Positions 1 to 64,000 of a stretch of DNA of 64,000 nucleotides are shown piece by piece. Each line of letters begins with the position of its first letter. Within the stretch, counting starts at the first letter, position 1. Source of the stretch: Lachnospiraceae bacterium (GTDB taxonomy: Bacteria > Bacillota > Clostridia > Lachnospirales > Lachnospiraceae). Where the stretch lies: contig JAFUPV010000012.1 of the NCBI GenBank assembly GCA_017472605.1, positions 470-64,469 of the forward strand. The letters run 5' to 3'. Both the position numbers and the translations under genes were made by a program. The notes under the pieces are model-generated. The model made no database searches, had not been told where the DNA came from, and saw only the letters and a program-made list of their open reading frames with translations.

Positions 1-839
1 TGCAGCGGATCCTCGCCAAATACAGGTACCCCATTCTTCCAGCTGACCGGAACAAGAACCGGAATCCGTCCGACAGCTCCCCGGTCCTGGAACAGAACTG
101 CATACCAGTCTCCGTCCGGCGTATCCACAATTCCACCCTGAGCAACTCCCTGTCCGCAGTATCCAAGATCATCATCCAGCACATCGCCTCCTGTAAATTC
201 CCCCTCCAGCGAATCCGACCAGAAGCAGGCTTCCACCCGACGCCAGCGATCCCGCAGAGAATGAATGAAAAACAGATAATATCTGCCGTTTCGTTTATAG
301 AAATGGGTTCCTTCATAGCCCAGATAGGAATTTCCTTCATCACTGACAACCATCCGGTGAAGACCTCCCTCCAGCGGTCCGCTCAGATCCGGCCGAAGCT
401 GCGTCACCCAGATTTCCTTATTGCCATAGGCAATATAGACCTGATCGTTGTCAAACAAAAGGGAACAGTCATGGTAAAATCCCTCAATCAGCTGCTTTTT
501 CCATGGACCGCGGATGGAAGGAGATGTATAAAGATAGGTCTTATGTGTATCATTGGCAACAAAACAGACATAGAACAGGCCCTTATGATAGCGCAGACAG
601 GCTGCCCACATGCCCTTTCCATAGCAGTTCTCCTCTCCCTCCAGGCGCTGCCCCGGTGTGCTGTCCAGCCTGTCATAGACATATGCGGCATGCTCCCAGT
701 TCAGCAGATCATAGGATCGGAGAATCTCACATCCCGGCATAAAATGCATGGTAGTCGTCGCCATGTAATAGGTATCATCTACACGGATCACATCCGGATC
801 CGGATAATCCAGATTTGTTAATGGATTTCTTCCAGTCAT
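1..839 (-). CDS. GH43 glycoside hydrolase (beta-xylosidase/arabinofuranosidase-like), 3' end runs off the window edge
   Basis: Not in the ORF track; translated by hand from ATG at 839 with RBS GAAAAGGAG: MTGRNPLTNLDYPDPDVIRVDDTYYM...GMWAACLRY...YHDCSLLFD...GYEGTHFYK...QGGIVDTPDGDWY, typical GH43 five-bladed propeller motifs. Confidence 0.9.
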   Translation of the reverse strand, partial: MTGRNPLTNLDYPDPDVIRVDDTYYMATTTMHFMPGCEILRSYDLLNWEHAAYVYDRLDSTPGQRLEGEENCYGKGMWAACLRYHKGLFYVCFVANDTHKTYLYTSPSIRGPWKKQLIEGFYHDCSLLFDNDQVYIAYGNKEIWVTQLRPDLSGPLEGGLHRMVVSDEGNSYLGYEGTHFYKRNGRYYLFFIHSLRDRWRRVEACFWSDSLEGEFTGGDVLDDDLGYCGQGVAQGGIVDTPDGDWYAVLFQDRGAVGRIPVLVPVSWKNGVPVFGEDPL

Positions 840-929
840 ACGCTTCTCCTTTTCTTCTCATTGCAAAAGAATCCGGCAATGCCGGACTCTCTGCTTATGA
901 TAATTCCTTTTCCAGTTTTCTGTCCGACG

Positions 930-2426
930 TCACGCTCGCTCCCTGACCGTCTCCAGCGGATTCCAGCTTCCTTTCACATAGCAGATCAAAAACAGAACAA
1001 ACAGAAGCAGATTGTGAGCAATCATGCAGGCCCACGCGGAAACCAGTCCCATGGAAAAAAGCTGAGTACAGATGAAGGTTCCCACGATGCGGATTCCCCA
1101 CATGCCGATGATGTTGTATACAAAGGGCTGTCTGGTCTTTCCAACGCCCTGCATCATTCCCTCAATGATAATGGAAAATCCGTAAAACGGCTCCGAAACG
1201 GCAACCATGCAAAGGACAGTCGTTCCAAGAGCGATCACTTCCTCACTGGATGAAAACAGACTGACAAGAGGTTTGGCAAGAATGAACAGCGCACCGCCGG
1301 AAAGAATCATCAACCCGATTTCAATGGGAATAAACATGGATGCCAGATCCTTCATCTGCCTGCGGTTTCCGGCACCATAGGCATTTCCAGCCAGCGTTGC
1401 AGCTGCTGTCTGCATGCCGTATCCGGGAATGTAGAAAGCGGATTCCACGGTATTGGCAATGGTATGAGCAGCTGTAGAAACTTCACCAAGCGAATTGATC
1501 ATGGCAGCAAAGAACACATAGCCAAGGGACGTTCCGAAACGCTGCAGCATGTTGGGAAACGCAACCTGCATGCAGGGGCGAAGGATCGCCGGATCCGGGC
1601 GCAGGCTCTGACCGCGCCAGGACACCATGGGATGGCGCCAGAGAGCAGCCGTGATCAGAATACCGCCCACCGTGTACGCCGCTGCACTGGCGACAGCCGC
1701 ACCGATCACACCCCATCCTGCACCAAACATGGTGAATTCCAGACCAAAAACAGTCAGCTCACGGGTCGGATAAATCAACAGGAAATTCAGGATGATGTTG
1801 ATCACATTGACAAGAATGCCGACCTTCATCGGTGTCCTGGTGTCTCCGGCAGAGCGGAGAACGGTTCCGAAAATCGTGCTGGCAGTACGGGGAAGCATTG
1901 GCAGATACAGGATGAAGAAATACTGGGATGCCAGGCTGCAGATACTCTCATCCACCTGCATCCAGACAGGAATCACACCGCTGAGTGCCAGTGTCAGTAC
2001 GGTAAAGAGGATTCCGGCAACCAGCACAGAAAGCACTGCCTGTGATACCGCCCGTTTCGCCGCCTGCTCATCTCCCGCTCCGCAGGCCTTTGCAATGAAG
2101 GACAGGAAACCGACGCCAATGGCTGAAATCGTACTGCCGATCAGCCAGTTCACCGTTGTGGTTGCTCCGACTGCCGCAGTCGCCTGGGTTCCCAGCGCTC
2201 CGACCATGGCCGTATCAATATACTGAACTGCTGTCTGCATCAGCTGCTCCAGCATCGTCGGCCAGGCAAGACTCAGGATCACCCCAACCATTCCCATATT
2301 TAACTGACTGAATTTTCTTTTGATTTGTGACTGACTCATCATCCACCTCTGATACCTTCGAAATCGAAAGCTGTCCATGCAGCCTTCCCATGGATTCATT
2401 GTATCGTTCCTGTCGGATTCCGTCAA
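930..2426 (-). CDS. MATE family efflux transporter (true start probably a downstream Met)
   Basis: LAWPTMLEQL..DTAMVGALG, RSAGDTRTPM, QGVGKTRQP motifs; about 12 hydrophobic segments. Confidence 0.9.
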   Translation of the reverse strand: MTESDRNDTMNPWEGCMDSFRFRRYQRWMMSQSQIKRKFSQLNMGMVGVILSLAWPTMLEQLMQTAVQYIDTAMVGALGTQATAAVGATTTVNWLIGSTISAIGVGFLSFIAKACGAGDEQAAKRAVSQAVLSVLVAGILFTVLTLALSGVIPVWMQVDESICSLASQYFFILYLPMLPRTASTIFGTVLRSAGDTRTPMKVGILVNVINIILNFLLIYPTRELTVFGLEFTMFGAGWGVIGAAVASAAAYTVGGILITAALWRHPMVSWRGQSLRPDPAILRPCMQVAFPNMLQRFGTSLGYVFFAAMINSLGEVSTAAHTIANTVESAFYIPGYGMQTAAATLAGNAYGAGNRRQMKDLASMFIPIEIGLMILSGGALFILAKPLVSLFSSSEEVIALGTTVLCMVAVSEPFYGFSIIIEGMMQGVGKTRQPFVYNIIGMWGIRIVGTFICTQLFSMGLVSAWACMIAHNLLLFVLFLICYVKGSWNPLETVRERA

Positions 2427-2556
2427 TGGATTTTCTTTTTTATCAGACTGCCCTGCAGTATTCGGACTGTATCACAAAAAGCCATCCGGTGAAAGGTTGA
2501 GCCCTCAAAGGACTGCTCCTCGATAGAAACTGCTCGGTTGCATGAGCTTCCCCGTG

Positions 2557-2612
2557 AAAAAAGGCTGCCGAACGGCACTGCTCATTTCTGAACTGTGCCG
2601 CCATGCAGCCTT
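2557..2612 (-). terminator. Rho-independent terminator of the GH13 gene, with a second hairpin at 2617-2656
   Basis: AAGGCTGC...GCAGCCTT stem with inner CGGCAC/GTGCCG pairing, followed by a T-run on the minus strand; GTAAGACTCTG/CAGAGTCTTAC inverted repeat next to it. Confidence 0.65.
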
Positions 2613-2691
2613 CTGTGTAAGACTCTGTATGACAAGGAGGGAGGGCAGAGTCTTACCTCATCTATAGTTATGGGATAATACGCTTCTGTGA

Positions 2692-4362
2692 TCAGCCGAG
2701 GACTGCAACCTGAAACGGCTGCAGAACCAGACTGCTTCCTTTGAATTCCACCGGAGCATTTGCAAGAAGAATCCGTTCCGGCTCTGCAAAAGCGGACGGG
2801 ATCTCAAGTTCTTTTGCCTCATCCCCAAAATTACCGGCAACCAACACATCCTGCTTCTGCCACCGGCGGAAATATGCCATGATACCCGGTTCTTCTTCCA
2901 GGTAAGGCTCTGTCTTTCCGTAAACAAACGCATCCTCAAAACGGGGATCTCTGCGAAGCCTGCTCAGCGCGCGGTAGAAATTGAGAACGCTGTCCGGATC
3001 GTTTTCCTGTTTCTTCGCATTAATTTCTGTATAGTTGGGATTTACCGGAAGCCACGGTGTTCCGGATGTAAATCCGGCATGGCAGGAATCATCCCACTGA
3101 AACGGTGTTCTTGAATTGTCACGGGAATACTGATTCACTGCCTTCAATGCTTCTTCGGGACTTACCCCGGCCTTCAGGCAGACTTCATATTCCGCCCGGC
3201 TGCTGATATCGTCAATCTCATCGATAGACGCATATTTCATGTTTTCCATGCCCAGCTCCTGCCCCTGATAAACAAAGGGGATTCCCTTCAACAGGAAATA
3301 TTCCGCTGCCAGCAGCTTCTTTCCCATGTCATTCTGACCTGCCTTTGGCAGATAATAGCTGACACCGCGGGGCTCATCATGGTTTTCGATCACATTGGAG
3401 TAAAAACCAACGCCCTCGGATCTTCTCTGACTGCCAAAGCAGCAGCGTTTATAGTCATCCGGTGTCGGAATCCGGTTTTCATGCCAGCCCTTTGTGGATT
3501 TTCCTTCCATTGTCTGGCTGAAATCAAAGATAGAAGAGAAATATCCGTTTTCGCCGATGAAATCATTCAGTTCCTCCGGCTTTTCATTGAACACTTCTCC
3601 CACAGCGAACGCATCGTAAAGCTGGAAGGTCCGGTCTCTCATTTCGTTCAGGAATTCGCCGATTCCACAGGTATGGTTCAGAACTTCGCCCATGTCACAG
3701 AGACCATCCTCCCGGTCAGCCGGATAATCTTTAAACGGGAGCGGCTTTTTGATGTTAATAATCGCATCGACGCGGAAGCCGCCCAGCCCCTTTTCCAGCC
3801 ACCAGTTCATCATTCCGTAGATTTCTTCTCTCAGACGGGAATTTTCCCAGTTCAGATCCGGCTGCTTTTTGTGGAACAGGTGGAAATAGTACCATTCTGT
3901 TCCCGGTACCTGCTCCCACACCGATCCGCCGAAATAGGAACGCCAGTTGCATGGCAGCTTTCCGTTTTCCTTTTTTGCAAAGTAGAAATATTTTCCATAT
4001 TCGCCCTCCGGATCGGCGCAGGCACGCTGAAACCATTCATGCTCATCGGAGCAATGGTTCACAACAAGATCCATGAGAATCTTAATATCCCGTTTTCCTG
4101 CCTCTTCAATCAGCCGCTCCATGTCCTCCATGGTTCCAAACATGGGATCGATCTGAAAATAATCTGCAATATCATAGCCCTGATCCGCACATGGCGAAAC
4201 ATAGACCGGTGAAACCCACAGAATTCCGATTCCCAGCGATTTCAGGTAATCCAGCTTTTCAATAATTCCAGGAATGTCACCAATTCCGTCCCCGTTGGTA
4301 TCCAGAAAACTCTTGGGATAAATCTGATATGCAATTTTGTTATGCCACCATTTTCTTTCCAT
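2692..4362 (-). CDS. GH13 alpha-glucosidase / oligo-1,6-glucosidase
   Basis: WWHNKIAYQIYPKSFLDTNGDGIGD, DLVVNHCS, GFRVDA, GEV, ENHDEPR, YQGQELGM, RDNSRTPFQW. Confidence 0.93.
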   Translation of the reverse strand: MERKWWHNKIAYQIYPKSFLDTNGDGIGDIPGIIEKLDYLKSLGIGILWVSPVYVSPCADQGYDIADYFQIDPMFGTMEDMERLIEEAGKRDIKILMDLVVNHCSDEHEWFQRACADPEGEYGKYFYFAKKENGKLPCNWRSYFGGSVWEQVPGTEWYYFHLFHKKQPDLNWENSRLREEIYGMMNWWLEKGLGGFRVDAIINIKKPLPFKDYPADREDGLCDMGEVLNHTCGIGEFLNEMRDRTFQLYDAFAVGEVFNEKPEELNDFIGENGYFSSIFDFSQTMEGKSTKGWHENRIPTPDDYKRCCFGSQRRSEGVGFYSNVIENHDEPRGVSYYLPKAGQNDMGKKLLAAEYFLLKGIPFVYQGQELGMENMKYASIDEIDDISSRAEYEVCLKAGVSPEEALKAVNQYSRDNSRTPFQWDDSCHAGFTSGTPWLPVNPNYTEINAKKQENDPDSVLNFYRALSRLRRDPRFEDAFVYGKTEPYLEEEPGIMAYFRRWQKQDVLVAGNFGDEAKELEIPSAFAEPERILLANAPVEFKGSSLVLQPFQVAVLG

Positions 4363-4458
4363 CTATACCTCCTGTCCGGCTGCCTGCGCATTCCGGTTTC
4401 GTCACGTTTCTGATTCCTCTTGCGATTCATTTTCTGACTCGTATTCGGATTCGTCTTT

Positions 4459-5988
4459 TTATTTGTCTTCTTTTTTCACCTGTTTCTGCGCCCAGTTCAT
4501 TCTTCCGTAACGCTTTGTCACCGCCAGAATCTCCTGCTGCAATTCTTCGCCAAGCTGCTTTTCGGTCACGCGCCACTTCCAGTTCTTTCCAACGGTGGAG
4601 GGCTGATTAATCCGCGCCTCATTGCCAAGACCAAGATAGTCCTGAATCGGAATGATACACAGATTCGCTTTACTTCTCATGACAAGACTGACAAAGGACT
4701 TGTGCAGATTCTTGATTGGCGTTGTGAAATCGCAGAGATACTCTCTTGCCAGCTTCTGTTCTTCCTTCGTGATGGCCTTATACCAGCCGTTAATGGTTTC
4801 ATTGTCATGGGTTCCGGTATATACGACACAGTTTTCCGGATAGTTGTGAGGCAGGTAGTCAGACGCGCATCCGGTATCTCTGGCGTCAAAAGCGAACTCC
4901 AGCACCTTCATGCCGGGGAATCCGCTGTCCGCGACCAGCTGACGGACAGAGTCAGTCATATAGCCCAGATCCTCCGCGATGACACTGCGTTTTCCAAGTG
5001 CCCATTCCACGCTGCGGAACAGGTCGATTCCCGGACCCTTCTCCCAGTGACCGTTAACTGCTGTTTCTTCTCCATAGGGAATGGAGTAATACTCGTCAAA
5101 CCCGCGGAAATGATCCACACGAACCACATCATAGAGTCGGAAGCAATAAGCCAGACGGGAAATCCACCACTGGAAGCCGGTATTTCTGTGATAGTCCCAG
5201 CGGTACAGCGGGTTTCCCCACAGCTGACCGGTTGCGGAAAATCCATCCGGCGGGCAGCCTGCAACAGCGGTCGGCAGATTGTTCTCATCCAACTGGAACA
5301 GTTCCGGGTGAGCCCAGGTGTCTGCGCTGTCCATGGCAACATAGATCGGGATATCTCCGATGATCTGAATGCCCTGACCGTTTGCATAAGCCTTCAGGCG
5401 GTTCCACTGAGTGAAAAATTTGAACTGCATGAAATACTGAAATTCAATTTCATAGTACAGCTCCTTGTGATAATAATCGATGGCATTCTGCCAGCGGAGG
5501 CGGATATCCTCTGCCCACTGTGTCCACGGAATGCCCCCAAACCGCTCCTTCACCGCCATAAACAGACCATAGTCAGACAGCCACCAGCGGTTTTCCTCCA
5601 TGAACCGGTGGAATTCCGGATTCTCATGAATTCTGCTTCTTTCATAGGCCTTTCGCAGCAGCGGATATCTTGCTGCGTAAATTTTGCTGTAATCCACATC
5701 TGCCTCATTGGTTCCGAAATCCGCCGCATCACACTCTTCTTCTGTCAGCAGACCTTCCTCAATTAATTCTTCCAGACTGATGAAATAGGGATTTCCTGCA
5801 AAGGTTGAAAAGGACTGGTATGGAGAATCTCCATAGCTGGTCGGTCCTAAGGGCAGAATCTGCCAGTAGGACTGACCGGCTTCTTTCAGCCAGTCAACAA
5901 AATCATAGGCGCTCTTTGAGAAACAGCCGATTCCGTACTTTGACGGAAGGCTGGTGATTGACAGTAAAATACCTGCTGCTCGTTTCAT
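4459..5988 (-). CDS. malQ: 4-alpha-glucanotransferase (amylomaltase, GH77)
   Basis: Start moved to MKRAAGILL (5988, purine-rich RBS); WQILPLGPTSYGDSPY, IIGDIPIYV, WGNPLY, RVDHFRG, AEDLG, YTGTHDN, RINQPS. Confidence 0.95.
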   Translation of the reverse strand: MKRAAGILLSITSLPSKYGIGCFSKSAYDFVDWLKEAGQSYWQILPLGPTSYGDSPYQSFSTFAGNPYFISLEELIEEGLLTEEECDAADFGTNEADVDYSKIYAARYPLLRKAYERSRIHENPEFHRFMEENRWWLSDYGLFMAVKERFGGIPWTQWAEDIRLRWQNAIDYYHKELYYEIEFQYFMQFKFFTQWNRLKAYANGQGIQIIGDIPIYVAMDSADTWAHPELFQLDENNLPTAVAGCPPDGFSATGQLWGNPLYRWDYHRNTGFQWWISRLAYCFRLYDVVRVDHFRGFDEYYSIPYGEETAVNGHWEKGPGIDLFRSVEWALGKRSVIAEDLGYMTDSVRQLVADSGFPGMKVLEFAFDARDTGCASDYLPHNYPENCVVYTGTHDNETINGWYKAITKEEQKLAREYLCDFTTPIKNLHKSFVSLVMRSKANLCIIPIQDYLGLGNEARINQPSTVGKNWKWRVTEKQLGEELQQEILAVTKRYGRMNWAQKQVKKEDK

Positions 5989-6170
5989 GGTTCCCTCTCC
6001 CTCTTCTTCCATATTCTTTCTGCTTTTCCTGCTTCGATTTTTCCTGCTTCGATGCATGTCCCTGCGATCCGATGCCGCATCATGCCGCACGCAGTACCGC
6101 ATTCTTCCGTTGCATTACTTCTGCAGCTCTCATGCGATTCGCTGCAGTTCTCCTGCATCAAAGTCGCACG

Positions 6171-6192
6171 TTAATGCAACCGTTTGCATTAA
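6171..6192. promoter_or_regulatory. LacI/CcpA-type operator palindrome TTAATGCAACCGTTTGCATTAA
   Basis: 22-bp near-perfect inverted repeat with central CG, overlapping the expected malQ transcription start. Confidence 0.75.
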
Positions 6193-6220
6193 ATATACAA
6201 CTGTCGCGCAGTTTTTGCAA
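6192..6220 (-). promoter_or_regulatory. Sigma-A promoter for malQ
   Basis: TTGCAA-17bp-TATATT on the minus strand. Confidence 0.55.
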
Positions 6221-6440
6221 CTCCTTTTTTCTTCTTTTTTTCACTTTTGTATGTTTCCACAGATACATCCACCGTCTTTGCCCCTTTTTTTGCTACTTTT
6301 CCCCTGCTTTTTTCTCCTCACCTCTCAGAATCCCACCGTTTTCCACTCATTTTTTTATCTTCCTGGCACTCTCCTCATGAAAATAGAATCTGTATCTGTG
6401 CAACCTTTATGCAACAGTCATTTTTCATTTGCATTTCCGA

Positions 6441-6469
6441 TTGACATTCTCCCCGTTTTCTCTTACAAT
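6441..6469 (+). promoter_or_regulatory. Sigma-A promoter for the LacI gene
   Basis: TTGACA-17bp-TACAAT; operator-like GGAACCCGTTTTCC at 6486-6499; RBS GGAGG before ATG 6523. Confidence 0.75.
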
Positions 6470-6522
6470 AGAATCAGTTTTTACAGGAACCCGTTTTCCC
6501 GTTTCGTTCAGGAGGTATTTAT

Positions 6523-7548
6523 ATGGCAGTTACGATTCGTGATGTTGCAGCGCTGGCTGGTGTTTCCCCTTCCACGGTTTCCAGAACCTGCAAAAACAAT
6601 CCGGCCATCAGTGAAGAAACAAAAGAAAAGGTCCGTATCGCCATGGCAACTCTCGGCTACGAACCCAATTTTCAGGCAAGCAGTCTGGCAACCCAGAATT
6701 CCCGGACCATCGGTGTGGTCCTTCCCGTTTCCGAACGGTTCCAAAACGTGGATTCCTTCTTTCTGGAAACAATCCGCGGCATTAACAAATACTGCAACGG
6801 GCATCAGTATACCACCACTCTGATCACCGGCGATACCGACGAAGAAGCGCTTCAGGTCATCAAGTCCATGGTCCGCAGCGGACAGACCGAAAGCTTCATC
6901 CTTCTTTATTCCAAACAAAAAGACCCCATCACAGATTATCTCTACAATGAAGGTCTTCTCTTTGCGCTGATCGGCAAGGCGTACCAGTCCGCCAATCAGA
7001 CGATTTATGTCGATACGGATAACATTCAGGCCGGACAGGATGCCACCGAGTACCTGTACCAGCTGGGCCACCGCCGGATCGGTTTCATCGGCTATGAACG
7101 AACCCTTCTTTTCTCCTCTGACCGGAAATATGGCTGGCAGCTGGCTCATTTTTCCCATGATCTTCCCCTGGATCCATCCCTTTTCATCGAAATCAAAGGC
7201 ACATCCAAAGATATGCCCGATGAGCTGTACCGACTGCTGAACCTGCCGGACCGCCCGACCGCTTTTGTCGTAACCGATGATTTCCTTGGTGTTTCTCTGG
7301 AACGCGCCTGCCGTCAGTGCGGTCTCACAGTCCCGGACGACGTTTCCATTCTTTCCTTCAACAACTCCCTGTTTGCCCAGATGGCGACACCGCCGCTGAC
7401 TTCCATTGACGTCAATGCGGCCGGACTGGGAACGGAAGCTGCCAGACAGATCATCAATCATCTGGAAAATCCCAATCTGGCAGCTACAAAGATTATTGTT
7501 CCTCACATCCTTGTGGAACAGGAAAGCTGTGGGAAGGCGGAAAGCTGA
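6523..7548 (+). CDS. LacI family transcriptional regulator (MalR-like)
   Basis: VTIRDVAALAGVSPSTVSR helix-turn-helix, LGYEPN, periplasmic-binding-like C-terminus; divergent from malQ. Confidence 0.95.
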   Translation: MAVTIRDVAALAGVSPSTVSRTCKNNPAISEETKEKVRIAMATLGYEPNFQASSLATQNSRTIGVVLPVSERFQNVDSFFLETIRGINKYCNGHQYTTTLITGDTDEEALQVIKSMVRSGQTESFILLYSKQKDPITDYLYNEGLLFALIGKAYQSANQTIYVDTDNIQAGQDATEYLYQLGHRRIGFIGYERTLLFSSDRKYGWQLAHFSHDLPLDPSLFIEIKGTSKDMPDELYRLLNLPDRPTAFVVTDDFLGVSLERACRQCGLTVPDDVSILSFNNSLFAQMATPPLTSIDVNAAGLGTEAARQIINHLENPNLAATKIIVPHILVEQESCGKAES

Positions 7549-7562
7549 TTCATCCGAATCGG

Positions 7563-10112
7563 TCACTCCTGATTCGTCCCATTCTCCTGCAGGCGGAACA
7601 TGACAGTAAGGATTCTTCTGACACATTCCTGCAGTGTCTCTCTGTCCAGACTGCCATCCGCCATTGCCTGCTGAATGCTTTCCACATCTTTCGGGCATCC
7701 CGGCATGATCAGATCATTTCCGGCTGCGGCGCACATCCACGGAATACTCTGTCCCGGTCTGGTTGTGCTCCAGTCCGTCATAATCAGTCCCAAAAATCCC
7801 CACTCCTCTCTTGCCGCCCGGGTGCAGAGATCCCAGCTGTTTGCTGCATGCTGACCATTAATCTGATTATAAGAGGTCATTATCGCCGCAGGCTGTGCTT
7901 CTTTCACTGCAATCTCAAATCCGCGAAGATAAAGTTCACGGAGTGCCCGTTCCGAAAGAACACTGTCCGACCACCTTCTGTTATTCTCCCGATTATTACA
8001 CGCAAAATGCTTGATGGTCGTTCCTCTGCCTGGCACAGACTGCACTCCTCTGGTAATGGCAGCCGCCATTTTGCCGCTCACCAGCGGATCCTCGGAATAA
8101 TATTCAAAATTTCGTCCGCACAGCGGATTTCTGTGGATATTCATGCCCGGAGCCAGCCACAGGGAAATTCCAAACTCCTCCATTTCACGGCCAATCGCCT
8201 GACCAACCGTTTCCAGAAGCGCCTCATCCCAGGTCTGCGCCAGCAATGTACCTACCGGGATCGCTGTACAATACTGATAGTACCGCTTCCTATGTTCCGA
8301 TTCTTCATGGGAAAGGAAGAATCCGCCTTCCAGTGCGCCAAGAATTCCCGGGTTTTTGATTGTTCCGTCTCTGCAGTCCACCTCATAGCTTTTTGCCAGC
8401 CGAAGTCCGGCAGGCCCGTCTGCCATGATCATTCCGTCAATGCCATAGTCCGCTTCCAGAACACTGCTTGTTTCTCCGGCCGAACCCGGCACACGGATTC
8501 CTGCTGCTCCAATGGTCTGGTCATATTCTGCGCTCAACTCACCAACTACCATGGAAATCAACTGGCTGTCACTTAATTTCCGCACCAGTTCTTCTGTTTT
8601 CTTTTCTATCACTTCGATCCGGCTCCCTGCCGTCATTCCGGATCCGCTTTCCCCTTTTTCCTTCCCCGGCACAAAGAAAACCACAGGAAGCTTCTTTTCT
8701 TCTGCCAGCGCATTCCACGTTTGTTCCTGCCTAAGACGTGCCTCCCGATCACAAACAAGTTCCTCCAGCGGCTCTTGGACCGGACATATGTGCCGTACCG
8801 GTTCCAGCAGGGTCTCCCGCTCCACCAAAACCACGCCGGACAGCTCCAGATTTCTGGAAGAATTGCCGACCCAGATTCCATATCTTCCTTTTTCAATCAC
8901 CCAGCCGGACTGTACTTCATCAAACGATGCGATTGCCTTCCCATCAAAAGTGATTGTAAGGTTCTGACTCTCCCCCGGTGCAAGCAGTTTCGTCTTGGCA
9001 AATCCTGCCAGTCTCCGGAATTCTTTCGGCAGCCCGGTCTGAGGACAGGACACATAGACCTGCACCACTTCCCTTCCGCAAAACTGCTCGCCCTTATTTG
9101 TTACCAATACCGTTACTTCCACCCGGTTTTCCCCAGCCATTCCCGCTGTGATTTTTTCCGTTTTTATCGAAAATTCCGTATAGGAAAGGCCGAATCCGAA
9201 GGGATACACAACTTCTTTTTCAAAGCTGTCAAAATACCGGTATCCCACATAAATTCCTTCCTCATAACGTTCTTTCAACGCATCCGGACCGGGTCGGCTG
9301 AAGGTTTCTGCACTGGGATAATCGGCATATTCCCATGCCCAGGTATCCGTCAGCTTCCCGCCTGGTGTTGCCTTTCCCATCACCAGATCCGCCAGCGCAT
9401 GTCCGCCTTCCATCCCTGGCTGCGAAACATAAATCAGAACCTTCAGATTGGGAATCGCCAGAATATCCTTCAGATCAATTGGACCTCCCGTATTCAGAAT
9501 GACCGCTGTGTTCCTGCAATGCTCCGACAGCCGGACCAGCTGTTCTTTCTCTTCCCGGGTCAGATAGTAGTCTCCCTCCTGCGTGAACCGATCCGCACTT
9601 TCCCCAGCTGTTCTGCTGATCACATAGAATCCGGTGTCTGCTCCTTCAAAATCACTGTCTTTCATGGAATCTCCCGGCGGCATGTGAAAACGGTGTCTGT
9701 TGTAAGAATCAAGCAGCCGTTTGCTTTCGCTCCGCTCTGTTTCTTCCATAATAATACTTCGCCAGTCTTCCCGCGCCTTCTGATAGACTGCGGCAAACCG
9801 ATCCAGCCATTCCTGATTGCTCAGTTCCAGACCAGCCTCTGCAAACCCCTGATAAATGCTTACCGATTCCCGCTCGTTCACATCACCGGAACCGCTTCCA
9901 CCCTTAACTGTTTTTACTGCTCCGCCTCCAAAAAGCGCAACACGCGCTCCTTTTTTCAAAGGCAGTACCCCTTCGTTTTTCAGCAGTACAATCCCCTCCG
10001 CTGCCGCTTTCCTTGCCACCTCCCGGTTTTCTATCTCTCTTCTGGATACCGCATTGTCCGGGGTTCCGCTGTATCTTCTCTTTCCCCTGTCTGTTTTCAC
10101 CATTCCGCCCAT
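7563..10112 (-). CDS. GH3 beta-glycosidase with inverted domain order
   Basis: AAAEGIVLLKN and YEEGIYVGYRYF in the N-terminal half; DGPAGLR, PGMNIHRNPLCGRNFEYYSEDP, KHFACNN and IMTDW in the C-terminal half. Confidence 0.92.
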   Translation of the reverse strand: MGGMVKTDRGKRRYSGTPDNAVSRREIENREVARKAAAEGIVLLKNEGVLPLKKGARVALFGGGAVKTVKGGSGSGDVNERESVSIYQGFAEAGLELSNQEWLDRFAAVYQKAREDWRSIIMEETERSESKRLLDSYNRHRFHMPPGDSMKDSDFEGADTGFYVISRTAGESADRFTQEGDYYLTREEKEQLVRLSEHCRNTAVILNTGGPIDLKDILAIPNLKVLIYVSQPGMEGGHALADLVMGKATPGGKLTDTWAWEYADYPSAETFSRPGPDALKERYEEGIYVGYRYFDSFEKEVVYPFGFGLSYTEFSIKTEKITAGMAGENRVEVTVLVTNKGEQFCGREVVQVYVSCPQTGLPKEFRRLAGFAKTKLLAPGESQNLTITFDGKAIASFDEVQSGWVIEKGRYGIWVGNSSRNLELSGVVLVERETLLEPVRHICPVQEPLEELVCDREARLRQEQTWNALAEEKKLPVVFFVPGKEKGESGSGMTAGSRIEVIEKKTEELVRKLSDSQLISMVVGELSAEYDQTIGAAGIRVPGSAGETSSVLEADYGIDGMIMADGPAGLRLAKSYEVDCRDGTIKNPGILGALEGGFFLSHEESEHRKRYYQYCTAIPVGTLLAQTWDEALLETVGQAIGREMEEFGISLWLAPGMNIHRNPLCGRNFEYYSEDPLVSGKMAAAITRGVQSVPGRGTTIKHFACNNRENNRRWSDSVLSERALRELYLRGFEIAVKEAQPAAIMTSYNQINGQHAANSWDLCTRAAREEWGFLGLIMTDWSTTRPGQSIPWMCAAAGNDLIMPGCPKDVESIQQAMADGSLDRETLQECVRRILTVMFRLQENGTNQE

Positions 10113-10168
10113 GGTTCCTCCGTTTCTATGATTCGCTCCCTAAAGTAAATCCATTTCCTTCGTTCCAT

Positions 10169-10312
10169 CACCAGGCACGCGTTCACCCCACTCCGCACCA
10201 GGCATGTTTTCACCTCACTCCGCACCAGGCACGCGTTCGCCGCGCTCCGCACCAGGCATGTTTTCACCTCGTTCCGCACCAGGCTCACTTCCGTTGCTTT
10301 CCGGCACCAGAC
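10169..10312. repeat. 27-bp tandem array, about 5 copies, alternating variants
   Basis: CACCAGGC starts at 10169, 10196, 10223, 10250 and 10277, with a degenerate copy at 10305. Confidence 0.9.
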
Positions 10313-11816
10313 ACACCTCCTCATCCTTCCGCACCAACAGCCGCTCAAACGCCTGCACGCTGATTTCAAAATTCTCATGCCCCTTCACTTCCAGGAACAC
10401 AGGAACATGGTTCAGGATCCGCTGCTGCCAGCACCAGAAAAAGGAAGTGTAATTAATCATCGGTCCAAACCATTCTTCAATGGCGCAATGATTTTTATAT
10501 CCATCCTCAAACGGCACCACCTGGTGGATGTGATATGCCACTGTTTTCTGCCCCATTCTCTCATACCACCTGCTGACCGGGTATTTCTGTGCCAGCAGTC
10601 CATTGTTTCTGGCATGCCCCACATCCAGCACATGTCCCACCCGATTGCTTTCGCCTGCCATCCGATTCAGTTCGTTGATCCACAGAGACACCTCTTCCGG
10701 TATGTAACCAAAACCGCGGTTTCCATCCGCCGCCTCACCCGGATTCATATGCAGATTCTCAATTCCCAGTTTCACACCTGGTCTCACCTTCCGGACTACA
10801 TCAAAATAGAGGGTCAGAATCTCATTCCACCGCGCCCCGCCATATGGAATCCCGGACTTTTTCACGCGGGGCGGATGCATCGTCAGTCCGTCTGCGTTCA
10901 CCAGACAGGCATATTCCAGCGCCTGATACCACTGCTCTTTCCCCACAACTTCTCCGTCCCGGATTCGGATATCCGGCATGTGAACCGACAGATATCCCTT
11001 CGTTTGTTTTCTCCATTCCTCAATGAGCGGCAGAATGGTCCAATCCGGCGTCCAGTCATCGATGCACCTCAGCTCAATGTTGGGAATTCCATGCTCCAGC
11101 GCGTAGGCCACATCTGCCTGATTATCCACACAGGAAATGCCAAAATACCGGCGCACATCCTCCATTGTCTCTCTGGGAACTCCGATCTGACATTCACGGA
11201 GGTCAATTTCCTCTTCGGAAACCGTAAGCCAGGTCAGAGCCGGAAAACTTCCGATGCACTTGTCCGGATCCAGGCATTTCACGCCAATCACCCGGCTGTT
11301 TCCAATCCGTCTGTCCATCCATTGATGGGCATGCCCATGTAAGATTGTAATCGGAACCTGCTCTGCCAGAGCCGTCAGATCGTTCCTGCTTTCCTCCTCC
11401 AGAGATTCCGGATCATGATGCAGAAATACAAGATCACCCGGTTTCACATTTCTGAGCCGTTCTTTCTCCCCGTCCGCAATCCGACCATAGGGGGTATTCA
11501 CACCGATCACCTTTCTCTTCCCAAGGATGAGTTCTCTGTTCTGAAACAGCTGCACCATCGTCTCTGCAGACGCCGGGTCCCTGACATCTGAATTTCCCGC
11601 CGCCTCACAGAGGGAAAAATCACGCAGGATTTCCCGATAGGCTTCATAGCCCTCCAGCTCCCCGCAGGCAGTCACATCACCGGGACAGATCACTGCATCT
11701 GCGCCCTCCTGCCTCATTCGCTGCGCCGCACACCTGAGAAATGCATGCTGAGCGGTGCGATTTCCCTCTGTCAAATGCAGATCACAGATAACGCCAATCC
11801 TGTATTTATCTTTCAT
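10215..11816 (-). CDS. Metallophosphoesterase fused to a sugar-phosphate isomerase/epimerase-like (AP endonuclease 2) TIM barrel
   Basis: N-terminal DLH, GDVT, GNSD, HH and GHAH motifs; C-terminal IENL, LDVGHA, YHIHQ and FLEV metal-ligand pattern. Confidence 0.7.
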   Translation of the reverse strand: MKDKYRIGVICDLHLTEGNRTAQHAFLRCAAQRMRQEGADAVICPGDVTACGELEGYEAYREILRDFSLCEAAGNSDVRDPASAETMVQLFQNRELILGKRKVIGVNTPYGRIADGEKERLRNVKPGDLVFLHHDPESLEEESRNDLTALAEQVPITILHGHAHQWMDRRIGNSRVIGVKCLDPDKCIGSFPALTWLTVSEEEIDLRECQIGVPRETMEDVRRYFGISCVDNQADVAYALEHGIPNIELRCIDDWTPDWTILPLIEEWRKQTKGYLSVHMPDIRIRDGEVVGKEQWYQALEYACLVNADGLTMHPPRVKKSGIPYGGARWNEILTLYFDVVRKVRPGVKLGIENLHMNPGEAADGNRGFGYIPEEVSLWINELNRMAGESNRVGHVLDVGHARNNGLLAQKYPVSRWYERMGQKTVAYHIHQVVPFEDGYKNHCAIEEWFGPMINYTSFFWCWQQRILNHVPVFLEVKGHENFEISVQAFERLLVRKDEEVCLVPESNGSEPGAERGENMPGAERGERVPGAE

Positions 11817-11842
11817 ATCCCGCTTCCTCCCGGTAATCCTTT

Positions 11843-12544
11843 TTATAATTCTTCCACATACCGCACGCCGTCAATTTCCCGCAGCACATCCATCACCACG
11901 GCTCGCCTGCTCTTATCCTTCACTTCAATCGTTGCGATTGCAGTGGGCCCCTCACCCTTAATCCGGCTTTTTGATACCTCAAACATCACCAGCTTCAGTT
12001 CTTCACTGCGCAGCGCATCCCGGAATCCCCGAATGCTCTGGTTTCGCTCAAATTCCAGATACAGGTCATATACCTTTGCATACCTTGGCAGCAAATGATC
12101 CACATAGTTCAGGATTTTAAAGGTAAACAGCGCAAATGCGGTACCTAAAACAACGCCTTCCATGTAGCCGATTCCGGCTGCAAGCCCGAGACAGGCACAG
12201 GTCCACAGACCGGCCGCCGTTGTCAGACCTCTGATCTGATTTTTTCCGGTTACAATGATTGTACCGACTCCAAGAAAGCCCACACCGCTGATCACCTGCG
12301 CACCAAGACGGCCCAGATCCGATTCCGAAGGAAAATGCACGCTCATGTACTGTCCTGTCATCATGACCACCGCGGCGCCCAGGCAAACCAGCACATGCGT
12401 TTTAATGCCGGCTCCTCTTCGTTTGAGTCCTCTGTCAATCCCGACAGCCAGCCCGACAATCATCGCGGCAGACATGCGCAAAACCATTGACAGCAGGCTC
12501 CATTCCCTCGCTGTAACAACCAGCCATTTCCACATCTCATTCAC
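11843..12544 (-). CDS. MgtC/SapB family membrane protein
   Basis: GIDRGLKRRGAGIKTHVLVCLGA, RLGAQVISGVGFLGVGTI, GLTTAAGLW. Confidence 0.92.
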   Translation of the reverse strand: MNEMWKWLVVTAREWSLLSMVLRMSAAMIVGLAVGIDRGLKRRGAGIKTHVLVCLGAAVVMMTGQYMSVHFPSESDLGRLGAQVISGVGFLGVGTIIVTGKNQIRGLTTAAGLWTCACLGLAAGIGYMEGVVLGTAFALFTFKILNYVDHLLPRYAKVYDLYLEFERNQSIRGFRDALRSEELKLVMFEVSKSRIKGEGPTAIATIEVKDKSRRAVVMDVLREIDGVRYVEEL

Positions 12545-14216
12545 TCCATTCTGCTTCTTTTTTTCGGATTACACGTCCCCATCCGTCAAAATCCAGAATC
12601 ACCTCCGCAGTCTCGATGACGCCGCTGCCCCATCTGGAGAAAACGCAGGGGCTATCATATGTCTCATATGGAAATCGAACCGTTTCGCCATTAACCCGCC
12701 GTTCCTTCCGGTTCATCATCAGATTGGAGTAAGTCAGCGTCATGGTATCCGGATCCAGCCGCGGATGGCCGGCTCTTACCATCTCCTGAAACGCCGAAAA
12801 GCTTCCGCTCTCCTCCCGGGTCGAAACAACGCAGACCACCCCATGCTTTCTGCCGCAGCTGCGCACTTCTTTCTCCCGCAGATCCTCGCGTCCATCGCTG
12901 ATTCCCTGGGAAAACCACAGCGCTGCATATACCCTTTTATGGGCTTTCATCCACAGATAGTTTTCTTCCCGTACCACTTCCAGACGGGAAAACGGCACAC
13001 TTGCATGAATGAATCCTTCTTCCGACTCCGGTATGTCATAAGTCGCCATGGCCACATTCCCTTCACTGAAAAACTGTCCACAGCAGCAGAACAGATCTCC
13101 GGTCCAGTATCCATGCTCCTTTCCCTCCGGTCCACAGCTGCCCGGATGGTGGGTGAAGATGCGGATATCCTCCGTCGGCAGAATCGTCAGCTCCCATTCA
13201 TGCTGCTGATGATGGGCATACCAGGCAGCTTCGCTCCCTGCCGGATAGTCATCCTGCCAGGTCACACCGCCGATCATGTAATCCGGCGTGATGTAAGTCC
13301 GTTTGCTGATGCTTCCCGGAACCTGAGGAACCTGTCTGTGAGGGGTCTGGTATGTAATGCTGTGCAGATGCTTGCACTCTCTGTTTTCCCAACGTTCGGG
13401 ACGCGCCCGAAGAACGGCATATACATAGTCAGCCGGTCGGAATGTACTTGCTGCCGGCTCCAGGCAGGCACCACACGTCTCGTCCTCCCCAAAATAGAGC
13501 TGATACAGCAGATACATTCCCTTCAGCCGGAAGGAAAACGCATAGCGTTCATAAATTCTGCCATGAGCGCCGCCGTAAAATCCCTGTCCGGAACAGTCCA
13601 TGATCATATCCAGAAGCATCACATTGGCCGACATTTCCGCATACCGGCTCATTGGTTCATCCGCAAAATCATATAGATTCAGCAGAGCGGCAAACACCTC
13701 CAGTCCATAACCGGTCGAGTCAAACTCCGCCCATCCTCTCTGTGCCCGAAAGCGGATAAATTCCTGCAGAAAATCCCGATCCACAGCCGCCATCTCCGCT
13801 CCCTTCATCTGATATGGTTCAAAAAGCGCATCCGGATATCTGAGCGCATATAAATATCTGGCTTCATGGAACAGAAGCATGTGATTCTCTGATTTATACA
13901 CGCTCTCAAAGTCCCATTTGGTAAAGAATTCGTGGATCAGCTCCATGGTTTGCTTCGGGAGCCTGTCCTCCAGACTGTAGCATGCCCGGATCAGCTTGTG
14001 AGCCACAAAATCCGGTTCCCCCTGTAAAAAACGCCCCTGCCCTTTTGGATGAGGCAGTTCGAACCACTTTGCCGCCCGGTTCAGTCCGGCAATCGCTTCC
14101 TCATCCGTCTGCTCCTTCCACAAAAGCCTGGCAATCGCCTTCTCTCCGTAAGGATCATATCCAATCTCCCCTTCCAGAAGTTCCTTTTTTATCCTCTCAT
14201 ACAGTACCTGATTCAT
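12537..14216 (-). CDS. Uncharacterised 559-aa cytoplasmic protein, possibly lyase-like (helical toroid plus beta-sandwich)
   Basis: Long ORF overlapping both neighbours; helical N-terminal half with SENH, EFDSTGY and GGAHGRIY; beta-rich C-terminal half. Confidence 0.6.
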   Translation of the reverse strand: MNQVLYERIKKELLEGEIGYDPYGEKAIARLLWKEQTDEEAIAGLNRAAKWFELPHPKGQGRFLQGEPDFVAHKLIRACYSLEDRLPKQTMELIHEFFTKWDFESVYKSENHMLLFHEARYLYALRYPDALFEPYQMKGAEMAAVDRDFLQEFIRFRAQRGWAEFDSTGYGLEVFAALLNLYDFADEPMSRYAEMSANVMLLDMIMDCSGQGFYGGAHGRIYERYAFSFRLKGMYLLYQLYFGEDETCGACLEPAASTFRPADYVYAVLRARPERWENRECKHLHSITYQTPHRQVPQVPGSISKRTYITPDYMIGGVTWQDDYPAGSEAAWYAHHQQHEWELTILPTEDIRIFTHHPGSCGPEGKEHGYWTGDLFCCCGQFFSEGNVAMATYDIPESEEGFIHASVPFSRLEVVREENYLWMKAHKRVYAALWFSQGISDGREDLREKEVRSCGRKHGVVCVVSTREESGSFSAFQEMVRAGHPRLDPDTMTLTYSNLMMNRKERRVNGETVRFPYETYDSPCVFSRWGSGVIETAEVILDFDGWGRVIRKKEAEWSE

Positions 14217-16408
14217 TCCGGTTCTCCTTCCAGTTCCTTCCGTAATTCCCAGTACTCCGATCCCGCCGCCAGAATCACTCCAGTTCCATGATCATCATTG
14301 CAGATCGTAGGAATCGAAAAGTAGTACTCCGCTTCCATCGCGCAGCCGGATCCCATGCACACACCATATACATTTCCCCGTTTGTCAATGCTGTGCGTTA
14401 AAAGCCCTTTCCATGCCCTCTCCATCGTGTCAAGAAAATCCCTCTCCAGCCATCCATACCGGACACCTCTTGCAAACGCCAGCAAAAACATGCCTGTACA
14501 GGACGTTTCCAGATAGGAACCTTCCTCTGTCCGGTTCAGTACCTGATGCCACAGCCCGCTCTCATCCTGCAGTTCCCGGATTCTGTGGGCCATCTCATAA
14601 AACAGCTGTTTCTCCTTTGACACATCCACATGACCTTCCCCATACATCAGAAATTCAGACAGGGTCCACATGACCCAGCCGTTTCCCCTTCCCCACGGAA
14701 CCCGATTTGCCCGTTCCTCATGAGAAAAATAGATATGAGAAAACAAATGCTCGTCTTCCATGTACAGACGTTTCCGAAATCCGCAAATCTGCTGTGCCGC
14801 TTTTTGAAACCACGTGCTGTCCTTCGTCAGTCTGCCCATGCGGACAAGAAATGGACAGCTCATGTACAGGTCATCTGCCCACATGGTATCCACACGGTAA
14901 TAGGTTCCGTCCGCAAGCCGGGGAATGGTTTCCTCCGCCTGATACCGGATCCGATCGATCAGGGGAAGCAGATTTCTGTCATTGGAATCCAGATAGGCAT
15001 CGATCAGATTCATTCCCATGGTTCCGATGTTGTCCAGAACATTCATCTGCGCAGTCCTTGGCATAAAGGCGGGCATTACATGGGTTCTGATGTCGTATTG
15101 GATATAGTCAAACCAGGCGGCAAGCATGCTCATGTTTTCGCAGAACAGGCGCTGCCTTTCCCTGTCCCCGAAGCAGGCTGCCGCGTCCCGGATTCCATAG
15201 AAACCGACCATCAGCGCATAAAACCACTGGCCGAAAAATACGCTGTCCAGATAAGCGCGAAGCTCACTGCCGTCGCAGAAGCGCCAGTACACCGGCTCTC
15301 CCTTTGCATTGACAAACACCTTCGAGAAATCCCATTCATATTCCGGGCCATGACACTGGGTTCCGCAGAAGGGGCCGGCAAAGATGGCTTTATCGCCTGT
15401 TTTCCGGCCGGACTGCAGGAACGGAAGAACCAGGTTGGCCGTATCAAGGGACAGATACCAGTCATCGCCCCTTCGCCTGCACCGAATCAGCACCCGGTCC
15501 CCTTTTTCCAGATACGGCTCCGAATCTTTCTGCACCATCCCGTTCACCCAGATCTCCTCTGCCGTGCCGCAAAAAGAAAGACGATGCGCCCTGGCTGCCT
15601 CCGAGTAGACGTAGCACACATCTCCCTCCTGACACAAGTTCCGGAAATCAAAGGTCTCTCCCCGAGGAAACGTTTCTCCCTGAGGAAGCGTCTCTCCCGG
15701 AGGAAATGTCTCTCCCGAAAGAAGCAACGGCGGCCATGCGTAGGAAATGGCAGCCCATCCGTCATCGGTCCCCTTCCATTCATCCGCATGAAACAGCTGA
15801 CTCAGCGCAATTCCTTCTTCCCCTGCTCTCTCCTCCATCGGGAGAACCGCTCTTGCCCAAAACAGATAATCATTGGCCCACATGCCCGGATATCGCTTTA
15901 CCGACAGAAGCACTTCAAACGCAAATGGCTCCTCTGCTCTCTTCTCGCACAGGATCCGCACCGGATTCTCCTTCTCCGTTTTTACCCGGATCGGCAGATG
16001 AACCGGCTCCTCCAGGCGTTGATCCCATTCGTTCCCGCCGTTTTTCTCCCCCTGCCTTTCCTCCATTTTCTCATGGCTTCTTCCATCATAAATCAGCTGT
16101 TTTTCATACCAGACACAGACATTTCCCGATACATTCAGATAGATTTCTTCCTCCTGCAGACAGCGGATGCAAAAATCCGCAATCACAGAATCTCCCTCCT
16201 TCGCTTCCGGATACATCGCATCCAGATCCACCCGAAGACTCCCCAGCGCGCGCACATACCGGACAAAGGGGCATGGCTGAAACGGCCGGTAATGTACATC
16301 GGTTTTCGGTCTTGTCTGCAATGCGCGATCCATGATGGTGCGGATCACCTGCGCGGTTCCCTGGTCCTGTAAAATCATTTCCTGTCCATGGATTATTGTT
16401 TCATTCAT
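14213..16408 (-). CDS. GH105/GH88-type unsaturated glycuronyl hydrolase with an N-terminal extension of about 385 aa
   Basis: C-terminal MWADDLYM, HLFSH, WGRGNGW, GLWHQVL, YLETSCTGMF and DDHGTG motifs. Confidence 0.85.
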   Translation of the reverse strand: MNETIIHGQEMILQDQGTAQVIRTIMDRALQTRPKTDVHYRPFQPCPFVRYVRALGSLRVDLDAMYPEAKEGDSVIADFCIRCLQEEEIYLNVSGNVCVWYEKQLIYDGRSHEKMEERQGEKNGGNEWDQRLEEPVHLPIRVKTEKENPVRILCEKRAEEPFAFEVLLSVKRYPGMWANDYLFWARAVLPMEERAGEEGIALSQLFHADEWKGTDDGWAAISYAWPPLLLSGETFPPGETLPQGETFPRGETFDFRNLCQEGDVCYVYSEAARAHRLSFCGTAEEIWVNGMVQKDSEPYLEKGDRVLIRCRRRGDDWYLSLDTANLVLPFLQSGRKTGDKAIFAGPFCGTQCHGPEYEWDFSKVFVNAKGEPVYWRFCDGSELRAYLDSVFFGQWFYALMVGFYGIRDAAACFGDRERQRLFCENMSMLAAWFDYIQYDIRTHVMPAFMPRTAQMNVLDNIGTMGMNLIDAYLDSNDRNLLPLIDRIRYQAEETIPRLADGTYYRVDTMWADDLYMSCPFLVRMGRLTKDSTWFQKAAQQICGFRKRLYMEDEHLFSHIYFSHEERANRVPWGRGNGWVMWTLSEFLMYGEGHVDVSKEKQLFYEMAHRIRELQDESGLWHQVLNRTEEGSYLETSCTGMFLLAFARGVRYGWLERDFLDTMERAWKGLLTHSIDKRGNVYGVCMGSGCAMEAEYYFSIPTICNDDHGTGVILAAGSEYWELRKELEGEPE
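15654..15725. repeat. 4 x 18-bp in-frame tandem repeat (GETxPx) inside the GH105 gene
   Basis: gtctctccccgaggaaac / gtttctccctgaggaagc / gtctctcccggaggaaat / gtctctcccgaaagaagc. Confidence 0.9.
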
Positions 16409-16499
16409 CGTTCTGCTCTCCTGCTTTCGCCGAATCTCTCGTTATCGCGGCGCTCGTCTGATGAGTGCGCAAGCGCCCTCGCCTGACTCGCTGCTCGCG

Positions 16500-16542
16500 T
16501 AAATCTGACCGAACGTGTCACCGGCACGTTCGCCTGGATGTA
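16500..16542 (+). repeat. REP-like palindromic element, copy 1
   Basis: TAAATCTGACCGAACGTGTCACCGGCACGTTCGCCTGGATGTA; stem CGAACGTG/CACGTTCG; 38/43 identical to the reverse complement of 28470-28512. Confidence 0.8.
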
Positions 16543-16556
16543 TAAATAACGGAAAA

Positions 16557-16577
16557 GGGCGGTGAAAGACACCGCCC
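16557..16577 (-). terminator. Rho-independent terminator after the SBP gene
   Basis: GGGCGGTG-TCTTT-CACCGCCC followed by TTTT on the minus strand. Confidence 0.7.
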
Positions 16578-16595
16578 CCGCCCTGGTTCTGTTTC

Positions 16596-18179
16596 TTATC
16601 GATTTTCAGCGATCCACTCGTCGATCTGCTTCTGATAGTCATCAATGACATCCTGCACACCTGCGTCTTCCAGCTTCTTCATGAACTCCTCATAGCAGGC
16701 TTCCCAGCCGTCAACGCCCATAACGCCGGTTGTCAGCGTGTTCTTATACTCGTCCGCAACTGCCGCCACCTGACTGATCTGGGTCGCAATGTTTGCGGTG
16801 GAAGGCGCAAAGCCGATGAGAGAAGAGGAAACCGTATCCGGTGATTCGTTCAGTTCCTTCGCAAGCTCATACTGTCCGTCCAGAACCGCCTGATTCTTAT
16901 ACGCATAGAAGCTGTTTCCGATGATCCACTTCATTGCCGCATAGGAAGTGTCCTCACCGCCCTGGCTTCCCGCATACTCAAGCGTCTCGATTCGATCCGG
17001 ATCCTCCGCATCCTTGACATAATGCTCGCCTTCCAGACCAAACACAACGGTGTTGTAAATTTCTTTTCCAATCTCCGTACCCGTTGTCAGCAGCTCGATA
17101 AACTTCGCCGCTTCCTCCGGATGCTCACAGGTGGAGGAAATGCCGTTTCCGCCTGCCGCCCACTTGTACTGAATGTAATCGTACTGCTGTACAGGAATCG
17201 CAACCACGTCAAAGCCGTAGGATTCACTGTAAATCTCAGAAACATGCTCCGGCGTACCGATCTGCTCCTTCACGCAGAATACGGTAGAAATCTCGTCCAT
17301 CATGTGGCCATATGCGTAGTTCTGAAGATCTGTGCTGACGCCGTCCGGTGAGAAAATGCCCTTGTCATACCAGTCCGCATAAATTGCCCATTTCTCTTTG
17401 AACTCGTCATTCATGTACAGGTAGGAAACCTCATCGGTGCCGTCCTTTACCATAAATCCCTTGCCAAGCGCGTCATATGGCGTTTCAAAAGCATAGCCAA
17501 GCGTGCCGCCGACCTCACTGATGCTCAGGGTACTTGCATATTTCGTGTCACCCTCGCCGGCGCGGACAGCCATTACATATTCCTCCAGGCAGGCAGCCTT
17601 CTCGGTAATCGTCAGATCCCAGTTTGTCAGCGTCTCATACATCTCATCATAGTTTCCATACTTGTCCATATATTCCTTCGGGAACAGAATGTATGCACTG
17701 TTGAATGCATTCTGATAGTTGGGAACCATGTAGGTCTCTCCGTCAACCATACCCATCTTCCACAGCCACTCCGGCAATTCTGCCCTCAACTCATCGGAAA
17801 TATACGCATCCATCGGCATGAAGCTTCCATCCTCCACATGCTCCGCAAAGGAAGACAGGTTCACGCTGTTTAAGATGTCGATCTGCGCCTTGCTCGCCTG
17901 TGCCAGCAGCACCTGCTGATTATATTCCGATGAAACAAAGCAGTTAAAGTTTACCGATACATGTTCCATGCCGGGAACGGTTTTCAGCAGCTCATTGACC
18001 TTTGCTTCCACCGCGTCCGTATCCTCCTGCTGTCCGCAGCCTCTGTAATACCATTCCAGCAGAACCGGCTCCTTCTCCTCTCCGTCCTCTGCCGCAGCAG
18101 CCGGGCCTGCTCCCGCTCCAATCATCAGACCCATTGACAGCAGCACTGCCATTGATAATGCTCTTCTTACCTTTCTCAT
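16596..18179 (-). CDS. Carbohydrate ABC transporter solute-binding protein
   Basis: Start MRKVRR with RBS GGAGG; signal peptide; acidic SBP body with FGLEGEHY and KLEDAGVQDVIDDYQKQ C-terminus; follows two permease genes. Confidence 0.88.
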   Translation of the reverse strand: MRKVRRALSMAVLLSMGLMIGAGAGPAAAAEDGEEKEPVLLEWYYRGCGQQEDTDAVEAKVNELLKTVPGMEHVSVNFNCFVSSEYNQQVLLAQASKAQIDILNSVNLSSFAEHVEDGSFMPMDAYISDELRAELPEWLWKMGMVDGETYMVPNYQNAFNSAYILFPKEYMDKYGNYDEMYETLTNWDLTITEKAACLEEYVMAVRAGEGDTKYASTLSISEVGGTLGYAFETPYDALGKGFMVKDGTDEVSYLYMNDEFKEKWAIYADWYDKGIFSPDGVSTDLQNYAYGHMMDEISTVFCVKEQIGTPEHVSEIYSESYGFDVVAIPVQQYDYIQYKWAAGGNGISSTCEHPEEAAKFIELLTTGTEIGKEIYNTVVFGLEGEHYVKDAEDPDRIETLEYAGSQGGEDTSYAAMKWIIGNSFYAYKNQAVLDGQYELAKELNESPDTVSSSLIGFAPSTANIATQISQVAAVADEYKNTLTTGVMGVDGWEACYEEFMKKLEDAGVQDVIDDYQKQIDEWIAENR

Positions 18180-18208
18180 CTGAAAACCTCCATGATTTTT
18201 ATTTATTG

Positions 18209-19087
18209 TCATCCCTTCACGCCTCCCAGTGTCATACCTTTGGTAAAATACTTCTGGAAGAAGGGAAATGCAACCAGTACCGGTCCGGCTGCGATGATAG
18301 CCATCGCAAAGCGCAGCGTTTCCGTCGGAACCACCGCGTCGCCAACATAGGAACCCATTTCCGTTGCCTGTTTCAGGTATTCCACTTCCCGGATCAGCCG
18401 CTGCAGCAGATACTGCAGGGAGTACAGATCCGGATCGCGGATATACAGCATCGATGTCATCCAGTCATTCCACTTTGTCACCAGAAACAGGAATGCAACG
18501 GATGCAATTCCTGGCTTTGCCAGCGGAACGACTATTTTAAAGCAGATATACAGTTCCTTTGCGCCGTCGATTTTTGCCGCCTCGATCAGCTCATCCGGAA
18601 TGCTCTGATAATTGGTCCGGATGATCATGACGTTGTACGCAGATACCAGTCCGGGAAGAATATACACCAGAATCTTGTCATCCAGATGAAGAACACTGGT
18701 CAGCAGGATGTAGGTTGGCACCATTCCGCCGGAAAACAGCATGGTAAAATAGACAAAAAAGTTCAGCTGCTTCTTCCAGATGAAATTCGGCCTGGACATG
18801 GGATAGGCCAGCATTGCCATGACAACGGTTGAAAGCAGCGTAGCCGCCAGTGTAAAGAAAATGGTGACTCCATAGGCACGGATAATCTTCATCGGATTGC
18901 GCAGCGCCAGTTCATATGCCGCCGTGCTGAACACCTTCGGTATCAGACGGTAGCCGCTCTGGATCAGTGTCGTTTCATCGGTGAAGGAAACGGAAATGAC
19001 CATCAGCAGCGGAAGGACATACATGACTGTTATCAGGATAAAAACAATGTGCAGACAGATCTGCCCCAGATTTTTTTTCTTCTTCAT
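18209..19087 (-). CDS. Carbohydrate ABC transporter permease
   Basis: EAA motif ELIEAAKIDGA, FSGGMVPTY, WNDW. Confidence 0.93.
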   Translation of the reverse strand: MKKKKNLGQICLHIVFILITVMYVLPLLMVISVSFTDETTLIQSGYRLIPKVFSTAAYELALRNPMKIIRAYGVTIFFTLAATLLSTVVMAMLAYPMSRPNFIWKKQLNFFVYFTMLFSGGMVPTYILLTSVLHLDDKILVYILPGLVSAYNVMIIRTNYQSIPDELIEAAKIDGAKELYICFKIVVPLAKPGIASVAFLFLVTKWNDWMTSMLYIRDPDLYSLQYLLQRLIREVEYLKQATEMGSYVGDAVVPTETLRFAMAIIAAGPVLVAFPFFQKYFTKGMTLGGVKG

Positions 19088-19098
19088 AGCCACTCCTC

Positions 19099-20031
19099 TT
19101 AAAACAGACAATTTTCCGGACTGATCTTTTTCACAACTGCATTGGCCAGCACAACGGTCAGAAATCCGGCTGCTGACTGGAACAGTCCGATGGCTGCGCC
19201 TCTTGCCAGATCTCCTGCCTGGAGCGCGCGATAGGTATAGGTATTAATGATATCCGTTACCGGATACAGGACTCCGGTGTTCTTCGGAACCTGGTAAAAC
19301 AGACCGAAATCTCCGGTAAACAGCTTGCCGATGGACAGGATGTTCTGAATGATTATAATGGGGAGCAGATGGGGAAGCATGACATGCCAGATCTGTTTGA
19401 TCTTATTTGCTCCATCCAGTCTGGCTGCCTCCAGCAGCCCCTCGTCCAGACTCATCAGGGAGGAATAGTAGATGACGCTGGTCACTCCCACATGGCCCCA
19501 TATGTATACAATCGTCAGGATCAGCGGCCATACACCAATCTGTGTATACCAGTCTGTCCTGCCTTTCCCAAGCGCCTCCAGCATCTGGTTCAGCAGGCCA
19601 TATCTGGAATGCAGGAAAACTTCTGCCAGAAATGCGACAACGACTGCCGAAAGAAAACGCGGAAACAGAATCACCGTGTTATACAGTTTCAGTGCTTTTG
19701 CATTTTTCAGGCTGTAAAACATCAGTGCCAGCGTTACCGCCGTTATGGTTCCCAGAATCATCCAGCTGAAATTATACAGGATTGTGTTCCGGATTGTCCG
19801 AACCGCATCTGCGGATGAGAAGAAGAACTTAAAATTGTCCAGACCGTTCCACGCGCTTCCCCAGATTCCCTTCAGCGGTTTATAGTTTTTAAATGCAATG
19901 ACAATGCCAAACATTGGTGCATAGTTGAAAATAAGGAGCAGCACAATTCCCGGAACTGCCAGCATTCCCATGCTGATGCTTTCGCGAACTGCTTTTTTCG
20001 ATGACTTTCCTCTCCTTCGTATCCCTTTCAC
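19099..20031 (-). CDS. Carbohydrate ABC transporter permease
   Basis: GTG start with RBS AAGGAGG; WNGLDNF, LLEAARLDGA. Confidence 0.93.
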   Translation of the reverse strand: MKGIRRRGKSSKKAVRESISMGMLAVPGIVLLLIFNYAPMFGIVIAFKNYKPLKGIWGSAWNGLDNFKFFFSSADAVRTIRNTILYNFSWMILGTITAVTLALMFYSLKNAKALKLYNTVILFPRFLSAVVVAFLAEVFLHSRYGLLNQMLEALGKGRTDWYTQIGVWPLILTIVYIWGHVGVTSVIYYSSLMSLDEGLLEAARLDGANKIKQIWHVMLPHLLPIIIIQNILSIGKLFTGDFGLFYQVPKNTGVLYPVTDIINTYTYRALQAGDLARGAAIGLFQSAAGFLTVVLANAVVKKISPENCLF

Positions 20032-20066
20032 GTCATTTGTTCCTCCTTGCCGCCTGTTGTGCTTTT

Positions 20067-20095
20067 ATTATGGCTTCCGTTTCCTCCTTTTTCAA
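20067..20095 (-). promoter_or_regulatory. Sigma-A promoter for the ABC operon
   Basis: TTGAAA-17bp-CATAAT on the minus strand. Confidence 0.5.
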
Positions 20096-20257
20096 TCCTC
20101 GTTTCATGCTTTTCTCCTCGTTTCGTACCAACCTCCGGAAATTGGTCTCCGGCGATTGAATTTTCGCTGATTTTCCGCTATGATTTACTTACCTTAACAG
20201 ACAAAGTGCGTTCCTCTTTGTCCTGTGCAAATATGTACTGTTTACCGGAGGTTTCTC

Positions 20258-21511
20258 ATGTATCAGCTCATGATCGTGGATGATGAGATCATGTCTCAGG
20301 AAATCATCTCAAACTATATCAAAAGCAATCTTCCCGCCTATCAGATCACCCATGTCTGCAGCAACGGCGCGGATGCACTTGCCTGCTTTCGCCAGAAACC
20401 GGTTGATCTCGTGCTGGTTGATATCCGCATGCCCGTCATGGATGGAATCGCTTTCATTGAAGAACTGAACCGGCTGACTTCCGACTGCATTCCCATAATC
20501 ATCAGCGGCTACGCGGAATTTGAATATGCCCAGTCGGCAATGAAGCTTGGCGTGAATCACTATCTGCTGAAGCCCCTTGATTTTCTCGAACTGGAGCGCA
20601 GTCTTTCGGCCGCCGCCCATTCCCTGAATTCCAGGAGGCAGCTTCTTGCCTCGCTAAACGTTGCCGAAGACAATCAGGAGATTTTTTTCACGCAGCTCCT
20701 TTTGGGCTCGTATCAGACAAAGGACCAGGCCCTCATCCAGTTTTCCTCTCTGCGTTTCCCCTTTTCCTATGACGCCTGCAGCGGAATCTGTCTGCAGATC
20801 CGGTTTCATTCGCTGGAGCCGGAACGTCTGGAACTGGATCCGCTCTATATGGGAATTAAAAATCTGCTTCATCTGCTCTTTTCCGCCCGATATCTGGTGC
20901 TCCTTTCTGCCAGAAACAGCACCTGCAGATACCTTCTCATCACCGATCATCTTGCGGACAGCCGGTTTGAGGAACTGCGCCTTCAGGCGCTCCAGCTGTT
21001 GGGTATTGAGATCACAGTAGAGCCTCTTCTCTCGTTTTCTTCGCTGGAGGAGCTGCGTACGAAAAAACCGGATTTTCTTCTTTTGGATTCCCGGCCGGCG
21101 AATCCTCCCTTCTCATTGCCCGGGGAACCGGTTCCATTTCTTTCCGTTCTGGACGAACCGGGACAAAAAAGCACAGCAGAAGCCATTCAGTCAAGCATTG
21201 AACAGGCGATTGTCTATATGAAGGAACACTTTGCGGAGGATTTAACGCGGGAAGCGGTGGCGGAAAAGGTGTACATGTCAGGTGCGCACTTCAGCCGGTG
21301 CTTTAAGCTTGTCATGCGGACTTCCTACAAAGATTATCTGACAGAAATCCGCATGCAGAAGGCCATCGAGCTGCTGAAAACCAATTGCCGGATCCAGGAC
21401 ATTGCCAGACAGGTGGGCTATCCGAACCCCAACCGTTTTAACATCAACTTCCGGCAATACACATCCTATACACCATCGGAATACCGCAGGCAGGTTCTGA
21501 AGCTGATCTGA
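20258..21511 (+). CDS. Response regulator with C-terminal AraC domain (YesN-like)
   Basis: MIVDDE, VDIRMPVMDG, YLLKP; AraC HTH SGAHFSRCFK...VGYPNPNRF; start moved to MYQL (RBS GGAGG). Confidence 0.93.
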   Translation: MYQLMIVDDEIMSQEIISNYIKSNLPAYQITHVCSNGADALACFRQKPVDLVLVDIRMPVMDGIAFIEELNRLTSDCIPIIISGYAEFEYAQSAMKLGVNHYLLKPLDFLELERSLSAAAHSLNSRRQLLASLNVAEDNQEIFFTQLLLGSYQTKDQALIQFSSLRFPFSYDACSGICLQIRFHSLEPERLELDPLYMGIKNLLHLLFSARYLVLLSARNSTCRYLLITDHLADSRFEELRLQALQLLGIEITVEPLLSFSSLEELRTKKPDFLLLDSRPANPPFSLPGEPVPFLSVLDEPGQKSTAEAIQSSIEQAIVYMKEHFAEDLTREAVAEKVYMSGAHFSRCFKLVMRTSYKDYLTEIRMQKAIELLKTNCRIQDIARQVGYPNPNRFNINFRQYTSYTPSEYRRQVLKLI

Positions 21512-21623
21512 AACGTTCTGCCCCTTTCCGGCCGGTCCCGCCTGAAGTCTGTACCGCCGAACGTCTTTCCCACCGGATTTTCTGCTTTCTCTCCCGTTCC
21601 GATTTCAATCAGGAGGTATCTGT

Positions 21624-23357
21624 ATGAACCAGATCAAAAAACTGGTATCGAATTCGTTTGTAAAAAAGTGGTTTTTTACCCTTCTGCTTTTCGTAACCAT
21701 TCTGTTTATCTGCTTCATGGTATACACAAGAATTCATTCCGTGCGTCAGCTGCAGGTGGAATTTACTTCCTACAGCGAACTGCAGACAGAACGGATTTCC
21801 GAGCATCTGGATGACAGCATCCAAAGCTGCAGGAGGGTGGGCGCACTGCTGTCACTGGACGAGATGATCAACATCTATCTGTTTCGGGAGAACGCGGTCT
21901 CCGTCTTTCCGGATCTCTACACACAGATCCGCTCCCAGCTGACCGCCTATACGCAGGGGCTTCCCGTGATCGACTCCATCTATCTGTACCCTGCTTCCCA
22001 AAAAGAAATCTTCCTGTCCGATTATTCCGTTCCGGTTCCGTCCGGCAGCTTTTCCGATACCAACTGGATTTCCGCGCTGGATGGGCTGGACGATATGACT
22101 TACATATACCGGAAGAAAAACAACCGGTATCCCTACCTTGCCACCCTGCTCATACCGATTCAGCAGTCCGGCCAGAAGGCTCACATTGTCCTGAACATGA
22201 ACCTGTACCAGCTTTCCATTCTGGAAGACAAGAACGACAACTCGTTCCAGAATATCTATATTGTGTCGGAGGAAGGCGATATTCTTTACCGCACCTTCCA
22301 GCAGAATATGCCGGAAGACAGAAGCGCTGTCCCGAACCTGCACCATTTCGATGGAACTGCCGACTATCTGAGCTATTACGCCGATACCGACTCGCCTTAC
22401 ATTTACGTCCAGCAGCATTCATCCAAATTTCCATGGTACTACATCACCATCACGACTCCTCAGAGCTTCCGGGTTCCGTCCTATGACTTCTTTGGTGAGC
22501 TGCTGTCGTTTCTCCCGTGGCTTCTGGTTCTGGCAATCATTCTTATCATCTGTCTGGTGCTGATGTTCACCCATCCGCTGCGCACCATCTCCACGTTTCT
22601 GGATGCGCCCATCAAGCAAATGCCGGACAATATTTCCGAACCTGAGGTGCAGAAAATCATCCGGCAGTTTATTAATTATGTTCATACCAACCAGTCCCTT
22701 TCCGATGAACTGAACCATCAGATGGAGCTGCAGAACAATGCGACCTACTGTGCGCTGCAGGCGCAGATCAATCCACATTTTCTGTTTAATACACTGAATA
22801 TGATTCGCAACATGGAAATCGAAAGCCTTGGCTATCACCATGAAGTGCCAAACACAACTCTGACGCTGTCCCGACTGCTTCAGTACGCCATCAGTTCCAC
22901 CGAACTGGTTCCCCTGAAGACGGAATTCTATTACATGGATCTTTACCTGACCATCCTGAATCAGCGTTACCGGCAGGCTCTGCAGTTTGAGATTCAGACG
23001 GACTCCCATTCCGATGACCTGCTGATGCCGAAAATGATCCTGCAGCCGCTGGTGGAAAACGCAGTCTTCCATGGCTGCGCGCCGGCGCTGGATACCTGCA
23101 ACCGGATTATGATCACTGCCCGGAACGCGGACAGCACCTGCACCATAACGATCCGTGACAACGGAATCGGCATTGCGCCGGACGCACTGAACGAGCTTCG
23201 TCAGTCACTGACAAACATGAATGAAATCCCCAGCAATTCCATTGGCCTGCAGAACGTAGCGTTCCGCATGTATCTGACCTATGGAAAGGAGTTTCATCTC
23301 ACCATCGACAGCACAGTTGGAGAAGGAACCTGCATCACACTTTCCTTCCCGGCCTGA
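21624..23357 (+). CDS. Sensor histidine kinase (YesM/LytS-like)
   Basis: Two transmembrane segments; LQAQINPHFLFNTL, LQPLVENAVFHG, DNGIG, IGLQNV. Confidence 0.93.
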   Translation: MNQIKKLVSNSFVKKWFFTLLLFVTILFICFMVYTRIHSVRQLQVEFTSYSELQTERISEHLDDSIQSCRRVGALLSLDEMINIYLFRENAVSVFPDLYTQIRSQLTAYTQGLPVIDSIYLYPASQKEIFLSDYSVPVPSGSFSDTNWISALDGLDDMTYIYRKKNNRYPYLATLLIPIQQSGQKAHIVLNMNLYQLSILEDKNDNSFQNIYIVSEEGDILYRTFQQNMPEDRSAVPNLHHFDGTADYLSYYADTDSPYIYVQQHSSKFPWYYITITTPQSFRVPSYDFFGELLSFLPWLLVLAIILIICLVLMFTHPLRTISTFLDAPIKQMPDNISEPEVQKIIRQFINYVHTNQSLSDELNHQMELQNNATYCALQAQINPHFLFNTLNMIRNMEIESLGYHHEVPNTTLTLSRLLQYAISSTELVPLKTEFYYMDLYLTILNQRYRQALQFEIQTDSHSDDLLMPKMILQPLVENAVFHGCAPALDTCNRIMITARNADSTCTITIRDNGIGIAPDALNELRQSLTNMNEIPSNSIGLQNVAFRMYLTYGKEFHLTIDSTVGEGTCITLSFPA

Positions 23358-23472
23358 ACTGCGGTACATGTTTCTGCACAGACCGCTTCCGGTCACTGGT
23401 ACTGAAATCATTGAAGCGGCGCACCAGCCCGGGTTCCAGACGGTGCACCGCTCAGAAAGAGAGGATATTATT

Positions 23473-24186
23473 ATGAATTTCATTATGGATCTTCACACCC
23501 ATTCCGTCGCCTGCGGCCACGCCTACAGCACCTTTTTTGAAAATGTATGCGCCGCTTACGAAAAAGGACTTGCTGTTTACGGCTTCAGCGAACATGCTCC
23601 GGCCCTGCTGAAAGGAACGGAACCGGCTTTTTTCGCAAATCTGAAGATACTTCCCGGCGAATACAAAGGGATGCGGATTTTAAAGGGATGCGAAGTGAAC
23701 ATCATTGATCTGGAAGGTCATTTTGATCTGAATGAGAAACTCCTTGGTTCCCTGGATTATGTGATTGCCAGTCTCCACATTGACTGTCTGAAACCAGGTA
23801 CGGCCAAAGAGAATACGGACTGTCTGATCCGCGTCATGGATCATTCCTTTGTCCGGATCATCGCCCATCCGGATGATTCCCAGTTTCCGCTGGAATATGA
23901 ACGGCTGGTGGCTGCCGCGAAGGAAAAGAAGGTGCTTCTGGAAGTGAACGAAAGCTCGTTAAAACCGACCTCTTCCCGGAAGGGAGGCCGGGAGCATGTG
24001 CTTACCTATCTGGAACTCTGCAAGTGCCATCGTGTCCCTGTTATTCTCAACACAGACGCGCACTATGCGCCGCTGATCGGGGATTTTACCAATGGACGGC
24101 GGGTTTTGGAAGAGGTGGATTTTCCGGAAGAGCTGGTGGTAAATACCAGCGTTGAGATGCTTCGGCGGTATTTGCCGGTGGTGTAA
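23473..24186 (+). CDS. PHP domain phosphatase (YcdX-like)
   Basis: DLHTHS..CGHAYST, FSEH, GCEVN, IASLH, IAHPDD, NTDAH. Confidence 0.9.
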   Translation: MNFIMDLHTHSVACGHAYSTFFENVCAAYEKGLAVYGFSEHAPALLKGTEPAFFANLKILPGEYKGMRILKGCEVNIIDLEGHFDLNEKLLGSLDYVIASLHIDCLKPGTAKENTDCLIRVMDHSFVRIIAHPDDSQFPLEYERLVAAAKEKKVLLEVNESSLKPTSSRKGGREHVLTYLELCKCHRVPVILNTDAHYAPLIGDFTNGRRVLEEVDFPEELVVNTSVEMLRRYLPVV

Positions 24187-24198
24187 GCAGCGCTCCAT

Positions 24199-25080
24199 TT
24201 ATTCCTTTTTCTCCTCCCGGTCATACAGATAAAGATATAAATCCTCCAATGTCGGCACGGCCTCTTTCCACTCCTCCCCGGGTTCCCGGTCACTCAGCAC
24301 CTTCAGGCGCACGCGGTCACCTTCCCGTGTCACCTGGCTGACCGGATACTTTTGGGAGATTTCCTCCCAGTTTTCATAGGGAACCCACACATAAAACATG
24401 TTTCCCTGCAGAGCGTCTGTGCAAAGCTTCTGCAGATTTCCGGACATGCAGATTTCCCCTTCCCGAAGGAATACCACCTCTTTTGCAATCATTTCTATGT
24501 CCGTCACAATGTGAGTTGCTATGATCACAATTTTGTTGAAAGCCACCTGAGAGATCAGATTGCGGATCCGCACCCGTTCTTTGGGATCCAGTCCCGCTGT
24601 CGGTTCGTCCAGAATCAGTACCGCCGGATCACCAAGCACTGCCTGTGCGATCAGCGCCCGCTGCCGCATTCCGCCGGAGAAACCGCCAAGGCGTTTCTGA
24701 CGGACATCCGCCAGATTTACCATCGGAAGGATCCGGTCAATCTGCCGCTTTGTCTCTGCTTTCGTCAGCCCCTTTAACGCTGCCATGTAATACAGAAACC
24801 GTTCCAGCGTCATGGCAGGGTAGAGCTGCTGCTGCTGCGGGACAAAGCCAATTTTTTCCCGGTAGCGCTCCGCAAGCGTGCGGATGTCTGTCCCGTTAAA
24901 GGAAACCGAGCCGCTGTCTGCGCTCAGATTGTCTGTCAGAATGTTCATCAGTGTCGATTTTCCGGCTCCGTTTGGGCCAAGAAGACCATAGACGCCGTCG
25001 GTAAATGTGTACTGAAACAATTTCAGTGCCTGCTTCTTTCCATAGGATTTTGATAATCCTTCGATACGCAACTCATTCAT
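24199..25080 (-). CDS. ABC transporter ATP-binding protein (export/multidrug type)
   Basis: GPNGAGKST, FSGGMRQR, LDEPTAGLD. Confidence 0.95.
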   Translation of the reverse strand: MNELRIEGLSKSYGKKQALKLFQYTFTDGVYGLLGPNGAGKSTLMNILTDNLSADSGSVSFNGTDIRTLAERYREKIGFVPQQQQLYPAMTLERFLYYMAALKGLTKAETKRQIDRILPMVNLADVRQKRLGGFSGGMRQRALIAQAVLGDPAVLILDEPTAGLDPKERVRIRNLISQVAFNKIVIIATHIVTDIEMIAKEVVFLREGEICMSGNLQKLCTDALQGNMFYVWVPYENWEEISQKYPVSQVTREGDRVRLKVLSDREPGEEWKEAVPTLEDLYLYLYDREEKKE

Positions 25081-25230
25081 ATACGTCCATCCCCTCTATT
25101 GATCGGTTGTCTCCGGTTTTAATCCTGACCGCAGCAACCCATTTTGATGTCTTTTCATTCCAATGCCTTCTCCTTTTGACGCCTTCGCATTCTGATATCT
25201 TCCCTTTATAATACTTCCGCAAATCTCACG

Positions 25231-25275
25231 CACCGATTCAGGCATTACCAACTCTGGCATTACCGATTCCGGCAT
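25231..25275. repeat. 3 x 15-bp tandem repeat at the permease stop codon
   Basis: caccgattcaggcat / taccaactctggcat / taccgattccggcat. Confidence 0.85.
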
Positions 25276-27086
25276 TACAGCAGCCATGTGAAACCTTTTG
25301 CCATCCCAAGCGCAGCCAGTTCGATCACAGCCAGCTGAATGATCTGCTGCCCAAGCAGATACATGCCAAGGCTGATCCAGCCGGGTACCCGGTCAAGAAT
25401 GGAAAGAGACGCCGCACTGGCTGACAGGCCGTTTAATCCGTATGTCTGAATCACCCGCATGTAAAACGGCACGAACAGGAACAGAAAAATCATCAGTCCG
25501 GCAGTCAGGATCCATACCCGTTTCTTTTTCCGAATCTGCCGCCAGCCTGCCTTTGTGGCACAGATCAGCCGCTTCTGTCCATATCGGTATTCCATGCCCC
25601 AGACTGTTCCCATGGATACCAGCAGAAACAGCACTGCGATACCCGCCATCAAACCATAGTATCCGGCATTTGTCTGCCAGATCAGTCGGCCATAGCCTTT
25701 TTCATAAAGAATCTGCCCATTGGGAAGTTCCTTCAGACGGTCCGCCCTGGACCGGATGATCTGGTACGCATTATAAATTTCAAAATTCTGGCTTCCCGCT
25801 GCCATCAAAAGCGCTTCTTCCTGCATCTTCGCCACAATCTGCTCCAGCCGCTCACCCTCCTCCTGCAGCCACACGTCCTTCTCCTCGTCCCATGTTCCCT
25901 GCAGGCGCTGGCAATACTGCCACTGATAGTATTCCTGCTCCGTCGAATAGAGAGGATACTTCTTCTCATAAATTTTCCCGGCAGCTGCCGCCAGCAGCAC
26001 CAGAAGAATCAGCCATCCTCCCATGACCAGCAGCTTATAACCTTCATGAAGCAGATGACTGGTATGCCGGATCCATCCAAACCTCAGAACACGTCCTGTC
26101 CTCTTTCCCGCTTCCATGACCATTCCATGCCCAAACAGATTCAGCGGAAGAAAAACTGCAAGAAGAATTCCGTGCCCGATGCCCATAACCCATATCATGT
26201 TTACCGGATGGCCGAAGCAGTTCAGATTGTGGAATTCCGTAAAAAAGTCCGCGCAGCCAAGGAAATACCAGAGATTTAAGTATTTCAGAGACACCAGCCA
26301 GGACTGCCGGTCAATCCCGTGATAACAGCAGAACCCGCTCAGAAGAACAATCAGCCAGATCCATGCCGCCCATCCCGTTTTCCTGCACCACAGGGTACAT
26401 CCGCAGCAGACAGCGGTTAACGTCACACATGCCGCGCTGCGAAACAGATACCAGACCAGCAGAAACGTCCCCATGCTCCATTTCTGTATGCTGGAAGGAA
26501 AGGCGCTCTGGAGCGTCCTTCCCATGCTCCCCAGGCCGACGGCGGCTTCCATGACAAGGACTCTCGCCGTGGTAAGAACGAGTATTCCGCCAACAGACAG
26601 AAGCAGCAGCGCAGCAAGCTTTGCCCGTCCAAGAAATCCGCGCCCTTTCTTCATCGTTCGGTTCAGCAGATACTGACCTTTTCTCCGCTCTTCCAGCATT
26701 CCCCAGTAACAGAGCATAACAATCCAGACAACAACCAGCACATCGGTTTCATCCGTATCCACGGCAAGCCGTATCCCATCCGCCGGTTCTTCTGAGATAA
26801 CCGTTCCTCTCATCCCATCATAGATTTCCCCGCTCTGTTTTGCATTCCTGTAAACAAAGCTGTTCCTGTCCGCAAAAATGGCAATGGACGTGGAATTCCT
26901 GCTGTGAGTCACCAGAGAATCAATATATTCTTCGTATTCCTGCTGCGTCAGAATTGTCGGTTCCTGAATCTCCCTCGCCTGCCCGAAAGAAATCCCGATT
27001 TCCAAAAGCAGCAGGCACAGAAACAACAGCACAAACCGCGTCTGACAGCAGATTCGTTCCATTTCATATCGTATCAGCCGAAGCAT
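25275..27086 (-). CDS. Multi-pass membrane protein, probable ABC exporter permease with internal duplication
   Basis: Two blocks of hydrophobic helices with EERRKG..LNRTMKKGR and EYRYG..LICATKAGW ABC-2-like motifs; upstream of the ATPase gene. Confidence 0.75.
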   Translation of the reverse strand: MLRLIRYEMERICCQTRFVLLFLCLLLLEIGISFGQAREIQEPTILTQQEYEEYIDSLVTHSRNSTSIAIFADRNSFVYRNAKQSGEIYDGMRGTVISEEPADGIRLAVDTDETDVLVVVWIVMLCYWGMLEERRKGQYLLNRTMKKGRGFLGRAKLAALLLLSVGGILVLTTARVLVMEAAVGLGSMGRTLQSAFPSSIQKWSMGTFLLVWYLFRSAACVTLTAVCCGCTLWCRKTGWAAWIWLIVLLSGFCCYHGIDRQSWLVSLKYLNLWYFLGCADFFTEFHNLNCFGHPVNMIWVMGIGHGILLAVFLPLNLFGHGMVMEAGKRTGRVLRFGWIRHTSHLLHEGYKLLVMGGWLILLVLLAAAAGKIYEKKYPLYSTEQEYYQWQYCQRLQGTWDEEKDVWLQEEGERLEQIVAKMQEEALLMAAGSQNFEIYNAYQIIRSRADRLKELPNGQILYEKGYGRLIWQTNAGYYGLMAGIAVLFLLVSMGTVWGMEYRYGQKRLICATKAGWRQIRKKKRVWILTAGLMIFLFLFVPFYMRVIQTYGLNGLSASAASLSILDRVPGWISLGMYLLGQQIIQLAVIELAALGMAKGFTWLL

Positions 27087-27146
27087 CGTCCCATCCTCCT
27101 GTTACTTATACAGTTCCATGTACCGCAGATCCATGGATCAGTCCAG

Positions 27147-28385
27147 TCACGGTTCCTCCTCTGCCCACACAGCATTGTGCCAGATCACTTTCTTATCAGC
27201 CAGTTCCTCTACTTCCAGATACATGGTATCTTTATATGGCTCCGGATCAATGGAAAAATAAATCTTTCCATCATAATATCCCTGATAGCTGTGCCTTTCT
27301 CCGGTTTTCTCATCCACGGGCAATTCCGCTTTCACCACAAGCGCTCCTGTATTCCGGTCAATCAGACGCAGCCAGTCTTCCTCATCCATCATCATCGCAT
27401 AATCATCAATCAGCTGAAACGCCCAGATGTCTTTGCAGTCGGAACTCTCCCATTCCCACAGAACCTTTTCTTCCCCATTTTTTGCCCAAATCAGCCGGTT
27501 TTCCCAATCCAGAAGGAGAACTCCAAGTTCCGGATCAAATCCGACCGCTCCACAGGTTTCATAGAATGACGTTTCCGTCTCATAAACAGGCTTTAAATCG
27601 TTTTCTTTCGGATCATAGCAGATATATTGACGTGAAACTGTCACACTCTGCTTCAATGCCTCTGTCTCTTCCGATGTCAGACCAGACCCGCTAAACAAGG
27701 ACGACAAATCCTGGCTGAACGCGTTTTTCTCGAAATAAACGCAGCCATCCAGAGCCGTCAAATAAGAATATCCTCCATGGAAGCTTCCTTTTGTTGTATC
27801 CAATATTTCTGTCTCCAGCGTATCCAGATTCAGAGCCGCCAAAATCCCATAGCTGTCCATTGTCATCACATATTCACCAGGTGTCGTTTCCTCATAATAA
27901 GTATCAACATAGTACAGCATGTTATCAATCAGGCACAGATCCGACATGTAATTTCCCGGTATGCAGTCTGTCAATTCTTTCTTTCCGCTTCCATCAACGG
28001 ATGCCTTCCAGACGGAATGAGCATTCATCCCTTCCCCCTGTCCGATCAGATACAGTGCCCCCTGATAAAAGAACGCTTTCTCGCCTCCAATCGGCAGCAG
28101 GGACGCGCTGCAGCTGCTGCCGGTATGGGCACAGCCTTCTGTCGCGCACAGAAAAACCTCCTGCCCCGTTGCGAAATCAATGTATTTCAGAAATGGGGAA
28201 CCATTTTGAATGTAATGCTTCAGAATTCCGTTATCGGTAATGCTTGCCCATCCGGTCGTCCCTGTTGTTCCAAAAAATGCTCTCGTTGTTTCCGCCACTT
28301 CCGTCTTTTTGGAACATGCGCTGATACTCAGCATTCCTGCCAGCAGGATTATCTGAAATAGAATTTTCTTTTTCTGTTTTCTCAT
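27147..28385 (-). CDS. Lipoprotein, probable beta-propeller, with a Cys/His cluster
   Basis: Start MRKQKKK; lipobox ISAC; LCATEGCAHTGSSCSA; repeated WKASVDG / LAALNLDT beta-blade-like segments. Confidence 0.7.
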   Translation of the reverse strand: MRKQKKKILFQIILLAGMLSISACSKKTEVAETTRAFFGTTGTTGWASITDNGILKHYIQNGSPFLKYIDFATGQEVFLCATEGCAHTGSSCSASLLPIGGEKAFFYQGALYLIGQGEGMNAHSVWKASVDGSGKKELTDCIPGNYMSDLCLIDNMLYYVDTYYEETTPGEYVMTMDSYGILAALNLDTLETEILDTTKGSFHGGYSYLTALDGCVYFEKNAFSQDLSSLFSGSGLTSEETEALKQSVTVSRQYICYDPKENDLKPVYETETSFYETCGAVGFDPELGVLLLDWENRLIWAKNGEEKVLWEWESSDCKDIWAFQLIDDYAMMMDEEDWLRLIDRNTGALVVKAELPVDEKTGERHSYQGYYDGKIYFSIDPEPYKDTMYLEVEELADKKVIWHNAVWAEEEP

Positions 28386-28430
28386 AGATATCACCCTCTT
28401 TTCCCTGATCTGTGAATCCCGGCAACAAAA

Positions 28431-28456
28431 CGGCTGCGGAATCATTTCCGCAGCCG
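28431..28456 (-). terminator. Hairpin terminator
   Basis: CGGCTGCGGAA/TTCCGCAGCCG stem flanked by AACAAAA and TTTTGTT. Confidence 0.7.
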
Positions 28457-28469
28457 CTCTTTTTGTTCA

Positions 28470-28512
28470 TACATCCGGGCGAACGTGCCTGTGACACGTC
28501 CGGTTGGATTTA
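28470..28512 (-). repeat. REP-like palindromic element, copy 2 (its TAA is the stop codon of the upstream gene)
   Basis: Minus strand TAAATCCAACCGGACGTGTCACAGGCACGTTCGCCCGGATGTA; 38/43 identical to 16500-16542. Confidence 0.8.
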
Positions 28513-30150
28513 TTCTGCCAGCTGACGGTTCATTTCCTCCAAAACAGCTTCCAGTCCTGCCTCCAGCAATTTCTCATGCAGCTCTTCCAGCAGCACTTCC
28601 GTTTCCGCGCCATACATCCCCCAGAATACAGGCGCATAGGAATCGTAAAGTTCCATGCAGGCATCATATTCCTTCTGTACCGCAGAAAGATCAATCGCGG
28701 ATTCGTCCACAAGCGGCATTGACACATATGCATTTGCCTGCAGCTGTGCCTCATAGCACGTTTCGTAAAACGGGATGGAAAGCTCCGCCAGCGCGCGGCA
28801 GGAGGTTCCTAAGCCAAGTCCCATGATGCCGCCTTTTCGGGTGTGATGCACAAGAAACGGTTCTTCTTTCGACGTATCATCGACGTAATAACTCCATCCC
28901 TCGATTCCGGAATATACCAGATTCCGAAATTCCATATCGGAATAAAGCAGATCCAGAAACTGCAGACATTCTTCCGGATACTGTGTTTCTGCGTCCACGC
29001 CAATTCCCATTTTTGCCAGGTTGATGCAGGTTTCGACGTTCAGGATGTTCGGCCATGCAAGGTATGCCGTGCCATATGGATCGGAATTCACGTATCCCCA
29101 TGTGAGACGGTATGCTTCATTGGGGACGAACACTGCCATACAATAAGCTGCCGTATCCGCGGTGGTCCGCAATTCCGGAGTTTTTATGATTCCTGTTTTT
29201 GACTGGCAGGAACTGATCAGAGTCTCCCCATAACCCAGCACGCCTGCTTCCCTGTATTGTCCCAGACACAGATACCAGTTTTTCAGCGTTTCATCTTCGA
29301 GAAAATCAACGACACGCAATGTCCCATCTTCCATTTGGCTGACAGCCCAATACGGTGCGAATTCCTGATAACCTGCAATCTCAAAAAATCCTTCATAAAA
29401 CGAATTTCCCACTTCCATACGCACCGGAATCACACCATTCTGTTTCAGCTGCTCATTTTCAGCCAGAATGGAAAGATCACTGACCGTATTTGTCCACGCA
29501 ATCGGGTAAACATCGCTCAGTTCTTTGTTGTAGTAGATTACATAGGGATTTGAAATCTCAAAACATGCAGGAATTGCATAAATCCCGCCGTCCGCACCTT
29601 TTAATGCTTCTATGCTGACTTCTGCCACCCAGTTATCTTCTGACCGCGTGTAATATGCGTTCAGGGCATCCAGCAGATGTCTTCCCGTTTCCGACTCCAG
29701 ATAGGGGGACAAATTCAGCAGATATCCATTTTCCAGACAATAGGCCTGCAGTTCGGAACTGGTTGTAAAAAAGATGTCCGCAGCCATTCCTTCTTCTTTT
29801 CTGGTTTTATATATCTCAACCGGTGTCAGGAAATCGCCGCTGAAGGATTCCTGATAACCCAGCTCAATTGCAAATTGATATCCGTTTTCTTTCAGATACT
29901 GATTGATCGCATTGATATGCTCCGGATAGCTCACAATGGTGTCATCGATTATTGTAAGAACAATGCCCTCCGGGGCTTTTTCTTCCGCATCGACCTCCGC
30001 CGTACATTCAAACTCCATGTACACAATGTTAGGACTTGCTTCGCCAAAGGTGATTTCTCCTTCTTCTGCGGTTTCGGCAACCGCATTTATACAATTCAAA
30101 AGCAATAGTGCAGACAGAAAAAAGCCAGTGTGTTCCCAGAATCCTTTCAT
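28510..30150 (-). CDS. Secreted solute-binding-protein-like protein
   Basis: Signal peptide; ADIFF, LLNLSPYLESE, DGGIYAIP, YPEECLQFLDLLY, LLEAGLEAVLEEMNRQL resemble family-1 SBPs. Confidence 0.65.
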   Translation of the reverse strand: MKGFWEHTGFFLSALLLLNCINAVAETAEEGEITFGEASPNIVYMEFECTAEVDAEEKAPEGIVLTIIDDTIVSYPEHINAINQYLKENGYQFAIELGYQESFSGDFLTPVEIYKTRKEEGMAADIFFTTSSELQAYCLENGYLLNLSPYLESETGRHLLDALNAYYTRSEDNWVAEVSIEALKGADGGIYAIPACFEISNPYVIYYNKELSDVYPIAWTNTVSDLSILAENEQLKQNGVIPVRMEVGNSFYEGFFEIAGYQEFAPYWAVSQMEDGTLRVVDFLEDETLKNWYLCLGQYREAGVLGYGETLISSCQSKTGIIKTPELRTTADTAAYCMAVFVPNEAYRLTWGYVNSDPYGTAYLAWPNILNVETCINLAKMGIGVDAETQYPEECLQFLDLLYSDMEFRNLVYSGIEGWSYYVDDTSKEEPFLVHHTRKGGIMGLGLGTSCRALAELSIPFYETCYEAQLQANAYVSMPLVDESAIDLSAVQKEYDACMELYDSYAPVFWGMYGAETEVLLEELHEKLLEAGLEAVLEEMNRQLAE

Positions 30151-30302
30151 TCGCTCGCCTCCTTTTTCTCAGCATATCATTTCCAACAGGTAAAAGCAAG
30201 AAACTTTTTATTTCTGCAAAAGTCCCCTGCTTACCCATTGTTTATATCGCTCATCCGACATATTTAATTATTCTGAGATTCCGTTTTCTGTTAGAACTGA
30301 TC

Positions 30303-30692
30303 TTAACGATAACGAATCAACGTAAATACCTTCTGATTTCCGCTTGTAGCATCTGTATGTGTATTTGCCACTGAGTATACAAATCCAGTAGCAGAATAAA
30401 CAACACTTGCACTATTACTTCCACCATTACTGCCTCCACCTGCGCCAGAACCATTCTCATCATATGAGTTTGAAATAGTGGAAACAACAGAACCACTTTT
30501 TGCTGTCACTGCTGTTACAACAGGATATACGCCAGCATTTGAATTAATTGAACATGTCGCAGTAATTCCATAACTTGTCGTTGTATATGACGATCCATAT
30601 ACTGTTCCACTGTCTACTACTGCCGCATTTGCAGAAACAGCTACTCCCAATAGTGTCGCCATGGCAACCATTGCAATTTTTATTCGTTTTAT
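30303..30692 (-). CDS. Small secreted Gly/Ser-rich protein ending RYR (paralog 1); probable ATA start at 30692, otherwise ATG at 30671
   Basis: RBS GAAGGGAG 7 nt before ATA AAA CGA ATA AAA; signal peptide ending ANA; homologous to 35075-35470. Confidence 0.7.
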   Translation of the reverse strand: MKRIKIAMVAMATLLGVAVSANAAVVDSGTVYGSSYTTTSYGITATCSINSNAGVYPVVTAVTAKSGSVVSTISNSYDENGSGAGGGSNGGSNSASVVYSATGFVYSVANTHTDATSGNQKVFTLIRYR

Positions 30693-30708
30693 AATATTTC
30701 TCCCTTCA

Positions 30709-31146
30709 TTACCATGAAAAATCTACTACTCCCGTTGACCAATTCGGTGTCCAGTATCCACTAACCACATAGTCTACTAAAGTACTTCCTGTATTTCCCC
30801 GTAAAGCAACATTTCCTTCATGCATCTCACTATAGTACACTAGCTGACACAGATATGGAACTTCTTCTCCTGGTACGATATAATTATATGTTATCTGAGT
30901 CCCATCGGAAGCTACAACCAGCATATTTGTCGGACGGTTTAAAACTGATTGATATGTAATCTTTGCCTGAGCGCAAGAGTACTCAGGATATTTATAAACA
31001 TAGGTACTCATTCCGGCCTGATCTACACTTTTCAACTGAAATCCATAGCCATTCTTTTCATAAATTACATCAGCTGCAAAAACTGTACATGTACCCACTA
31101 AGCATAATACAATCAGTATCATGGATATATACTTTTTCATTAGCAA
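30709..31146 (-). CDS. Small secreted hypothetical protein
   Basis: MKKYISMILIVLCL...VFA signal peptide; C-terminal LRGNTG...VSGYWTPN; RBS GGAGG. Confidence 0.7.
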   Translation of the reverse strand: MLMKKYISMILIVLCLVGTCTVFAADVIYEKNGYGFQLKSVDQAGMSTYVYKYPEYSCAQAKITYQSVLNRPTNMLVVASDGTQITYNYIVPGEEVPYLCQLVYYSEMHEGNVALRGNTGSTLVDYVVSGYWTPNWSTGVVDFSW

Positions 31147-31258
31147 TTACCTCCGTTCGTTTTTATTTATATACCTGCCCAACGATTTTTGACACGCTGT
31201 TATCCCCCCCTTTCTGTGTCAGGCCCGCTTCAACAGGAAACATTTCGAAACCAGTCTT

Positions 31259-31903
31259 TTATTCAAGCATCTCTACAATCTTTCCCTTATCCATTCTGTA
31301 CACAACATCACACAGCAAATCAATATCTTCTTTCGTATGACTGGCAATTATTATCAGTTTCCCTTCTTCTTTCAGACGCAGCAGCAACTGACGGATTTCT
31401 TCAACCCCTTCATTATCCAGTCCGTTCATCGGTTCATCCAGTAATAGAATCTGCGGGTCTTCCATGATCGCCTGTGCGATTCCAAGTCTCTGACGCATTC
31501 CAAGAGAATACGCGCCCACCCTCTTTTTACTGAATGGATCCAGTCCAACAAGCCGGATTGTTTCACGTATCTTCTGATCTGAAATCTTCCCATTAATCAT
31601 CCCAAGCATTTTCAGATTCCGGAATCCCGAATACTCCGGTAAAAAGCCAGGGTTCTCAATGATCAAGCCAACATTCTCCGGTACATCCTGCCCCTCTTTT
31701 AGCACTTTTCCATTGATTGCAATTTCACCTGATGTTGGACGGACAAATCCACAGATATGCTTCATTAATAACGATTTCCCACAACCGTTTCTTCCTACCA
31801 GACCATAAATTTTTCCAGCTTCCATCACTATGTTAATGTCCTTTAATACAATCGCTTCTCCAAACTGCTTATTCAGATTTCTGATTTCAATTTTTCCCGA
31901 CAT
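31259..31903 (-). CDS. ABC transporter ATP-binding protein
   Basis: GRNGCGKS, YSLGMRQR, LDEPMNGLD. Confidence 0.95.
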   Translation of the reverse strand: MSGKIEIRNLNKQFGEAIVLKDINIVMEAGKIYGLVGRNGCGKSLLMKHICGFVRPTSGEIAINGKVLKEGQDVPENVGLIIENPGFLPEYSGFRNLKMLGMINGKISDQKIRETIRLVGLDPFSKKRVGAYSLGMRQRLGIAQAIMEDPQILLLDEPMNGLDNEGVEEIRQLLLRLKEEGKLIIIASHTKEDIDLLCDVVYRMDKGKIVEMLE

Positions 31904-31915
31904 GGACCGTCCCCC

Positions 31916-32794
31916 CTACTGTTCAGAAAATAAATCCATACGCTTCACTTTTCGCCCAATAATTCCTCCCAGAATCAGCATCATGGCAGTACCAGTTATC
32001 ACTACATATGAGCCAGTTAATAAACCGCGTCCGGACAAATACTGCAGATTTTCCATACTGGTCCAGCTGACAGGTGAAAAAATCATATACCAGTTCGTCT
32101 TTTCTGATGTCAGATTATACAGAACCGGATCAATTAAAACCAGAAAAACTGCAGCTGCAATACCAATCCATCTTTTTTTTGAGTACAGATTAATCGCATA
32201 GATCAGAAATCCCAAGATAATCAATATCATCCATGCACTGCCATAGCTGTACAGCACAGCAATCCAATAATTGACCTGATTAACAACATGAACCGGACAC
32301 TGTATTCCGTTCAGGGCTTCAAAGCGATTAATACTGCCTCCTGCAATTGCCCCAATCAGACTTCCCCATCCATGGGTTAAAGAAATTGTTGGTGCAAGAT
32401 AAATACACGTAACAGTCGTAGTCCACAATAAATAAATCAAAGAAGCAAGAATAATGTAGAGACATTCCCCTTTATACCAGTTTTTTCTTCCTGACCGAAT
32501 TACCAGATATGGTTTTTGTTTATCAATAAACGGTGCATTGGAAAGCAGTGCGATTCCGCCAAAAAACAGGATTACTTTGGGCAGTCCATTGCTGTTCATG
32601 GCATCCCCCATCAGTAATGGAAAGATTGTAATTGGCGTAGTAAGTTCATTCTCCAAAGCAAATTTGGATACCGGTAATGTATATCTTCCAAGAACTACCG
32701 CAATCACTGTCAAAATTGTCCAGATTCGGTAATTTCTCTTCCACTCATTCAATCCTTCCGTTGCTACCATCCAGATTTTTTTACAGATTCCCAT
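31916..32794 (-). CDS. Probable ABC exporter permease
   Basis: About 6 transmembrane segments; YLVIRSGRKNW; adjacent to the ATPase gene. Confidence 0.7.
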   Translation of the reverse strand: MGICKKIWMVATEGLNEWKRNYRIWTILTVIAVVLGRYTLPVSKFALENELTTPITIFPLLMGDAMNSNGLPKVILFFGGIALLSNAPFIDKQKPYLVIRSGRKNWYKGECLYIILASLIYLLWTTTVTCIYLAPTISLTHGWGSLIGAIAGGSINRFEALNGIQCPVHVVNQVNYWIAVLYSYGSAWMILIILGFLIYAINLYSKKRWIGIAAAVFLVLIDPVLYNLTSEKTNWYMIFSPVSWTSMENLQYLSGRGLLTGSYVVITGTAMMLILGGIIGRKVKRMDLFSEQ

Positions 32795-33590
32795 TCTTCT
32801 TTCTCCTGTTCATCGCCCACAGACATCCGGCTGCAGTTACCATTTGCGCTGCAATCAATATTCCATTACTATATATGAAATTGGGCCAGAAATCATTTGT
32901 CCCCAATACAATCCAGCAGGAGCTGATCGACCAGAAATCCAGAGACATCGGTAAGATACCGGTAAATGCATATAGGATATAGAACAATATATATGGAATT
33001 GCAATTGCTACATAGCGGCTTGGTGCAAAAATTGAAACAAAGATACCAATATTACTGAGAAACACAATTGCCAAACCAAATTGAAATCCAGTCAGCACAC
33101 CATAGAGCCATGGAAACGGTCCCTTTTCAATGACAGAATAAAAACCAGTCCAGCTCCCATTCCACCCTGCTCCCCCTCTTAGCGGGAAATATGGTGAAAT
33201 AATTGCCAAAAACAGCAGAAATCCGCTAATCGTAACGAAAAGAATCGCGATTGCGTTTGCTATCAGTTTTGAAACTACATAGGATTCAACAGATACTCCA
33301 CGTCCAAGAATCTGCTTTTGAAACGAATACTGTAAATCATCGCTGATACCAAACGTATAGATACCAGACAACATAACTACCATAACTGCTTTAAACCGAT
33401 CAAAATACAGCACCTCCATCAATTTTGATGGTCCGCTTACATAGGGATCAAGATTATATTTCATGCATGCAAGAATACTATCATGAATGCATCCACACAT
33501 CAGAATGGGAACCAGCACCAGAATCAACCAAATCCTTTTTGCCGCGAAACAGCGGTAAAGATCCATCTTAATCATTCCCCAACATTTCAA
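32781..33590 (-). CDS. Probable ABC exporter permease
   Basis: About 6 transmembrane segments; ILGRGVSVESYVVSK; overlaps the next permease gene. Confidence 0.7.
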   Translation of the reverse strand: MKCWGMIKMDLYRCFAAKRIWLILVLVPILMCGCIHDSILACMKYNLDPYVSGPSKLMEVLYFDRFKAVMVVMLSGIYTFGISDDLQYSFQKQILGRGVSVESYVVSKLIANAIAILFVTISGFLLFLAIISPYFPLRGGAGWNGSWTGFYSVIEKGPFPWLYGVLTGFQFGLAIVFLSNIGIFVSIFAPSRYVAIAIPYILFYILYAFTGILPMSLDFWSISSCWIVLGTNDFWPNFIYSNGILIAAQMVTAAGCLWAMNRRKKNGNL

Positions 33591-33629
33591 CCGCGCTCTC
33601 CTCCCTATCTGTTCATTTCCCTTTATCGA

Positions 33630-34733
33630 TCAGTACATACGAAACGTATTGATATCTCCGCTTATCGCATCCAAAAGCATATATCCATCTGCTTCCGCCT
33701 CTCCCCGCAGCCGGTTCGGAAACTCACCGGCATACAGATCAATTGTCGACTCCTTATCTGTAAAACTGAGTTTCCAACAGGGAAGTAATTGTGATGTACC
33801 TTCGATCATATTCTGCTGCTTCGTATTTTCTGTATAAACAAGTTCTATCTCTGTGATTTTCATTTGATCCGGTACCAGCTGATAGATCTCAAATGCCAGT
33901 TCTTTCCACTTTTCTTCCGCTTCTTCACTGGATATCAAGTCCACCATTTCCTCTGAAATAACCTGATATCTCACTGGCGCTTCCAACGAAATCAGTCCTC
34001 TTGCTGGTGAATAAATTATCGAAAGAATTCCATCTTCGATCAAAGAACGATATGCCAGACCTTCAATTTCTTCATATTCATAGAGAAATAGAAATGCAAA
34101 ATCTTCCTGATCCCATTCTCCCGCCGCACTGTCCGTCATATCTTTTCCAGGAGCAGGTGTTCCAAAATACATCCAGGATGCAGATCCAAATTCATCATCA
34201 ATCAAATACGTTCTTACATTTCCGTACGGAAATTCCAATTCCTCCGCAATCTGATCACATACTTCTCTACATTCCTCATATGATTCATATTCTTTCGCAC
34301 TCTCCGGCATCGCCATTTCCAGGAAATCAGGCTGATATTTGCGATACACATTAAGAGGAGTCATTGCCATATGATATGGGTCTGCCAATTCTGTGTTAAT
34401 AACAGAAAACGAACTGCAATCACCATATACCGACAATTTTAAATCTCCGCTGCTATACCAGGCAGACATTTCGTCCATGTCTTCTGCATATTCTTCACCA
34501 AGGAACAGTTGAACAATCTGTTCCAGATCATAACAGGAAAACGACACGTTTAGTAAACGATACTCCGTCAATTGTGTCGTATCAATCTCTTCTTCTGTTT
34601 CATCCACTTCCGATTCTTTTTCGTAGTCGATCACATCCCCGGTCTCTTCAGACACATTTATTTCGTTTGAATATGTATTTTTTGCGTTAACTGCTGCAAC
34701 AATCATCATAAGAAAATATACGATCTTCCTCAT
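33630..34733 (-). CDS. Acidic secreted hypothetical protein
   Basis: Start MRKIVYF with RBS GGAGG; N-terminal hydrophobic segment; C-terminal IELVY...LLPCWKL...LDAISG. Confidence 0.65.
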   Translation of the reverse strand: MRKIVYFLMMIVAAVNAKNTYSNEINVSEETGDVIDYEKESEVDETEEEIDTTQLTEYRLLNVSFSCYDLEQIVQLFLGEEYAEDMDEMSAWYSSGDLKLSVYGDCSSFSVINTELADPYHMAMTPLNVYRKYQPDFLEMAMPESAKEYESYEECREVCDQIAEELEFPYGNVRTYLIDDEFGSASWMYFGTPAPGKDMTDSAAGEWDQEDFAFLFLYEYEEIEGLAYRSLIEDGILSIIYSPARGLISLEAPVRYQVISEEMVDLISSEEAEEKWKELAFEIYQLVPDQMKITEIELVYTENTKQQNMIEGTSQLLPCWKLSFTDKESTIDLYAGEFPNRLRGEAEADGYMLLDAISGDINTFRMY

Positions 34734-34749
34734 TCTGTTCCTCCGATTC

Positions 34750-35023
34750 TTATTCATTATCAAGTTGCCTGTTCATCTCTTCCAATACACGGTTCAGTCC
34801 TGCTCCCAGCAGCTTTTCATGCAATTCATTCAATTTACTTTCCGTCTCTTCGGCATAAATTCCCCAAAACACCGGTGAATATTCCTCATACTATATATGG
34901 GGATGCGTTTTGCTCCCTTGGATCATTCGTTTCTTCCATAAACTCTCCTGCATCTGCAGTACTCCCACTAATACTCCATACACATCCGCCCAGTAATCCC
35001 AACAATAAAAGTCGCTTTCCCAT
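34750..35023 (-). pseudogene. Internally deleted paralog of the 28510-30150 SBP-like gene
   Basis: RBS plus MGKRLLL...NASPYIV* (compare EASPNIV) joined out of frame to YEEYSPVFWGIYAEETESKLNELHEKLLGAGLNRVLEEMNRQLDNE* (compare YDSYAPVFWGMYGAETEVLLEELHEKLLEAGLEAVLEEMNRQLAE). Confidence 0.85.
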
Positions 35024-35074
35024 AGTTTCTATCCTTTTCCTTCCCTATCGTCAAGAATATTTCTCTTCTTTCAC

Positions 35075-35470
35075 CTAACGATACCTGGCTAATGTATAGG
35101 ATTTCTGCAAATTATTTGTTGCATTGCTGTGTACATTTTTCACCATATATGCACTAGTGCTGGGAACGTAAGATATATTGATACTATTATTTCCTCCACC
35201 ACTGTTTCCACCAATTCCTGATCCAGCTTCATTATAGGCTGTTGATACAGCATATACCACGCAACCACTCTTACTGGTAGTTACTGTTATCGGTGCATTT
35301 AATGGATATGTCAATCCATCACCAAACGCACAATATGCGGTAATACCATATCCGGTCGTTGTATATTGCAATCCATAAAATGTTCCACTATCAACGGTTT
35401 CTGCACTTACCGAACACAGATTTCCAAGTAAAAGTATTATTGCCAGTAATAATGTCATTTTCTTCTTCAT
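35075..35470 (-). CDS. Small secreted Gly/Ser-rich protein ending RYR (paralog 2)
   Basis: MKKKMTLLL...VSA signal peptide; about 45% identical by eye to 30303-30692. Confidence 0.8.
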   Translation of the reverse strand: MKKKMTLLLAIILLLGNLCSVSAETVDSGTFYGLQYTTTGYGITAYCAFGDGLTYPLNAPITVTTSKSGCVVYAVSTAYNEAGSGIGGNSGGGNNSINISYVPSTSAYMVKNVHSNATNNLQKSYTLARYR

Positions 35471-35587
35471 AAAACCTTCTTTCTATCTCAGCAAGTATCC
35501 AGTTAGTCTCACCTTTTCCTATTTCTCCCGCCTAACAATCACATCACTTTCCTAAAATAGTATCCGTACTTAAATCACTCTATCGTT

Positions 35588-35655
35588 ATTATATTGCAAA
35601 TATTCTTTTTTTGTCAATAATTCTTTTTGACTTTTTCACAATCTTCTGATATAGT
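35588..35655. promoter_or_regulatory. Back-to-back sigma-A promoters
   Basis: Minus strand TTGACA(35617-35612)-18bp-TATAAT(35593-35588); plus strand TTGACT(35627-35632)-17bp-TATAGT(35650-35655). Confidence 0.7.
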
Positions 35656-35711
35656 AATATCGTATTACATGTATAATTTTTTTACAAAATCAATGAAAGG
35701 ACTGTTATTCC

Positions 35712-36107
35712 ATGGCAATCCACCTACAACAAAAAGAACTGGACATTCTATCCCTTCTGGTTCATGCATCAAAACCAATGGCAATTTCTGAAATTGTTGC
35801 CACCGATCCTTCTTACACAACGAACATCGTTCAGCCAATCATCCGAAAGTTCTGTGAGATGAATCTGGTCGAGGTTGCAGATATCGTCTACAACAAAAAG
35901 GCGCTTACGCGAACCTTCCGTCCAACTGCCTCAGCAAATGCGATTCTTGAAGAACTCTTTCTGAAAGAATATCGTTCCTTCCGTCAGCTCTTTTCTGACA
36001 ATACACTGCTGGCTTCCATGGTTCAATCTGAACTGGACTCCACACAGGATGCAGCAGAAATTCAAAGATTAGAACAGATTTTGGAAACGTTCAAGAAAAA
36101 TCTATAA
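35712..36107 (+). CDS. BlaI/MecI/CopY family repressor
   Basis: KELDILSLLV...PMAISEI...TTNIVQPIIRK winged helix; 131 aa; directly upstream of an M56 peptidase gene. Confidence 0.8.
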   Translation: MAIHLQQKELDILSLLVHASKPMAISEIVATDPSYTTNIVQPIIRKFCEMNLVEVADIVYNKKALTRTFRPTASANAILEELFLKEYRSFRQLFSDNTLLASMVQSELDSTQDAAEIQRLEQILETFKKNL

Positions 36108-36128
36108 GTAAGAACGGAGGAATGTTCA

Positions 36129-37289
36129 TTGAGTTACTCGTTTGAAACAGTCGTAATGGCTGTTTTGTTTTCCAATGTTCTGTTTTTCATTACATATTTA
36201 TTATTTCGGAGTAAAAAGATGCTGCTTCTTGTCGGCTACCGCACCCTGGCAGTTACAACAATTCTTTCCCTGATTCGTTTGCTGTTCCCGATAGAGCTTC
36301 CTTTTACCACAACCATTCTGTATTCCTGCCCGCCTTCAAAAGCGGTTGTTTTTCTTCAGCACAGATGGAACCTGTTTTCCTTCCTTCACGTTTCCATCTT
36401 CGATTTACTCCTCATTGTCTGGGTGATTGGAATCATTCGCGGTTCTTCTGTTTATTTCATGCAATACAGAAAAATCAGCGCATTCATTTTATTACATGGT
36501 AAAGAAGGAGCAAATCAGGAACGATATTCGGCAATCCTGAATTCTGTATGTACTTCTCTGGCTGCGAAAAACAGATTCCAGGTAATGGAAATTGCCGGAC
36601 TTTCAACCCCGATGATTTTTTCCGTTTTCAAACCAACCATTTTGCTGCCTGCGAATCATACCTACACGGATCAGGAACTTTTTTTCATTTTTCAACATGA
36701 AATTTCCCATTCCGTTCACGGTGACCTGCTCGTCAAATTCTTTTTACAGATATTAACCATTGTTTACTGGTGGAATCCACTGTCTGCTTCCATAAAAGCA
36801 CATATGAACCGGATTCTTGAATTGAATATTGACGCAGTTGTTACACACAACGACCGGCAGGCAATTGCAGACTACCTTTCCTGCTTATTGGCGATCAAAA
36901 AGCAGGCTGTCAATTCCAAACCTACTCCATTTCTTTCTTCAATTGGACTCTCCATCGCAGAAATAGAAGGAAGTGAGCTGGAGACCCGGTTTCAGGTACT
37001 GGCGAATCAAACTCCACAGCGGAAATCCGTTTCCTCTGGTATTATCGGTGTCAGCATCCTGTTTTTTCTTATCTCCTATCTGTTCATATGGGAACCCTCT
37101 CAGCCGCCCTCATTGTTTGAGCCGGAATCTTCCTATTTCCAAATGACAGAAGAAAATTCCTATGTAATTCAAAATCCCAACGGAACCTATGACTTTTACT
37201 GGAATGGGCAACTGATTGAAACCGTCGATTCCTTACAGTATTATGATGAATCCATACCAATTTATCAAAGCAAGGAGGATGTCCCATGA
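36129..37289 (+). CDS. M56 family (BlaR1-like) membrane metallopeptidase without a penicillin-binding domain
   Basis: TTG start with RBS GGAGG; RLLFPIELP, KPTILLP, HEISH (HExxH) then HGDLLVK, VYWWNPL; short C-terminal extracellular tail. Confidence 0.88.
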   Translation: MSYSFETVVMAVLFSNVLFFITYLLFRSKKMLLLVGYRTLAVTTILSLIRLLFPIELPFTTTILYSCPPSKAVVFLQHRWNLFSFLHVSIFDLLLIVWVIGIIRGSSVYFMQYRKISAFILLHGKEGANQERYSAILNSVCTSLAAKNRFQVMEIAGLSTPMIFSVFKPTILLPANHTYTDQELFFIFQHEISHSVHGDLLVKFFLQILTIVYWWNPLSASIKAHMNRILELNIDAVVTHNDRQAIADYLSCLLAIKKQAVNSKPTPFLSSIGLSIAEIEGSELETRFQVLANQTPQRKSVSSGIIGVSILFFLISYLFIWEPSQPPSLFEPESSYFQMTEENSYVIQNPNGTYDFYWNGQLIETVDSLQYYDESIPIYQSKEDVP

Positions 37290-37555
37290 CACGCAAACAA
37301 CTTTTTCGCCTCACACTCTCTGCACTCTGCTGCAGCATGTTTCTTTCCCTTCCGGCAACTGCCTCACCCATTTCCGACTATCAGGAAAGCGCTTATGCTA
37401 CTGCATGCACTGCCGTTGATACCTCCGCAGTTCCATATGCCGATGGACTCCAATGGTATTACAAAATTGAAAATGGAAAAATGTATAAGCGATTATATAA
37501 CACGTCCACTGGAAATTGGGTTGGGGACTGGATTTATGTAACGGATGTCGAGTAG
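37286..37555 (+). CDS. Small secreted protein (89 aa) coupled to the M56 gene
   Basis: ATGA overlap with the M56 stop; RBS AAGGAGG; signal peptide ending ATA; C-terminal WYYKIENGKMYKRLYNTSTGNWVGDW. Confidence 0.8.
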   Translation: MTRKQLFRLTLSALCCSMFLSLPATASPISDYQESAYATACTAVDTSAVPYADGLQWYYKIENGKMYKRLYNTSTGNWVGDWIYVTDVE

Positions 37556-37657
37556 CAGACTGCATGGAACAGAAACACAAGAACAGATCCTTTATCATAT
37601 CAGCAGAGCGAAACAATATGTGAAAATGGACACGAATCAAACGGAAATGACCACAAT

Positions 37658-37704
37658 AAAAGAGAGACTTGTATCCGTGTGAACGGAATTGCAAGTCTCT
37701 CTTT
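37658..37704. terminator. Probable bidirectional terminator between convergent genes
   Basis: AAAGAGAGACTTG ... CAAGTCTCTCTTT inverted repeat. Confidence 0.65.
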
Positions 37705-37822
37705 CCTATCCTTCTGATGTATTCTTTCTATTTTACAGCAGTCCATGCTGCAGGCAGTCAAACGGACGATTCGCCCATCTGACTGCTGTGCAGACTCCAA
37801 GAAAACAAATAACTTTACACGG

Positions 37823-38362
37823 CTACCTGGATTCCCTGTTTACCTCAATCTTTATGTTCTCTGCAAGGAATTCGATTTGTGATTGGGCAGTTTGCTCGAC
37901 TTCAATCTGAAATACAACGAAAATCGGCTTTTCATAGTCATTCATACCTACCCACAAACAAGAATCCGATGTTACCTGTGCCGGATATATATAATCCTTT
38001 CCATATTGGTATGTTCCATCCGACTGCTGGATATAAGTCTGAACATTGAAAGCTGTCAGAAGATAGTCTGTTGGATACTTTGCCGTAATCCTACAGGTTT
38101 CATCCGGCATTACAATCATTGATGCCGTAACACACAACATACTCTTCGATTGAAACTGATAGCAAATAATCGGATTCTCATTCATTTCTTTAATTCCGTT
38201 CTTATATGAATTGCTAACTTCTTCACTCAATTGTACGGTACACCCTGACAGAAATACAAATAGCACAAATAGCCATCGTTTCACAGACTTCAATTCAATA
38301 AATACCACCCTTTCATGCCTTCGAAATATATCTACAAAATTATATTTTCCGGAATTCCACAA
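37823..38362 (-). CDS. Hypothetical lipoprotein (true start possibly GTG at 38284)
   Basis: VKRWLFVLFVFLSGC lipobox. Confidence 0.6.
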   Translation of the reverse strand: MWNSGKYNFVDIFRRHERVVFIELKSVKRWLFVLFVFLSGCTVQLSEEVSNSYKNGIKEMNENPIICYQFQSKSMLCVTASMIVMPDETCRITAKYPTDYLLTAFNVQTYIQQSDGTYQYGKDYIYPAQVTSDSCLWVGMNDYEKPIFVVFQIEVEQTAQSQIEFLAENIKIEVNRESR

Positions 38363-38421
38363 AGATTCATGGCCTTACTCTAAATAAATAGCAAATATCA
38401 TTCCGAATCACCCATATTACA

Positions 38422-39258
38422 TTATGAAAATCCAGGAGCTTGCAATTTTAAACCAATAAATGTACCATTTGCCCAAGTGCCAGCCGAATCATATTCACCA
38501 TCCACAATTGTAACCTGTCCCGCTCCTCCTAATGTGCCGTCTCCTAATTCAACTCCAAACGATACTTCTAGTTCTATTAGTTGATGATAATATGTGGCTA
38601 TTATTGGTACACTTATCTCGACACCTTCTGTGAATGCACCTGCTTTCGGAATTAACTGTATCATCGAGGAAACGGAGATATTTTTGTACAAATTTTTAGA
38701 GATTGGTGCTGTATAACCAACTCCTCCCTCGGTTACATACGCTGGATATTCATTATTGTAATATTCTATATACTCCGTTGTTCCATCATATAATTGCGCA
38801 AGCCCTGTAGCACTTACATAAAAATAATTAAGCGAAAACAAATCACTATCCCAATTAACTGTTACAGCATCAGTCAATCTATTAATTGGCATTTCTATCC
38901 AACGTCCATATGGTTCTACATCCAGTGCAGTCATATTACCATCTGCGTCTTCCTCGCAGAAAACTCCTATCTCCCAAAAAAACATACTATCATCAATCGT
39001 TCCTGTCGGTATTGATCTCTGATTTGCATTCTGTTTCACACGAACATTGTCAACAAACTTTACATTTTTCCCAACTAACTGTTCATACACTTGCTCGATT
39101 GTCTTCGTATCGCGAATCTCTAAATATTCATCTGTACATCCAATTGATTTTAAATATTGCACCTTTTCCTCATAAGAAACCGACTCTTCGGCAAAACAGT
39201 TATTTGCACATCCAATGAGCAGACATAACATCAAAATTCTCAAAATACATTTTTTCAT
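38422..39258 (-). CDS. Secreted hypothetical protein
   Basis: MKKCILRIL...CFA signal peptide; RBS and consensus promoter upstream. Confidence 0.7.
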   Translation of the reverse strand: MKKCILRILMLCLLIGCANNCFAEESVSYEEKVQYLKSIGCTDEYLEIRDTKTIEQVYEQLVGKNVKFVDNVRVKQNANQRSIPTGTIDDSMFFWEIGVFCEEDADGNMTALDVEPYGRWIEMPINRLTDAVTVNWDSDLFSLNYFYVSATGLAQLYDGTTEYIEYYNNEYPAYVTEGGVGYTAPISKNLYKNISVSSMIQLIPKAGAFTEGVEISVPIIATYYHQLIELEVSFGVELGDGTLGGAGQVTIVDGEYDSAGTWANGTFIGLKLQAPGFS

Positions 39259-39368
39259 ATAACACTCATTCCTTTCTTTATTCTATTGCTTATCCTGTAT
39301 TCAATCCCTATAATTCTATCTCACCATATCATTACACTTCCTTTCTTACGAATTCATCGCTCAACGAT

Positions 39369-39397
39369 ATTATAATCATAATGTCTTATCTTGTCAA
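39369..39397 (-). promoter_or_regulatory. Consensus sigma-A promoter
   Basis: TTGACA-17bp-TATAAT on the minus strand upstream of 39258. Confidence 0.8.
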
Positions 39398-39606
39398 TAA
39401 TATATTGTATCAGAGGGAAATATGAAGTAAAACATTTACTCAGAGAGATCCTGAAAATTGGTTAGCTAAATATAGTCAAGCTTTTCTATCCATGCAACAG
39501 AAAAAAGGATTAAAATATCATTGATTATTGATACTTTAATCCTCTTTCTTCTTATACTTTACTTAATACCATTGACTCAACCGGAATGTTCATTCTTTCA
39601 ATGCTT

Positions 39607-42426
39607 TCACGCCTCTACTGCAACACTCCGACCATCAGAATACCGAACCGTCCACACACCCGATCCCAGCTCCGCGCTCCACAGACCATCGCGGTTCTTC
39701 ATCATCACCACGTCTCCCTGCGGATTCGCTGCCTTTTCTTCCAGTGTCAGCGTTGCCGTCGTGTTGGCCGGAACCTGCACGGTCAGGGTAATCTGGCCAT
39801 CCTTCGCCTCCCAGCGGGTTGCTACTCTGCCGTAAACGCTGTCAGAGCTTCCTTCTGCGTAGTCCAGATTGCCGCCCGTCTTCGGCGCGATTACGCAGTG
39901 GCGAAAGCCCGGTCTTCTCTCATCTACTTCCAGTCCGGCAACGACCCGGTAGAGCCACTCGCCGATGGCGCCATATGCATAGTGGTTGAAGGAGTTCATG
40001 TCGGCGCTCCACATGGTTCCGTCCGGCTTCAGTCCGTCCCAGTGCTCCCAGACCGTTGTGGCTCCCATCTTCACCTGGTACAGCCAGGAGGGGAAGTCCT
40101 CCTTCAGGAGCAGATCATAGGCCTCGTCCACGCAGCCGTTCTGGCTCAGTGCGTGGCAGAAGTACGGAGTTCCCACAAAGCCGGTCACCAGATGACCGTT
40201 TTCCTTTTCCAGAAGACGCTTTAAGCCTTCCACGGTACCGGGGATACCGCCGGTTGGAAGCAGGTTGAAATACAGCGCCACGATGTGGGCGGTCTGTGTC
40301 TGTACCTTCATCACATAGTTCTCGTCCAGGAAGGTGGCAATGAATTTGTTTACAATATCGTAGTAAAGCTGTTGGTACTCCGCCGCCAGTCCCGTCTTGC
40401 CCAGCGCTTCACAGGTCTTGACAAACAGGCCGGTGGAATAGGCATAGTAAGCGGTGCAGGTCAGATCGTTGGGCGTTGCGCCAAAGTAGCTTCCCTCTTC
40501 CGCATCCAGCGCAACCCAGTCGCCGAACTGGAGCTTGTAGTTCCAGATGTTGTCAACGGCATGGGCTCTCATGAAGTCGATCCACTTCTTCATGCTGTCA
40601 AACTGCTGCTCCAGGATCCGGCGGTCACCGTAGGTCAGATACAGCATCCACGGATTCACCACGGCAACGTCTGCCCATGCGGCAGCGGAATGGGTTCCCT
40701 GACCAAGCAGCCAGTCGGTGATCACATGGAACGGCATGGTATCCGGTACCATGTGGGGAACGCCGCCTTCTTCTGTCTGATCACAGGCAACGTCCTTCAG
40801 CCACTTGCTGAAGAATGGATATACGTTGCGCAGGTAGCAGGAGGTGCGGCAGAAAATCTGTGCGTCGCCGGTCCAGCCCATGCGCTCGTCACGCTGCGGA
40901 CAGTCGGTTGGAATGTCCAGGAAATTGTCGCGAAGGCTCCAGCCGATGTTGTGATGGAGCTGATTCACCAGCGGATTGGAACAGGAGAAATGACCGGTCT
41001 CTTCCATCTCGGAATGAACCACGCAGGCAACAAAGTCCTCTGCCTTCGGCTCGCCCGGCCAGGTTTCCAGCTTTGCGTAACGGAAGCCCTGGAAGGAAAA
41101 CTGTTCCTGATAGGTCACCGGCTCGCTGTCCTTGCAGATGTAGCGGATTTCCGCTTTTGCACCGCGCAGGTTGTCCAGATAGACATTTCCTGCCGCATCC
41201 AGGGTTTCGAAGCAGCGGATATGAGCCAGCTCGCCTTCCTTTCCGCGAACCGTAAAGCGAACCCATCCGGTCAGGTTCTGACCGAAATCCAGCACCAGAT
41301 CACCCTGCGGCGTGGTAAAGAGACGCTGCGCCGGGATTTCCCCGTTGATTTTCACACTGCAGCCCGGCTGTGCCGCCAGAACTTCCTTTTTATAGGGAAC
41401 GATTTCCACGCCATGCCATGCCGTCGTCTCCGGGTAATAGGCAGCAGCCGCCTCGCGCTGCGCTTCCTTCTGCTCATCCGTCAGCGGATCCGTAAGCGGG
41501 TCATAGGCCAGCGCGGCAAGTTCCTCATTTGTCAGGCGACGGAAACTTTCGTCCATCACCGGGACAAATTCCGGCTCACACCAGTCATCCTGCTCCAGAC
41601 GGGCATCATAGCGTTCTCCGTCATAGATCTCCGAGAAGGTAACCGGAGAATTGCAGCCGATCCAGCTTTCATCGGAGACAACAGTCTGAACGCTTCCGTC
41701 CGTGTAGCGGATTACCAGCTGCAGCAGCAGCGCCGTCTGATCTCCATAGTTGTTTCTCTCATGGACAAATCCCATCATTCCCTTGAACCAGCCTGCTCCA
41801 AGATGGGCTCCCACTGCATTTTTGCCCTGCTTCAGCTGAGCGGTCACGTCGCAGGTCTGATAGCAGAGATGCTTATGGTAGGAGGTCCAGCCCGGTGCCA
41901 TCTGGTCGTCGCCCACCGGCTCGCCGTTGAGATACAGGTGGTACAGGCCAAGAGCCGTTGAACAGATGTAAGCTTCTTTGACCTCTTTCTCCACTGAAAA
42001 CGTTTTGCGCACATAAGTACCCTTGGAATTGGTCTTATCCGCTTTCGTCTCCGCGGAAATGAAGTCCGCCTCCCATTCGTTCTGCAGAAGCGCGGTCACG
42101 AAGGACGCCGGTTCACTCCACGGACTCTCCGCTTCCAGACCATCCGCAAAGCTTCCTGTCACCCACACCTTTGCCCTTACATAGTACCTGGTGCAGGAGC
42201 ACAGCTCCACTCCTCTCACATCCACATGAGCAGACTCATCGCTCTCTGTTTTTCCGCTGTCATAGATCAGTTCGCAAAAACCGGCATCTGTGCCAATCTG
42301 CAGCTGGTACGCCTGCTGCATCACACAGGTTCCGTCACTTTCCATCACCCAGCCGAACTGCGGCATGGCATCCACGCCAACCGGATGATCCAGATAGTCC
42401 ATCCGAAGCCTACTGATTGTTACCAT
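39607..42426 (-). CDS. GH78 alpha-L-rhamnosidase family
   Basis: APGWTSY, LDFGQNLTG, FQGFRY, PTDCPQRDERMGWTGD, TTVWEHW, SFNHYAYG. Confidence 0.93.
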   Translation of the reverse strand: MVTISRLRMDYLDHPVGVDAMPQFGWVMESDGTCVMQQAYQLQIGTDAGFCELIYDSGKTESDESAHVDVRGVELCSCTRYYVRAKVWVTGSFADGLEAESPWSEPASFVTALLQNEWEADFISAETKADKTNSKGTYVRKTFSVEKEVKEAYICSTALGLYHLYLNGEPVGDDQMAPGWTSYHKHLCYQTCDVTAQLKQGKNAVGAHLGAGWFKGMMGFVHERNNYGDQTALLLQLVIRYTDGSVQTVVSDESWIGCNSPVTFSEIYDGERYDARLEQDDWCEPEFVPVMDESFRRLTNEELAALAYDPLTDPLTDEQKEAQREAAAAYYPETTAWHGVEIVPYKKEVLAAQPGCSVKINGEIPAQRLFTTPQGDLVLDFGQNLTGWVRFTVRGKEGELAHIRCFETLDAAGNVYLDNLRGAKAEIRYICKDSEPVTYQEQFSFQGFRYAKLETWPGEPKAEDFVACVVHSEMEETGHFSCSNPLVNQLHHNIGWSLRDNFLDIPTDCPQRDERMGWTGDAQIFCRTSCYLRNVYPFFSKWLKDVACDQTEEGGVPHMVPDTMPFHVITDWLLGQGTHSAAAWADVAVVNPWMLYLTYGDRRILEQQFDSMKKWIDFMRAHAVDNIWNYKLQFGDWVALDAEEGSYFGATPNDLTCTAYYAYSTGLFVKTCEALGKTGLAAEYQQLYYDIVNKFIATFLDENYVMKVQTQTAHIVALYFNLLPTGGIPGTVEGLKRLLEKENGHLVTGFVGTPYFCHALSQNGCVDEAYDLLLKEDFPSWLYQVKMGATTVWEHWDGLKPDGTMWSADMNSFNHYAYGAIGEWLYRVVAGLEVDERRPGFRHCVIAPKTGGNLDYAEGSSDSVYGRVATRWEAKDGQITLTVQVPANTTATLTLEEKAANPQGDVVMMKNRDGLWSAELGSGVWTVRYSDGRSVAVEA

Positions 42427-42601
42427 AGTCTCTCCTCCATTCTGCCCTGCCATTTTCCGGCAGATTACTTCTGCTTTTATTCTGTCTCTTCATTTCTGCC
42501 TTTTTGTTTCTGTCTTCCCGCCGCTGACAGTTCCTGCCTCACTGCCTGCATTCCAGTACCTGTTTCTCCGTCAGCCTGGCGTATCACGTCAAAACCTTCT
42601 G

Positions 42602-42904
42602 CTACAGGCGGATTCCCTCCTGCGCCACAAACCCGAACCACAGAAATTTCTTCAGACGGAACCGGATTGTCTCATCATATTCCAGGCGGTATGGCGGAAG
42701 AAGAACTTCTCCCATCTCCGTCTCCCAGGACCGGAAATGCTTCTTATTCTTAAAAAATTCTGCCTGCTTTCGGTCCGAAAAGTGGACATAGAGCTCGGTC
42801 ACTTCAAAATCCGAGTTGTTGCTGGTCACAACCTCAACGGTAATAGCCGTCTTGTTTTTCCGGCGCATGTAGTCCTGCAGGGCAGGTTCGTAAGTAAACT
42901 TCAT
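42602..42904 (-). CDS. Hypothetical 100-aa protein
   Basis: ATG start with RBS; natural-looking composition; sits in operon orientation. Confidence 0.6.
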   Translation of the reverse strand: MKFTYEPALQDYMRRKNKTAITVEVVTSNNSDFEVTELYVHFSDRKQAEFFKNKKHFRSWETEMGEVLLPPYRLEYDETIRFRLKKFLWFGFVAQEGIRL

Positions 42905-43080
42905 CGATATGTTCCCCTGTTATTTCCTTCTGATTTCGAACAAATGCGTTTCGCTGCAATCGTTTCAGGGCATGCAGACCACTCTGCATGCCCCGCTCTT
43001 TCAGTATATCAGGAAGGTCTTGATCCTGCAAGGTTTTCTCGAATCACCTTTTTGTGCATGTTCGATACCGTCTCCGCGTA

Positions 43081-45114
43081 TTATGAAAACTGCACCACTG
43101 CAACCCCATACGGCTCCAGACAGATCTCTCCATCCACGTCCGTGGCGCCAATCAGCTCCTTGCCGGCTTTCACCGTCACCGTTTTCTTCTCATCGGTATG
43201 GTTCAGCCAGAAGCCGAAACGCTCTTCTCCATTGGTTCTGACATGGTACTCCACGCCTTCCGGCTGGGGACTGCACGCCACGCCTGCTTCCTCCAGACAC
43301 TGCGCATAGATCCGCTCCATGCCCTTCTGGTCCATGCGGGCTGCCACATACCACGCCTCTCCGGCGCCGTTCTTCTTTCTTGTCACCACCGGTGTGTTCC
43401 GGTAGAAGTCATCCTGATAGGTCGCCACAACCTCGGCTGCTTCGTCCTCCACGCGAATGATCTCGCAGTAATCCACGATCTCGTAAACGCTTCCGTCGCC
43501 AAATACCGCATGGTTGCGGTCAGACGGGTAAAGGGTATCAATCTCCTCGCTGAACAGGCCAAACAGACTTTTTAGTCCGTCGCCGGGGAATCCGCCCAGG
43601 AAGTTGAGGGTATTTTCGTTGACATAGCCAGACAGATAGGTCATCACCAGCTTTCCGCCCGCTTCCACATATGCTTTCAGACGATCCGCCATACCGGGTT
43701 TAAGCAGGTACAGCATCGGCGCGACAACCAGCGCGTAGCGGGACAGATCTTCATCCACCGCCACCACATCAGTCTCCACGCCAAGGCGCAGCAGACTCTC
43801 ATACTGGGCGCAGCAGGTCATCTCATATTTCTTCTTATCCTTGCTCAGGCCCGGCAGGTTATCGATTGCCCAGCGGTTGCTCCAGTCAAAGAGAACCGCC
43901 GCTTTTGCCTCGATGCGGCTTCCGGTCACCGGCTCCAGCTTCTTTAATACAGTTCCCACATCCGCCACATCACGGAATACCCTTGTATCACTGCGGCCAA
44001 GATGGTCAATCACTGCGCCGTGATACTGCTCGAAGGACCCTCTTCCCTTGCGCCACTGGAAATACTGAACGGTATCGGAACCGCAGGCAATCGCCTGAAC
44101 GCTGCTCAGCCGGTGAACGCCCGGGCGTCTCAGCTTGTTGAATGGATGCCAGTTTACCAGGCTGGGCGTGCTTTCCATCAGCATGAACGGCTGATCCCGT
44201 TTCAGGTTTCGGATGATGGCATGGTCAAAGCTGTTGAGACCGGCTACTGCTGACATTGGCTCATAGTCGTTGTGATAAACCGGATAGCTGTCCCAGCAGA
44301 CCACATCCAGTTCCTTCGCCAGACGGTGATAGTCCAGACCTGGGTACAGATGCATGAAGTTGGTAGTCACCGGCACATCCGGGGTGATTTCCTTCAGAAT
44401 CTCCCGCTCGAAGGTGATGTACTGAGCCATGTTCCAGGTGGTGAACTCCTTCCAGGACAGGTTCAGTCCCATGATGCTGCCCTCGCCCTGGGCCATGGGC
44501 GCGTCGATCTGGTCAAAATCGTTGAAGGTATGGCTCCAGAATGCGGTCCACCATTCCGCGTTCAGTTTCTGAATATCATTGTTGAACTTCTCTTTCAGAT
44601 ACCCTCTGAATTTCTCCTGACAAAGCGGGCAGTAACACTCACCGCCCAGCTCGTTGTTGATGTGCCAGAGAATCAGGCCCGGGTGATCCTTGACACGCTG
44701 TGCCAGCCTGCGGATCAGAATTCCGGCTTTCTCCTGAAATTTCGGGGATGTTATGCAGTGATTATGGCGCAGGCCATGCATGTTGCGGACTCCCGCTTTG
44801 CTGACACGCATTGCCTCCGGATAGGCTTTGTCCAGCCAGGCCGGACGCGCGCCGGTCGGCGTTGCCAGAATGGTGTAAATGCCGTTTTTATACAGCTCGT
44901 CCATGATCTGGACAAGCCAGTCAAAATGAAATTCACCTTCAACCGGTTCGTAGGCAGACCAGGCGAAAACGCCAAGAGTCGCGCTGTTGACACCGGCTTC
45001 CTTCATCAGGCGGATGTCCTCTGCCAGAATGTCCGGGCGGTCCAGCCACTGATCCGGGTTGTAATCGCCGCCGTGGATCATTCCCTTTACCTGCGGAAAT
45101 AAAATCTTCTTCAT
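43081..45114 (-). CDS. GH42 beta-galactosidase
   Basis: HGGDYNPDQW, WHINNE, FMLMESTP, QYFQWR..RGSFEQYHG; start moved to MKKILF (RBS AGGAG). Confidence 0.93.
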   Translation of the reverse strand: MKKILFPQVKGMIHGGDYNPDQWLDRPDILAEDIRLMKEAGVNSATLGVFAWSAYEPVEGEFHFDWLVQIMDELYKNGIYTILATPTGARPAWLDKAYPEAMRVSKAGVRNMHGLRHNHCITSPKFQEKAGILIRRLAQRVKDHPGLILWHINNELGGECYCPLCQEKFRGYLKEKFNNDIQKLNAEWWTAFWSHTFNDFDQIDAPMAQGEGSIMGLNLSWKEFTTWNMAQYITFEREILKEITPDVPVTTNFMHLYPGLDYHRLAKELDVVCWDSYPVYHNDYEPMSAVAGLNSFDHAIIRNLKRDQPFMLMESTPSLVNWHPFNKLRRPGVHRLSSVQAIACGSDTVQYFQWRKGRGSFEQYHGAVIDHLGRSDTRVFRDVADVGTVLKKLEPVTGSRIEAKAAVLFDWSNRWAIDNLPGLSKDKKKYEMTCCAQYESLLRLGVETDVVAVDEDLSRYALVVAPMLYLLKPGMADRLKAYVEAGGKLVMTYLSGYVNENTLNFLGGFPGDGLKSLFGLFSEEIDTLYPSDRNHAVFGDGSVYEIVDYCEIIRVEDEAAEVVATYQDDFYRNTPVVTRKKNGAGEAWYVAARMDQKGMERIYAQCLEEAGVACSPQPEGVEYHVRTNGEERFGFWLNHTDEKKTVTVKAGKELIGATDVDGEICLEPYGVAVVQFS

Positions 45115-45154
45115 AAAAATCTCCTGCTGTGTATTCTTATCGTTTTTCACTGCC

Positions 45155-45226
45155 GCAATGATTACTGTCTCTCCTGCCGTAATCATTTCAGTTTCCGCTG
45201 CAGCAATCATTTCGGTCTTCACTGCC
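45155..45226. repeat. 3 x 24-bp degenerate tandem repeat between the GH42 genes
   Basis: gcaatgattactgtctctcctgcc / gtaatcatttcagtttccgctgca / gcaatcatttcggtcttcactgcc. Confidence 0.75.
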
Positions 45227-45276
45227 TCAACGCTTTCTGTTTTCCTTCGGCAATGCGCCGCCTTTTCTTCTCATGT

Positions 45277-47289
45277 TCACGCATTCAGCTTCAGAACAAA
45301 CACATCGCGCCCTGCGATTGTCTTTCTGCCGCTCATTGTCTCACCGGTCAGATAGCTGGTCAGGCTGTCTCCTCCAAAGTCAACCCACGCCTCGTTCGGA
45401 TTATGGTTGATCACAAAGATGGTGGTTCCCTTCTCGTTGACACGTCTGGTCACTTCCACGCCTTCTGCTGCCTCATAAACCGGCTCCAGACCGCAGTCAT
45501 CGCAGACCTGCTTCATGAAATCTGCCAGGAAGTCGTCGTCCGGTTCGGTTCCGATGTAATATGCGGTTCCCTTTCCAAAGGAGTTCTTTGTCAGGCAGGG
45601 CATTCCCGCGTAGAAATCACTCTCATAGGAAGCCAGAACCTTCGCCTCTCTCGCATGAAGCAGATCACAGAGGAAGGTGCACTGGTAGGAGTCTGCCGGC
45701 AGCGGCATCTCTCCGTTCATCACCATCCGGTTGCTCTCATCCGGACGAAGGGCATCCACCTCTTCCACCCAGATTCCCAGAACCTCTTTCAGCTTGCCCG
45801 GATATTCACCAAATACACAACGGTCGTTCTCGTCCACAAGACCGGACATGACCGTTGTAACCAGTGTTCCTCCCTGACGGACAAACTCGGTCAGACGCTC
45901 TGCCACGCCCTCCTTTGTCATGTACAGCATCGGAGCCACGATCAGGTCATAGCCCTCAAATGAGAAAGACGGATTCAGCACATCAATGGGGATGTTTCTG
46001 CGGTGGAATGCATGATAATAGCGGGAGAAGGTCTTCAGGTAATCCATGTCCTTATTTGGTCCGCTGGTCAGCTCCAGAGACCACCAGTTGTTCCAGTCAA
46101 AGAGCATGCCCACCTTTGCCGGTGTCCGCGCCTCAAGGAACGCATCTCCGATTTTCTCCAGCTCATGACCAAGAATCTCTGACTCGCGGAAAACTCTGGT
46201 GTTCTCATGGCCGGCGTGGGTGATGATGGCGCCGTGGAATTTCTCCTGACCGGCGATGGACTGACGCATCTGGAAGAACAGACAGGTATCCGCGCCGTGA
46301 GCCATTGCCTGGTAGCTGAGCAGACGAACCTCGCCCGGACGCTTCAGCTTGTTATAAGGCTGCCAGTTCTGCTGATTCGGTGACTGCTCGGTCAGAACAT
46401 AGGACTGTCCGCCCTTTAAGCCGCGCATGATGTCATGCTTCATTGCGACAAAATAAGCCGGATCGTGGGGCCACGGATAGTTGTCCCAGCCTACAACATC
46501 CAGATGCTTCGTCATCTCGAACTGATCCAGCTTCTTGATGTAGCCGGACATGTTTGTCTGAATCGGGATTTCCGGATTATATTTCTTTAACACATCATAT
46601 TCATTCTGGAAGCACTCTGCGGTGGAATCGGTGATGAAACGCATGTAGTCCAGCTGGATGGCCGGGTTGAAGCGGTAGTCGTCGTTGAGCTCGCTGGGCA
46701 CGGTCACTTCCTCAAAGCTGGTCACGATTCTTCCCCAGAAGGTGGTGTGCCAGCGGTTATTCAGCTCCTGAACGGAACCATAGCGTTTGCGCAGCCACAG
46801 GCGGAACTTGGCCTGACAGGTGGGGCAATAGCAGTAGGTTCCATATTCGTTGGCAACATGCCACATGGCCAGCGCCGGATGGTGGGCATAGCGCTTCGCG
46901 AATTCTTCCGCAATGGCAGCTGCCCGCTCTCTGTATTTCAGACTGTTGACACAGAAGAAGACACGCATGCCGTGGGTGCGCTTTCTTCCCTGAATGTCCA
47001 CCGGCAGCACCTCCGGATAGCGGGTGGAAAGCCATGCAGGCTGAGCGGTGGTCGGGGTTGCCAGACACACATAGATGCCGTTTGCCCAGATCTGATCGAT
47101 GATCTTATCCAGCCATTCAAAATCATAAACGCCCTCGTCCGGCTCCAGTTTGGACCAGGAGAATACCGGAAGGGTCAGCAGGTTGATGCCTGCCTTCTTA
47201 AACATGCGCATGTCTTCCGCAATGGTCGCCTCATCCCACTGATCGGGATTGTAATCGCCGCCGTAATAAATTCTGTCCGCTTTTTTCAT
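45277..47289 (-). CDS. GH42 beta-galactosidase
   Basis: YGGDYNPDQW, WHVANE, LTEQSP, FFQMRQS..GQEKFHG. Confidence 0.94.
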   Translation of the reverse strand: MKKADRIYYGGDYNPDQWDEATIAEDMRMFKKAGINLLTLPVFSWSKLEPDEGVYDFEWLDKIIDQIWANGIYVCLATPTTAQPAWLSTRYPEVLPVDIQGRKRTHGMRVFFCVNSLKYRERAAAIAEEFAKRYAHHPALAMWHVANEYGTYCYCPTCQAKFRLWLRKRYGSVQELNNRWHTTFWGRIVTSFEEVTVPSELNDDYRFNPAIQLDYMRFITDSTAECFQNEYDVLKKYNPEIPIQTNMSGYIKKLDQFEMTKHLDVVGWDNYPWPHDPAYFVAMKHDIMRGLKGGQSYVLTEQSPNQQNWQPYNKLKRPGEVRLLSYQAMAHGADTCLFFQMRQSIAGQEKFHGAIITHAGHENTRVFRESEILGHELEKIGDAFLEARTPAKVGMLFDWNNWWSLELTSGPNKDMDYLKTFSRYYHAFHRRNIPIDVLNPSFSFEGYDLIVAPMLYMTKEGVAERLTEFVRQGGTLVTTVMSGLVDENDRCVFGEYPGKLKEVLGIWVEEVDALRPDESNRMVMNGEMPLPADSYQCTFLCDLLHAREAKVLASYESDFYAGMPCLTKNSFGKGTAYYIGTEPDDDFLADFMKQVCDDCGLEPVYEAAEGVEVTRRVNEKGTTIFVINHNPNEAWVDFGGDSLTSYLTGETMSGRKTIAGRDVFVLKLNA

Positions 47290-47403
47290 GTTGTTTGCTC
47301 TCCTTTATTATCAGAAGCATGTGCAATGACTCGATTTCATCCACGCGCCTTTGCACATGCCGCATTTCTTTTCTGTTTTTCCTGCTTCCTGACGCCTCAC
47401 ATC

Positions 47404-50142
47404 TCAGGACACCTCAAAGCACTTTAATACCGGCTTCGCCAGCAGTCCGGTTCCGTAAATCTGCAGATGGGTTGACGCGCCGTCCTTCCGCTTCCACACA
47501 AGCGTCGTCGACCACTCGATTCGCAGCTGATTTTCTCCGTCTCTCAGCGCATTTGTTACTTCTACCCGTCCCGGAAATCCGGCAATGTATCCAAGATCCA
47601 TGCCATTGACAAACACCTGCGCCACATCGCCGCCGTCCGGAATCGTCAGCCAGTAACGGCAGCCCTCTTCCTTCTTCACTGCAAAGCTGCTGTCATAGCG
47701 ATAGAATCCGGAGAAGGTGGGATCAAAGCGGGGACCGTTCATGTTGGGCAGCTCCCCGGAAGCCTTCAGAGCGGTATATGGTTCAAATTCGCCATAGTGA
47801 AGTTCATCGGCCCGGCTTACCTGCCAGTCCAGATCCAGAACCAATTCCGATTTCAGAACAGGGGCTCTCTGCACCGTTCCTCTTCTGCCGGCCGTTTTTT
47901 CCGCGTTTGCCGCAGCAGATCCCAGGCCTTCTGCACCACGCGCAGCTTCCGCACTCCGTCTTTCTTCGCTGCCCGCATCGGACGTTTCGCTGCTCTTCTC
48001 ACCCACTTCTTCCCCGCATCCGTTCTCCAGCACGCAGAAGCAGGCTTCTCCCGGTTCCAGAGAAAGAGGCAGGCAGTTTCCTTCCATTGCCATGGTCTCT
48101 TCCGTTTCCTTCCACGGATCGTACCAGGTCACGGTCTGCCAGATTCCATGATTGATCTGTACCGTTGTCTGGATCCGCTTCGTCAGGTTCTCATTGAAGA
48201 ACATGTAAACAACGCCGTCTTCCTGCTCCTGGCCCAGGAAACGGAGTCCCGGCTCTGCTGTATTGCAGGCGATCTGTGTCTTTGTGTCCCAGCCGATCTG
48301 TTCCGCCAGACGATCCAGCTTCACCATGCGGACTGCTTTCGCAAATCCGTCCGGCAGCGGTTCCAGACAGGTATCGCTGACCGGAAGACCGTCCACCGCA
48401 TAGACCTTCAGTCCCGCTTTCGCCGCTTCGATCACAAATTCCGCCACCGAACGCTTCAGACATTCCGCATAGGGCAGAACAAGACAGCCGTAGCGCATCT
48501 GATTAATCACCAGACAGCCGTCCTCCACCGACGCACTGCCGGCATCGCCCATCACCAGCACATCCGCCGGAATCACATCACAGTCGATCTGCGCTTCCAT
48601 CAGTTTGCGCATGGGCTTCTGGAACAGCTGCATCTTTTTGCCGCTCCACTCTGCCTCCGCGTGATACAGCACCGCCGCGTCACAAAGCGGCTGACCGCCG
48701 CTCAGAAGATGGCAGGCGCGCTGCATGTATTTCATCAGCTGGGCAAAGGCTCCAAACTGGGGATTGTTTCCTCTCGCATAGAAATGGGGCGGACAGTCAC
48801 GGTCCGGATAGGTCATGGAAAAGGCATGGGGTGTGAAGATGTTGATACCCCGCACCAGCATGTGATTGGTCAGCCACTTCATGAAGGTGACGCCTTCTGC
48901 CCAACCATAGTTGCCAAAAATCTCACAGAGGGCGCGGTTTTTCTTTTTGGAATCGATGTGTGCCGCGGAGCTTCCCAGCTTTGCAAGGCCGAAATGGAAA
49001 AACTCTCCGTCACTGTCTCCGGCGATCCACTGATGGACCCGGCCGGTAAATCCGGGGACAATCTGGTGATGCACCACATCAATGCCGGCCATGTGCTGAC
49101 CCTTCATTTCTTTGAAATAGTGGCCGATGCTGCTGGCCAGTCTTGCGTGGGCGTTGTCGTCCTCGATGATGTGACCGATATATTCCACGCCGTGCTCCTG
49201 GCACCAGCCCCCCACCTGAGCGGAAAAGCAGGTATAGACCAGATCGGTCAGATGCTCCATGTATTGGCTGCGCACCCGCCCTGTCTTCTCGCCCATTCCG
49301 TACCAGAGCGCCGGAAGATTTCTTACAAAGTCCGACTTCCATTCGCCTCGAAGAAGCGTTTCCAGCTGACTGCTCCACGGCAGGCGGACGTCCCGTTTTC
49401 CCAGTCCGGCGTCAAAGGGATAGCCATTGATGTTTCCCAGCTCCGGCTCGTCGGAGAAGAATCCGGCAATCACGTTGCCAAAATATTTTTCATAGCGCTC
49501 GTAGTGCTTTTCATAGACCTCATCGATCAGAACACGGACCGAGCGGCTGTCAATCAGATTCATGTAATGGTCTCTGCCGCCGCCCTTCTGAGTGGTGAAC
49601 AGAATGAACAGACGGTAGGCTCCGGCGGGCAGATCAAAGAAAACAAATCCGTCTTTGTAGTTTGCCGTCAGATCAATGATCCCTTCTCCGCTGACATCCA
49701 GCGTCTCCGTATCCGGCTTGGGACATGCCAGGATTCCCAGCAGTTTTCCGTCCGGCATCAGAAACGGCTCTACCAGAACCGCACTGTTTCTGCAGGGACC
49801 CATGATATCCATGTGGCGTTCCGCCAGATAGACCTTCTTTAACTCCGGCTGACGCTCAAAACCGCCGTTGGCATAGCCGGTAGGGAATTTCTTATCATCC
49901 AGGATCCAGATTTTCATTCCCCGCCGTTCCAGCTCCGGCAGCAGAAAGTCCATGGCTCTCCACCACTGGGGACCGCAGTAATCCGGATGCGGCCTGGATT
50001 CCAGACAGATCTCGCGGATCCCGCATTCTTCAATTTTGTCAAGTTCGTCGGAGAGGGTCTGATTATCCTCTCCCTTCATCCAGAGGAACGGCAGAATATA
50101 GCTGCCGCATGCTCCTTTGCGTAAATCATCCAGTCGTTTCAT
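47404..50142 (-). CDS. GH106-like (alpha-L-rhamnosidase-type) glycoside hydrolase
   Basis: LESRPHP, WILDDKKFPTG, GFFSDEP, IGHIIED, ALCEIFG, RGINIFTPHAF; C-terminal beta-sandwich. Confidence 0.7.
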   Translation of the reverse strand: MKRLDDLRKGACGSYILPFLWMKGEDNQTLSDELDKIEECGIREICLESRPHPDYCGPQWWRAMDFLLPELERRGMKIWILDDKKFPTGYANGGFERQPELKKVYLAERHMDIMGPCRNSAVLVEPFLMPDGKLLGILACPKPDTETLDVSGEGIIDLTANYKDGFVFFDLPAGAYRLFILFTTQKGGGRDHYMNLIDSRSVRVLIDEVYEKHYERYEKYFGNVIAGFFSDEPELGNINGYPFDAGLGKRDVRLPWSSQLETLLRGEWKSDFVRNLPALWYGMGEKTGRVRSQYMEHLTDLVYTCFSAQVGGWCQEHGVEYIGHIIEDDNAHARLASSIGHYFKEMKGQHMAGIDVVHHQIVPGFTGRVHQWIAGDSDGEFFHFGLAKLGSSAAHIDSKKKNRALCEIFGNYGWAEGVTFMKWLTNHMLVRGINIFTPHAFSMTYPDRDCPPHFYARGNNPQFGAFAQLMKYMQRACHLLSGGQPLCDAAVLYHAEAEWSGKKMQLFQKPMRKLMEAQIDCDVIPADVLVMGDAGSASVEDGCLVINQMRYGCLVLPYAECLKRSVAEFVIEAAKAGLKVYAVDGLPVSDTCLEPLPDGFAKAVRMVKLDRLAEQIGWDTKTQIACNTAEPGLRFLGQEQEDGVVYMFFNENLTKRIQTTVQINHGIWQTVTWYDPWKETEETMAMEGNCLPLSLEPGEACFCVLENGCGEEVGEKSSETSDAGSEERRSAEAARGAEGLGSAAANAEKTAGRRGTVQRAPVLKSELVLDLDWQVSRADELHYGEFEPYTALKASGELPNMNGPRFDPTFSGFYRYDSSFAVKKEEGCRYWLTIPDGGDVAQVFVNGMDLGYIAGFPGRVEVTNALRDGENQLRIEWSTTLVWKRKDGASTHLQIYGTGLLAKPVLKCFEVS

Positions 50143-50297
50143 CCCAACCTCCACATCCTTTTTCCGCAATCACATATCCCCATAATCGGGAATCCGCTCA
50201 GAAAGAAACGGCCTGCCATCCCGATTCTCCATTCTGTCTCTATGGTAACAGATTTTTATTCATTCCGAAATGGAATAAGTTATCCAGTTCTATTATT

Positions 50298-53012
50298 TTA
50301 TTTCACAGGTACAAAAAATTCATAGGTACCGCTTCCAACGGTCTCACAATAGCTTCCGTCCTCGCTGCGCAGTACCGCCGTGGTGTTGGGCGGGATTACA
50401 GCAATAACCCGTGCATGATCGCCTTCCCGCTTCCAGTTCACAGCCATTTTTCCATAGGGGTGCATGGTTTCTGCGCTGCAGAAGTCAATTCCTTCCGCAA
50501 TATGCGGACAAATGGTAATCTCCTGGAATCTGCGGTGGGTACGGATGCTTCCGATTCCGCCAAGACCGGCATAAAACCATTCATCCAGGCTTCCCAGCAT
50601 CAGATGGTTCTGGGATCCATGAGGTTTACCGGGCTCCGGTCCGTCCCAGTCTTCTGTCAGTGTCGTTGCACCGTTCACCACCTGATAGCCATAGCCCGGT
50701 GTCTCTGTGATATTTGTCATCAGATTCAGCAGATCGGACATGCCGTGTTCCATGAGGGCTGCCACCAGATAGGGATGTCCCACATCACCCGGTGTGATGG
50801 CATAATTGCGCTTCACTACGTCATTTTTCAGTTGCTGGATTGCCTTTGCCTGATAGTCTTCTGGTACCAGCCCGGCCATCAGACTCATGGACTGGCATGC
50901 CTGGCTTCCGTTGGCATAGCGGCCGGTCTGGTTGTCCAGAAACTGCATGTTATACTCTTCGTAAACGAACTGACGCTGCTTCTCCCAGTATGCCGCATCT
51001 TCTGTAAGTCCAAGAAGAGCAGCCGTCTCTTTCATGACGGTCAGGTCGATGTAATAGATGGTGGTTGCGGTCACAGGAATCGGCGTGTTCTGGGAATTGG
51101 GCGGACAGGGGCCGATGTCCAGCCAGTCGCCAAGCCCATGGTGCAGAACTCCATGCCAGGTCCGGGAGGTCAGGTAGTCCACATAGTTCTTCATGGTTGG
51201 ATACCACTTTTTCAGCACGCGTGTGTTTCCATATTTACAGTATAAATGCCATGGGTTCAGGACGCATGCACTTCCCCATTCCGGAGAATCCAGGAAGCCT
51301 TCATGCCACTGTTCAAATCCGGTCACATATTCCGGACAGATATCGGCAACCAGACCGGTCTCTCTCTGGGAATCTGCCATGTCCTGCTCAATCTTCTCAT
51401 AGAGATTGGACAGATCCCAGTTGCACAGCATCGCCGGACCGATCAGGTGCGTCTCCTCCATCCAGGGCAGCTTCTCACGCTGAGGACAGTCGGTAAAATA
51501 GCTCTTAATGTTGGACAGCATCGCCTGACGGATCAGCGCGTGAATCTGATTGAACAGCTCATTGGAGCAGGTGAAATGGCCGGTCTCCTCCATGTCCGGA
51601 TAAATGAACTCGCCGGTCAGCTGCTCCAGAATGGGAACCGCGGCGCAGTTATCTGCGCTGCCGCCTGTTGCAAATGTGCTTCCTGTCCCTGCACTGCCGC
51701 CTGCTGCAAGCGTGCTTCCTGTCCCTGCACTGCTGCCTGCTGCATGCACGCTTCCTTCTGCAAGCTCTCCTGCCGCTGCGCCTTCCACCCGCACATACCG
51801 GAATCCTGTGTAGGTGAAATCCGGCGCAAATTCCTGAACTTCCTGTTCATTGCAGAGATAATTCCACTCGCATCCGTTTCGTGTGATCTGCTGATTGATG
51901 TTTCCGTCATCCGCCAGAAGCTCTGCCGGTTTCATGGTGATCTTCGCTCCTGCCATTTTTCCGTTTGTTCGGATGCGGATCCGGATGCGGCCGGAGAAGT
52001 TCTTTCCCAGATCATAGATGAACACGCCCGGCTCCAGCTCCTTCACGGAAACCGGCTCATAGCGTTCCATCACGCGAAGAGGCGGAATCGCAGCCGCCCG
52101 CAGCACAATCTCCGGTGCTTCTGCGGTGGATACCGGCTGCCAGCTCTCATCCTCCGCAAAGTCCGCTTCTGATGTCACTGCCACCGGAATTCGTCCGTCA
52201 TAATCCTCGCCGCCATACACACAGCAGAACTGAATCGGGCTCGACCCCTGCTTCCAGCTTTCATCGGTACCGATCCGCACGCTGCTTCCGTCTTCAAAGG
52301 TCACACGAAGCTGTGCCAGAAGCTTTCTCTTTCCGAAGCTGCGCGGCCAGTACACATAGCGTCCGCCCGGCACGTTGTACATGCCGTCACCGATCTTCAC
52401 ACTGATTCCATTGTCCCCTTCCTTCACCAGTCCGGTTACATCATAGCAGGAATACATGGCACTCTTCCGGTAATCCGTCCAGCCCGGCTCCAGCACAGCA
52501 TCGGTCACTGCCTGCCCATTGATCCAGCACTCATGCTGGCCAAGGCCGCAGGCATAGAGCTTCGCTGCCTTTACCTTCCTGTCCAGCGCAAATGATTTTC
52601 GCATCAGATGGTACGTTCCGTCTTCCGCCTCCGTGATCCATTTTGCCTTCCAGTCCTCTTTGGAATAAAAGGCCGTTTCAAACCAGTCAACGCTGCTGGA
52701 TACGGCTTCTTCCTGATTCTCCGCAAGCACATCCACCTTCCACAGATACCGGGAATCGGATTCCAGAGCAGCGCCCTCATAGGGAACCATGTTCATCGTT
52801 CTGCTCATGACCATTCCGGAATCCCATACCGGTGCAGAGACAGGTTCCTCAAAGCCCCATGCTCCCGATTCTGTTTTCCACACCCGGATCCGATACCCTG
52901 CCTGATACCAGTTTCTCTCCTCCGTTTCCACTCGCCAGGAAAACACCGGCGCCTCCACATCCACACCAATTGGATTTCTCATATTTTCTACCCGCAGCTG
53001 CACAATTTTCAT
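50298..53012 (-). CDS. GH78 alpha-L-rhamnosidase family
   Basis: LEPGWTDY, YDLGKNFSG, YTGFRY, TDCPQREKLPW, TTLTEDW, SQNHLMLG. Confidence 0.9.
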   Translation of the reverse strand: MKIVQLRVENMRNPIGVDVEAPVFSWRVETEERNWYQAGYRIRVWKTESGAWGFEEPVSAPVWDSGMVMSRTMNMVPYEGAALESDSRYLWKVDVLAENQEEAVSSSVDWFETAFYSKEDWKAKWITEAEDGTYHLMRKSFALDRKVKAAKLYACGLGQHECWINGQAVTDAVLEPGWTDYRKSAMYSCYDVTGLVKEGDNGISVKIGDGMYNVPGGRYVYWPRSFGKRKLLAQLRVTFEDGSSVRIGTDESWKQGSSPIQFCCVYGGEDYDGRIPVAVTSEADFAEDESWQPVSTAEAPEIVLRAAAIPPLRVMERYEPVSVKELEPGVFIYDLGKNFSGRIRIRIRTNGKMAGAKITMKPAELLADDGNINQQITRNGCEWNYLCNEQEVQEFAPDFTYTGFRYVRVEGAAAGELAEGSVHAAGSSAGTGSTLAAGGSAGTGSTFATGGSADNCAAVPILEQLTGEFIYPDMEETGHFTCSNELFNQIHALIRQAMLSNIKSYFTDCPQREKLPWMEETHLIGPAMLCNWDLSNLYEKIEQDMADSQRETGLVADICPEYVTGFEQWHEGFLDSPEWGSACVLNPWHLYCKYGNTRVLKKWYPTMKNYVDYLTSRTWHGVLHHGLGDWLDIGPCPPNSQNTPIPVTATTIYYIDLTVMKETAALLGLTEDAAYWEKQRQFVYEEYNMQFLDNQTGRYANGSQACQSMSLMAGLVPEDYQAKAIQQLKNDVVKRNYAITPGDVGHPYLVAALMEHGMSDLLNLMTNITETPGYGYQVVNGATTLTEDWDGPEPGKPHGSQNHLMLGSLDEWFYAGLGGIGSIRTHRRFQEITICPHIAEGIDFCSAETMHPYGKMAVNWKREGDHARVIAVIPPNTTAVLRSEDGSYCETVGSGTYEFFVPVK
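51655..51762. repeat. 3 x 36-bp in-frame repeat encoding a Gly/Ser/Ala/Thr linker
   Basis: gcactgccgcctgctgcaagcgtgcttcctgtccct units; protein AAGSSAGTGSTL / AAGGSAGTGSTF / ATGGSA. Confidence 0.9.
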
Positions 53013-53183
53013 CTGGATTTCCTCCTTACCTTTCGATCTCGCAATCTCGCATGCGCGTCATACAACAATTCATCTGCTGACTGCAAATGAACTCTTGTAC
53101 ACTGCGCAGGCTTCTCCCGCTCCCGCAGCGCCCGCCAGAGAGCATACAGGCATCCCGCACGGCTCACTGACTGCGTAACATAA

Positions 53184-53212
53184 AGGGGAGCAGAACCACC
53201 GTCTGCTCCCCT
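53184..53212. terminator. Hairpin after the SBP gene
   Basis: AGGGGAGCAGA/TCTGCTCCCCT inverted repeat. Confidence 0.6.
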
Positions 53213-53294
53213 CTGCATCACTCCTTCAGAAAAGGAGCTTTTTCTTAAATTTCATTTGCTTCGTTCAAATTCCGAATCAATCATCCAATCGAAA

Positions 53295-55007
53295 TTACTC
53301 AACTACGGAATTCTCGTTCAGCATAGCGATGGTCTCGTCGAAATCTTCGTCGGTCTGAGACTTAACTGCTGCAACATATGCTTCCCAAGCTGCATCATCT
53401 TCAACATCCAGTTCGCCGGTGATGAACTTCAGAGCTTCGCCTCTTGCATAACCTTCACATACGGAGGTCAGGTTAGACTTAGCGGTAGACTGATCGGAAT
53501 CAAGGTTGGTAACTGCAGGTCTGTCGAACGGAGATACGGAATCAACACCGCCAAGACGGTCGGACTCGATCCAGTACTTTCCATCATAGTAGCCATCGTC
53601 TGCGCTCCACCACGGCTCGGTTGTTGCGGAAACCTGTACCAGTGCGGAGAAGTTCTGCGGAACGAACGGGATACCGGTACGGCATACGCAGGATGCAGCG
53701 GTACCATAGAGAGCACTCTCAGTTGCCGGGCTGTCAGCGTTCAGGATGGAATCAACGAAGGTCAGAGTTCCGTCTTCGTTTGTCTCATAGGTAACGCCCT
53801 CAACACCCCAGTTGATCAGAGTGGTCATCTCATCGGAGTACTGATAGTCGATCATAGCAACCAGATATTCCGGATACTCAACGTCAGCATCGATAATGAT
53901 ACCCATCTGCGGGTTCAGAGACTTGCCAGGAAGCTTGGAGCCCCACTTCCACGGTGTTCCATAGGTGTCATCCTTCGGCAGGTATGCAAGACCCCACTCA
54001 ATGCCGGAATCTTCCGCAGCAGCGGTTGTCCAGCTCTGAGCGGAACCGGACCACAGGGTCGGGCAGATCAGAGCCTTACCGGTGGAAGCCTTCTCGTTTG
54101 CAGCGTTTCCGTCAGCAGTTCCGAACTCCGGATCAATGTATTCAGCCTCATACAGGCCGTTCAGGTACTTCAGCATCTCACGGAAGTTGTCCTCGATCGG
54201 TCCGAATGCCCACTCGGTTCCGTTCCAGTACAGAGTATCCCATGTGTGGAAGATACCAACGAATCCACGGTAGAACGCATAGTCCTTGGTGGAGTTCATG
54301 AGAACGTAGTCAGCGTCAACAGCGTCAGCATCGATCAGAGCCTTCAGGTCTGCACACAGCTGGGTGAACTCATCCAGAGTGGTAGCCGGAGTCAGATCGT
54401 TGTTCTTCAGAACGTCGAAACGATATGCGAATGCGGTGAAGGACTGAGCGCCCATGATGTCATCTGCATTGTTGATCGCATCGATGAAGTAGTACATGGA
54501 ACCATCCGGATTCTTTGCAACAGCCTCTCCGTTCGGATGACCGTCTACATAATCCCAGTAGTACTTAATGTAATCCTGATAATCAGCGATGTTCAGAACA
54601 ACCTCGTCCTCGCCGTACTCATTAACCGCTTCCTTGTAGGAATAGGTATTGATATCAGCGATATCATCAGCTGCCAGAAGGATCAGCTCGTTGGATCTGT
54701 AGTCAGCCCATGCGGTACGGTTGAAGGTAACCTCGATGTCAACACCAAGATAGTGCTCCATTGCCTGCTCCCAAAGGGTCTGAACCATGGTTCCGTCGGA
54801 AGACTGGTTGAAGTCTGCGATGTTCGCTTCGATCTTCAGAACGCCGCCCTCGATCTCAGGAAGCTCAAAACCGTTGTCAGCTGCGGTTGCCCATGTGCTG
54901 AAATCAACCTCCGGTACCTCGATATCCTGAGGAGTGGTAGCAAATGCGGACATTCCGCTCATTACCATTGTTCCGGCAAGGATACCAGCAAATAATCTTT
55001 TCTTCAT
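53295..55007 (-). CDS. Carbohydrate ABC transporter solute-binding protein
   Basis: Start MKKRLF with RBS GGAGG; signal peptide; NWGVEGVTY; follows two permease genes. Confidence 0.88.
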   Translation of the reverse strand: MKKRLFAGILAGTMVMSGMSAFATTPQDIEVPEVDFSTWATAADNGFELPEIEGGVLKIEANIADFNQSSDGTMVQTLWEQAMEHYLGVDIEVTFNRTAWADYRSNELILLAADDIADINTYSYKEAVNEYGEDEVVLNIADYQDYIKYYWDYVDGHPNGEAVAKNPDGSMYYFIDAINNADDIMGAQSFTAFAYRFDVLKNNDLTPATTLDEFTQLCADLKALIDADAVDADYVLMNSTKDYAFYRGFVGIFHTWDTLYWNGTEWAFGPIEDNFREMLKYLNGLYEAEYIDPEFGTADGNAANEKASTGKALICPTLWSGSAQSWTTAAAEDSGIEWGLAYLPKDDTYGTPWKWGSKLPGKSLNPQMGIIIDADVEYPEYLVAMIDYQYSDEMTTLINWGVEGVTYETNEDGTLTFVDSILNADSPATESALYGTAASCVCRTGIPFVPQNFSALVQVSATTEPWWSADDGYYDGKYWIESDRLGGVDSVSPFDRPAVTNLDSDQSTAKSNLTSVCEGYARGEALKFITGELDVEDDAAWEAYVAAVKSQTDEDFDETIAMLNENSVVE

Positions 55008-55132
55008 ATAGTTTCCTCCTTCTGCCGTTTTGCGGCAAATTATTTTTATTTTCTTACAGCTGCCGCCGATGCGGCAGAATAAAAACAAAGTTACAGATTT
55101 GCGGGCGTTTCTTTGCCCAAAATCAGATGGGA

Positions 55133-56032
55133 TTAACCCTTGACCGCACCTACCTGAACACCCTGTGCGAAATATTTCTGCAGGAACGGGTAGATGACCA
55201 TAACCGGCAGCGCGGTTGCAACTACGCAGGCGTACTGAACGTTCAACGGGTTCAAATCACCGTTGCTGAGCATTTCCGTTGCAGTGACCATGTCACTGGT
55301 ACCGGCGGTGAAGATGATCTTTCTCAGAACCATCTGAATCGGATACTTGGCCTCATCGTTAATATAGAGAAGAGCGCTGTAGTAGCTGTTCCACTGACCA
55401 ACGATTGCAAAGAGTCCGAAGCTTGCGTACAATGCCTTGGAAAGCGGCACATAGATCCGCAGAAGAATCTGGAACTCACCGGCTCCGTCAATTCTCGCCG
55501 CCTCACGCAGTTCATGGGAAATTCCGTTGTAGAACGCGCGGTATACGAATACATTATATGCGGACAGACAGCCCGGCAGAATCAGTGACCACCAGGAATT
55601 CATCAGATCCAGGTCACGGATCAGCAGATAGCCCGGTACGATACCGCCGCTGAAGAACATGGTGATCAGCAGCATGATGGAGAGGAACTTTTTCAGGACA
55701 AAATCCGGAACCATCATAACATAGGCCATCAGAGAGGTCATGGACAGATTGCAGATCATGAATCCGATACAGATGATAATCGTGTTCAGATAGGAACGCC
55801 AGATTCCGGCTTCCTGGAACAGAATCTCATAGCCCTTCACATTGAATTCTTTCGGGAACCAGCTTACCTGACCGGTTGTGATCTTTGAGTTACTGGATAA
55901 TGAGATTGCAATTACATTCAGAAACGGGTAGATGAAAATAATGGACATAATCACGAAAAACAGAACCAGAAGGATGTCCACGAAACGGTTTCCGATGTAA
56001 ATCTTATTTTTTACCTGATTTTTCTTAGCCAT
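55133..56032 (-). CDS. Carbohydrate ABC transporter permease
   Basis: FSGGIVPGY, ELREAARIDGA, WNSYY. Confidence 0.93.
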   Translation of the reverse strand: MAKKNQVKNKIYIGNRFVDILLVLFFVIMSIIFIYPFLNVIAISLSSNSKITTGQVSWFPKEFNVKGYEILFQEAGIWRSYLNTIIICIGFMICNLSMTSLMAYVMMVPDFVLKKFLSIMLLITMFFSGGIVPGYLLIRDLDLMNSWWSLILPGCLSAYNVFVYRAFYNGISHELREAARIDGAGEFQILLRIYVPLSKALYASFGLFAIVGQWNSYYSALLYINDEAKYPIQMVLRKIIFTAGTSDMVTATEMLSNGDLNPLNVQYACVVATALPVMVIYPFLQKYFAQGVQVGAVKG

Positions 56033-56045
56033 TTCTCATTCCTCC

Positions 56046-57002
56046 TTACCACAGACTGTTTTCCGGAGCCATCCTGCGGACTACCATGTTGGTACACCAC
56101 ACGAAGATGAAGCTGACAACTGACTGGAACAGGTTAATTGCTGTGGAATAGCTGAATTCCGCTTTGCTGATACCCTGATAGTGAATGAAGGTTGCAAGAA
56201 CATGAAGCTCGTTCTTATTGGTATCATTCTGCATCAGAAGAATCTTCTGGAAGTCAACACTCAGCACGTTACCGGCATTCATGATCAGCAGCGTGGTTGT
56301 TGTCGGCATAATTGCCGGCCATGCGATGTGACGGATCTTCTGGAGACGGTTTGCGCCATCCAGATTCGCTACGTCATAAAGCGAGGTATCCACATTGGAC
56401 AGGGCTGACAGATAGATGATGGAGCCCCAGCCGACACCCTGCCAGAGTGCAGAGCCGATGTACTCCCACATGAAGTACTTTGTTCCGCTGTTCATGTCCA
56501 CACGTGCCATTCCGAGGAACTCACGGATGTCGTTAAACAGACCGCCGAGGGAACTGAACTTGTTCAGCATGGTACATACAACCACAACAGAGATGAAGTG
56601 GGGAATGTAGGATGCTGTCTGAGCGACACGTTTGAAGCGCTTTGCCTTTAACTCATTGAGCATCAGCGCAAAAATAATCGGAGCCGGATAGGTAAACAGC
56701 AGCGTCAGTGTACCAACTTTAAAGGTGTTGATGATGATCTGCTGACAGTTCACATTTTTGAAGAAACGGATGAATTCCTTAAAGATCGGATCATTCCACT
56801 CACTTCCCAGAATGCCGCGCTTCGGTTTATAATCCTTAAACGCGATCAGGATACCATAAATCGGAACGTATTGGAAGATGATCAGAAGTGCGACCGGCGC
56901 TGCAGCCATCAGAACAAGCGCTTTCTGTCTCCAGAGTTTCTTCCAGAAACGCTGCTGGCTGACGATCAGACCGGAGGCTTTGTTATTTCCCTTTTTTTCC
57001 AT
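56046..57002 (-). CDS. Carbohydrate ABC transporter permease
   Basis: LYDVANLDGA, WGSIIYLSAL. Confidence 0.93.
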   Translation of the reverse strand: MEKKGNNKASGLIVSQQRFWKKLWRQKALVLMAAAPVALLIIFQYVPIYGILIAFKDYKPKRGILGSEWNDPIFKEFIRFFKNVNCQQIIINTFKVGTLTLLFTYPAPIIFALMLNELKAKRFKRVAQTASYIPHFISVVVVCTMLNKFSSLGGLFNDIREFLGMARVDMNSGTKYFMWEYIGSALWQGVGWGSIIYLSALSNVDTSLYDVANLDGANRLQKIRHIAWPAIMPTTTTLLIMNAGNVLSVDFQKILLMQNDTNKNELHVLATFIHYQGISKAEFSYSTAINLFQSVVSFIFVWCTNMVVRRMAPENSLW

Positions 57003-57135
57003 ATGTACCTCCCTGCAATTTTATTCCCGAGGGAAACAATCGATTTGTGCTTTCTGTCCTGTTTCCAAACCGTCAGACAGCACCGGTAGATTGCTCACTG
57101 TAACAAGTATAGGTCATTGTGTACATTTTTTACAT

Positions 57136-57168
57136 GGAATTTTTCCAGTCTTTTATGGAAATTTTCGC
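57136..57168. promoter_or_regulatory. Direct repeat with 21-bp spacing, candidate AraC/YesN activator site
   Basis: ATGGAATTTTTCC and ATGGAAATTTTCG; next to a weak -35 (TGTAAA) 17 bp from TATACT on the minus strand. Confidence 0.5.
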
Positions 57169-57299
57169 ATACTCTTCCCATCTTCCAACTTCAATTGTAC
57201 TTTTTCCATATTTTTTGTAAATCCTTCCATAACCCAGTTTGGCACTTTTATGGTAGAATGTACCTTAATATAAGGTACCTTACTCAGTCAGGAGGCGCT

Positions 57300-59117
57300 A
57301 TGAAAAAAAGACTCTTACCGTTACAGCAGCAGCTTCTCTTTTTACTTTGCATGTTTGTCGTTTTCATTTTTTCCATTATCATCTGGAGCGTCAATGACTA
57401 CATGACCATCCAGCGCGAAAGCATGGACAGCTATCTTGAACTCTATTCCAGTCACATGGCGCAGACTGCCCGCCAGTCCTATACTTCCTACGAAAACATC
57501 GCCTACAGTGTCGCCTACAATACGCTGGTTCAGGATTACATTCAGGAAGAGGACTCCGCCAGGCGCTATGATTCCTACAAAAAAGTCTATAATCTTCTGA
57601 ACAATACAGCGAAGCTGAATTCAAATCTGACAGATATCGCCGTGATCAGCAATGACGGAAACTCCATCTCGCTGACTGCCTCACCGGACCTCTACAGCGG
57701 ATATAAAGAAACGCTTTCTGCGCCCAGCTATGCCTTTCAGTCCATGGGCACGCTGACAATCCGGGATTCTGTCTGCCACATTCTGTCCATGCCTGTCCAC
57801 CAGCTGAACACGACCGGTCAGCACCGCTATCTGGGCACTGTCTTTCTTGCAATAAACAGCCAGCGGCTTTTCAGCAGCGATCTGACCCCGGAGCAGGGAA
57901 CCATGCCGGAAGTTCTTCTGATTGATGAGTATGGCCAGCTGATCCACGGCAACGAGGCGCTGTTTGCCGAACTCCCTCAGGATATCACCAGCACCTCAAA
58001 AGCAGTAAAGATCGACCGGAAAACCTACATGGCGCGCATGTACACCATATCCGAGGCAGGCAGCCGTCTTTACATCCTCTATGACAGTTCCCTGTATACC
58101 GGTGCATCCTTTGAGGTTACCCTGCGCATGTCCATCGGCATCGGCGCAGCAATGCTTCTGATTCTTCTGACGTTTATCATTGTCTGCTTCCCTGTTTCCC
58201 ATTCCCTGCGTCAGCTGACCCATGTCATGCGGGATATCACAGACGGCGAGCAGAAAACAATCCGGGAAGGCGTTGACCTGACCAATGTCCGCTTCGGCTG
58301 CTCCGAAATCCGCGACATCTACAGCGCATTTAATGACATGCTCCAGGAAATCAACCACCTGAACCATACGATTTTCAACACCTACACCCAGATGTATGAG
58401 CTGGAGATGAATAACCGCCAGACGGAGATTGACTTCCTGCGAAGCCAGATCAATCCCCATTTCCTCTACAATACACTGACAACAATCTGCGGCATGTCCG
58501 CCTCCGGTATGAACAGTCAGATCATTGACGTGACCAATGCCCTCTCGCGGATCTTCCGCTACAGCATTCAGGGCGGCGATATGGTGTCACTCTCGGAAGA
58601 GCTTGATATCATCCGCTCCTATCTGATGATTCAGTCCTATCGCTTTGAAGACCGTTTCGGCGTGGAGTACAGCATCAGCAATGAAGCGCTCCCCTGCCAG
58701 ATCCCCAAGATGATCATCCAGCCGCTGGTAGAAAACGCCATCGTCCATGGACTGGAGCCAAGTCTTAAGCGCGGAAAAATCATTATCAGCGCCTCTCTCA
58801 GCGCGGACAGAGACTATCTGACGATTTCTGTCATGGACACCGGTGTGGGCATGTCTGCCGAAAAGCTGCAGCTGCTTCGCGACACCGTTCTCAGCACAGA
58901 CCGTTACAAGCGCGGCAATGCAAAGGAAAATCTGCAGGCGCTTGACGCCAAGAGCCATGACAGCATTGGAATTCTGAACGTAAACAGCCGGATTGTTCTT
59001 TATTACGGCGAAGAATACACGCTGAAGCTGGACTCCTGGGCGGGAGCCGGAACGAACATTCAGATCCGAATTCCCTGCAAAAGACCGCTTTATCAGCAAT
59101 CAATTCGCCAGGAATGA
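57300..59117 (+). CDS. Sensor histidine kinase (YesM/LytS-like)
   Basis: Start MKKRLL with RBS GGAGG; LRSQINPHFLYNTL, IQPLVENAIVHG, DTGVG. Confidence 0.93.
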   Translation: MKKRLLPLQQQLLFLLCMFVVFIFSIIIWSVNDYMTIQRESMDSYLELYSSHMAQTARQSYTSYENIAYSVAYNTLVQDYIQEEDSARRYDSYKKVYNLLNNTAKLNSNLTDIAVISNDGNSISLTASPDLYSGYKETLSAPSYAFQSMGTLTIRDSVCHILSMPVHQLNTTGQHRYLGTVFLAINSQRLFSSDLTPEQGTMPEVLLIDEYGQLIHGNEALFAELPQDITSTSKAVKIDRKTYMARMYTISEAGSRLYILYDSSLYTGASFEVTLRMSIGIGAAMLLILLTFIIVCFPVSHSLRQLTHVMRDITDGEQKTIREGVDLTNVRFGCSEIRDIYSAFNDMLQEINHLNHTIFNTYTQMYELEMNNRQTEIDFLRSQINPHFLYNTLTTICGMSASGMNSQIIDVTNALSRIFRYSIQGGDMVSLSEELDIIRSYLMIQSYRFEDRFGVEYSISNEALPCQIPKMIIQPLVENAIVHGLEPSLKRGKIIISASLSADRDYLTISVMDTGVGMSAEKLQLLRDTVLSTDRYKRGNAKENLQALDAKSHDSIGILNVNSRIVLYYGEEYTLKLDSWAGAGTNIQIRIPCKRPLYQQSIRQE

Positions 59118-59145
59118 ATTCACCAGCAATCAATTCACCAGCAAT
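59101..59145. repeat. 3 x 15-bp tandem repeat spanning the kinase stop codon
   Basis: caattcgccaggaat / gaattcaccagcaat / caattcaccagcaat. Confidence 0.85.
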
Positions 59146-59161
59146 GAAAGGAGTTTGTCCC

Positions 59162-59935
59162 ATGTATCGGGCAATTATAATCGATGATGAAAAATGGGTG
59201 GTAAAAAGTCTGATCGCCACCCTGAAAGATATGGAGCATTTCCGAATTGAGGCCGAACTCTATGACGGTCTTTCCGCCATGCGCTATCTCAAAGAAAACC
59301 AGCCGGATCTTGCGTTTGTGGATGTACGTCTCCCCGGAATGGGAGGCCTGGAGATCCTGCAGGAGGCAAATTCCCTTGGGCTGAAAACCCTGTTTATCGT
59401 GATCAGCGGTCACGCCGAGTTTGCCTATGCCCAGAAAGCCATGCTCCACAATGCCATCGGCTACTGTCTCAAACCCTTTTCCCACAGCGAGCTTTCCGAT
59501 GCTGTGGAAAAGGCGCGGCAGCTTCTGGAAAAACGCAGACAGGCTGAGCCTTCTGTTTCCGCTTCGGATTCTTCTGCTGATTCCGGTCCAGCCGCTGTTA
59601 CGAAAAACAAGGCAGTGAACATGATGCTGGACTACATTCAGGGCCATTACATGGAGGATATCTCCATCCAGACGCTGGCCGACCTTTGTTCCATCAACCC
59701 CAACTATGCCGGGCAGCTGTTCAAGCAGAAGATGGACCAGACTTTTAACAGCTATCTGACCAACATGAGAATCCGGGAAGCGATCCGGCTGCTGACTGCC
59801 ACGGACATGCCCGTTGCTCTTGTCGCCGCTTCGGTCGGATATCAGGATTATTTCTACTTTGCCAAGGTGTTCAAAAAGATCACCGGTGCCACACCAAGCA
59901 GCTATCGGCAGGAAGAGGAACCGTTTTCCGGCTGA
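59162..59935 (+). CDS. Response regulator with AraC domain (YesN-like)
   Basis: IIIDDE, VDVRLPGMGG, YCLKP; NPNYAGQLFK...VGYQDYFYF. Confidence 0.93.
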   Translation: MYRAIIIDDEKWVVKSLIATLKDMEHFRIEAELYDGLSAMRYLKENQPDLAFVDVRLPGMGGLEILQEANSLGLKTLFIVISGHAEFAYAQKAMLHNAIGYCLKPFSHSELSDAVEKARQLLEKRRQAEPSVSASDSSADSGPAAVTKNKAVNMMLDYIQGHYMEDISIQTLADLCSINPNYAGQLFKQKMDQTFNSYLTNMRIREAIRLLTATDMPVALVAASVGYQDYFYFAKVFKKITGATPSSYRQEEEPFSG

Positions 59936-59954
59936 TATGCAGAAAGGAGTCACA

Positions 59955-61619
59955 ATGAAACATGTTTTGCCCCCAAACGCCGGACGCGGCAGCTTCCTTC
60001 GCCCGATAAAAGGATCCGCACTGCTTCTGTCCGCGGTACTGCTTCTTGGCGGATGTGCGGACCAGGTCAGTCAGCCGTCTTCGGACGCCGCTTCGGAACA
60101 GGAAACCATTGAGATCAGCATCGGATACTGGAATATCGACCGGATGGCTGATGTACAGAAGGATGCCATGCGTGACTATGTGGAAGAACGGTTTGCAATT
60201 TCCATCTCCCCGGTGTCTGTGGACTGGACGAACTACAAGGACTATTACCAGATGCTCAGTGCCACAAACAGTCTTCCCGACGTGTTCGCCACGCTGACCA
60301 TTTCCTCCAACGATGCCAATGACTCAGCCTACTATGAAAATCTGATTGAATCCGGAAGCATTCAGCCGCTGCCGGACGATCTTTCCGCCTATCCCAATCT
60401 GGAGCGGATGATGGAACAAATGGAATATACCCGCTACGAGGACGGTCATTTCTATGCGATTCCCCGCGTGTCTTTCATCGACCCGACTCTTGCATGTACC
60501 GATGCCGCATTGATCGTGCGCCGGGACTGGATGGAGAATCTTGGTCTGGACGATCCGCAGAATCTGGACGAGTTTATTGAACTGATTGCCGCCTTTGCCA
60601 ACGATGATCCGGACGGCAACGGAATTGACGACACCATCGGCTATAACGTAAATGCGCAGAATGCTCTGGGCAAGTGGGTTATGCTTGGCATTGCCCCGGA
60701 ATGCAACACCTACTCCTGGATTGAGCGGGACGGGCTCTACATCCCATCCTGGTACAGCGAGGATTTTTATGATGTTGTCTGCGCCTACCGGACCATGTAT
60801 GAGACAGGCGGTCTGGACCCTGATTTCTACATAAAAAATCCCAATGAGGTGATTGAGGATTTTGCTTCCGGACGCCTTGGCGCCATTGAGTTTAAATCAG
60901 CGCCGTCCTCCTGCCAGCAGATTGAGGAGCAGTGGAATCTTTACAACACGGAGCCGTTTGAGGAGTGTGTCGACATCCTACCCATTTTCGCCGCACCGGA
61001 CGGGACAACCTACTGCAATTCCAGCACGCCGTTCTGGTCGGAATCCTTTATCTCTGCCGATGTGGATGAAGAGAAAATGCACCGCATTCTTTCACTTTTT
61101 GACTACCTGCTTTCCGATGAAGGAAATGTCATGAGCAAATATGGTCTGGAGGATGTGGATTACCGTGTGGACAAAGACGGAACCTATACCTGCCTTCTGG
61201 ATACGGAAAATACGTCTCTGCTGGATCTTCTGGAGAAGAAATATCCGTCCATTACCCTGTTTGGCGGCCTTGCCACCTGGGGCGGTTCCGATACCGACTT
61301 TGAGCTGAATGAGATGAATTTTGCCCGTTACGGAAAGCATTGTGTCGTTCTTGGCAACAAGGACGTTACATGGAACCGCGCCAACGCGACGCCGGTTGAA
61401 CGCCCCTATGATTTTCTGATTTTCCCCAAGGAATCCTCGGAGCTGTTCAGCACAGCCAATGCCTTTTCTGAATTTGTGAAATGCATCATCGGTGATGGGG
61501 ATCCGGAAACGATGTGGAAGGAAGCAATTCAGAATCTGAAGGATCAGGGACTGGATAACTATATCCAGAGGCAGAATGATGCCTATCTTGCCTCCCTGGG
61601 AAACGACCGTGAGAACTGA
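59955..61619 (+). CDS. Solute-binding lipoprotein with no adjacent permease
   Basis: RBS AAGGAG; lipobox LGGC; LIVRRDWMENLGL, AFANDDPDGNG. Confidence 0.85.
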   Translation: MKHVLPPNAGRGSFLRPIKGSALLLSAVLLLGGCADQVSQPSSDAASEQETIEISIGYWNIDRMADVQKDAMRDYVEERFAISISPVSVDWTNYKDYYQMLSATNSLPDVFATLTISSNDANDSAYYENLIESGSIQPLPDDLSAYPNLERMMEQMEYTRYEDGHFYAIPRVSFIDPTLACTDAALIVRRDWMENLGLDDPQNLDEFIELIAAFANDDPDGNGIDDTIGYNVNAQNALGKWVMLGIAPECNTYSWIERDGLYIPSWYSEDFYDVVCAYRTMYETGGLDPDFYIKNPNEVIEDFASGRLGAIEFKSAPSSCQQIEEQWNLYNTEPFEECVDILPIFAAPDGTTYCNSSTPFWSESFISADVDEEKMHRILSLFDYLLSDEGNVMSKYGLEDVDYRVDKDGTYTCLLDTENTSLLDLLEKKYPSITLFGGLATWGGSDTDFELNEMNFARYGKHCVVLGNKDVTWNRANATPVERPYDFLIFPKESSELFSTANAFSEFVKCIIGDGDPETMWKEAIQNLKDQGLDNYIQRQNDAYLASLGNDREN

Positions 61620-61620
61620 C

Positions 61621-61660
61621 TCTGACCAAACATGTCACTGGCGCATTTGTCTGAGTGTAT
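61621..61660 (+). repeat. REP-like palindromic element, degenerate copy 3
   Basis: TCTGACCAAACATGTCACTGGCGCATTTGTCTGAGTGTAT; 31/40 identical to 16504-16543, all nine differences are transitions. Confidence 0.65.
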
Positions 61661-61703
61661 TTAATGAAAAGAAACACGCTGCGCGATTGAAAGGAGATAT
61701 ACC

Positions 61704-63095
61704 ATGCATGGAATTACACTCTTATCCGCTCCCGCCGACTGGGAAATTATCCAGCAGGAAAACGGCTTTGGAACGGCTACTTTAAAAGGAAGCTTTCAGG
61801 TTCATCCGGCGGCGATTAACGTCGGTGTGGAGAAGGTTACACCGCTCTATCGTGTGATGAACGAACAGGACAACACGGCTGTGATTCCCTGGACACCGCT
61901 GAAGTTCCAGGCGAATCCGGATTTTACCGGTACATTTGAGGACACGATTTCCATTCCTGCCGGCGGTCTCTACCGGATTGATACCAGCCTGGAAACAAAA
62001 AGTACGGTGCCAAACCTGACATGGCTTTACCGCGGCGACTGTGTGCTTCATCTGGGCGTAGGAAATGTTTTCCTCATCGCCGGACAGTCCAACTCCGCCG
62101 GCTATGGACGGGATTATGCCATGGATCCGCCCCATCTCTGCGTTCATCTGTTCCGTAACCGCAGCCGCTGGGACCTTGCCTGCCATCCCATGAATGAGAG
62201 CAGCTTTGCCGGTTCTCTTCCCAACGAGGAAATGGGAGTTCCGGGCGTTTCTCCTTACCTTTCCTTCGGCAAGAACTTCTATGAATTTTCCCATTGCCCG
62301 GTCGGCCTCGTCCAGGTCTCTCTCGGCGGCTCGCCCATGTCCCGGTGGCATCCCAGAACCGGCGACCTTTATGCGAACATGATCGATAAGATCCGTCTGA
62401 CCGGAGGAAAATATGCCGGTGTTCTCTGGTATCAGGGCTGTTCGGACTGCAGTAAGGACGCTGCTGCCTCTTATCTGGAACATTTTTCAGAAATGGTTTC
62501 TGCGCTGCGAAAGGAACTGGGTTATGACATTCCGTTCTTTACGTTCCAGCTGAACCGTTTTCTTGACTGCAAAGATGATGTGTACTGGGGACAGGTCCGG
62601 GAAGCGCAGCGCGTTGCCGCCATGACGATTCCGGGCGTGTCCATCCTTCCTACGATTAATAATGCCATGTCTGACGGAATCCATAACAGTGCACACGCCA
62701 ATGTGATGCTTGGTGAAAAACTGGCCCGCCAGGCTGCCCACTATCTGCTTGGAACGGCTCCCTTTGAAGCGCCGTCCATCGCATCCGCCGTACTTGAGGA
62801 AGACGGCCGTGTCTGCCTCACCTTTGACAACATGGCGCTTGGCTTTGTCTATTCCTCCGGAAGTCCGGATGGAAACGGCTTCACACTGGAGGATGAAACC
62901 GGCGTGATCCCGTTTACTGCTTTCCAGGCTGCCCGGGAAGATAAGAACCGGATCTACCTGACGCCGCAGCGCGCACCGGGTGTCGGCGCAGTCATTTCCT
63001 TTGCGTGGGAGGCGGATCCGGTCCGGTTCCCGGTGACGGATGAAGTGACCTTCCTTCCGCCGCTTTCCTTTTACCGGTATCCGGTTACTCAGTAA
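61704..63095 (+). CDS. SASA-domain (sialate O-acetylesterase / CE6-like) carbohydrate esterase
   Basis: FLIAGQSN, GGSPM, LWYQGCSD and DGIH SGNH motifs. Confidence 0.85.
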   Translation: MHGITLLSAPADWEIIQQENGFGTATLKGSFQVHPAAINVGVEKVTPLYRVMNEQDNTAVIPWTPLKFQANPDFTGTFEDTISIPAGGLYRIDTSLETKSTVPNLTWLYRGDCVLHLGVGNVFLIAGQSNSAGYGRDYAMDPPHLCVHLFRNRSRWDLACHPMNESSFAGSLPNEEMGVPGVSPYLSFGKNFYEFSHCPVGLVQVSLGGSPMSRWHPRTGDLYANMIDKIRLTGGKYAGVLWYQGCSDCSKDAAASYLEHFSEMVSALRKELGYDIPFFTFQLNRFLDCKDDVYWGQVREAQRVAAMTIPGVSILPTINNAMSDGIHNSAHANVMLGEKLARQAAHYLLGTAPFEAPSIASAVLEEDGRVCLTFDNMALGFVYSSGSPDGNGFTLEDETGVIPFTAFQAAREDKNRIYLTPQRAPGVGAVISFAWEADPVRFPVTDEVTFLPPLSFYRYPVTQ

Positions 63096-63215
63096 TTTGC
63101 TTTGCAGCAAACCGGCTTCGCAGCAGACTGCGTTTTCCGGCAATTGATTTTTATGTAACTGCATTTTCTGTACAACAGGTATAAACCCGATTCTTAGCTA
63201 TATGGAGGTATTGTT

Positions 63216-64000
63216 ATGAGTGAAGAAGCGAATCAGAAAATTTCCCCCGACTGGTCATCCGTGAAGCAGGAGGTTCCCGAGTGGTTCCGTGACGCCAAGT
63301 TCGGTATGTTTTTCCACTGGGGTCCCTACAGTGTTCCCGCCTGCCAGAACGAATGGTATTCCCGAAACATGTACTGCCGCGGCCTCGCCCAGAATAAGTG
63401 GCATGAGGAGCACTATGGAAAACTCCACGATTTCGGTTATAAGGATTTTATCCCGATGATGAAGGGTGAAGGCTTTGATCCGGAGGAATGGGCCGATCTG
63501 GTAGTCCGCTCCGGTGCCAAATATGCCGGTCCCGTTACCGAGCATTCCGACAATTTCTCGCTCTGGGACAGTCAGGTAAACCCGATCAACAGTGTAAACT
63601 GCGGCCCTCACCGCGACGTCTATGGGGAATGCGCAAAGGCGTTCCGTGACCGCGGAATCAAACTGCTGGCTACCTTCCATCACCAGTGGCTGTGGGGCTG
63701 GTTCATGTCCACAGACAATGAAGCGGATGTCTATGATCCTGCCAATGAGATTTACTACGGCCCGGCGCTCCCGCTGGAGACCAACCGCTACATCCCCTAC
63801 CGCTACCCGGATGAGAAGTTCAACAATACCTGGCGCGATAAGGTAACGGAGGTCATTGACAAGTATAGTCCGGATGCTGTCTATTTTGACAGCCGCACCT
63901 GCATCATCGATGAAAAGCACCGCTTCCAGGTTGCCGATTACTATTACAATCAGACCGGTCACAGGGATGGAATCATTACCTATAAGCAGGAGGATTTCCC
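63216..64000 (+). CDS. GH29 alpha-L-fucosidase, 3' end runs off the window edge
   Basis: Not in the ORF track; translated by hand: RBS GGAGG, WFRDAKFGMFFHWGPYSVPA, EWYSRNMY, SGAKY...EHSDNF, PDAVYFD. Confidence 0.92.
   Translation, partial: MSEEANQKISPDWSSVKQEVPEWFRDAKFGMFFHWGPYSVPACQNEWYSRNMYCRGLAQNKWHEEHYGKLHDFGYKDFIPMMKGEGFDPEEWADLVVRSGAKYAGPVTEHSDNFSLWDSQVNPINSVNCGPHRDVYGECAKAFRDRGIKLLATFHHQWLWGWFMSTDNEADVYDPANEIYYGPALPLETNRYIPYRYPDEKFNNTWRDKVTEVIDKYSPDAVYFDSRTCIIDEKHRFQVADYYYNQTGHRDGIITYKQEDF

Follow-up and report, generated by a model that had tools for sequence, protein, structure and literature searches.

Rhamnogalacturonan loci of Bacillus subtilis (yesLMN-yesOPQR... and ytcPQ-yteP-yteR) encode a YesM/YesN-type kinase and an AraC-type regulator beside a CUT1 ABC importer that, to our knowledge, has no ATPase of its own. 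The cytoplasmic GH105 YteR strips unsaturated uronate from the imported oligosaccharides, the unsaturated end having been produced extracellularly by PL11 lyases. In the arabinogalactan-protein system of Bacteroides thetaiotaomicron, the PL27 L-Rha-alpha-1,4-GlcA exo-lyase uncaps glucuronate, and a GH105 (PDB entry 5noa) removes the unsaturated glucuronate. Eliminases that are not lyases also prime GH88/GH105 enzymes, in pathways that include GH3 and GH78 (PMC12269599, PMC8511951). For example, PUL25 of Bacteroides caccae combines a PL35 lyase, GH88 and the 'GH154' glucuronate dehydratase (PMC12269599), and the alternative ulvan pathway of Formosa agariphila combines the dehydratase P29_PDnc with GH105, GH3 and GH78 (PMC8511951).

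The window analysed here, 64,000 nucleotides of Lachnospiraceae bacterium DNA, contains a locus that we are inclined to read as a Gram-positive polysaccharide-utilisation operon for an imported, uronic-acid-containing oligosaccharide; its substrate and catalytic steps are those we infer below. The minus-strand genes run in the order permease, permease, SBP, GH105, a 559-aa unknown (U559), MgtC, metallophosphoesterase/TIM fusion and GH3, and beside them the plus strand carries divergent genes for a REC+AraC regulator, a kinase and a PHP protein (Table 1). All 11 open reading frames of an earlier note were found where it had placed them, and the same genes were recovered when the 105-kb source contig, from a gut metagenome, was annotated independently. 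The spacing it described is also correct: overlaps of 4-13 nt or gaps of at most 26 nt, barring a 187-nt gap from SBP to GH105 and a 102-nt gap from fusion to GH3. Its view of an ABC sugar locus under two-component control is supported, the locus being centred on an unsaturated-uronyl hydrolase. The operon contains neither an extracellular depolymerase gene nor an ABC ATPase gene, and no KduI/KduD-like uronate-catabolism genes were noticed among those of the window's open reading frames that were scanned. In a sequence-run search this sequence was found only in gut-metagenome DNA runs. The full eight-gene operon is present in one relative only, the independent MAG L001; since the whole order recurs there at 45-81% protein identity, the arrangement is not due to chance.

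Table 1. Features of the locus, in window coordinates
Feature	Position	Strand	Basis
ABC permease 1, LplB-like	19099..20031	-	Pfam BPD_transp_1 5.6e-17
ABC permease 2, LplC-like	18209..19111	-	Pfam BPD_transp_1 1.1e-12
Large extracellular SBP, C-terminal DUF3502 (LplA-like)	16596..18212	-	Pfam DUF3502 1.4e-18
GC-rich terminator-like hairpin, 10-bp core stem, 5-nt loop, then UUUUCCGUUAUUUAU	16551..16583	-	RNA fold
Cytoplasmic GH105/GH88-type unsaturated uronyl hydrolase	14213..16408	-	Pfam Glyco_hydro_88 1.4e-57, residues 394-720
U559, unannotated family, (alpha/alpha)-toroid + beta-sandwich lyase fold	12537..14216	-	AF2 model, Foldseek
MgtC/SapB-family membrane protein, translationally coupled to U559	11843..12544	-	Pfam MgtC 1.3e-33
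Metallophosphoesterase/TIM fusion	10215..11816	-	Pfam Metallophos_2; homologues carry PF01261 (xylose-isomerase-like TIM barrel)
Circularly permuted GH3 exo-glycosidase, beta-glucosidase-like, last operon gene	7563..10112	-	Pfam GH3
Divergent intergenic control region, regulator/operon	20032..20224	.	promoter-like hexamers on both strands
Response regulator, REC + AraC-type HTH, divergent from operon	20225..21511	+	Pfam Response_reg 3e-23, HTH_18 4.7e-21
Sensor histidine kinase, YesM-like	21624..23357	+	Pfam His_kinase PF06580 1.9e-17; HATPase_c above cutoff
YcdX-like PHP-domain phosphoesterase	23473..24186	+	NCBIfam PRK09248 1.3e-75, residues 65-298; Pfam PHP

As in the B. subtilis loci, a two-component system adjoins an importer without an ATPase, and the GH105 matches YteR (1nc5) at 2.9e-21. 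Its other PDB sequence matches include 3k11 (3.1e-29), which like YteR is closer than the B. thetaiotaomicron 5noa (4.3e-12), and 4ce7. The catalytic domain (approximately 14213-15253) scores 195.7 bits against a cutoff of 26.6, and the MWADD motif is found in the protein. Unlike the B. subtilis systems, the GH105 here carries an N-terminal extension of about 385 aa (15254-16408) that has no Pfam or PDB match, a predicted cytoplasmic lyase-fold protein of an unannotated family lies beside it, and MgtC, the fusion and GH3 are appended.

The regulator gene is syntenic in L001, L002, L008, L010, L011 and L093, and the kinase gene in L001, L002, L010 and L011. Because the independent call gives a regulator of 417 aa, translation probably begins some 33 nt further downstream. 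The match of the kinase to an extracellular Cache domain is weak and below cutoff (dCache_1 3.4e-5, 23.9 bits against 45). Promoter-like hexamers occur at 20095-20067 (minus) and 20156-20184 (plus), their number in the control region being at chance level. Membership of the PHP gene in the system is not borne out by the related loci, none of which has a PHP homologue nearby. Its reading frame opens at 23281; the family match begins at M65, so that translation probably starts at 23473. No terminator was found between the kinase and PHP genes.

The two permeases and the SBP share 79, 78 and 81% identity, respectively, with their L001 counterparts. The strong hairpin, 13 nt past the SBP stop codon within the 187-nt gap, is kept in 7 of 7 loci examined, with equivalents straight behind the SBP gene in L001, L002, L007, L008, L010 and L011. 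Its likely role is that of a leaky terminator or of a 3' stabiliser of the mRNA. A single unbroken transcript, as first proposed, is therefore not supported; with this hairpin conserved 3' of the SBP gene, the 'one transcript' is probably attenuated read-through.

U559 matches no Pfam or NCBIfam family. Its AF2 model (pLDDT 92.6) has an alpha domain (residues 1-270) followed by a beta-sandwich (275-555). Eighteen of the top 19 Foldseek matches in the PDB are toroid-plus-sandwich lyases of the PL35/PL8/PL15 type (E 2e-7 to 6.5e-4), and the other is 6hzn, a lyase-like dermatan-sulfate epimerase; TM-scores are 0.32-0.42, with one outlier of 0.19. No PL27 structure is among the top 50 matches listed. 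No sequence or profile link was found to any PDB chain, Pfam family or DSE-like_N protein; a Paenibacillus homologue is named 'heparin-sulfate lyase N-terminal domain-containing' in its UniRef source. Six residues (E110, N111, H112, E164, Y170 and R220) are invariant in the superfamily down to 21% identity, and this Glu-Asn-His, Glu, Tyr, Arg set may be likened, by residue type, to that of Tyr/His lyases. PL35 activity requires Arg, Glu, Tyr and His, and four of its six conserved active-site residues are essential on mutation (PMC12269599); the same types are present in the U559 set.

Of 73 genome loci with a U559 homologue, 19 have a GH88/105 gene directly next to it, in both gene orders and in Lachnospiraceae, Paenibacillus and other Clostridia; the other 54 lack an adjoining one. 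P0241 is a single 1385-aa protein consisting of U559, the N-extension and GH88/105, encoded directly after a DUF3502 SBP gene. Other members of the family are fused to an SGNH esterase, a BNR sialidase-like domain or CBM96. From the lyase-type fold, the GH88/105 adjacency and the P0241 fusion, we propose that U559 is a beta-eliminase (lyase or uronate dehydratase) that would supply unsaturated uronate to GH105. Several genes had been listed as having no assignable reaction; for U559 there is now a proposed one.

The pairing of a proposed eliminase with an unsaturated uronyl hydrolase resembles B. caccae PUL25, and the best structural neighbors of U559 are PL35 structures (8khw, 9o3q and 8khv), at TM-scores of only about 0.36-0.39. 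However, U559 has no sequence relationship to PL35 and, as a predicted cytoplasmic protein, belongs to a Gram-positive ABC operon rather than a Sus-type PUL. Chondroitin is an unlikely substrate, since neither a hexosaminidase nor a sulfatase is present. The F. agariphila pathway is similar in that the operon has a proposed eliminase, GH105 and GH3, with GH78 rhamnosidases both in related loci and in other parts of the window, and in that an oligosaccharide-exposed uronate would be turned into its unsaturated form for GH105. It differs in habitat (marine, as opposed to gut and soil), and there are no sulfatases here.

The two-component system, ABC importer, GH105 and U559 form a core that recurs across Lachnospiraceae. 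All are found together in L001, L002, L008, L010 and L011, L002 being the locus of the cultured Lachnotalea sp. AF33-28. L093 shares this core as far as the regulator gene, its contig ending ahead of a kinase, and in L007 the ABC importer, GH105 and U559 occur with no two-component match. In the synteny search, co-occurrence in other genomes thus holds for the core, and a fixed set of all eight genes is not supported. Only in L001 is the core followed by MgtC, fusion and GH3; L093 has an MBL protein plus the fusion instead, and other core loci have different tails. L010 adds a CE15 glucuronyl esterase and a GH78; GH78 also adjoins in L059, L063 and L071. These neighbors point to oligosaccharides containing rhamnose and glucuronate or galacturonate as the candidate substrate.

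The GH3 (64% identity to its L001 counterpart) is convergent with a LacI gene. Its domain order is GH3_C (residues 41-311), Fn3-like (348-419) and GH3 N-domain (610-837), and it matches 2x40 at 2e-145 as well as the permuted 5wug and 5k6l. Apart from the window, L001 alone has it behind the operon; in the window it comes after a 102-nt gap filled by a tandem repeat. Tail genes lie beside the core in just two or three lineages and are missing from five of seven related core loci, and members of the fusion family turn up in many unrelated settings. Only the core might then be a functional unit, with MgtC, fusion and GH3 (and PHP) being neighbors by recent rearrangement that act on unrelated substrates. 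This seems decidedly unlikely to us, as the genes from GH105 through the fusion are translationally coupled or at most 26 nt apart, no terminator was found between fusion and GH3, and pairwise links between these genes are seen again in independent lineages: U559-MgtC in L055, MgtC-fusion in L081-83 and L105, U559-fusion in L093, and fusion immediately upstream of GH88 in L084, L133 and L135.

MgtC and the fusion are a separate recurrent module, found elsewhere usually with an MBL-fold protein and often with GH88. The fusion (AF2 pLDDT 91.8; Foldseek matches 3d03, 2hy1, 3wqo and 1yx1) comprises a GpdQ/Rv0805-like metallophosphoesterase (residues ~1-215), a xylose-isomerase-like TIM barrel (~216-500) and a disordered repeat tail, and it is retained even in homologues of only 26% identity. 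The N-terminal half has the fold of the glycerophosphodiesterase GpdQ and of the class III phosphodiesterase Rv0805, its best structural matches (TMt 0.62-0.70, rmsd 3.5-3.7 Å), and an invariant, full dinuclear-metal motif set; at the sequence level it shows no significant similarity to GpdQ (E 0.8). Unlike those enzymes, it is permanently joined to a TIM barrel and set in carbohydrate loci.

An earlier idea, of a phosphorylated or otherwise modified uronate glycan, can be sharpened with these data. The glycan would carry phosphodiester decorations or bridges, as in polymers of the bacterial wall or capsule or in a plant GIPC head group. The fusion would be an obligatory step in freeing it for GH105, and in other genomes it would act alongside an MBL-fold, PHP-type or histidine-phosphatase protein. 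The metal motifs of the first half fit this, as do the GH88 adjacency in three loci and the fact that in the window, L001 and L093 the fusion shares an operon with GH105 and U559. The gene ahead of the fusion-family gene almost always encodes an RNase Z/PhnP-like MBL protein, and precomputed Pfam domains of P0240 appear to show the two fused. Further phosphoesterase-type genes occur in L134 and L135, for a His_Phos_1+Metallophos fusion and a CehA/McbA PHP-like hydrolase. The L081 module lies behind a transporter whose ATPase is of the TOBE_2 kind and whose binding protein is multi-family (SBP_bac_1/6/8/11). We take it to be of the Ugp/Pot/Afu-like type; such transporters often carry organophosphates. 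We still consider the idea rather unlikely, because the window's PHP gene is syntenic nowhere, in five core loci (L002, L007, L008, L010 and L011) the stretch that follows U559 contains no phosphoesterase, more distantly related fusion homologues occur in sugar-acid redox rather than phosphate metabolism (among aldo-keto reductases, GFO/IDH/MocA, MR/MLE and other TIM barrels), and the TIM half is closest to sugar-epimerase-like structures.

That half, whose top match is 3wqo, retains E353, D398, H429 and E476, a set resembling the metal sites found in sugar epimerases and isomerases. It could itself act on uronate, either as a metal-dependent 4,5-dehydratase of saturated uronates that primes GH88/GH105 or as an isomerase of the released 4-deoxy-5-hexosulose-uronate (a KduI analogue), and the tail would then serve uronate processing, not phosphate removal. 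The three independent loci where fusion and GH88 tightly adjoin have no recognisable lyase, and unrelated folds do serve as uronate dehydratases beside GH88/GH105 (PMC12269599, PMC8511951). We regard this as quite improbable, however, since it would leave no role for the conserved, apparently active phosphoesterase half or the MBL partner, and GH88/105 is missing from many fusion contexts.

In the pathway we favor, the kinase would detect an extracellular sugar and the AraC-type regulator would turn on the divergent operon. The LplABC-type importer (two permeases and the large DUF3502 SBP, with the ATPase encoded elsewhere) would take up the oligosaccharide, the transporter message probably exceeding that for the enzymes, which would be reached by read-through past the hairpin. 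The downstream enzymes lack signal peptides and so should act in the cytoplasm. U559 would take the C5 proton from a glucuronate or galacturonate residue and eliminate the O4 substituent, which would be the adjoining sugar for an exo-lyase or water for a dehydratase, giving a 4,5-unsaturated uronate at the non-reducing end. GH105 would hydrate and free this residue, and the permuted GH3 would trim leftover neutral sugar. MgtC and the fusion would be an accessory module joined to the core in few lineages; our best guess for this module is a role in taking off a phosphodiester-type decoration or in some other processing of the uronate product. The locus thus appears to be a fairly ordinary sensor-controlled operon for sugar import and digestion in a gut Clostridia bacterium. 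What is new is the 559-aa gene, which belongs to a large unannotated family with the predicted fold of lyases that cleave sugar acids and may be the partner of GH105.

The genes at 7563-24186 form a two-component-regulated ABC oligosaccharide operon of a known kind, organized around a putative eliminase and a GH105 enzyme. The architecture is ordinary, and the closest loci in layout are the yes/yte loci of B. subtilis. The ORF map contains every gene that the earlier note had listed for this stretch and no additional ones, and independent gene calls agree with it, made on a 105-kb gut-metagenome contig in which these genes are identical. A PF06580 histidine kinase and a REC-AraC regulator adjoin the transporter; a dCache_1 match in the kinase is weak (23.9 bits against a Pfam cutoff of 45). 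The importer, of the CUT1 (LplABC) type, is represented by two BPD_transp_1 permeases and an extracellular binding protein, in an operon with no ATPase gene. The only ABC ATPase near the operon (24199-25080) is of the DrrA/ABC-2 exporter type, which rules it out as the ATPase of this importer. The N-terminus of the binding protein is hydrophobic and signal-like, with no lipobox Cys before about residue 59, an unusual feature among ABC binding proteins of Gram-positive bacteria. None of the enzyme N-termini inspected has a signal peptide, and the catabolic steps are therefore placed in the cytoplasm.

Genes of the operon and of the divergent group beside it, with the basis of each assignment
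Feature	Position	Strand	Basis
ABC permease, BPD_transp_1	20031-19099	-	Pfam
Second ABC permease, BPD_transp_1	19111-18209	-	Pfam
Binding protein, 538 aa, DUF3502 at end	18212-16596	-	Pfam
GH88/GH105 domain (residues 394-720 of a 731-aa protein)	16408-14213	-	195.7 bits
U559, 559-aa protein without Pfam or NCBIfam family	14216-12537	-	ORF
MgtC-family membrane protein	12544-11843	-	Pfam PF02308
Metallophosphoesterase/TIM fusion, 533 aa	11816-10215	-	Pfam Metallophos_2
GH3, 849 aa	10112-7563	-	Pfam
REC+AraC regulator, PF06580 kinase, PHP protein	divergent from operon	+	Pfam/NCBIfam

The GH105 assignment is based on a PF07470 match far above the cutoff of 26.6 bits and on PDB matches that are GH105 structures. 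The catalytic Asp of GH105 and GH88 enzymes lies in what we take, from YteR and UGL, to be a (M)W-x-D-D motif. The enzyme carries this motif as 'TMWADDLYMSCPF', and P0241, a homologous fusion protein, keeps it as 'TMWADDIFMSCPF'. By sequence, then, the protein is a predicted unsaturated uronyl hydrolase. Its N-terminal extension of about 385 aa has no Pfam match at E<=1 in nine orthologues and no PDB match, and a word-indexed search with it gave one fragment only. An 18-nt tandem repeat (3.8 copies, 15650-15717) encodes GETFPx peptide repeats within this extension.

At the other end of the operon, the GH3 protein is circularly permuted, with the domains in the order C-domain, Fn3-like, N-domain (PF01915, PF14310, PF00933). 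Among PDB entries it matches 2x40 (2e-145) as well as 5wug and 5k6l, two permuted structures of the same topology. The nucleophile Asp of GH3 enzymes lies in an S/T-D-W motif, which this protein has as 'IMTDWS'. All NCBIfam equivalog scores fall far below cutoff, and the comparison gives no specificity call. A spacing of 14 nt separates the 3' end of the GH3 gene from that of the LacI gene convergent with it (6523-7548), part of a starch/maltodextrin set in the flank at 1-7548 that also includes GH13 (2692-4362) and GH77 MalQ (4459-6102). The same flank also encodes a MatE transporter and a fragment of a GH43 protein.

U559, the protein encoded directly after GH105, belongs to a large family. 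A word-indexed search detected 235 close homologues, and an exhaustive profile search at E<=0.001 extended the family to about 3,105 representative clusters (at 50% identity), ranging from gut Clostridia and Paenibacillus to Planctomycetota, Verrucomicrobiota and Latescibacterota. The homologues have no functional annotation apart from a single UniRef name, 'heparin-sulfate lyase N-terminal domain-containing'. Some members are fused to an SGNH esterase, a BNR sialidase-like domain or CBM96. Sequence comparison does not place U559 in an established PL family: it has no Pfam or NCBIfam match, a profile search against the PDB returned only a spurious match at E=1.1, and ten distant homologues have no PL Pfam domain. 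With hhalign, the probability was 0.2 against a DSE-like_N protein and <=0.2 against a 575-aa protein of locus L135; the latter is a CehA/McbA metallohydrolase and was rejected as a relative.

The predicted structure is more informative. In an AlphaFold model built on a 59-sequence alignment (pLDDT 92.6), a helical domain (residues 1-270) precedes a β-sandwich (275-555), the toroid plus sandwich arrangement of the PL8/12/15/17/21/35 class. When this model was compared with the PDB by Foldseek, 18 of the 19 top matches were toroid plus sandwich lyases. The PL35 structures among them are GAGases and a chondroitinase, those of PL8 are hyaluronate, chondroitin-AC or xanthan lyases, and the PL15-type ones are exolyases for alginate or heparin. 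The other of the 19 was the lyase-like dermatan-sulfate epimerase. Foldseek probabilities for these 19 were 0.96-1.00 (0.84 in one case), with TM-scores mostly only 0.32-0.42. Neither PL27 nor PL26 is among the best 50 matches listed. Six residues (E110, N111, H112, E164, Y170 and R220) are invariant in the superfamily alignment down to 21% identity, and Y222 is nearly so. By type, they correspond to residues used by Tyr/His lyases, in which an Asn/Arg/Glu carboxylate neutralizer accompanies the catalytic Tyr/His. In PL35 enzymes, mutagenesis has pointed to Arg, Glu, Tyr and His residues (PMC12269599).

The genomic association of U559 with GH105 is recurrent. Among 73 genome loci with a U559 homologue, 19 have a GH88/105 gene as its immediate neighbor, in both gene orders and in several lineages. 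P0241 combines U559, the N-terminal extension and GH88/105 in one protein of 1385 aa, whose gene directly follows that of a DUF3502 binding protein. GH88 and GH105 enzymes use only unsaturated uronates as substrates, and each therefore depends on another enzyme to introduce the double bond. For GH88/GH105, two mutually unrelated families of such 'priming' partners, both dehydratases, were recognized only in 2021 and 2025 (PMC8511951, PMC12269599). In the proposed mechanism, U559 would carry out β-elimination on a uronate to generate the unsaturated residue for GH105. U559 is most likely a uronate β-eliminase supplying GH105, and the leaving group could be a sugar (a lyase) or water (a dehydratase).

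The earlier note had expected the genes to occur together in other genomes, and this held for part of the operon. The core, made up of the two-component genes, ABC importer, extended GH105 and U559, is also present in L002 (cultured Lachnotalea), L008, L010, L011 and L093. The complete order (kinase and regulator; permease, permease, binding protein, GH105, U559, MgtC, fusion, GH3) was found only in L001, a MAG labelled Faecousia, at 45-81% protein identity. The divergent kinase/regulator arrangement is kept in L001, L002, L010 and L011; in L008 and L093 only the regulator is seen, and the L093 contig stops short of any kinase. The L007 locus comprises the ABC, GH105 and U559 genes and gave no two-component match. 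What follows the core varies. L002 and L008 have no same-strand gene there, L010 has a CE15 glucuronyl esterase and a GH78, L011 has a 1,995-aa extracellular WbsX-like/CBM/GDSL protein, and L093 has MBL and fusion genes followed by a GFO/IDH/MocA gene. Paenibacillus loci encode a regulator, permeases, binding protein, U559, a short GH105 and a giant WbsX-like protein. No PHP homologue occurs near any related locus, and on this synteny the PHP gene is not retained as a member of the system. Its start is probably at 23473, because the NCBIfam family match opens at residue 65.

In three further loci the neighbor of U559 is a GH78 rhamnosidase gene. From the CE15 and GH78 neighbors and another sugar locus in the window, one with GH78 genes, the substrate is suggested to be oligosaccharides in which rhamnose occurs with glucuronate or galacturonate, such as arabinogalactan-protein or gum-arabic caps, RG-I or microbial polymers. 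The second sugar locus (39607-59117) encodes two GH78 rhamnosidases, a GH106-like protein, two GH42 β-galactosidases, a binding protein, two permeases and its own PF06580 kinase, with a SASA-type acetylesterase further on; this locus suggests that glycans rich in rhamnose and galactose are the organism's targets. In 11 loci, U559 homologues have giant extracellular proteins (1,200-2,040 aa) as neighbors, e.g., L011:11711-17698, L017:12703-18243 and L013:10017-14057. They contain 'Glyco_tran_WbsX' (PF14307) with CBMs, Cu_amine_oxidN1, Big_2 and sometimes a GDSL esterase, and are candidates for the missing extracellular depolymerase. A search of the literature on WbsX-type hydrolases, on the phosphoesterase/TIM/MgtC combination and on new lyase families near GH105 found nothing relevant. 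A PFL-like glycyl-radical enzyme with a radical-SAM activase beside it lies inside one U559 locus (L025:3369-7377), and a PFL-like enzyme with no activase seen lies in a locus of the phosphoesterase/TIM family (L126:12524-14743).

The genes after U559 encode an MgtC/SapB protein (PF02308, 116.4 bits against a cutoff of 31.4), the phosphoesterase/TIM fusion and GH3. The fusion belongs to a family of about 495 aa with 360 homologues, in which a metallophosphoesterase joined to a PF01261 TIM barrel is retained down to 26% identity. Pfam Metallophos_2 scores 33.6 bits (cutoff 27), and all five calcineurin-like metal motifs are present (DxH, GD, GN(H/x), H, GHxH). Across 45 fusion homologues, conservation at D12, H14, G46-D47, G74-N75, H133 and H162/H164 is complete or no lower than 90%. 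The predicted structure (pLDDT 91.8) matches the phosphodiesterases GpdQ and Rv0805 in its first half, and the tail may remove a phosphodiester decoration. The second half of the model matches tagatose-epimerase-like barrels (3wqo, 1yx1). By sequence, this half of the window protein is below Pfam significance, with a faint NCBIfam match to CbiR; most homologues carry PF01261. E353, D398, H429 and E476 are invariant among fusion homologues and are candidates for the Glu/Asp/His/Glu metal site of such barrels; the invariant His, Asp and Glu appear to be spaced as in Endo IV. Comparison with Endo IV, CbiR and epimerases in the PDB gave no sequence link. The TIM half may instead act on the uronate. 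A 27-nt tandem repeat (4.3 copies, 10169-10284) straddles the stop codon of the fusion gene and gives the protein a disordered PGAERGE-like tail (pLDDT <50) that is absent from the homologues of about 495 aa.

Of 14 distinct Clostridia-type contexts counted for the fusion, 11 have an RNase Z/PhnP-like MBL gene immediately upstream. Six have a GH88 or GH105 gene within the string (window, L001, L093, L084, L133 and L135), and MgtC adjoins the fusion in four (window, L001, L081-83 and L105). A free-standing ROK-U559-MgtC trio occurs in L055, and in L134 and L135 the additional genes encode a His_Phos_1+Metallophos fusion and a CehA/McbA hydrolase. More distant fusion homologues are found among aldo-keto reductases, GFO/IDH/MocA and MR/MLE proteins and other TIM barrels, and the function of the tail may be unrelated to the uronate pathway. 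The tail is a mobile accessory module with a genuine link to uronate loci. A joint proposal would have U559 found a large unclassified family of uronate β-eliminases (lyases or dehydratases) and the MBL/MPE-TIM/MgtC set form an unrecognized Firmicutes pathway for phosphodiester-bridged uronate glycans, with bacterial wall or capsular polymers and plant glycosyl-inositol-phosphoceramide head groups as candidates; we consider this combination improbable.

The one apparent transcript of the earlier note is not supported as a single unbroken message. From GH105 through the phosphoesterase the genes overlap or are no more than 26 nt apart, and the 102-nt gap upstream of GH3 has no stable hairpin. 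Against a single transcript, the 187-nt spacer after the binding-protein gene contains a terminator-like element, a 10-bp GC-rich hairpin followed by UUUUCCGUUAUUUAU. Each of the six orthologous loci compared has a strong equivalent hairpin directly 3' of the binding-protein stop codon, in a spacer that measures 62-97 nt overall in five of them and 336 nt in L010. On sequence grounds the hairpin may be a leaky terminator or a 3' stabilizer, which would keep transporter mRNA above enzyme mRNA and allow read-through into the enzymes. A promoter/terminator consensus scan gave counts not above chance, and the same scan missed this hairpin. No RNA runs carrying the locus sequence were found; the matches were gut-metagenome DNA runs only.

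Between the ABC-2 ATPase and a low-GC island, the stretch at 25275-30150 encodes Pfam-less proteins of 603 and 432 aa and a second DUF3502 binding protein. The island (30200-39300) has a GC content of 0.39-0.42, compared with about 0.50 on either side. It includes an ABC-2 type exporter (31259-33590), two small secreted paralogues (30303-30671 and 35075-35470) and a small ORF with no Pfam match (35712-36107), which comes immediately before a BlaR1/M56-like gene (36129-37289). The island appears to have been acquired and may serve bacteriocin or immunity functions.

The interpretation in the earlier note is thus partly supported, and two features are worth following up: an unannotated lyase-fold family that partners or fuses with GH105, and the recurrent MBL/phosphoesterase-TIM/MgtC module. 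The repeated pairing of the fusion with GH88/GH105, MBL proteins and MgtC provides a concrete and testable entry to a step of uronate glycan breakdown that is not yet known. The U559 family, which is widespread, has a predicted lyase fold, lacks Pfam and NCBIfam annotation and is sometimes fused to GH105, would be a candidate new CAZy family. A third family of GH88/GH105 partners would fill gaps in predicting how Firmicutes of gut and soil digest acidic glycans, whether pectic, arabinogalactan, algal or microbial.

Follow-up and report, generated by a model that had tools for sequence, protein, structure and literature searches.

Gut and soil bacteria often carry enzymes of families GH88 and GH105, and to our knowledge many of the loci that encode them have no recognisable producer of the unsaturated substrate. 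The same question is raised by the 64,000-nucleotide stretch of Lachnospiraceae DNA analysed here (the window), in which a GH105 gene runs into a second gene, X. A first-pass annotation had taken X for a candidate new polysaccharide lyase coupled to the GH105. The reading that we favour, tentatively and on the basis of a predicted structure and gene context, is that X is a cytoplasmic beta-eliminase feeding the GH105, probably an exo-lyase on pectin-type oligosaccharides.

Table 1. Features of the locus around gene X, in window coordinates
Feature	Coordinates	Strand	Remarks
GH3	7563-10112	minus	downstream of X
Metallophosphoesterase plus TIM-like protein, 533 aa	10215-11816	minus	downstream of X
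MgtC-like membrane protein	11843-12544	minus	downstream; abuts X stop
Gene X	12537-14216	minus	559-aa ORF, ATG start; predicted cytoplasmic; unnamed superfamily
X, C-terminal beta-sandwich, residues 273-559 and stop codon	12537-13400	minus	AlphaFold2 strands 276-551
X, H356-H357-P-G...H368...W371-T-G-D374...C377-x-C379	13080-13151	minus	loop past fifth beta-strand, pLDDT 70-76
X, H335-H-Q-Q-H339-E-W341	13194-13214	minus	read on DNA; QQHxW core common to both superfamily branches
X, N-terminal alpha/alpha toroid, residues 1-272	13401-14216	minus	AlphaFold2 secondary structure, conservation
X, G215-G-A-H218-G-R220-I-Y222 loop	13551-13574	minus	R220 at least 90% conserved superfamily-wide
X, E164-F-D-S167-T-G-Y170	13707-13727	minus	Y170, candidate Bronsted acid/base
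X, S109-E110-N111-H112	13881-13892	minus	start of helix 110-126; candidate Asn/His pair for carboxylate neutralisation
Partner GH105 protein, 731 aa	14213-16408	minus	stop overlaps X start
ABC importer solute-binding protein with DUF3502	16596-18212	minus	upstream, co-directional with X
ABC importer permeases	18209-19111, 19099-20031	minus	upstream, co-directional with X (importer 16596-20031)
AraC-type response regulator	20225-21511	plus	divergent two-component system (20225-23357)
Cache/His_kinase sensor	21624-23357	plus	divergent two-component system

X is a real gene, supported by 235 homologues, up to 73% identical, that an initial search recovered at E ≤ 1e-3. On the DNA, its ATG occupies 14216-14214 and the 731-aa ORF upstream ends in a TGA at 14215-14213, forming the ATGA overlap that the first-pass annotation had described. 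That annotation was also right that the protein has no signal peptide, since the N-terminus (MNQVLYERIKKELLEGEIGYDPYG) carries no hydrophobic signal segment, a lack shared by 49 of the 50 aligned homologues, and the four motifs that it quoted (SENH, EFDSTGY, GGAHGRIY, and HHQQHEW) are all present, each holding invariant or at least 90% conserved positions in the 50-sequence alignment. The partner protein has no signal peptide either. It matches Pfam Glyco_hydro_88 (PF07470, a model for both GH88 and GH105) at residues 394-720 (E 1.4e-57), and its best solved relatives are all GH105 (3k11, 9e-30; YteR 1nc5, 8e-22; 4ce7; 5noa); this GH105 catalytic domain is preceded by a 390-aa N-terminal extension of unassigned fold. 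The host is a gut Clostridia bacterium, and a search for RNA evidence met the stretch with X only in gut metagenome DNA runs.

The ABC importer upstream of the pair also adjoins GH105 and X in two other loci (L084 and L086), and the second neighbours of X are most often permeases and binding proteins; the downstream set of MgtC-like protein, metallophosphoesterase plus TIM-like protein, and GH3 recurs in the closest locus (L003). The window further encodes two GH78, a GH106-like protein, and two GH42, while GH28, GH78, GH140 apiosidase, and rhamnose mutarotase are encoded in other X loci. Together with YteR among the relatives of the partner, these families point to a rhamnogalacturonan or pectin theme, the substrate of X being read from its gene neighbours only. 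Pfam finds no lyase among the approximately 30 large ORFs scanned in the window, and five ORFs match no family, so the earlier statement that the window contains no lyase holds only for recognisable ones. A promoter and terminator scan of the 7- to 21-kb region gave counts no better than shuffled sequence.

The superfamily of X comprises 3,138 representatives (50% identity clusters, E ≤ 1e-3) found in gut Clostridia, in Paenibacillus, and as far afield as Planctomycetota, Verrucomicrobiota, and Latescibacterota. X alone had no sequence match in Pfam, NCBIfam, or the PDB (phmmer); a Pfam Mating_N hit (E 0.0019, below the cut-off) was dismissed as noise. Three profiles, built from 50 close members (A1), 56 divergent members (A4), and 80 mixed superfamily sequences (A7), found no lyase, GH154, or other credible match among PDB chains. 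PL12 chains went undetected by the profiles even at E ≤ 10, as did the GH154 chains 9o4u, 9nwf, and 8oi4, which are present in the PDB sequence set. Member-wise Pfam scans of the 50 close and 56 divergent members returned no lyase family, and PF07940 (Hepar_II_III_C), PF16889 (Hepar_II_III_N), and PF16332 (DSE-like_N) matched neither X nor any scanned member. An hhalign comparison of A1 with a small PL35 alignment, run both globally and locally, was not significant (probability, 0.24%; E 0.26); its local, equally non-significant alignment sets S-E-N-H of X on S-N191-N192-W of GAGase II. The PL35 chain sequences used for it (8khv, 8khw, and 9o3q) were reconstructed from HMMER alignments whose query was a frameshifted PL35 gene in locus L083, located with a peptide read from the sequences of published mutagenesis primers; the search with that peptide by itself gave fragments only. 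A single UniRef cluster name among the X homologues, "Heparin-sulfate lyase N-terminal domain-containing," is the sole lyase trace. A relaxed hmmsearch of the fetched loci for remote relatives returned only a 1,221-aa protein (L037; E 0.004), which has no Pfam or PDB match. A 785-aa protein (P0012) was considered as a fusion of X with MgtC and rejected, its extra 232 residues being N-terminal and unlike any window protein.

At the level of Pfam, NCBIfam, PDB, and profile searches, then, X matches no characterised family, which supports the earlier view of it as a new candidate; sequence and profile searches found neither a Pfam model nor a solved structure for the family, and our literature search found no paper that characterises it. 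That X founds a new family is nevertheless unproven. It could be an ordinary member of PL37, or of another family that has no Pfam model or structure, which would be compatible with either a lyase or a dehydratase and which we judge unlikely. The founding PL37 protein, P29_PDnc of Formosa agariphila (CDF79930; 622 aa), resembles X in size and in its predicted layout, an incomplete toroid plus a beta-sandwich (PMC8511951; PMC6168547). Its PSI-BLAST relatives are "all hypothetical" and come from several phyla, including homologues in gut Firmicutes beside uronate-catabolic genes (PMC6168547). However, the founder was modelled on PL12 heparinase III with >90% confidence and linked by PSI-BLAST to heparin-locus proteins (PMC6168547), whereas X finds no PL12. 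The comparison with PL37 is limited to size, predicted layout, and residue spacing.

The AlphaFold2 model of X (pLDDT, 93.1; pTM, 0.93) places helices at residues 1-271 and strands at 276-551, in agreement with the helical N-terminal half and beta-rich C-terminal half foreseen in the first-pass annotation, and it displays the toroid followed by an antiparallel beta-sandwich that characterises the heparinase II/III-type clan, PL8 included. In a Foldseek search of the PDB with the full-length model, nearly all matches were two-domain uronate lyases or dermatan-sulfate epimerase, and the best 15 were all of this toroid-plus-sandwich type. The top match was the PL35 enzyme GAGase VII (8khw; E 2e-6; TM, 0.42), followed by others that include PL12 HepC (4mmh), PL8 enzymes (2x03, 2wda, 8fyg, and 1f1s), dermatan-sulfate epimerase (6hzn; E 2.2e-4), and PL15 Atu3025 (3afl; E 3.9e-4); the GH154 structures 9o4u and 9nwf are also in the list, and the full-length TM-scores span 0.33 to 0.44. 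The toroid alone (residues 1-272; pLDDT, 92.5) matched nothing at E ≤ 1e-3. Its best weak matches were transcobalamin and GH154 (E 0.05 to 0.09; TMq ≤ 0.43), with GH154 8oi4 at a probability of 0.90 to 0.95, TMq 0.41 to 0.43, and E 0.07 to 0.09. Also below significance, the first lyase was PL17 4nei at rank 23 (TMq, 0.38), PL27 reached 0.34, and dermatan-sulfate epimerase had the joint-best TM (0.43) yet stood at rank 42. PL8 xanthan lyase (2e22) and PL27 (5no8) are among the weaker structural matches of X. The heparinase II/III-type layout suspected earlier is supported by the two-domain architecture and the full-length lyase matches; the toroid alone gives no significant match and the PL35 profile comparison is null.

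The GH154 matches bear on a second reading, in which X would be an oligosaccharide uronate dehydratase that strips the 4-OH as water at the non-reducing end and makes no glycosidic cut; the GH105 would then hydrolyse the unsaturated residue, and the pair would replace a glucuronidase or galacturonidase. We regard a dehydratase as possible if doubtful, and as nearly as likely as an exo-lyase. Two unrelated families of such enzymes are known, both found via co-localisation with GH88/GH105 (PMC12269599; PMC8511951). The GH154 enzymes BcGDH and BT3677 prime the non-reducing-end uronate for a hydrolase, and GH154 is often co-localised with GH88/GH105 (PMC12269599). P29_PDnc, an ulvan lyase in the first report and later a dehydratase (PMC6168547; PMC8511951), makes the unsaturated end for a GH105 alongside a GH3 (PMC8511951), and the window operon also has a GH3. 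A dehydratase is further favoured by the size and layout that P29_PDnc shares with X and by GH154 being among the structures that come closest, albeit weakly, to the toroid; that no GH154 chain was found by the X profiles at E ≤ 10 argues against it.

The epimerase matches, for their part, would fit a scaffold that serves some other carbohydrate reaction, either as a glycoside hydrolase (for example, a rhamnosidase-like enzyme acting after the GH105) or as a uronate C5-epimerase. We consider this improbable. GH92, GH127, GH146, and GH9 turn up as weak structural matches of X and GH116, GH127, GH5, and GH94 as its neighbours, and many carboxylates that could serve a hydrolase are invariant (E67, D69, E110, E164, D166, D203, D207, and E280). 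However, no glycoside hydrolase of the same domain order outranks the lyases in Foldseek, the residues kept superfamily-wide are an Asn-His/Tyr/Arg set and not a carboxylate pair at fixed spacing, and an epimerase has no obvious place in a two-enzyme catabolic operon.

Every near-invariant polar residue of the superfamily sits in the toroid domain. E110-N111-H112, E164, S167, Y170, and R220 are at least 90% conserved at a mean identity of approximately 21% (A7, 80 sequences); S109-E110-N111-H112 is invariant in A1 and at least 90% conserved in A7, and E164 is the sole strictly invariant residue across the superfamily. Y170, at +59 relative to N111, coincides with the start of the following inner helix (170/171-184) or precedes it by one residue. 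In the clan of PL12, PL15, PL17, PL21, PL35, PL39, and PL40, an Asn(-His/Trp) is followed by a Tyr at +52 to +60 (PMC12088678 Table 4; PMC12915356), a spacing that the conserved residues of X, as aligned, appear to reproduce. The Asn-[His/Trp] pattern and its position at N111-H112 agree with PL35, PL15, PL39, and PL40 (PMC12088678; PMC12915356). The roles proposed for these residues are drawn from spacing and helix position. In the sandwich domain, which contributes a further His in this clan, the candidate is ambiguous (H339 or H357), and the His/Cys/Asp-rich loop at 356-379, if PL35 and its metal loop are taken as a guide, is a possible metal site; its C377/C379 pair is confined to the close branch of the superfamily.

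The same residues can be compared with those of the two dehydratases. BcGDH has N176-N177-W178, Y229 (+52), and R285 (+56) (PMC12269599), the same order as N111-H112, Y170 (+59), and R220 (+50) in X, which favours a dehydratase, whereas for P29_PDnc Asp, Arg, and Lys were proposed as the catalytic residues and the one Tyr tested proved dispensable (PMC8511951), and X keeps Asn-His/Tyr. For PL37 membership, the conserved or mutated residues D248, E254, E255, D269, D290, R300, K303, and Y306 of the founder (PMC8511951) are spaced at 0, +6, +7, +21, +42, +52, +55, and +58, and E164, Y170, G171, D183/D186, D207, H218, R220, and Y222 of X at 0, +6, +7, +19/22, +43, +54, +56, and +58. This apparent likeness, a comparison of our own, is only a lead, and the amino acids involved are not the same (Asp versus Glu, Glu versus Tyr, and Lys versus Arg).

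The link between X and GH105 extends beyond the single overlap noted at first. GH105 is the commonest neighbour family of X, adjacent in 20 of 81 members (9 upstream and 12 downstream immediate neighbours, with 69 neighbours on each side), although by lineage it adjoins X in only 5 of 40. Five separate arrangements were found: the target clade, with the long-form GH105 upstream; eight Paenibacillus loci, with a short form downstream that is also GH105 (3qwt, 9e-72); and three further loci (L027, L036, and L063), in the last of which the X homologue, at just 34% identity, still has a GH105. The long form occurs in 11 loci, adjoining X in 10 and lying approximately 6 kb off in L015. A minimal operon (L084) contains only the importer, the long GH105, and X, and in one predicted protein (P0137; 1,385 aa) X (56% identity) and the long GH105 are fused in that order. 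The fusion comes from one contig of one sample, and an assembly error is possible.

A hydrolase leaves the fusion unexplained, since the fused GH105 accepts only ends made by a lyase or a dehydratase, although the many lineages in which X is not adjacent to GH105 would suit some other reaction. Tight coupling and fusion suit a reversible dehydratase even better than a lyase, because its equilibrium reaction would be pulled forward by the hydrolase (PMC12269599; PMC8511951). However, a dehydratase would be useless without GH88/GH105, and 35 of the 40 lineages have none beside X (the partner could lie elsewhere), whereas lyases can free unsaturated monomers; on this count a lyase fits better. 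A dehydratase and a GH105 would also stall on alternating chains without a rhamnosidase, which the minimal operons lack. The lyase reading is itself weakened by the missing sequence-level link to lyases, the null result with the toroid alone, the TM-scores of 0.33 to 0.44, and the GH105 that is mostly not adjacent.

The gene and its overlap, the fold prediction, the family, and the association and fusion with GH105 are shown; from them we infer a scheme for X as an exo-lyase, with its elimination chemistry, residue roles, substrate, and exo mode. The adjacent ABC transporter would import small uronic-acid-containing oligosaccharides into the cytoplasm, where X would act on a uronate at the non-reducing end or adjoining it, beta-eliminating across C4-C5. 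Working from that end, it would free a terminal neutral sugar (L-rhamnose being the most plausible) from O4 of the uronate that follows, for which the galacturonate of rhamnogalacturonan-I-type fragments is the most plausible. The product would be a 4,5-unsaturated uronate, which the co-translated GH105 would then hydrolyse off, and by alternating the two enzymes could dismantle an alternating sugar/uronate chain without others. N111 and H112 would neutralise the carboxylate and Y170 would shuttle the proton, assisted by R220 and E164, while the sandwich His (H339 or H357) and perhaps a metal in loop 356-379 would make up the rest of the site where the two domains meet. A wider version, which we hold with considerable doubt, is that X is the first identifiable member of a new and very large carbohydrate-active family whose toroid has drifted too far to be recognised beside any solved lyase, and that X and the long-form GH105 make up a self-sufficient cytoplasmic cycle of elimination and then hydration-hydrolysis of, for example, the rhamnogalacturonan-I backbone, independent of GH28 and rhamnosidases.

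If the X family is the missing partner, whether lyase or dehydratase, approximately three thousand clusters of "hypothetical proteins" would acquire a function. A cytoplasmic step would be defined in how gut Clostridia use pectin and arabinogalactan, CAZy would be extended by a family or by a much enlarged PL37, and a compact enzyme pair would become available for the complete saccharification of uronate-containing oligosaccharides. Should X prove to be an ordinary PL37, the value drops to annotation transfer.

Among known systems, the logic proposed for X is that of the PL27/PL42 L-rhamnose-alpha-1,4-glucuronate lyases and PL8 xanthan lyase, which eliminate a terminal neutral sugar so that GH105/GH88 meets an unsaturated uronate; the PL42 fold is a beta-propeller. 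Munoz-Munoz et al. in 2017 reportedly described the L-rhamnose-alpha-1,4-glucuronate lyase with its GH105 system, and 5noa, which matches the partner of X, is the GH105 of that PL27/PL42 system. The lyases of this group have no sequence relation to X and are secreted or periplasmic. PL15 (Atu3025 3afl and exoHep 6lja) and PL17 (Alg17c 4nei) belong to the same clan as the full-length matches and act exolytically on imported oligosaccharides, but they release free unsaturated monomers, require no GH88/GH105, and show no sequence similarity to X. PL15 and PL17 lyases have an extra N-terminal beta domain. Their Asn-His pair is followed by a Tyr at about +54 to +57 (PMC12088678), against +59 for N111-H112 and Y170 of X. 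GH154 resembles X in the alpha/alpha toroid and in the active-site order N-N-W...Y...R, which the candidate residues of X follow, whereas BcGDH is a single domain of about 390 aa without sequence similarity to X (TM approximately 0.43; E 0.07). P29_PDnc differs in being periplasmic, with a signal peptide, and detectably PL12-related; X is cytoplasmic and not so related.

The top full-length matches are PL35 (GAGase VII 8khw and GAGase II 8khv) and PL12 (HepC 4mmh), at E 2e-6 to 5e-5. X differs from them in its approximately 10% identity, TM of 0.33 to 0.42, and lack of profile-level similarity, in its smaller size (559 aa, against roughly 640) and its cytoplasmic location, in a toroid that alone is not recognisably PL35/PL12, and in having no evident HxHxD sandwich motif. 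Like the model of X, they join a two-layer beta-sandwich to an alpha/alpha toroid at the N-terminal side, and they carry an Asn where an inner helix begins and a Tyr one hairpin on (N192/Y246, N187/Y241, and N240/Y294; PMC12088678), positions to which N111 and Y170 of X seem to correspond. The metal-binding loop of PL35 comes after the first five sandwich strands (PMC12088678), as the candidate loop of X comes after the fifth, and PL35 shares the context of X as well, adjoining a GH88 in L083.

X is encoded by an ATG-initiated ORF whose start codon shares two bases with the TGA stop codon of the 731-aa protein upstream; the resulting ATGA was read on the DNA, bearing out the overlap described in the first-pass annotation. 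The partner contains a Glyco_hydro_88 domain (residues 394 to 720; E value, 1.4e-57), a Pfam model that spans GH88 as well as GH105, and the solved structures related to it belong to GH105 (3k11, YteR, the ulvan enzyme 4ce7, and 5noa, the enzyme of an arabinogalactan locus). All four motifs previously quoted for X are present (SENH, residues 109 to 112; EFDSTGY, 164 to 170; GGAHGRIY, 215 to 222; and HHQQHEW, 335 to 341, the last verified at the nucleotide level). X has no signal peptide, as had been stated, and neither do the 731-aa GH105 and 49 of the 50 aligned X-family members. The X gene is genuine, as is its coupling to GH105.

Positions of X, its GH105 partner, and the other features discussed (coordinates refer to the sequence named in the second column)
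Feature	Sequence	Coordinates	Strand	Length
X ORF	window	12537-14216	-	559 aa
X start codon (ATG)	window	14216-14214	-	
GH105 stop codon (TGA)	window	14215-14213	-	
ATGA overlap	window	14216-14213	-	
Long GH105	window	14213-16408	-	731 aa
N-terminal extension of long GH105	window	15239-16408	-	390 aa
MgtC-family membrane protein	window	11843-12544	-	
Metallophosphoesterase + TIM-like protein	window	10215-11816	-	533 aa
GH3, permuted	window	7563-10112	-	
Second glycan cluster	window	39607-53012, 61704-63095		
Adjacent ORFs	window	25275-28445	-	603 aa, 432 aa
DUF3502 solute-binding gene	window	28510-30150		
PL35-type lyase gene, frameshifted	L083	2896-4844		
P0137, X-GH105 fusion	L086	1851-6008		1,385 aa
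P0012, X homolog with extra N-terminal part	L084	7477-9834		
Locus with Hepar_II_III_C protein	L085	7453-9711		
Unusual superfamily forms	L073	8879-14634		

A survey of 76 loci with an X-family member identified GH105 as the commonest immediate neighbor (9 upstream and 12 downstream), followed by solute-binding proteins, sulfatases, GH78, and WbsX-domain proteins. The second neighbors are chiefly transporter components, and the neighbor families listed include no canonical lyase family. GH105 adjoins 20 of 81 full-length members, but these represent just 5 of the 40 clusters formed at 60% identity, and the association is narrower by lineage than by member count. In the clade of X, a GH105 is adjacent in 9 of 14 cases, always in the long form and upstream; up to three X paralogs occur per genome, one of which adjoins GH105. 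Tandem arrays of X-family genes are found outside this clade. In Paenibacillus it is adjacent in all 8 cases, in a short form lying downstream, with GH105 identity confirmed. The remaining three GH105-adjacent clusters are singletons; the X homolog of locus L063, 34% identical, again lies beside a long GH105. The functional link is strengthened by a minimal operon in L084, in which an importer, a long GH105, and X are followed by unrelated arginine genes, and by the single-ORF protein P0137, in which an X homolog (56% identity) is seamlessly joined to a long GH105 (39% identical in the catalytic part and 25% in the extension). The gene before P0137 encodes a DUF3502 binding protein; the fusion is known from one 8.3-kb contig of one sample and could be an assembly error.

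The N-terminal extension of the long GH105 matched nothing in Pfam, NCBIfam, or the PDB sequences and contains a GETFP/GETLP peptide repeated four times around residues 228 to 250. Homologous GH105 extensions were found in 11 loci, adjoining X in 10 and separated from it by about 6 kb in L015; P0137 also contains one.

The minus-strand run holding X encodes two ABC permeases, a DUF3502 solute-binding protein, the long GH105, X, an MgtC-like protein, a metallophosphoesterase with a TIM-like part, and a GH3; genes for a sensor kinase and an AraC-type response regulator diverge from this run. The MgtC gene, part of a sugar degradation operon, begins a few bases at most from the stop codon of X; members of its family also adjoin X in L003 and L059. 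The 533-aa protein, conserved in the syntenic locus L003, has a calcineurin-like phosphoesterase domain at its N terminus, and its C-terminal part bears a faint resemblance to CbiR, a TIM-barrel phosphodiesterase; the GH3 has permuted domains (C-terminal domain, 41 to 311; Fn3-like, 348 to 419; N-terminal domain, 610 to 837). The 603- and 432-aa ORFs, downstream of and codirectional with a DUF3502 solute-binding gene, matched nothing in Pfam or NCBIfam and may be another uncharacterized enzyme pair in a sugar uptake locus. A second glycan cluster encodes two rhamnosidases of GH78, two beta-galactosidases of GH42, and a GH106-like protein; a SASA-type acetylesterase gene lies close by, and the set is consistent with the use of pectin or arabinogalactan rich in rhamnose and galactose.

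Across other X loci, the glycan genes include GH28, a Hepar_II_III_C protein, a GH140 apiosidase, GH127, and a rhamnose mutarotase; the wider theme, in these loci and the window alike, is pectin-like. Two environmental contigs, L085 and the P0102 locus, place an X homolog one or two genes from a Hepar_II_III_C protein of 750 to 810 aa, together with GH28, a beta-lactamase-fold protein, an inosine-uridine nucleoside hydrolase-like protein, and, in one of them, a GH140-type apiosidase, a gene set that looks conserved.

X itself matched nothing in Pfam, NCBIfam, or the PDB sequences; none of the 50 close and 56 divergent family members matched a relevant Pfam family, and three X-family profiles of increasing breadth matched no PDB chain at an E value of ≤10. 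A word-indexed search recovered 235 homologs (E ≤ 1e-3), all unnamed or "hypothetical" except for one UniRef label, "Heparin-sulfate lyase N-terminal domain-containing." An exhaustive profile search over 1.84 billion representatives gave 3,138 matches at E ≤ 1e-3 (1,768 at 1e-10 and 470 at 1e-30), frequently with multidomain architectures. The X family is large and uncharacterized across all libraries searched. Its loci come from Clostridia MAGs (Lachnospiraceae, Faecousia, Acetatifactor, and others) and from Paenibacillus, Planctomycetota, Verrucomicrobiota, Latescibacterota, Victivallales, and others; the window sequence occurred in gut metagenome runs only. Unusual superfamily forms comprise fusions to BNR/sialidase-like propellers, CBM96, or a 3-keto-disaccharide-hydrolase-like domain, proteins of about 930 aa, and tandem arrays of two or three paralogs (proteins P0077, P0192, P0178, and P0193; loci L073, L065, L079, and L051). 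The X homolog P0012 has 232 extra N-terminal residues, unmatched in Pfam, with an SGNH-esterase-like LGNSIT block; by analogy with rhamnogalacturonan acetylesterases, this domain could be a deacetylase. GDSL-type lipases adjoin X in two loci.

The AlphaFold2 model of X, built from a 50-sequence alignment (pLDDT, 93.1; pTM, 0.93), has about a dozen helices over residues 1 to 271 and beta strands over residues 276 to 551. A full-length Foldseek search of the PDB yielded 12 matches with E ≤ 1e-3. The X architecture is shared by all of the top 15, which include PL35 GAGase VII (E value, 2e-6; TMq, 0.42), PL35 GAGase II, PL12 HepC, PL8 lyases acting on chondroitin AC, hyaluronate, and xanthan, human dermatan-sulfate epimerase 1, and PL15 Atu3025. 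The overall architecture thus supports the lyase-like layout guessed earlier. The toroid modeled alone (pLDDT, 92.5) had no significant match; the best were transcobalamin and GH154 (E values, 0.05 to 0.09; TMq ≤ 0.43), with the first lyase, PL17, at rank 23. It is accordingly the sandwich domain, together with the order of the domains, that carries the likeness. The models support a lyase-clan architecture and indicate a catalytic toroid diverged from every solved structure.

To our knowledge, GH105 accepts only 4,5-unsaturated uronates. X is best read as a beta-eliminase feeding GH105: it would make unsaturated uronate ends, because it is cytoplasmic, is cotranslated and sometimes fused with GH105, and has a lyase scaffold and an Asn-His/Tyr/Arg set. 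The chemistry, residue roles, and substrate that we infer would make X an exo-lyase taking a nonreducing-end neutral sugar, probably rhamnose, off O4 of the following uronate, which is probably galacturonate; GH105 would then strip the unsaturated uronate, and the cycle would repeat. Such alternation would let importer, GH105, and X stand alone, while most lineages would need no adjacent GH105 because a lyase acting on uronate-uronate bonds yields monomers. The main rival reading, ranked only slightly below the lyase one, is that X is a dehydratase converting a saturated nonreducing-end uronate to the unsaturated form with the chain uncleaved. Two families that came to light through this same link to GH88/GH105 proved to be dehydratases, namely, GH154 (BcGDH and BT3677; PMC12269599) and P29_PDnc, with GH105 and GH3 as partners (PMC8511951). 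GH154 is also one of the nearest weak neighbors of the toroid, the BcGDH active site (N-N-W ... Y ... R) has the same order as in X, and a reversible dehydration would gain from tight hydrolase coupling.

In the close branch of X, the invariant polar residues are R62, E67, E110, N111, H112, R157, E164, S167, Y170, H218, and R220 in the toroid and E280, K305, H336, Q338, H357, W371, D374, C377, and C379 in the sandwich; the C377/C379 pair is absent from the divergent branch. Across the superfamily (80 sequences; about 21% mean identity), E110, N111, H112, E164, S167, Y170, and R220, all in the toroid, remain at least 90% conserved, and E164 is strictly invariant. The spacings of the published conserved residues of P29_PDnc are close to those of invariant residues in X, which is no more than a lead toward X being a divergent PL37 member, not a new family. 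P29_PDnc (CDF79930) is the PL37 founder, a 622-aa protein modeled as an incomplete toroid plus beta-sandwich, with relatives that are "all hypothetical" and span several phyla, gut Firmicutes included (PMC6168547). We consider this membership improbable, in a comparison with PL37 by description only: PL37 is detectably related to PL12 by Phyre2 and PSI-BLAST (PMC6168547), whereas X profiles match no PL12 chain.

The first-pass proposal of a lyase feeding GH105 is partly supported: the GH105 coupling is real and the clan architecture has support, but the catalytic domain has diverged too far to be assigned. An hhalign comparison of the X-family profile with PL35 chains reconstructed from PDB alignments reached a probability of 0.24%. 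The best local path of that comparison happens to place the X S-E-N-H on S-N191-N192-W of PL35. The PDB sequences were retrieved with a PL35-type lyase gene lying beside GH88 in a SusD locus (L083), read through frameshifts that split it into three ORFs and are probably long-read assembly errors. The lyase-clan catalytic pattern is an Asn, frequently with His or Trp directly after it, ahead of a Tyr (PMC12088678; PMC12915356). In the X model, N111/H112 occupy the first turn of helix 110-126, and Y170 lies 59 residues past N111, either at the first position of the following inner helix (170/171 to 184) or one residue ahead of it. By order and spacing rather than by alignment, this set resembles the neutralizer and Tyr of PL35 (N192, Y246), PL12 (N240, Y294), PL15 (N336-H337, Y390), PL17 (N201, Y258), and PL39 (N186-H187, Y239) (PMC12088678, Table 4) and of PL40 (N245-W246, the W sometimes H, and Y305; PMC12915356).

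Follow-up and report, generated by a model that had tools for sequence, protein, structure and literature searches.

The 64-kb window analyzed here, i.e., the whole stretch of DNA under study, raises the question of what a short palindrome, found three times and each time beside a gene for a substrate-binding protein (SBP), is doing there. The three palindromic copies described in the initial annotation were all present, with coordinates refined to 16502-16543 on the + strand (c1), 28469-28510 on the − strand (c2), and 61619-61660 on the + strand (c3). The unit contains the inverted repeat GAACGTG-N7-CACGTTC, and c1 reads AATCTGACCGAACGTG-TCACCGG-CACGTTCGCCTGGATGTAT. Over 44 aligned positions, which include the two bases preceding the unit, c1 was identical to c2 at 39 and to c3 at 33; the differences among the three copies were transitions nearly throughout, as were 10 of the 11 that separate c1 from c3, which has diverged and seems to have decayed. 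A covariance model built on the three copies and run over the 64-kb window recovered exactly these three at 61-72 bits (71.8 for c1, 69.3 for c2, and 60.9 for c3; E ≤ 1e-13). The next-best match, at 16 bits, was merely the reverse strand of c2, and shuffled sequence gave 0 matches to the repeat.

The best conserved part of the unit was its non-palindromic center. The exact 10-mer TGTCACNGGC occurred three times in the window, each time in one of the copies, and c3 keeps this loop block intact despite the decay of its stem; the c3 sequence was identical across four assemblies. The GTAT tail (ATAC on the opposite strand) was invariant in the three copies and at the tandem junctions described below, and only one compensated base pair was seen among the copies. 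The claim that the copies are palindromic held for c1 and c2, whose hairpins stand out (z ~ −3.2), but not for c3, whose hairpin is not significant. When folded as RNA, c1 gave −16.9 kcal/mol (z −3.4) on the + strand and −12.8 kcal/mol (z −1.5) on the mRNA strand, and c2 gave −18.1 kcal/mol (z −3.1), while c3, in which pairing is lost, gave −8.4 kcal/mol (z −0.5).

All three window copies are extragenic, and each adjoins the 3' end of an SBP-type gene, as had been proposed. SBP gene 1 (16596-18212, − strand; 527 aa from the database start, 100% identical to P0001) encodes a DUF3502/LipO-type ABC substrate-binding protein and closes a permease-permease-SBP transporter block, after which comes a GH88 gene (14213-16408); c1 lies 53 nt past the stop codon of SBP gene 1 and 93 nt ahead of the GH88 start. 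SBP gene 2 (28510-30150, − strand) is a DUF3502-type orphan with no adjacent permease genes. It is rare, with nearest homologues 35-39% identical, and its C terminus coincides with the C-terminal end of distant homologues; its TAA stop (28510-28512) shares its last base with the first base of c2. SBP-like gene 3 (59955-61619, + strand; 554 aa, homologues with SBP_bac_1/8 domains) is the third gene of a histidine kinase/AraC-type response regulator/SBP-like sensor unit and precedes a SASA esterase gene (61704-63095). The first base of c3 is the final base of its TGA stop (61617-61619), and 43 nt separate the end of c3 from the esterase start. Both orientations relative to the transcript occur, again as annotated: relative to the SBP/GH88 operon, c1 is antisense, the other two copies lie in sense with their genes, and no orientation rule runs across the three. 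The next gene (GH88, the 27147-28445 gene, or SASA) starts 24-93 nt downstream of each copy, and a histidine kinase/AraC-type response regulator pair lies near two of the three loci. The negative case is a fourth SBP-like gene (53295-55007, − strand), located after two permease genes; only a terminator-like hairpin (~53177-53212), and no element, lies behind it. Within the window, the repeat was thus found at 3 of 4 SBP-type 3' ends versus 0 of ~36 other gene junctions (hypergeometric p ~4e-4, n = 3 copies). This association, which holds for 3/3 copies, and the identical stop-codon register of c2 and c3 show more order than random insertion would give.

Other hairpins lie close to the copies. 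Directly behind SBP gene 1, a native GC-rich hairpin (16550-16580, − strand), GGGCGGTG-TCTTT-CACCGCCC followed by TTTTCC, keeps its position in relatives without the repeat (L124, L125, and L127 compared), and received no call in a strict terminator scan; on the mRNA, the order is therefore the SBP gene 1 stop, its own conserved hairpin, and then c1. A terminator-type hairpin at 28431-28456 (11 pairs, 8 of them GC, with T-rich tails on both strands) follows c2 on the mRNA after a gap of 12 nt. A GC-rich imperfect hairpin beside c1 (16446-16500), which had been suggested to extend that copy, is outside the repeat family: in the metagenome, depth at 16490-16498 was single-copy, while that of the repeat itself was 7-30 times higher. 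It forms part of the ~110 nt by which the SBP-GH88 junction is longer in this lineage. We also considered whether the unit is an intrinsic terminator and rejected this, as the copies are followed by the tails GUAUAAAU, GUAUGAAC, and GUAUUUAA and the scan called none of the three. A promoter scan around the copies indicated that the unit is not a promoter and found no promoter-like sites nearby.

We then counted copies in contigs of the source gut metagenomes, matching the unit at ≥80% identity. In each run the unit was present on 20-50 contigs, with unrelated flanks and low-agreement loose ends on either side that place its boundaries at ~16502 and ~16546, and its summed depth was 7-30 times that of the flanks. 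At ≥96% identity, shared 31-33-mers collapsed into unitigs of depth 85-100. With single-copy depth at ~11-14 and summed unit depth at 290-416, these values correspond to ~20-30 copy-equivalents. Head-to-tail tandem copies were recovered as well, with spacers of 3-5 nt (TGC, AAAC, and GGAAC). The repeat thus appears to be dispersed at dozens of intergenic sites, some of which possibly belong to co-resident relatives, since the copy number rests on metagenome contigs.

In related metagenome-assembled genomes (MAGs; 76-78% protein identity), the same operons were found without the element. The SBP-GH88 spacer measures 187 nt here but 77 nt in relatives (SBP 78% identical), with c1 missing from the orthologous spacer in L124-L129, and the SBP-like-to-SASA spacer measures 84 nt here versus a coupled junction of 2-4 nt (76% identity). 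We detected no copy across ~120 kb of loci from the relatives, nor in the 10 kb adjoining the window. Because the related operons are without the element, c1 and c3 can be assigned to lineage-specific insertions; by this comparison, they evidently lie within extra DNA that is not present at the equivalent junctions of close relatives. The extra DNA (~110 nt at the c1 junction and ~80 nt at that of c3) is larger than the 42-bp unit, so that simple insertion of the unit cannot account for all of it. Together, the dozens of copies, unrelated flanks, tandems, and junctions empty in relatives uphold the proposal of a dispersed palindromic family of the REP/MITE kind in Clostridia.

We regard it as probable that these copies belong to a REP-like, non-autonomous family, with imperfect palindromes of ~42-45 bp as its units, that has multiplied in one uncultured gut Clostridia lineage. 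New copies would arise by insertion, with an enzyme acting in trans, for which a hairpin-recognizing HUH/RAYT-type protein or similar would be the default guess. They would survive where an added hairpin is harmless, i.e., in spacers 3' of genes, which in sugar-uptake operons would typically be the SBP-to-next-gene junctions, and would afterwards decay through ordinary transition-rich mutation, c3 being the example. Any effect on expression would be a by-product that varies between copies, rather than the reason why the family exists: a barrier against 3'-5' decay is conceivable, and c2 and c3, which begin at the stop codon, could disturb translation termination.

Proteobacterial REP-type repeats are well described, those of gut Firmicutes poorly, and the present repeat is a new family in this already known REP/MITE-like class. 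It resembles the RAYT-associated REP/BIME elements of Escherichia coli and other Proteobacteria in being an imperfect palindrome of only 20-45 bp whose conserved tail (GTAT, as against GTAG in REPs) is not palindromic, and in occurring in what the metagenomes suggest are tens of extragenic copies, often right behind stop codons, as singles and in clusters and in either orientation; a stable hairpin of 20-45 bp was found for c1 and c2, c3 being decayed. In REPs, cleavage makes use of a conserved GTAG-type tetranucleotide at the hairpin foot, for which the GTAT tail would be the candidate here. In contrast to the REP/BIME elements, the repeat is unrelated in sequence, has its host among gut Clostridia, and occurs singly in the window. 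Its tandems are head-to-tail, with no alternating or inverted pairs, an arrangement that counts against the REP-like reading and led us to reject REPIN/BIME inverted pairing. It shares with REPINs the character of a non-autonomous, hairpin-forming replicative unit over-represented in extragenic space, but it is a single 42-bp palindrome and not a ~100-bp inverted doublet. Correia/NEMIS of Neisseria, BOX, RUP, and SPRITE of Streptococcus pneumoniae, and ERIC are likewise dispersed intergenic inverted-repeat elements with polymorphic insertion between related genomes, which are co-transcribed with their neighbors and can alter mRNA processing. They are, however, ≥100-150 bp long and have defined terminal inverted repeats as well as target-site duplications (of TA in the case of Correia), whereas the unit here is much shorter. 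A MITE in the strict sense was rejected as well, since the whole unit is one palindrome and TA flanks c1 and c2 but neither c3 (TG/TA) nor the second units of tandems, where GC or AAAC precedes AATC. Integron attC sites also form imperfect palindromes directly behind open reading frames and are recognized as folded single strands, so that their stems vary while structure is kept. The copies lack the R''/R' core sites (RYYYAAC/GTTRRRY), the sole GTT being GTTCGCC with a mismatch in RRR, and neither an integron integrase nor a cassette array was found in the window, where the copies sit inside ordinary sugar-utilization operons.

A REP family has a single-copy RAYT gene, encoding a Y1 HUH transposase, with the same REPs on its flanks. 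When we searched for an enzyme that could move the repeat, tblastn with IS200 TnpA and YafM queries found no RAYT or IS200 transposase in 1.17 Mb of retrieved loci; the linked or cognate transposase looked for after the initial annotation did not turn up in these loci. Rfam gave 0 matches in the window at the gathering score and only noise at E ≤ 10 around related hairpin loci, and we found no published sequence match to the repeat. REP-type elements together with group 1 RAYTs have been reported from Clostridia (PMC5581495). The family offers a defined repeat in uncultured Clostridia with before-and-after junctions in relatives and a possible marker for strain typing and for metagenome assembly breaks, as well as natural experiments in which a 42-bp hairpin sits between translationally coupled genes (c3) or on a stop codon (c2 and c3).

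The initial annotation favored a selected cis-acting mRNA element, in which a hairpin at the SBP 3' end blocks 3'-5' exonucleases or uncouples downstream genes and so sets SBP in excess over enzymes and permeases in the manner of the malE-malF REP. An SBP-type gene does precede 3/3 copies, c1 and c2 form stable hairpins, and at another locus (L032) a related hairpin separates an SBP_5-type gene from the first permease gene. REPs are documented as mRNA stabilizers and attenuators, acting as barriers to decay or, where a stop codon lies ≤15 nt away, as dampers of translation (PMC12306157). In E. coli, however, a hairpin within that distance reduces, not raises, expression of the upstream gene (PMC12306157). 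The arrangement of the copies likewise fails to support an SBP excess of the malE-REP style: c1 is antisense, giving the mRNA its weaker strand, and lies beyond the conserved hairpin of SBP gene 1, the 3' end behind c2 would be protected in any event by the terminator-type hairpin right after that copy, c3 has no fold, the fourth SBP-like gene and the relatives' operons do without the repeat, and most loci elsewhere with the same apical hairpin do not adjoin SBP genes. We therefore consider this explanation unlikely. An operator bound as duplex DNA by a transcription factor of carbohydrate-utilization genes, e.g., the nearby AraC-type response regulators, would fit the inverted repeat, the proximity of every copy to the next gene, and the kinase/regulator pairs near two of the three loci, but seems to us highly improbable given dozens of copies with close head-to-tail tandems, a conservation peak in the non-palindromic center that is unusual among dimer operators, the terminator-type hairpin between c2 and its downstream gene, the lack of promoter-like sites near the copies, and relatives whose same operons run without the element. 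The LexA (Cheo) box of Gram-positives, CGAAC-N4-GTTCG, was rejected, as the CGAAC and GTTCG arms of c1 are 13 nt apart rather than 4. That the copies are alike by chance, or were duplicated together with paralogous SBP genes, is effectively refuted. The SBP genes are indeed distant paralogues (17-20% identity), but the likeness sets in only at the stop codon and leaves out the coding sequence, c1 points the opposite way to its own gene, and the covariance-model scores, the empty shuffles, and the many further copies in the metagenome are not matters of chance.

A further alternative is that the hairpin is recognized by a trans-acting factor (an RNA- or single-stranded-DNA-binding protein or a recombinase) with its apical 17 nt as the module, the window copies being domesticated sites and not merely selfish DNA. 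In a genome collection, ACGTG-TCACNGG-CACGT(T) was found at 70 loci versus 7 for a loop-permuted control; the stem was lengthened by at least 4 more pairs in 35 of 73 occurrences, with at least 8 distinct lower-stem sequences, and four differing architectures were seen in Clostridia and Coriobacteriia. The retained loop block of c3 points the same way, but keeping 10 nt would be only weakly improbable under neutral decay. No candidate partner was found, neither Rfam nor the literature provided a match, and the gene neighborhoods of the apical loci, mostly not adjacent to SBP genes, had nothing in common when compared; the pattern is also compatible with a hairpin that is simply the site at which the transposase of related mobile elements recognizes its substrate. 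We consider this reading, with domesticated window copies, unlikely.

Returning to the REP-like family, its apical 17 nt is found again in further small elements with hairpins from Clostridia and Coriobacteriia of animal guts. We tentatively suggest, as a possibility short of an even chance, that it is a portable recognition module for one trans-acting factor, shared by several otherwise unrelated elements across phyla, with the window copies among its sites; the factor may be an RNA-binding protein or an enzyme of the HUH/recombinase type that is specific for the hairpin. If so, a single mechanism would lie behind REP-like repeats, foldback repeats, and the mini-insertions that flank tRNA genes. 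The conserved hairpin also offers a handle in the search for an enzyme that mobilizes such elements in anaerobes. Among the architectures, one is a putative three-hairpin small RNA, and another comprises inserts of ~100-130 nt that adjoin tRNA genes and have duplicated tRNA 3' ends plus terminators at their borders. In MAG BH.7_2, the same apical hairpin caps a ~190-nt foldback repeat whose long covarying stem resembles a REPIN.

The genes in the window form a carbohydrate-utilisation block in a Clostridia bacterium, and the closest named relatives of its proteins lie in Lachnospiraceae and Aristaeellaceae MAGs. The initial annotation had described three dispersed copies of a palindromic element in this block, and all three proved to be real: c1 at 16502-16543 (+), c2 at 28469-28510 (-) and c3 at 61619-61660 (+) were each recovered in the window sequence. 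When read in the orientation that places TCACNGG in the center, c1 is TAAATCTGACCGAACGTGTCACCGGCACGTTCGCCTGGATGTAT, c2 is TAAATCCAACCGGACGTGTCACAGGCACGTTCGCCCGGATGTAT and c3 is TGACTCTGACCAAACATGTCACTGGCGCATTTGTCTGAGTGTAT, with identities to c1 of 39/44 positions for c2 and 33/44 for c3; 10 of the 11 differences between c1 and c3 are transitions. The window contains the 10-mer TGTCACNGGC at exactly three sites, one per copy, and a covariance model trained on these copies scored them at 61-72 bits, with the rest of the 64 kb at 16 bits or less (filters off). As RNA, the TCACNGG strand folds at -16.9 kcal/mol for c1 and -18.1 kcal/mol for c2 (z about -3.2), forming a three-base loop closed by U-G and C-G pairs, while the opposite strand folds more weakly (-12.8 and -15.4 kcal/mol, respectively). 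The fold of c3 was at the level of shuffled sequence (-8.4 kcal/mol, z -0.5), and covariation among the three copies amounted to one compensated pair, not above shuffles. The proposed extension of c1 by a GC-rich hairpin at 16446-16500 did not hold, as this segment falls outside the repeat family and its metagenome depth is single-copy. The same GC-rich spacer contains a CUGAUGAG string at 16457-16470 (+); the GAAA and stems that would complete a hammerhead core are absent.

We then considered where the copies sit relative to the four SBP-type genes of the window. SBP1 (16596-18212, -), a DUF3502-type gene, is the last in a permease-permease-SBP block with GH88 next, and c1 lies 53 nt beyond its stop, separated from it by a GC-rich hairpin (about 16550-16580); c1 is antisense to its operon, whereas c2 and c3 run in sense. 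SBP2 (28510-30150, -), also of the DUF3502 type, is an orphan without permease genes alongside; the first base of c2 is the last base of its TAA, and a terminator-type hairpin (28431-28456) begins 12 nt after the repeat. The homologues of SBP2 (35-39% identity) terminate at the equivalent position, so its stop codon is native and directly adjoins the element. The SBP-like gene at 59955-61619 (+) is third in a kinase/AraC-regulator/SBP-like unit; c3 begins at the third base of its TGA and ends 43 nt before the start of a SASA esterase gene. The fourth SBP-like gene (53295-55007, -) is followed by a terminator-like hairpin only, with no repeat copy. The three copies thus occupy 3 of 4 SBP-type junctions among roughly 40 junctions (p about 4e-4, n = 3 events), a tie that is suggestive and rests on three events. 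The register of c2 and c3 to the stop codon is identical (28510 and 61619), and c1 has a TAA at the matching register (16502, + strand), which ends only a 13-codon ORF lacking a ribosome-binding site. SBP2 itself is very rare, with just three homologues in the protein database, and no relatives were found in the genome collection.

To place these junctions in context, we compared them with those of relatives. MAGs and contigs of relatives with a 78% identical SBP1 share the operon (RR-HK, permeases, SBP and GH88) together with the same five downstream genes, yet their SBP-GH88 spacer measures 77 nt and holds the native hairpin only, compared with 187 nt in the window. At the other junction, in MAGs of relatives, the orthologue of the SBP-like gene (76% identical) is separated from the SASA start by 2-4 nt, and the ribosome-binding site falls within the orthologue itself; the spacer in the window (61617-61704) is 84 nt and holds c3 and a new ribosome-binding site. 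No member of the repeat family was present in the loci of these relatives. On this sequence comparison, c1 and c3 evidently lie in lineage-specific insertions. In the relatives, the SBP-like and esterase genes are translationally coupled (L138:11600-11640 and L139:11600-11640), and the terminal residues of the SBP-like protein in the window lineage differ from theirs. The 10 kb beyond the window held no further copy. When 185,579 species genomes and JGI metagenomes were scanned for exact patterns of the family together with its flanks, no member emerged, only chance coding hits in high-GC genomes, and viral contigs and plasmids gave chance or coding matches only.

Copy number was assessed in the gut metagenomes from which the window derives; the runs containing it are DNA only. 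When contigs of four runs were aligned to c1 at ≥80% identity, 20-50 contigs per run matched, most of them diverging from the window on both sides, and the summed depth rose from 14-57 in the c1 flanks to 96-1260 within 16502-16546. At ≥96% identity, shared 31-33-mers formed separate unitigs with a depth of 85-100, compared to 11-14 for single-copy contigs, and their summed depth was 290-416. This corresponds to roughly 20-30 near-identical copies per genome equivalent, provided that all come from one organism. Several contigs carried head-to-tail pairs of units separated by TGC, AAAC or GGAAC.

Given that near-identical copies are numerous and differently flanked, that tandems occur and that the copies at the compared junctions are absent from relatives, the description of the element as a dispersed REP/MITE-like repeat is supported, and the copies most likely represent a non-autonomous, REP-like family that has recently multiplied in the window lineage. 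Copies would persist in spacers that tolerate an added hairpin and then decay. The state of c3 fits such decay, with mostly transitions among its changes, lost pairing and a single compensated pair. Group 1 REP-associated transposases are present in Clostridia (PMC5581495), which makes a REP/RAYT-type system behind the repeat plausible, albeit unproven. No Y1 transposase was detected by tblastn with IS200 TnpA and YafM sequences in 1.17 Mb of retrieved loci, a scope short of the whole source genome. A PDDEXK_2 gene (Rpn/YhgA-like putative transposase/nuclease) is found between GH43 and HpcH genes at L120:15228-16373, on the 105-kb scaffold that also carries the window and about 4.5 kb beyond the start of the window, with no adjoining repeat copy.

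Other identities were examined and set aside. Rfam gave no matches, either for the window at the gathering score or for related loci at E ≤ 10, and a full-text literature search for the core sequence retrieved unrelated eukaryotic matches only. Consensus scans called neither a promoter nor an intrinsic terminator for the repeat. The core sites of attC are absent, the CGAAC/GTTCG arms are 13 nt apart where a LexA box requires 4 nt, and an IRE-like loop (CAGUGN, reverse strand) is only valid for N = T. By inspection, the sequence does not fit RAT/ANTAR antiterminator targets, CsrA GGA motifs, k-turns or cre/LexA boxes. A TA target-site duplication, as in mariner/IS630-type MITEs, fits c1 and c2 but fails at c3 and at the tandem junctions; moreover, removing the unit and one TA would carry SBP2 9 residues past the ends of its homologues.

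The initial annotation further proposed that, like the malE REP, the element may stabilise mRNA and set SBP excess over downstream enzymes. Such a dosage role is weak for the copies in the window, as their anatomy does not support it: the mRNA carries the weaker-folding strand of c1, which lies past a hairpin already present at the relatives' SBP 3' end, c2 is backed by the terminator-type hairpin, and c3 has no fold. In Escherichia coli, a gene is expressed less when a hairpin lies <16 nt from its stop codon on the downstream side (PMC12306157), so by these data c2 would be predicted, if anything, to lower SBP2 expression. A selected role of some kind is possible for the copies, given their orderly placement after SBP-type genes and the stop-codon register shared by c2 and c3, which the TAA of c1 matches.

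We also searched for the top of the hairpin alone. The apical 17 nt (ACGTG-TCACNGG-CACGT) plus one base (ACGTGTCACNGGCACGTT) occurred at 70 loci in the genome collection, compared to 7 for a control with the same stem and permuted loop letters. In about half of the occurrences, the stem was lengthened by at least 4 further pairs, with at least 8 different lower-stem sequences; most of these were noncoding loci in Clostridia and Coriobacteriia of the gut, with distinct architectures. The neighboring genes had nothing in common. Most simply, the apex of the hairpin may be where related mobile elements, passed between gut anaerobes, are recognised; a dedicated factor that binds it in some cellular role is also possible. 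This cross-phylum hairpin is the aspect most worth following up.

One architecture comprises inserts of ~100-130 nt that adjoin tRNA genes (L025:4590-4790, L021:3300-3660 and L053:1-450; also L018, L041, L060, L065, L046, L037, L001 and L019, the last after rpsI), either single or as 2-3 tandem units with a period of 150-200 nt. Direct repeats of 21-65 bp, consisting of the downstream terminator and the tRNA 3' end to the T-loop, flank them, and the far end carries an inverted copy of the T-arm; the apical hairpin is always antisense to the tRNA. No integrase was found near these inserts, and ARAGORN and Rfam called only the adjacent true tRNAs, leaving no tRNA or tmRNA identity for the units themselves. 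A second architecture is a foldback repeat of ~190 nt (L031:3657-3881; also L006, L013, L014, L024, L043, L049-L051, L055, L057, L059 and L063), present at least 13 times in MAGs BH.7_2 and U_126911. Its conserved core contains the apical hairpin, and its ~22-bp closing stem varies in sequence between copies while keeping complementarity, with G-T mismatches equal on both strands.

At a third set of loci (L016:3340-3500, L010:6140-6300, L011, L022, L026 and L052), the apical hairpin is followed by two more conserved hairpins (GGAGAAGCGG...CCGCTTCTCC and GAAATGC...GCATTTC) and a pyrimidine-rich tail. These loci, which had no match in Rfam, look like a putative unannotated small RNA or leader on either strand; a small ORF ending in the loop is not conserved between loci. 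The remaining architecture consists of single intergenic hairpins. One hairpin, in a MAG at L032:3550-3589, separates an SBP_5-type gene from the first permease gene of an oligopeptide-type ABC operon; it is a full-length match to the covariance model (26 bits) and has CTGGAT after the stem in common with the repeat.
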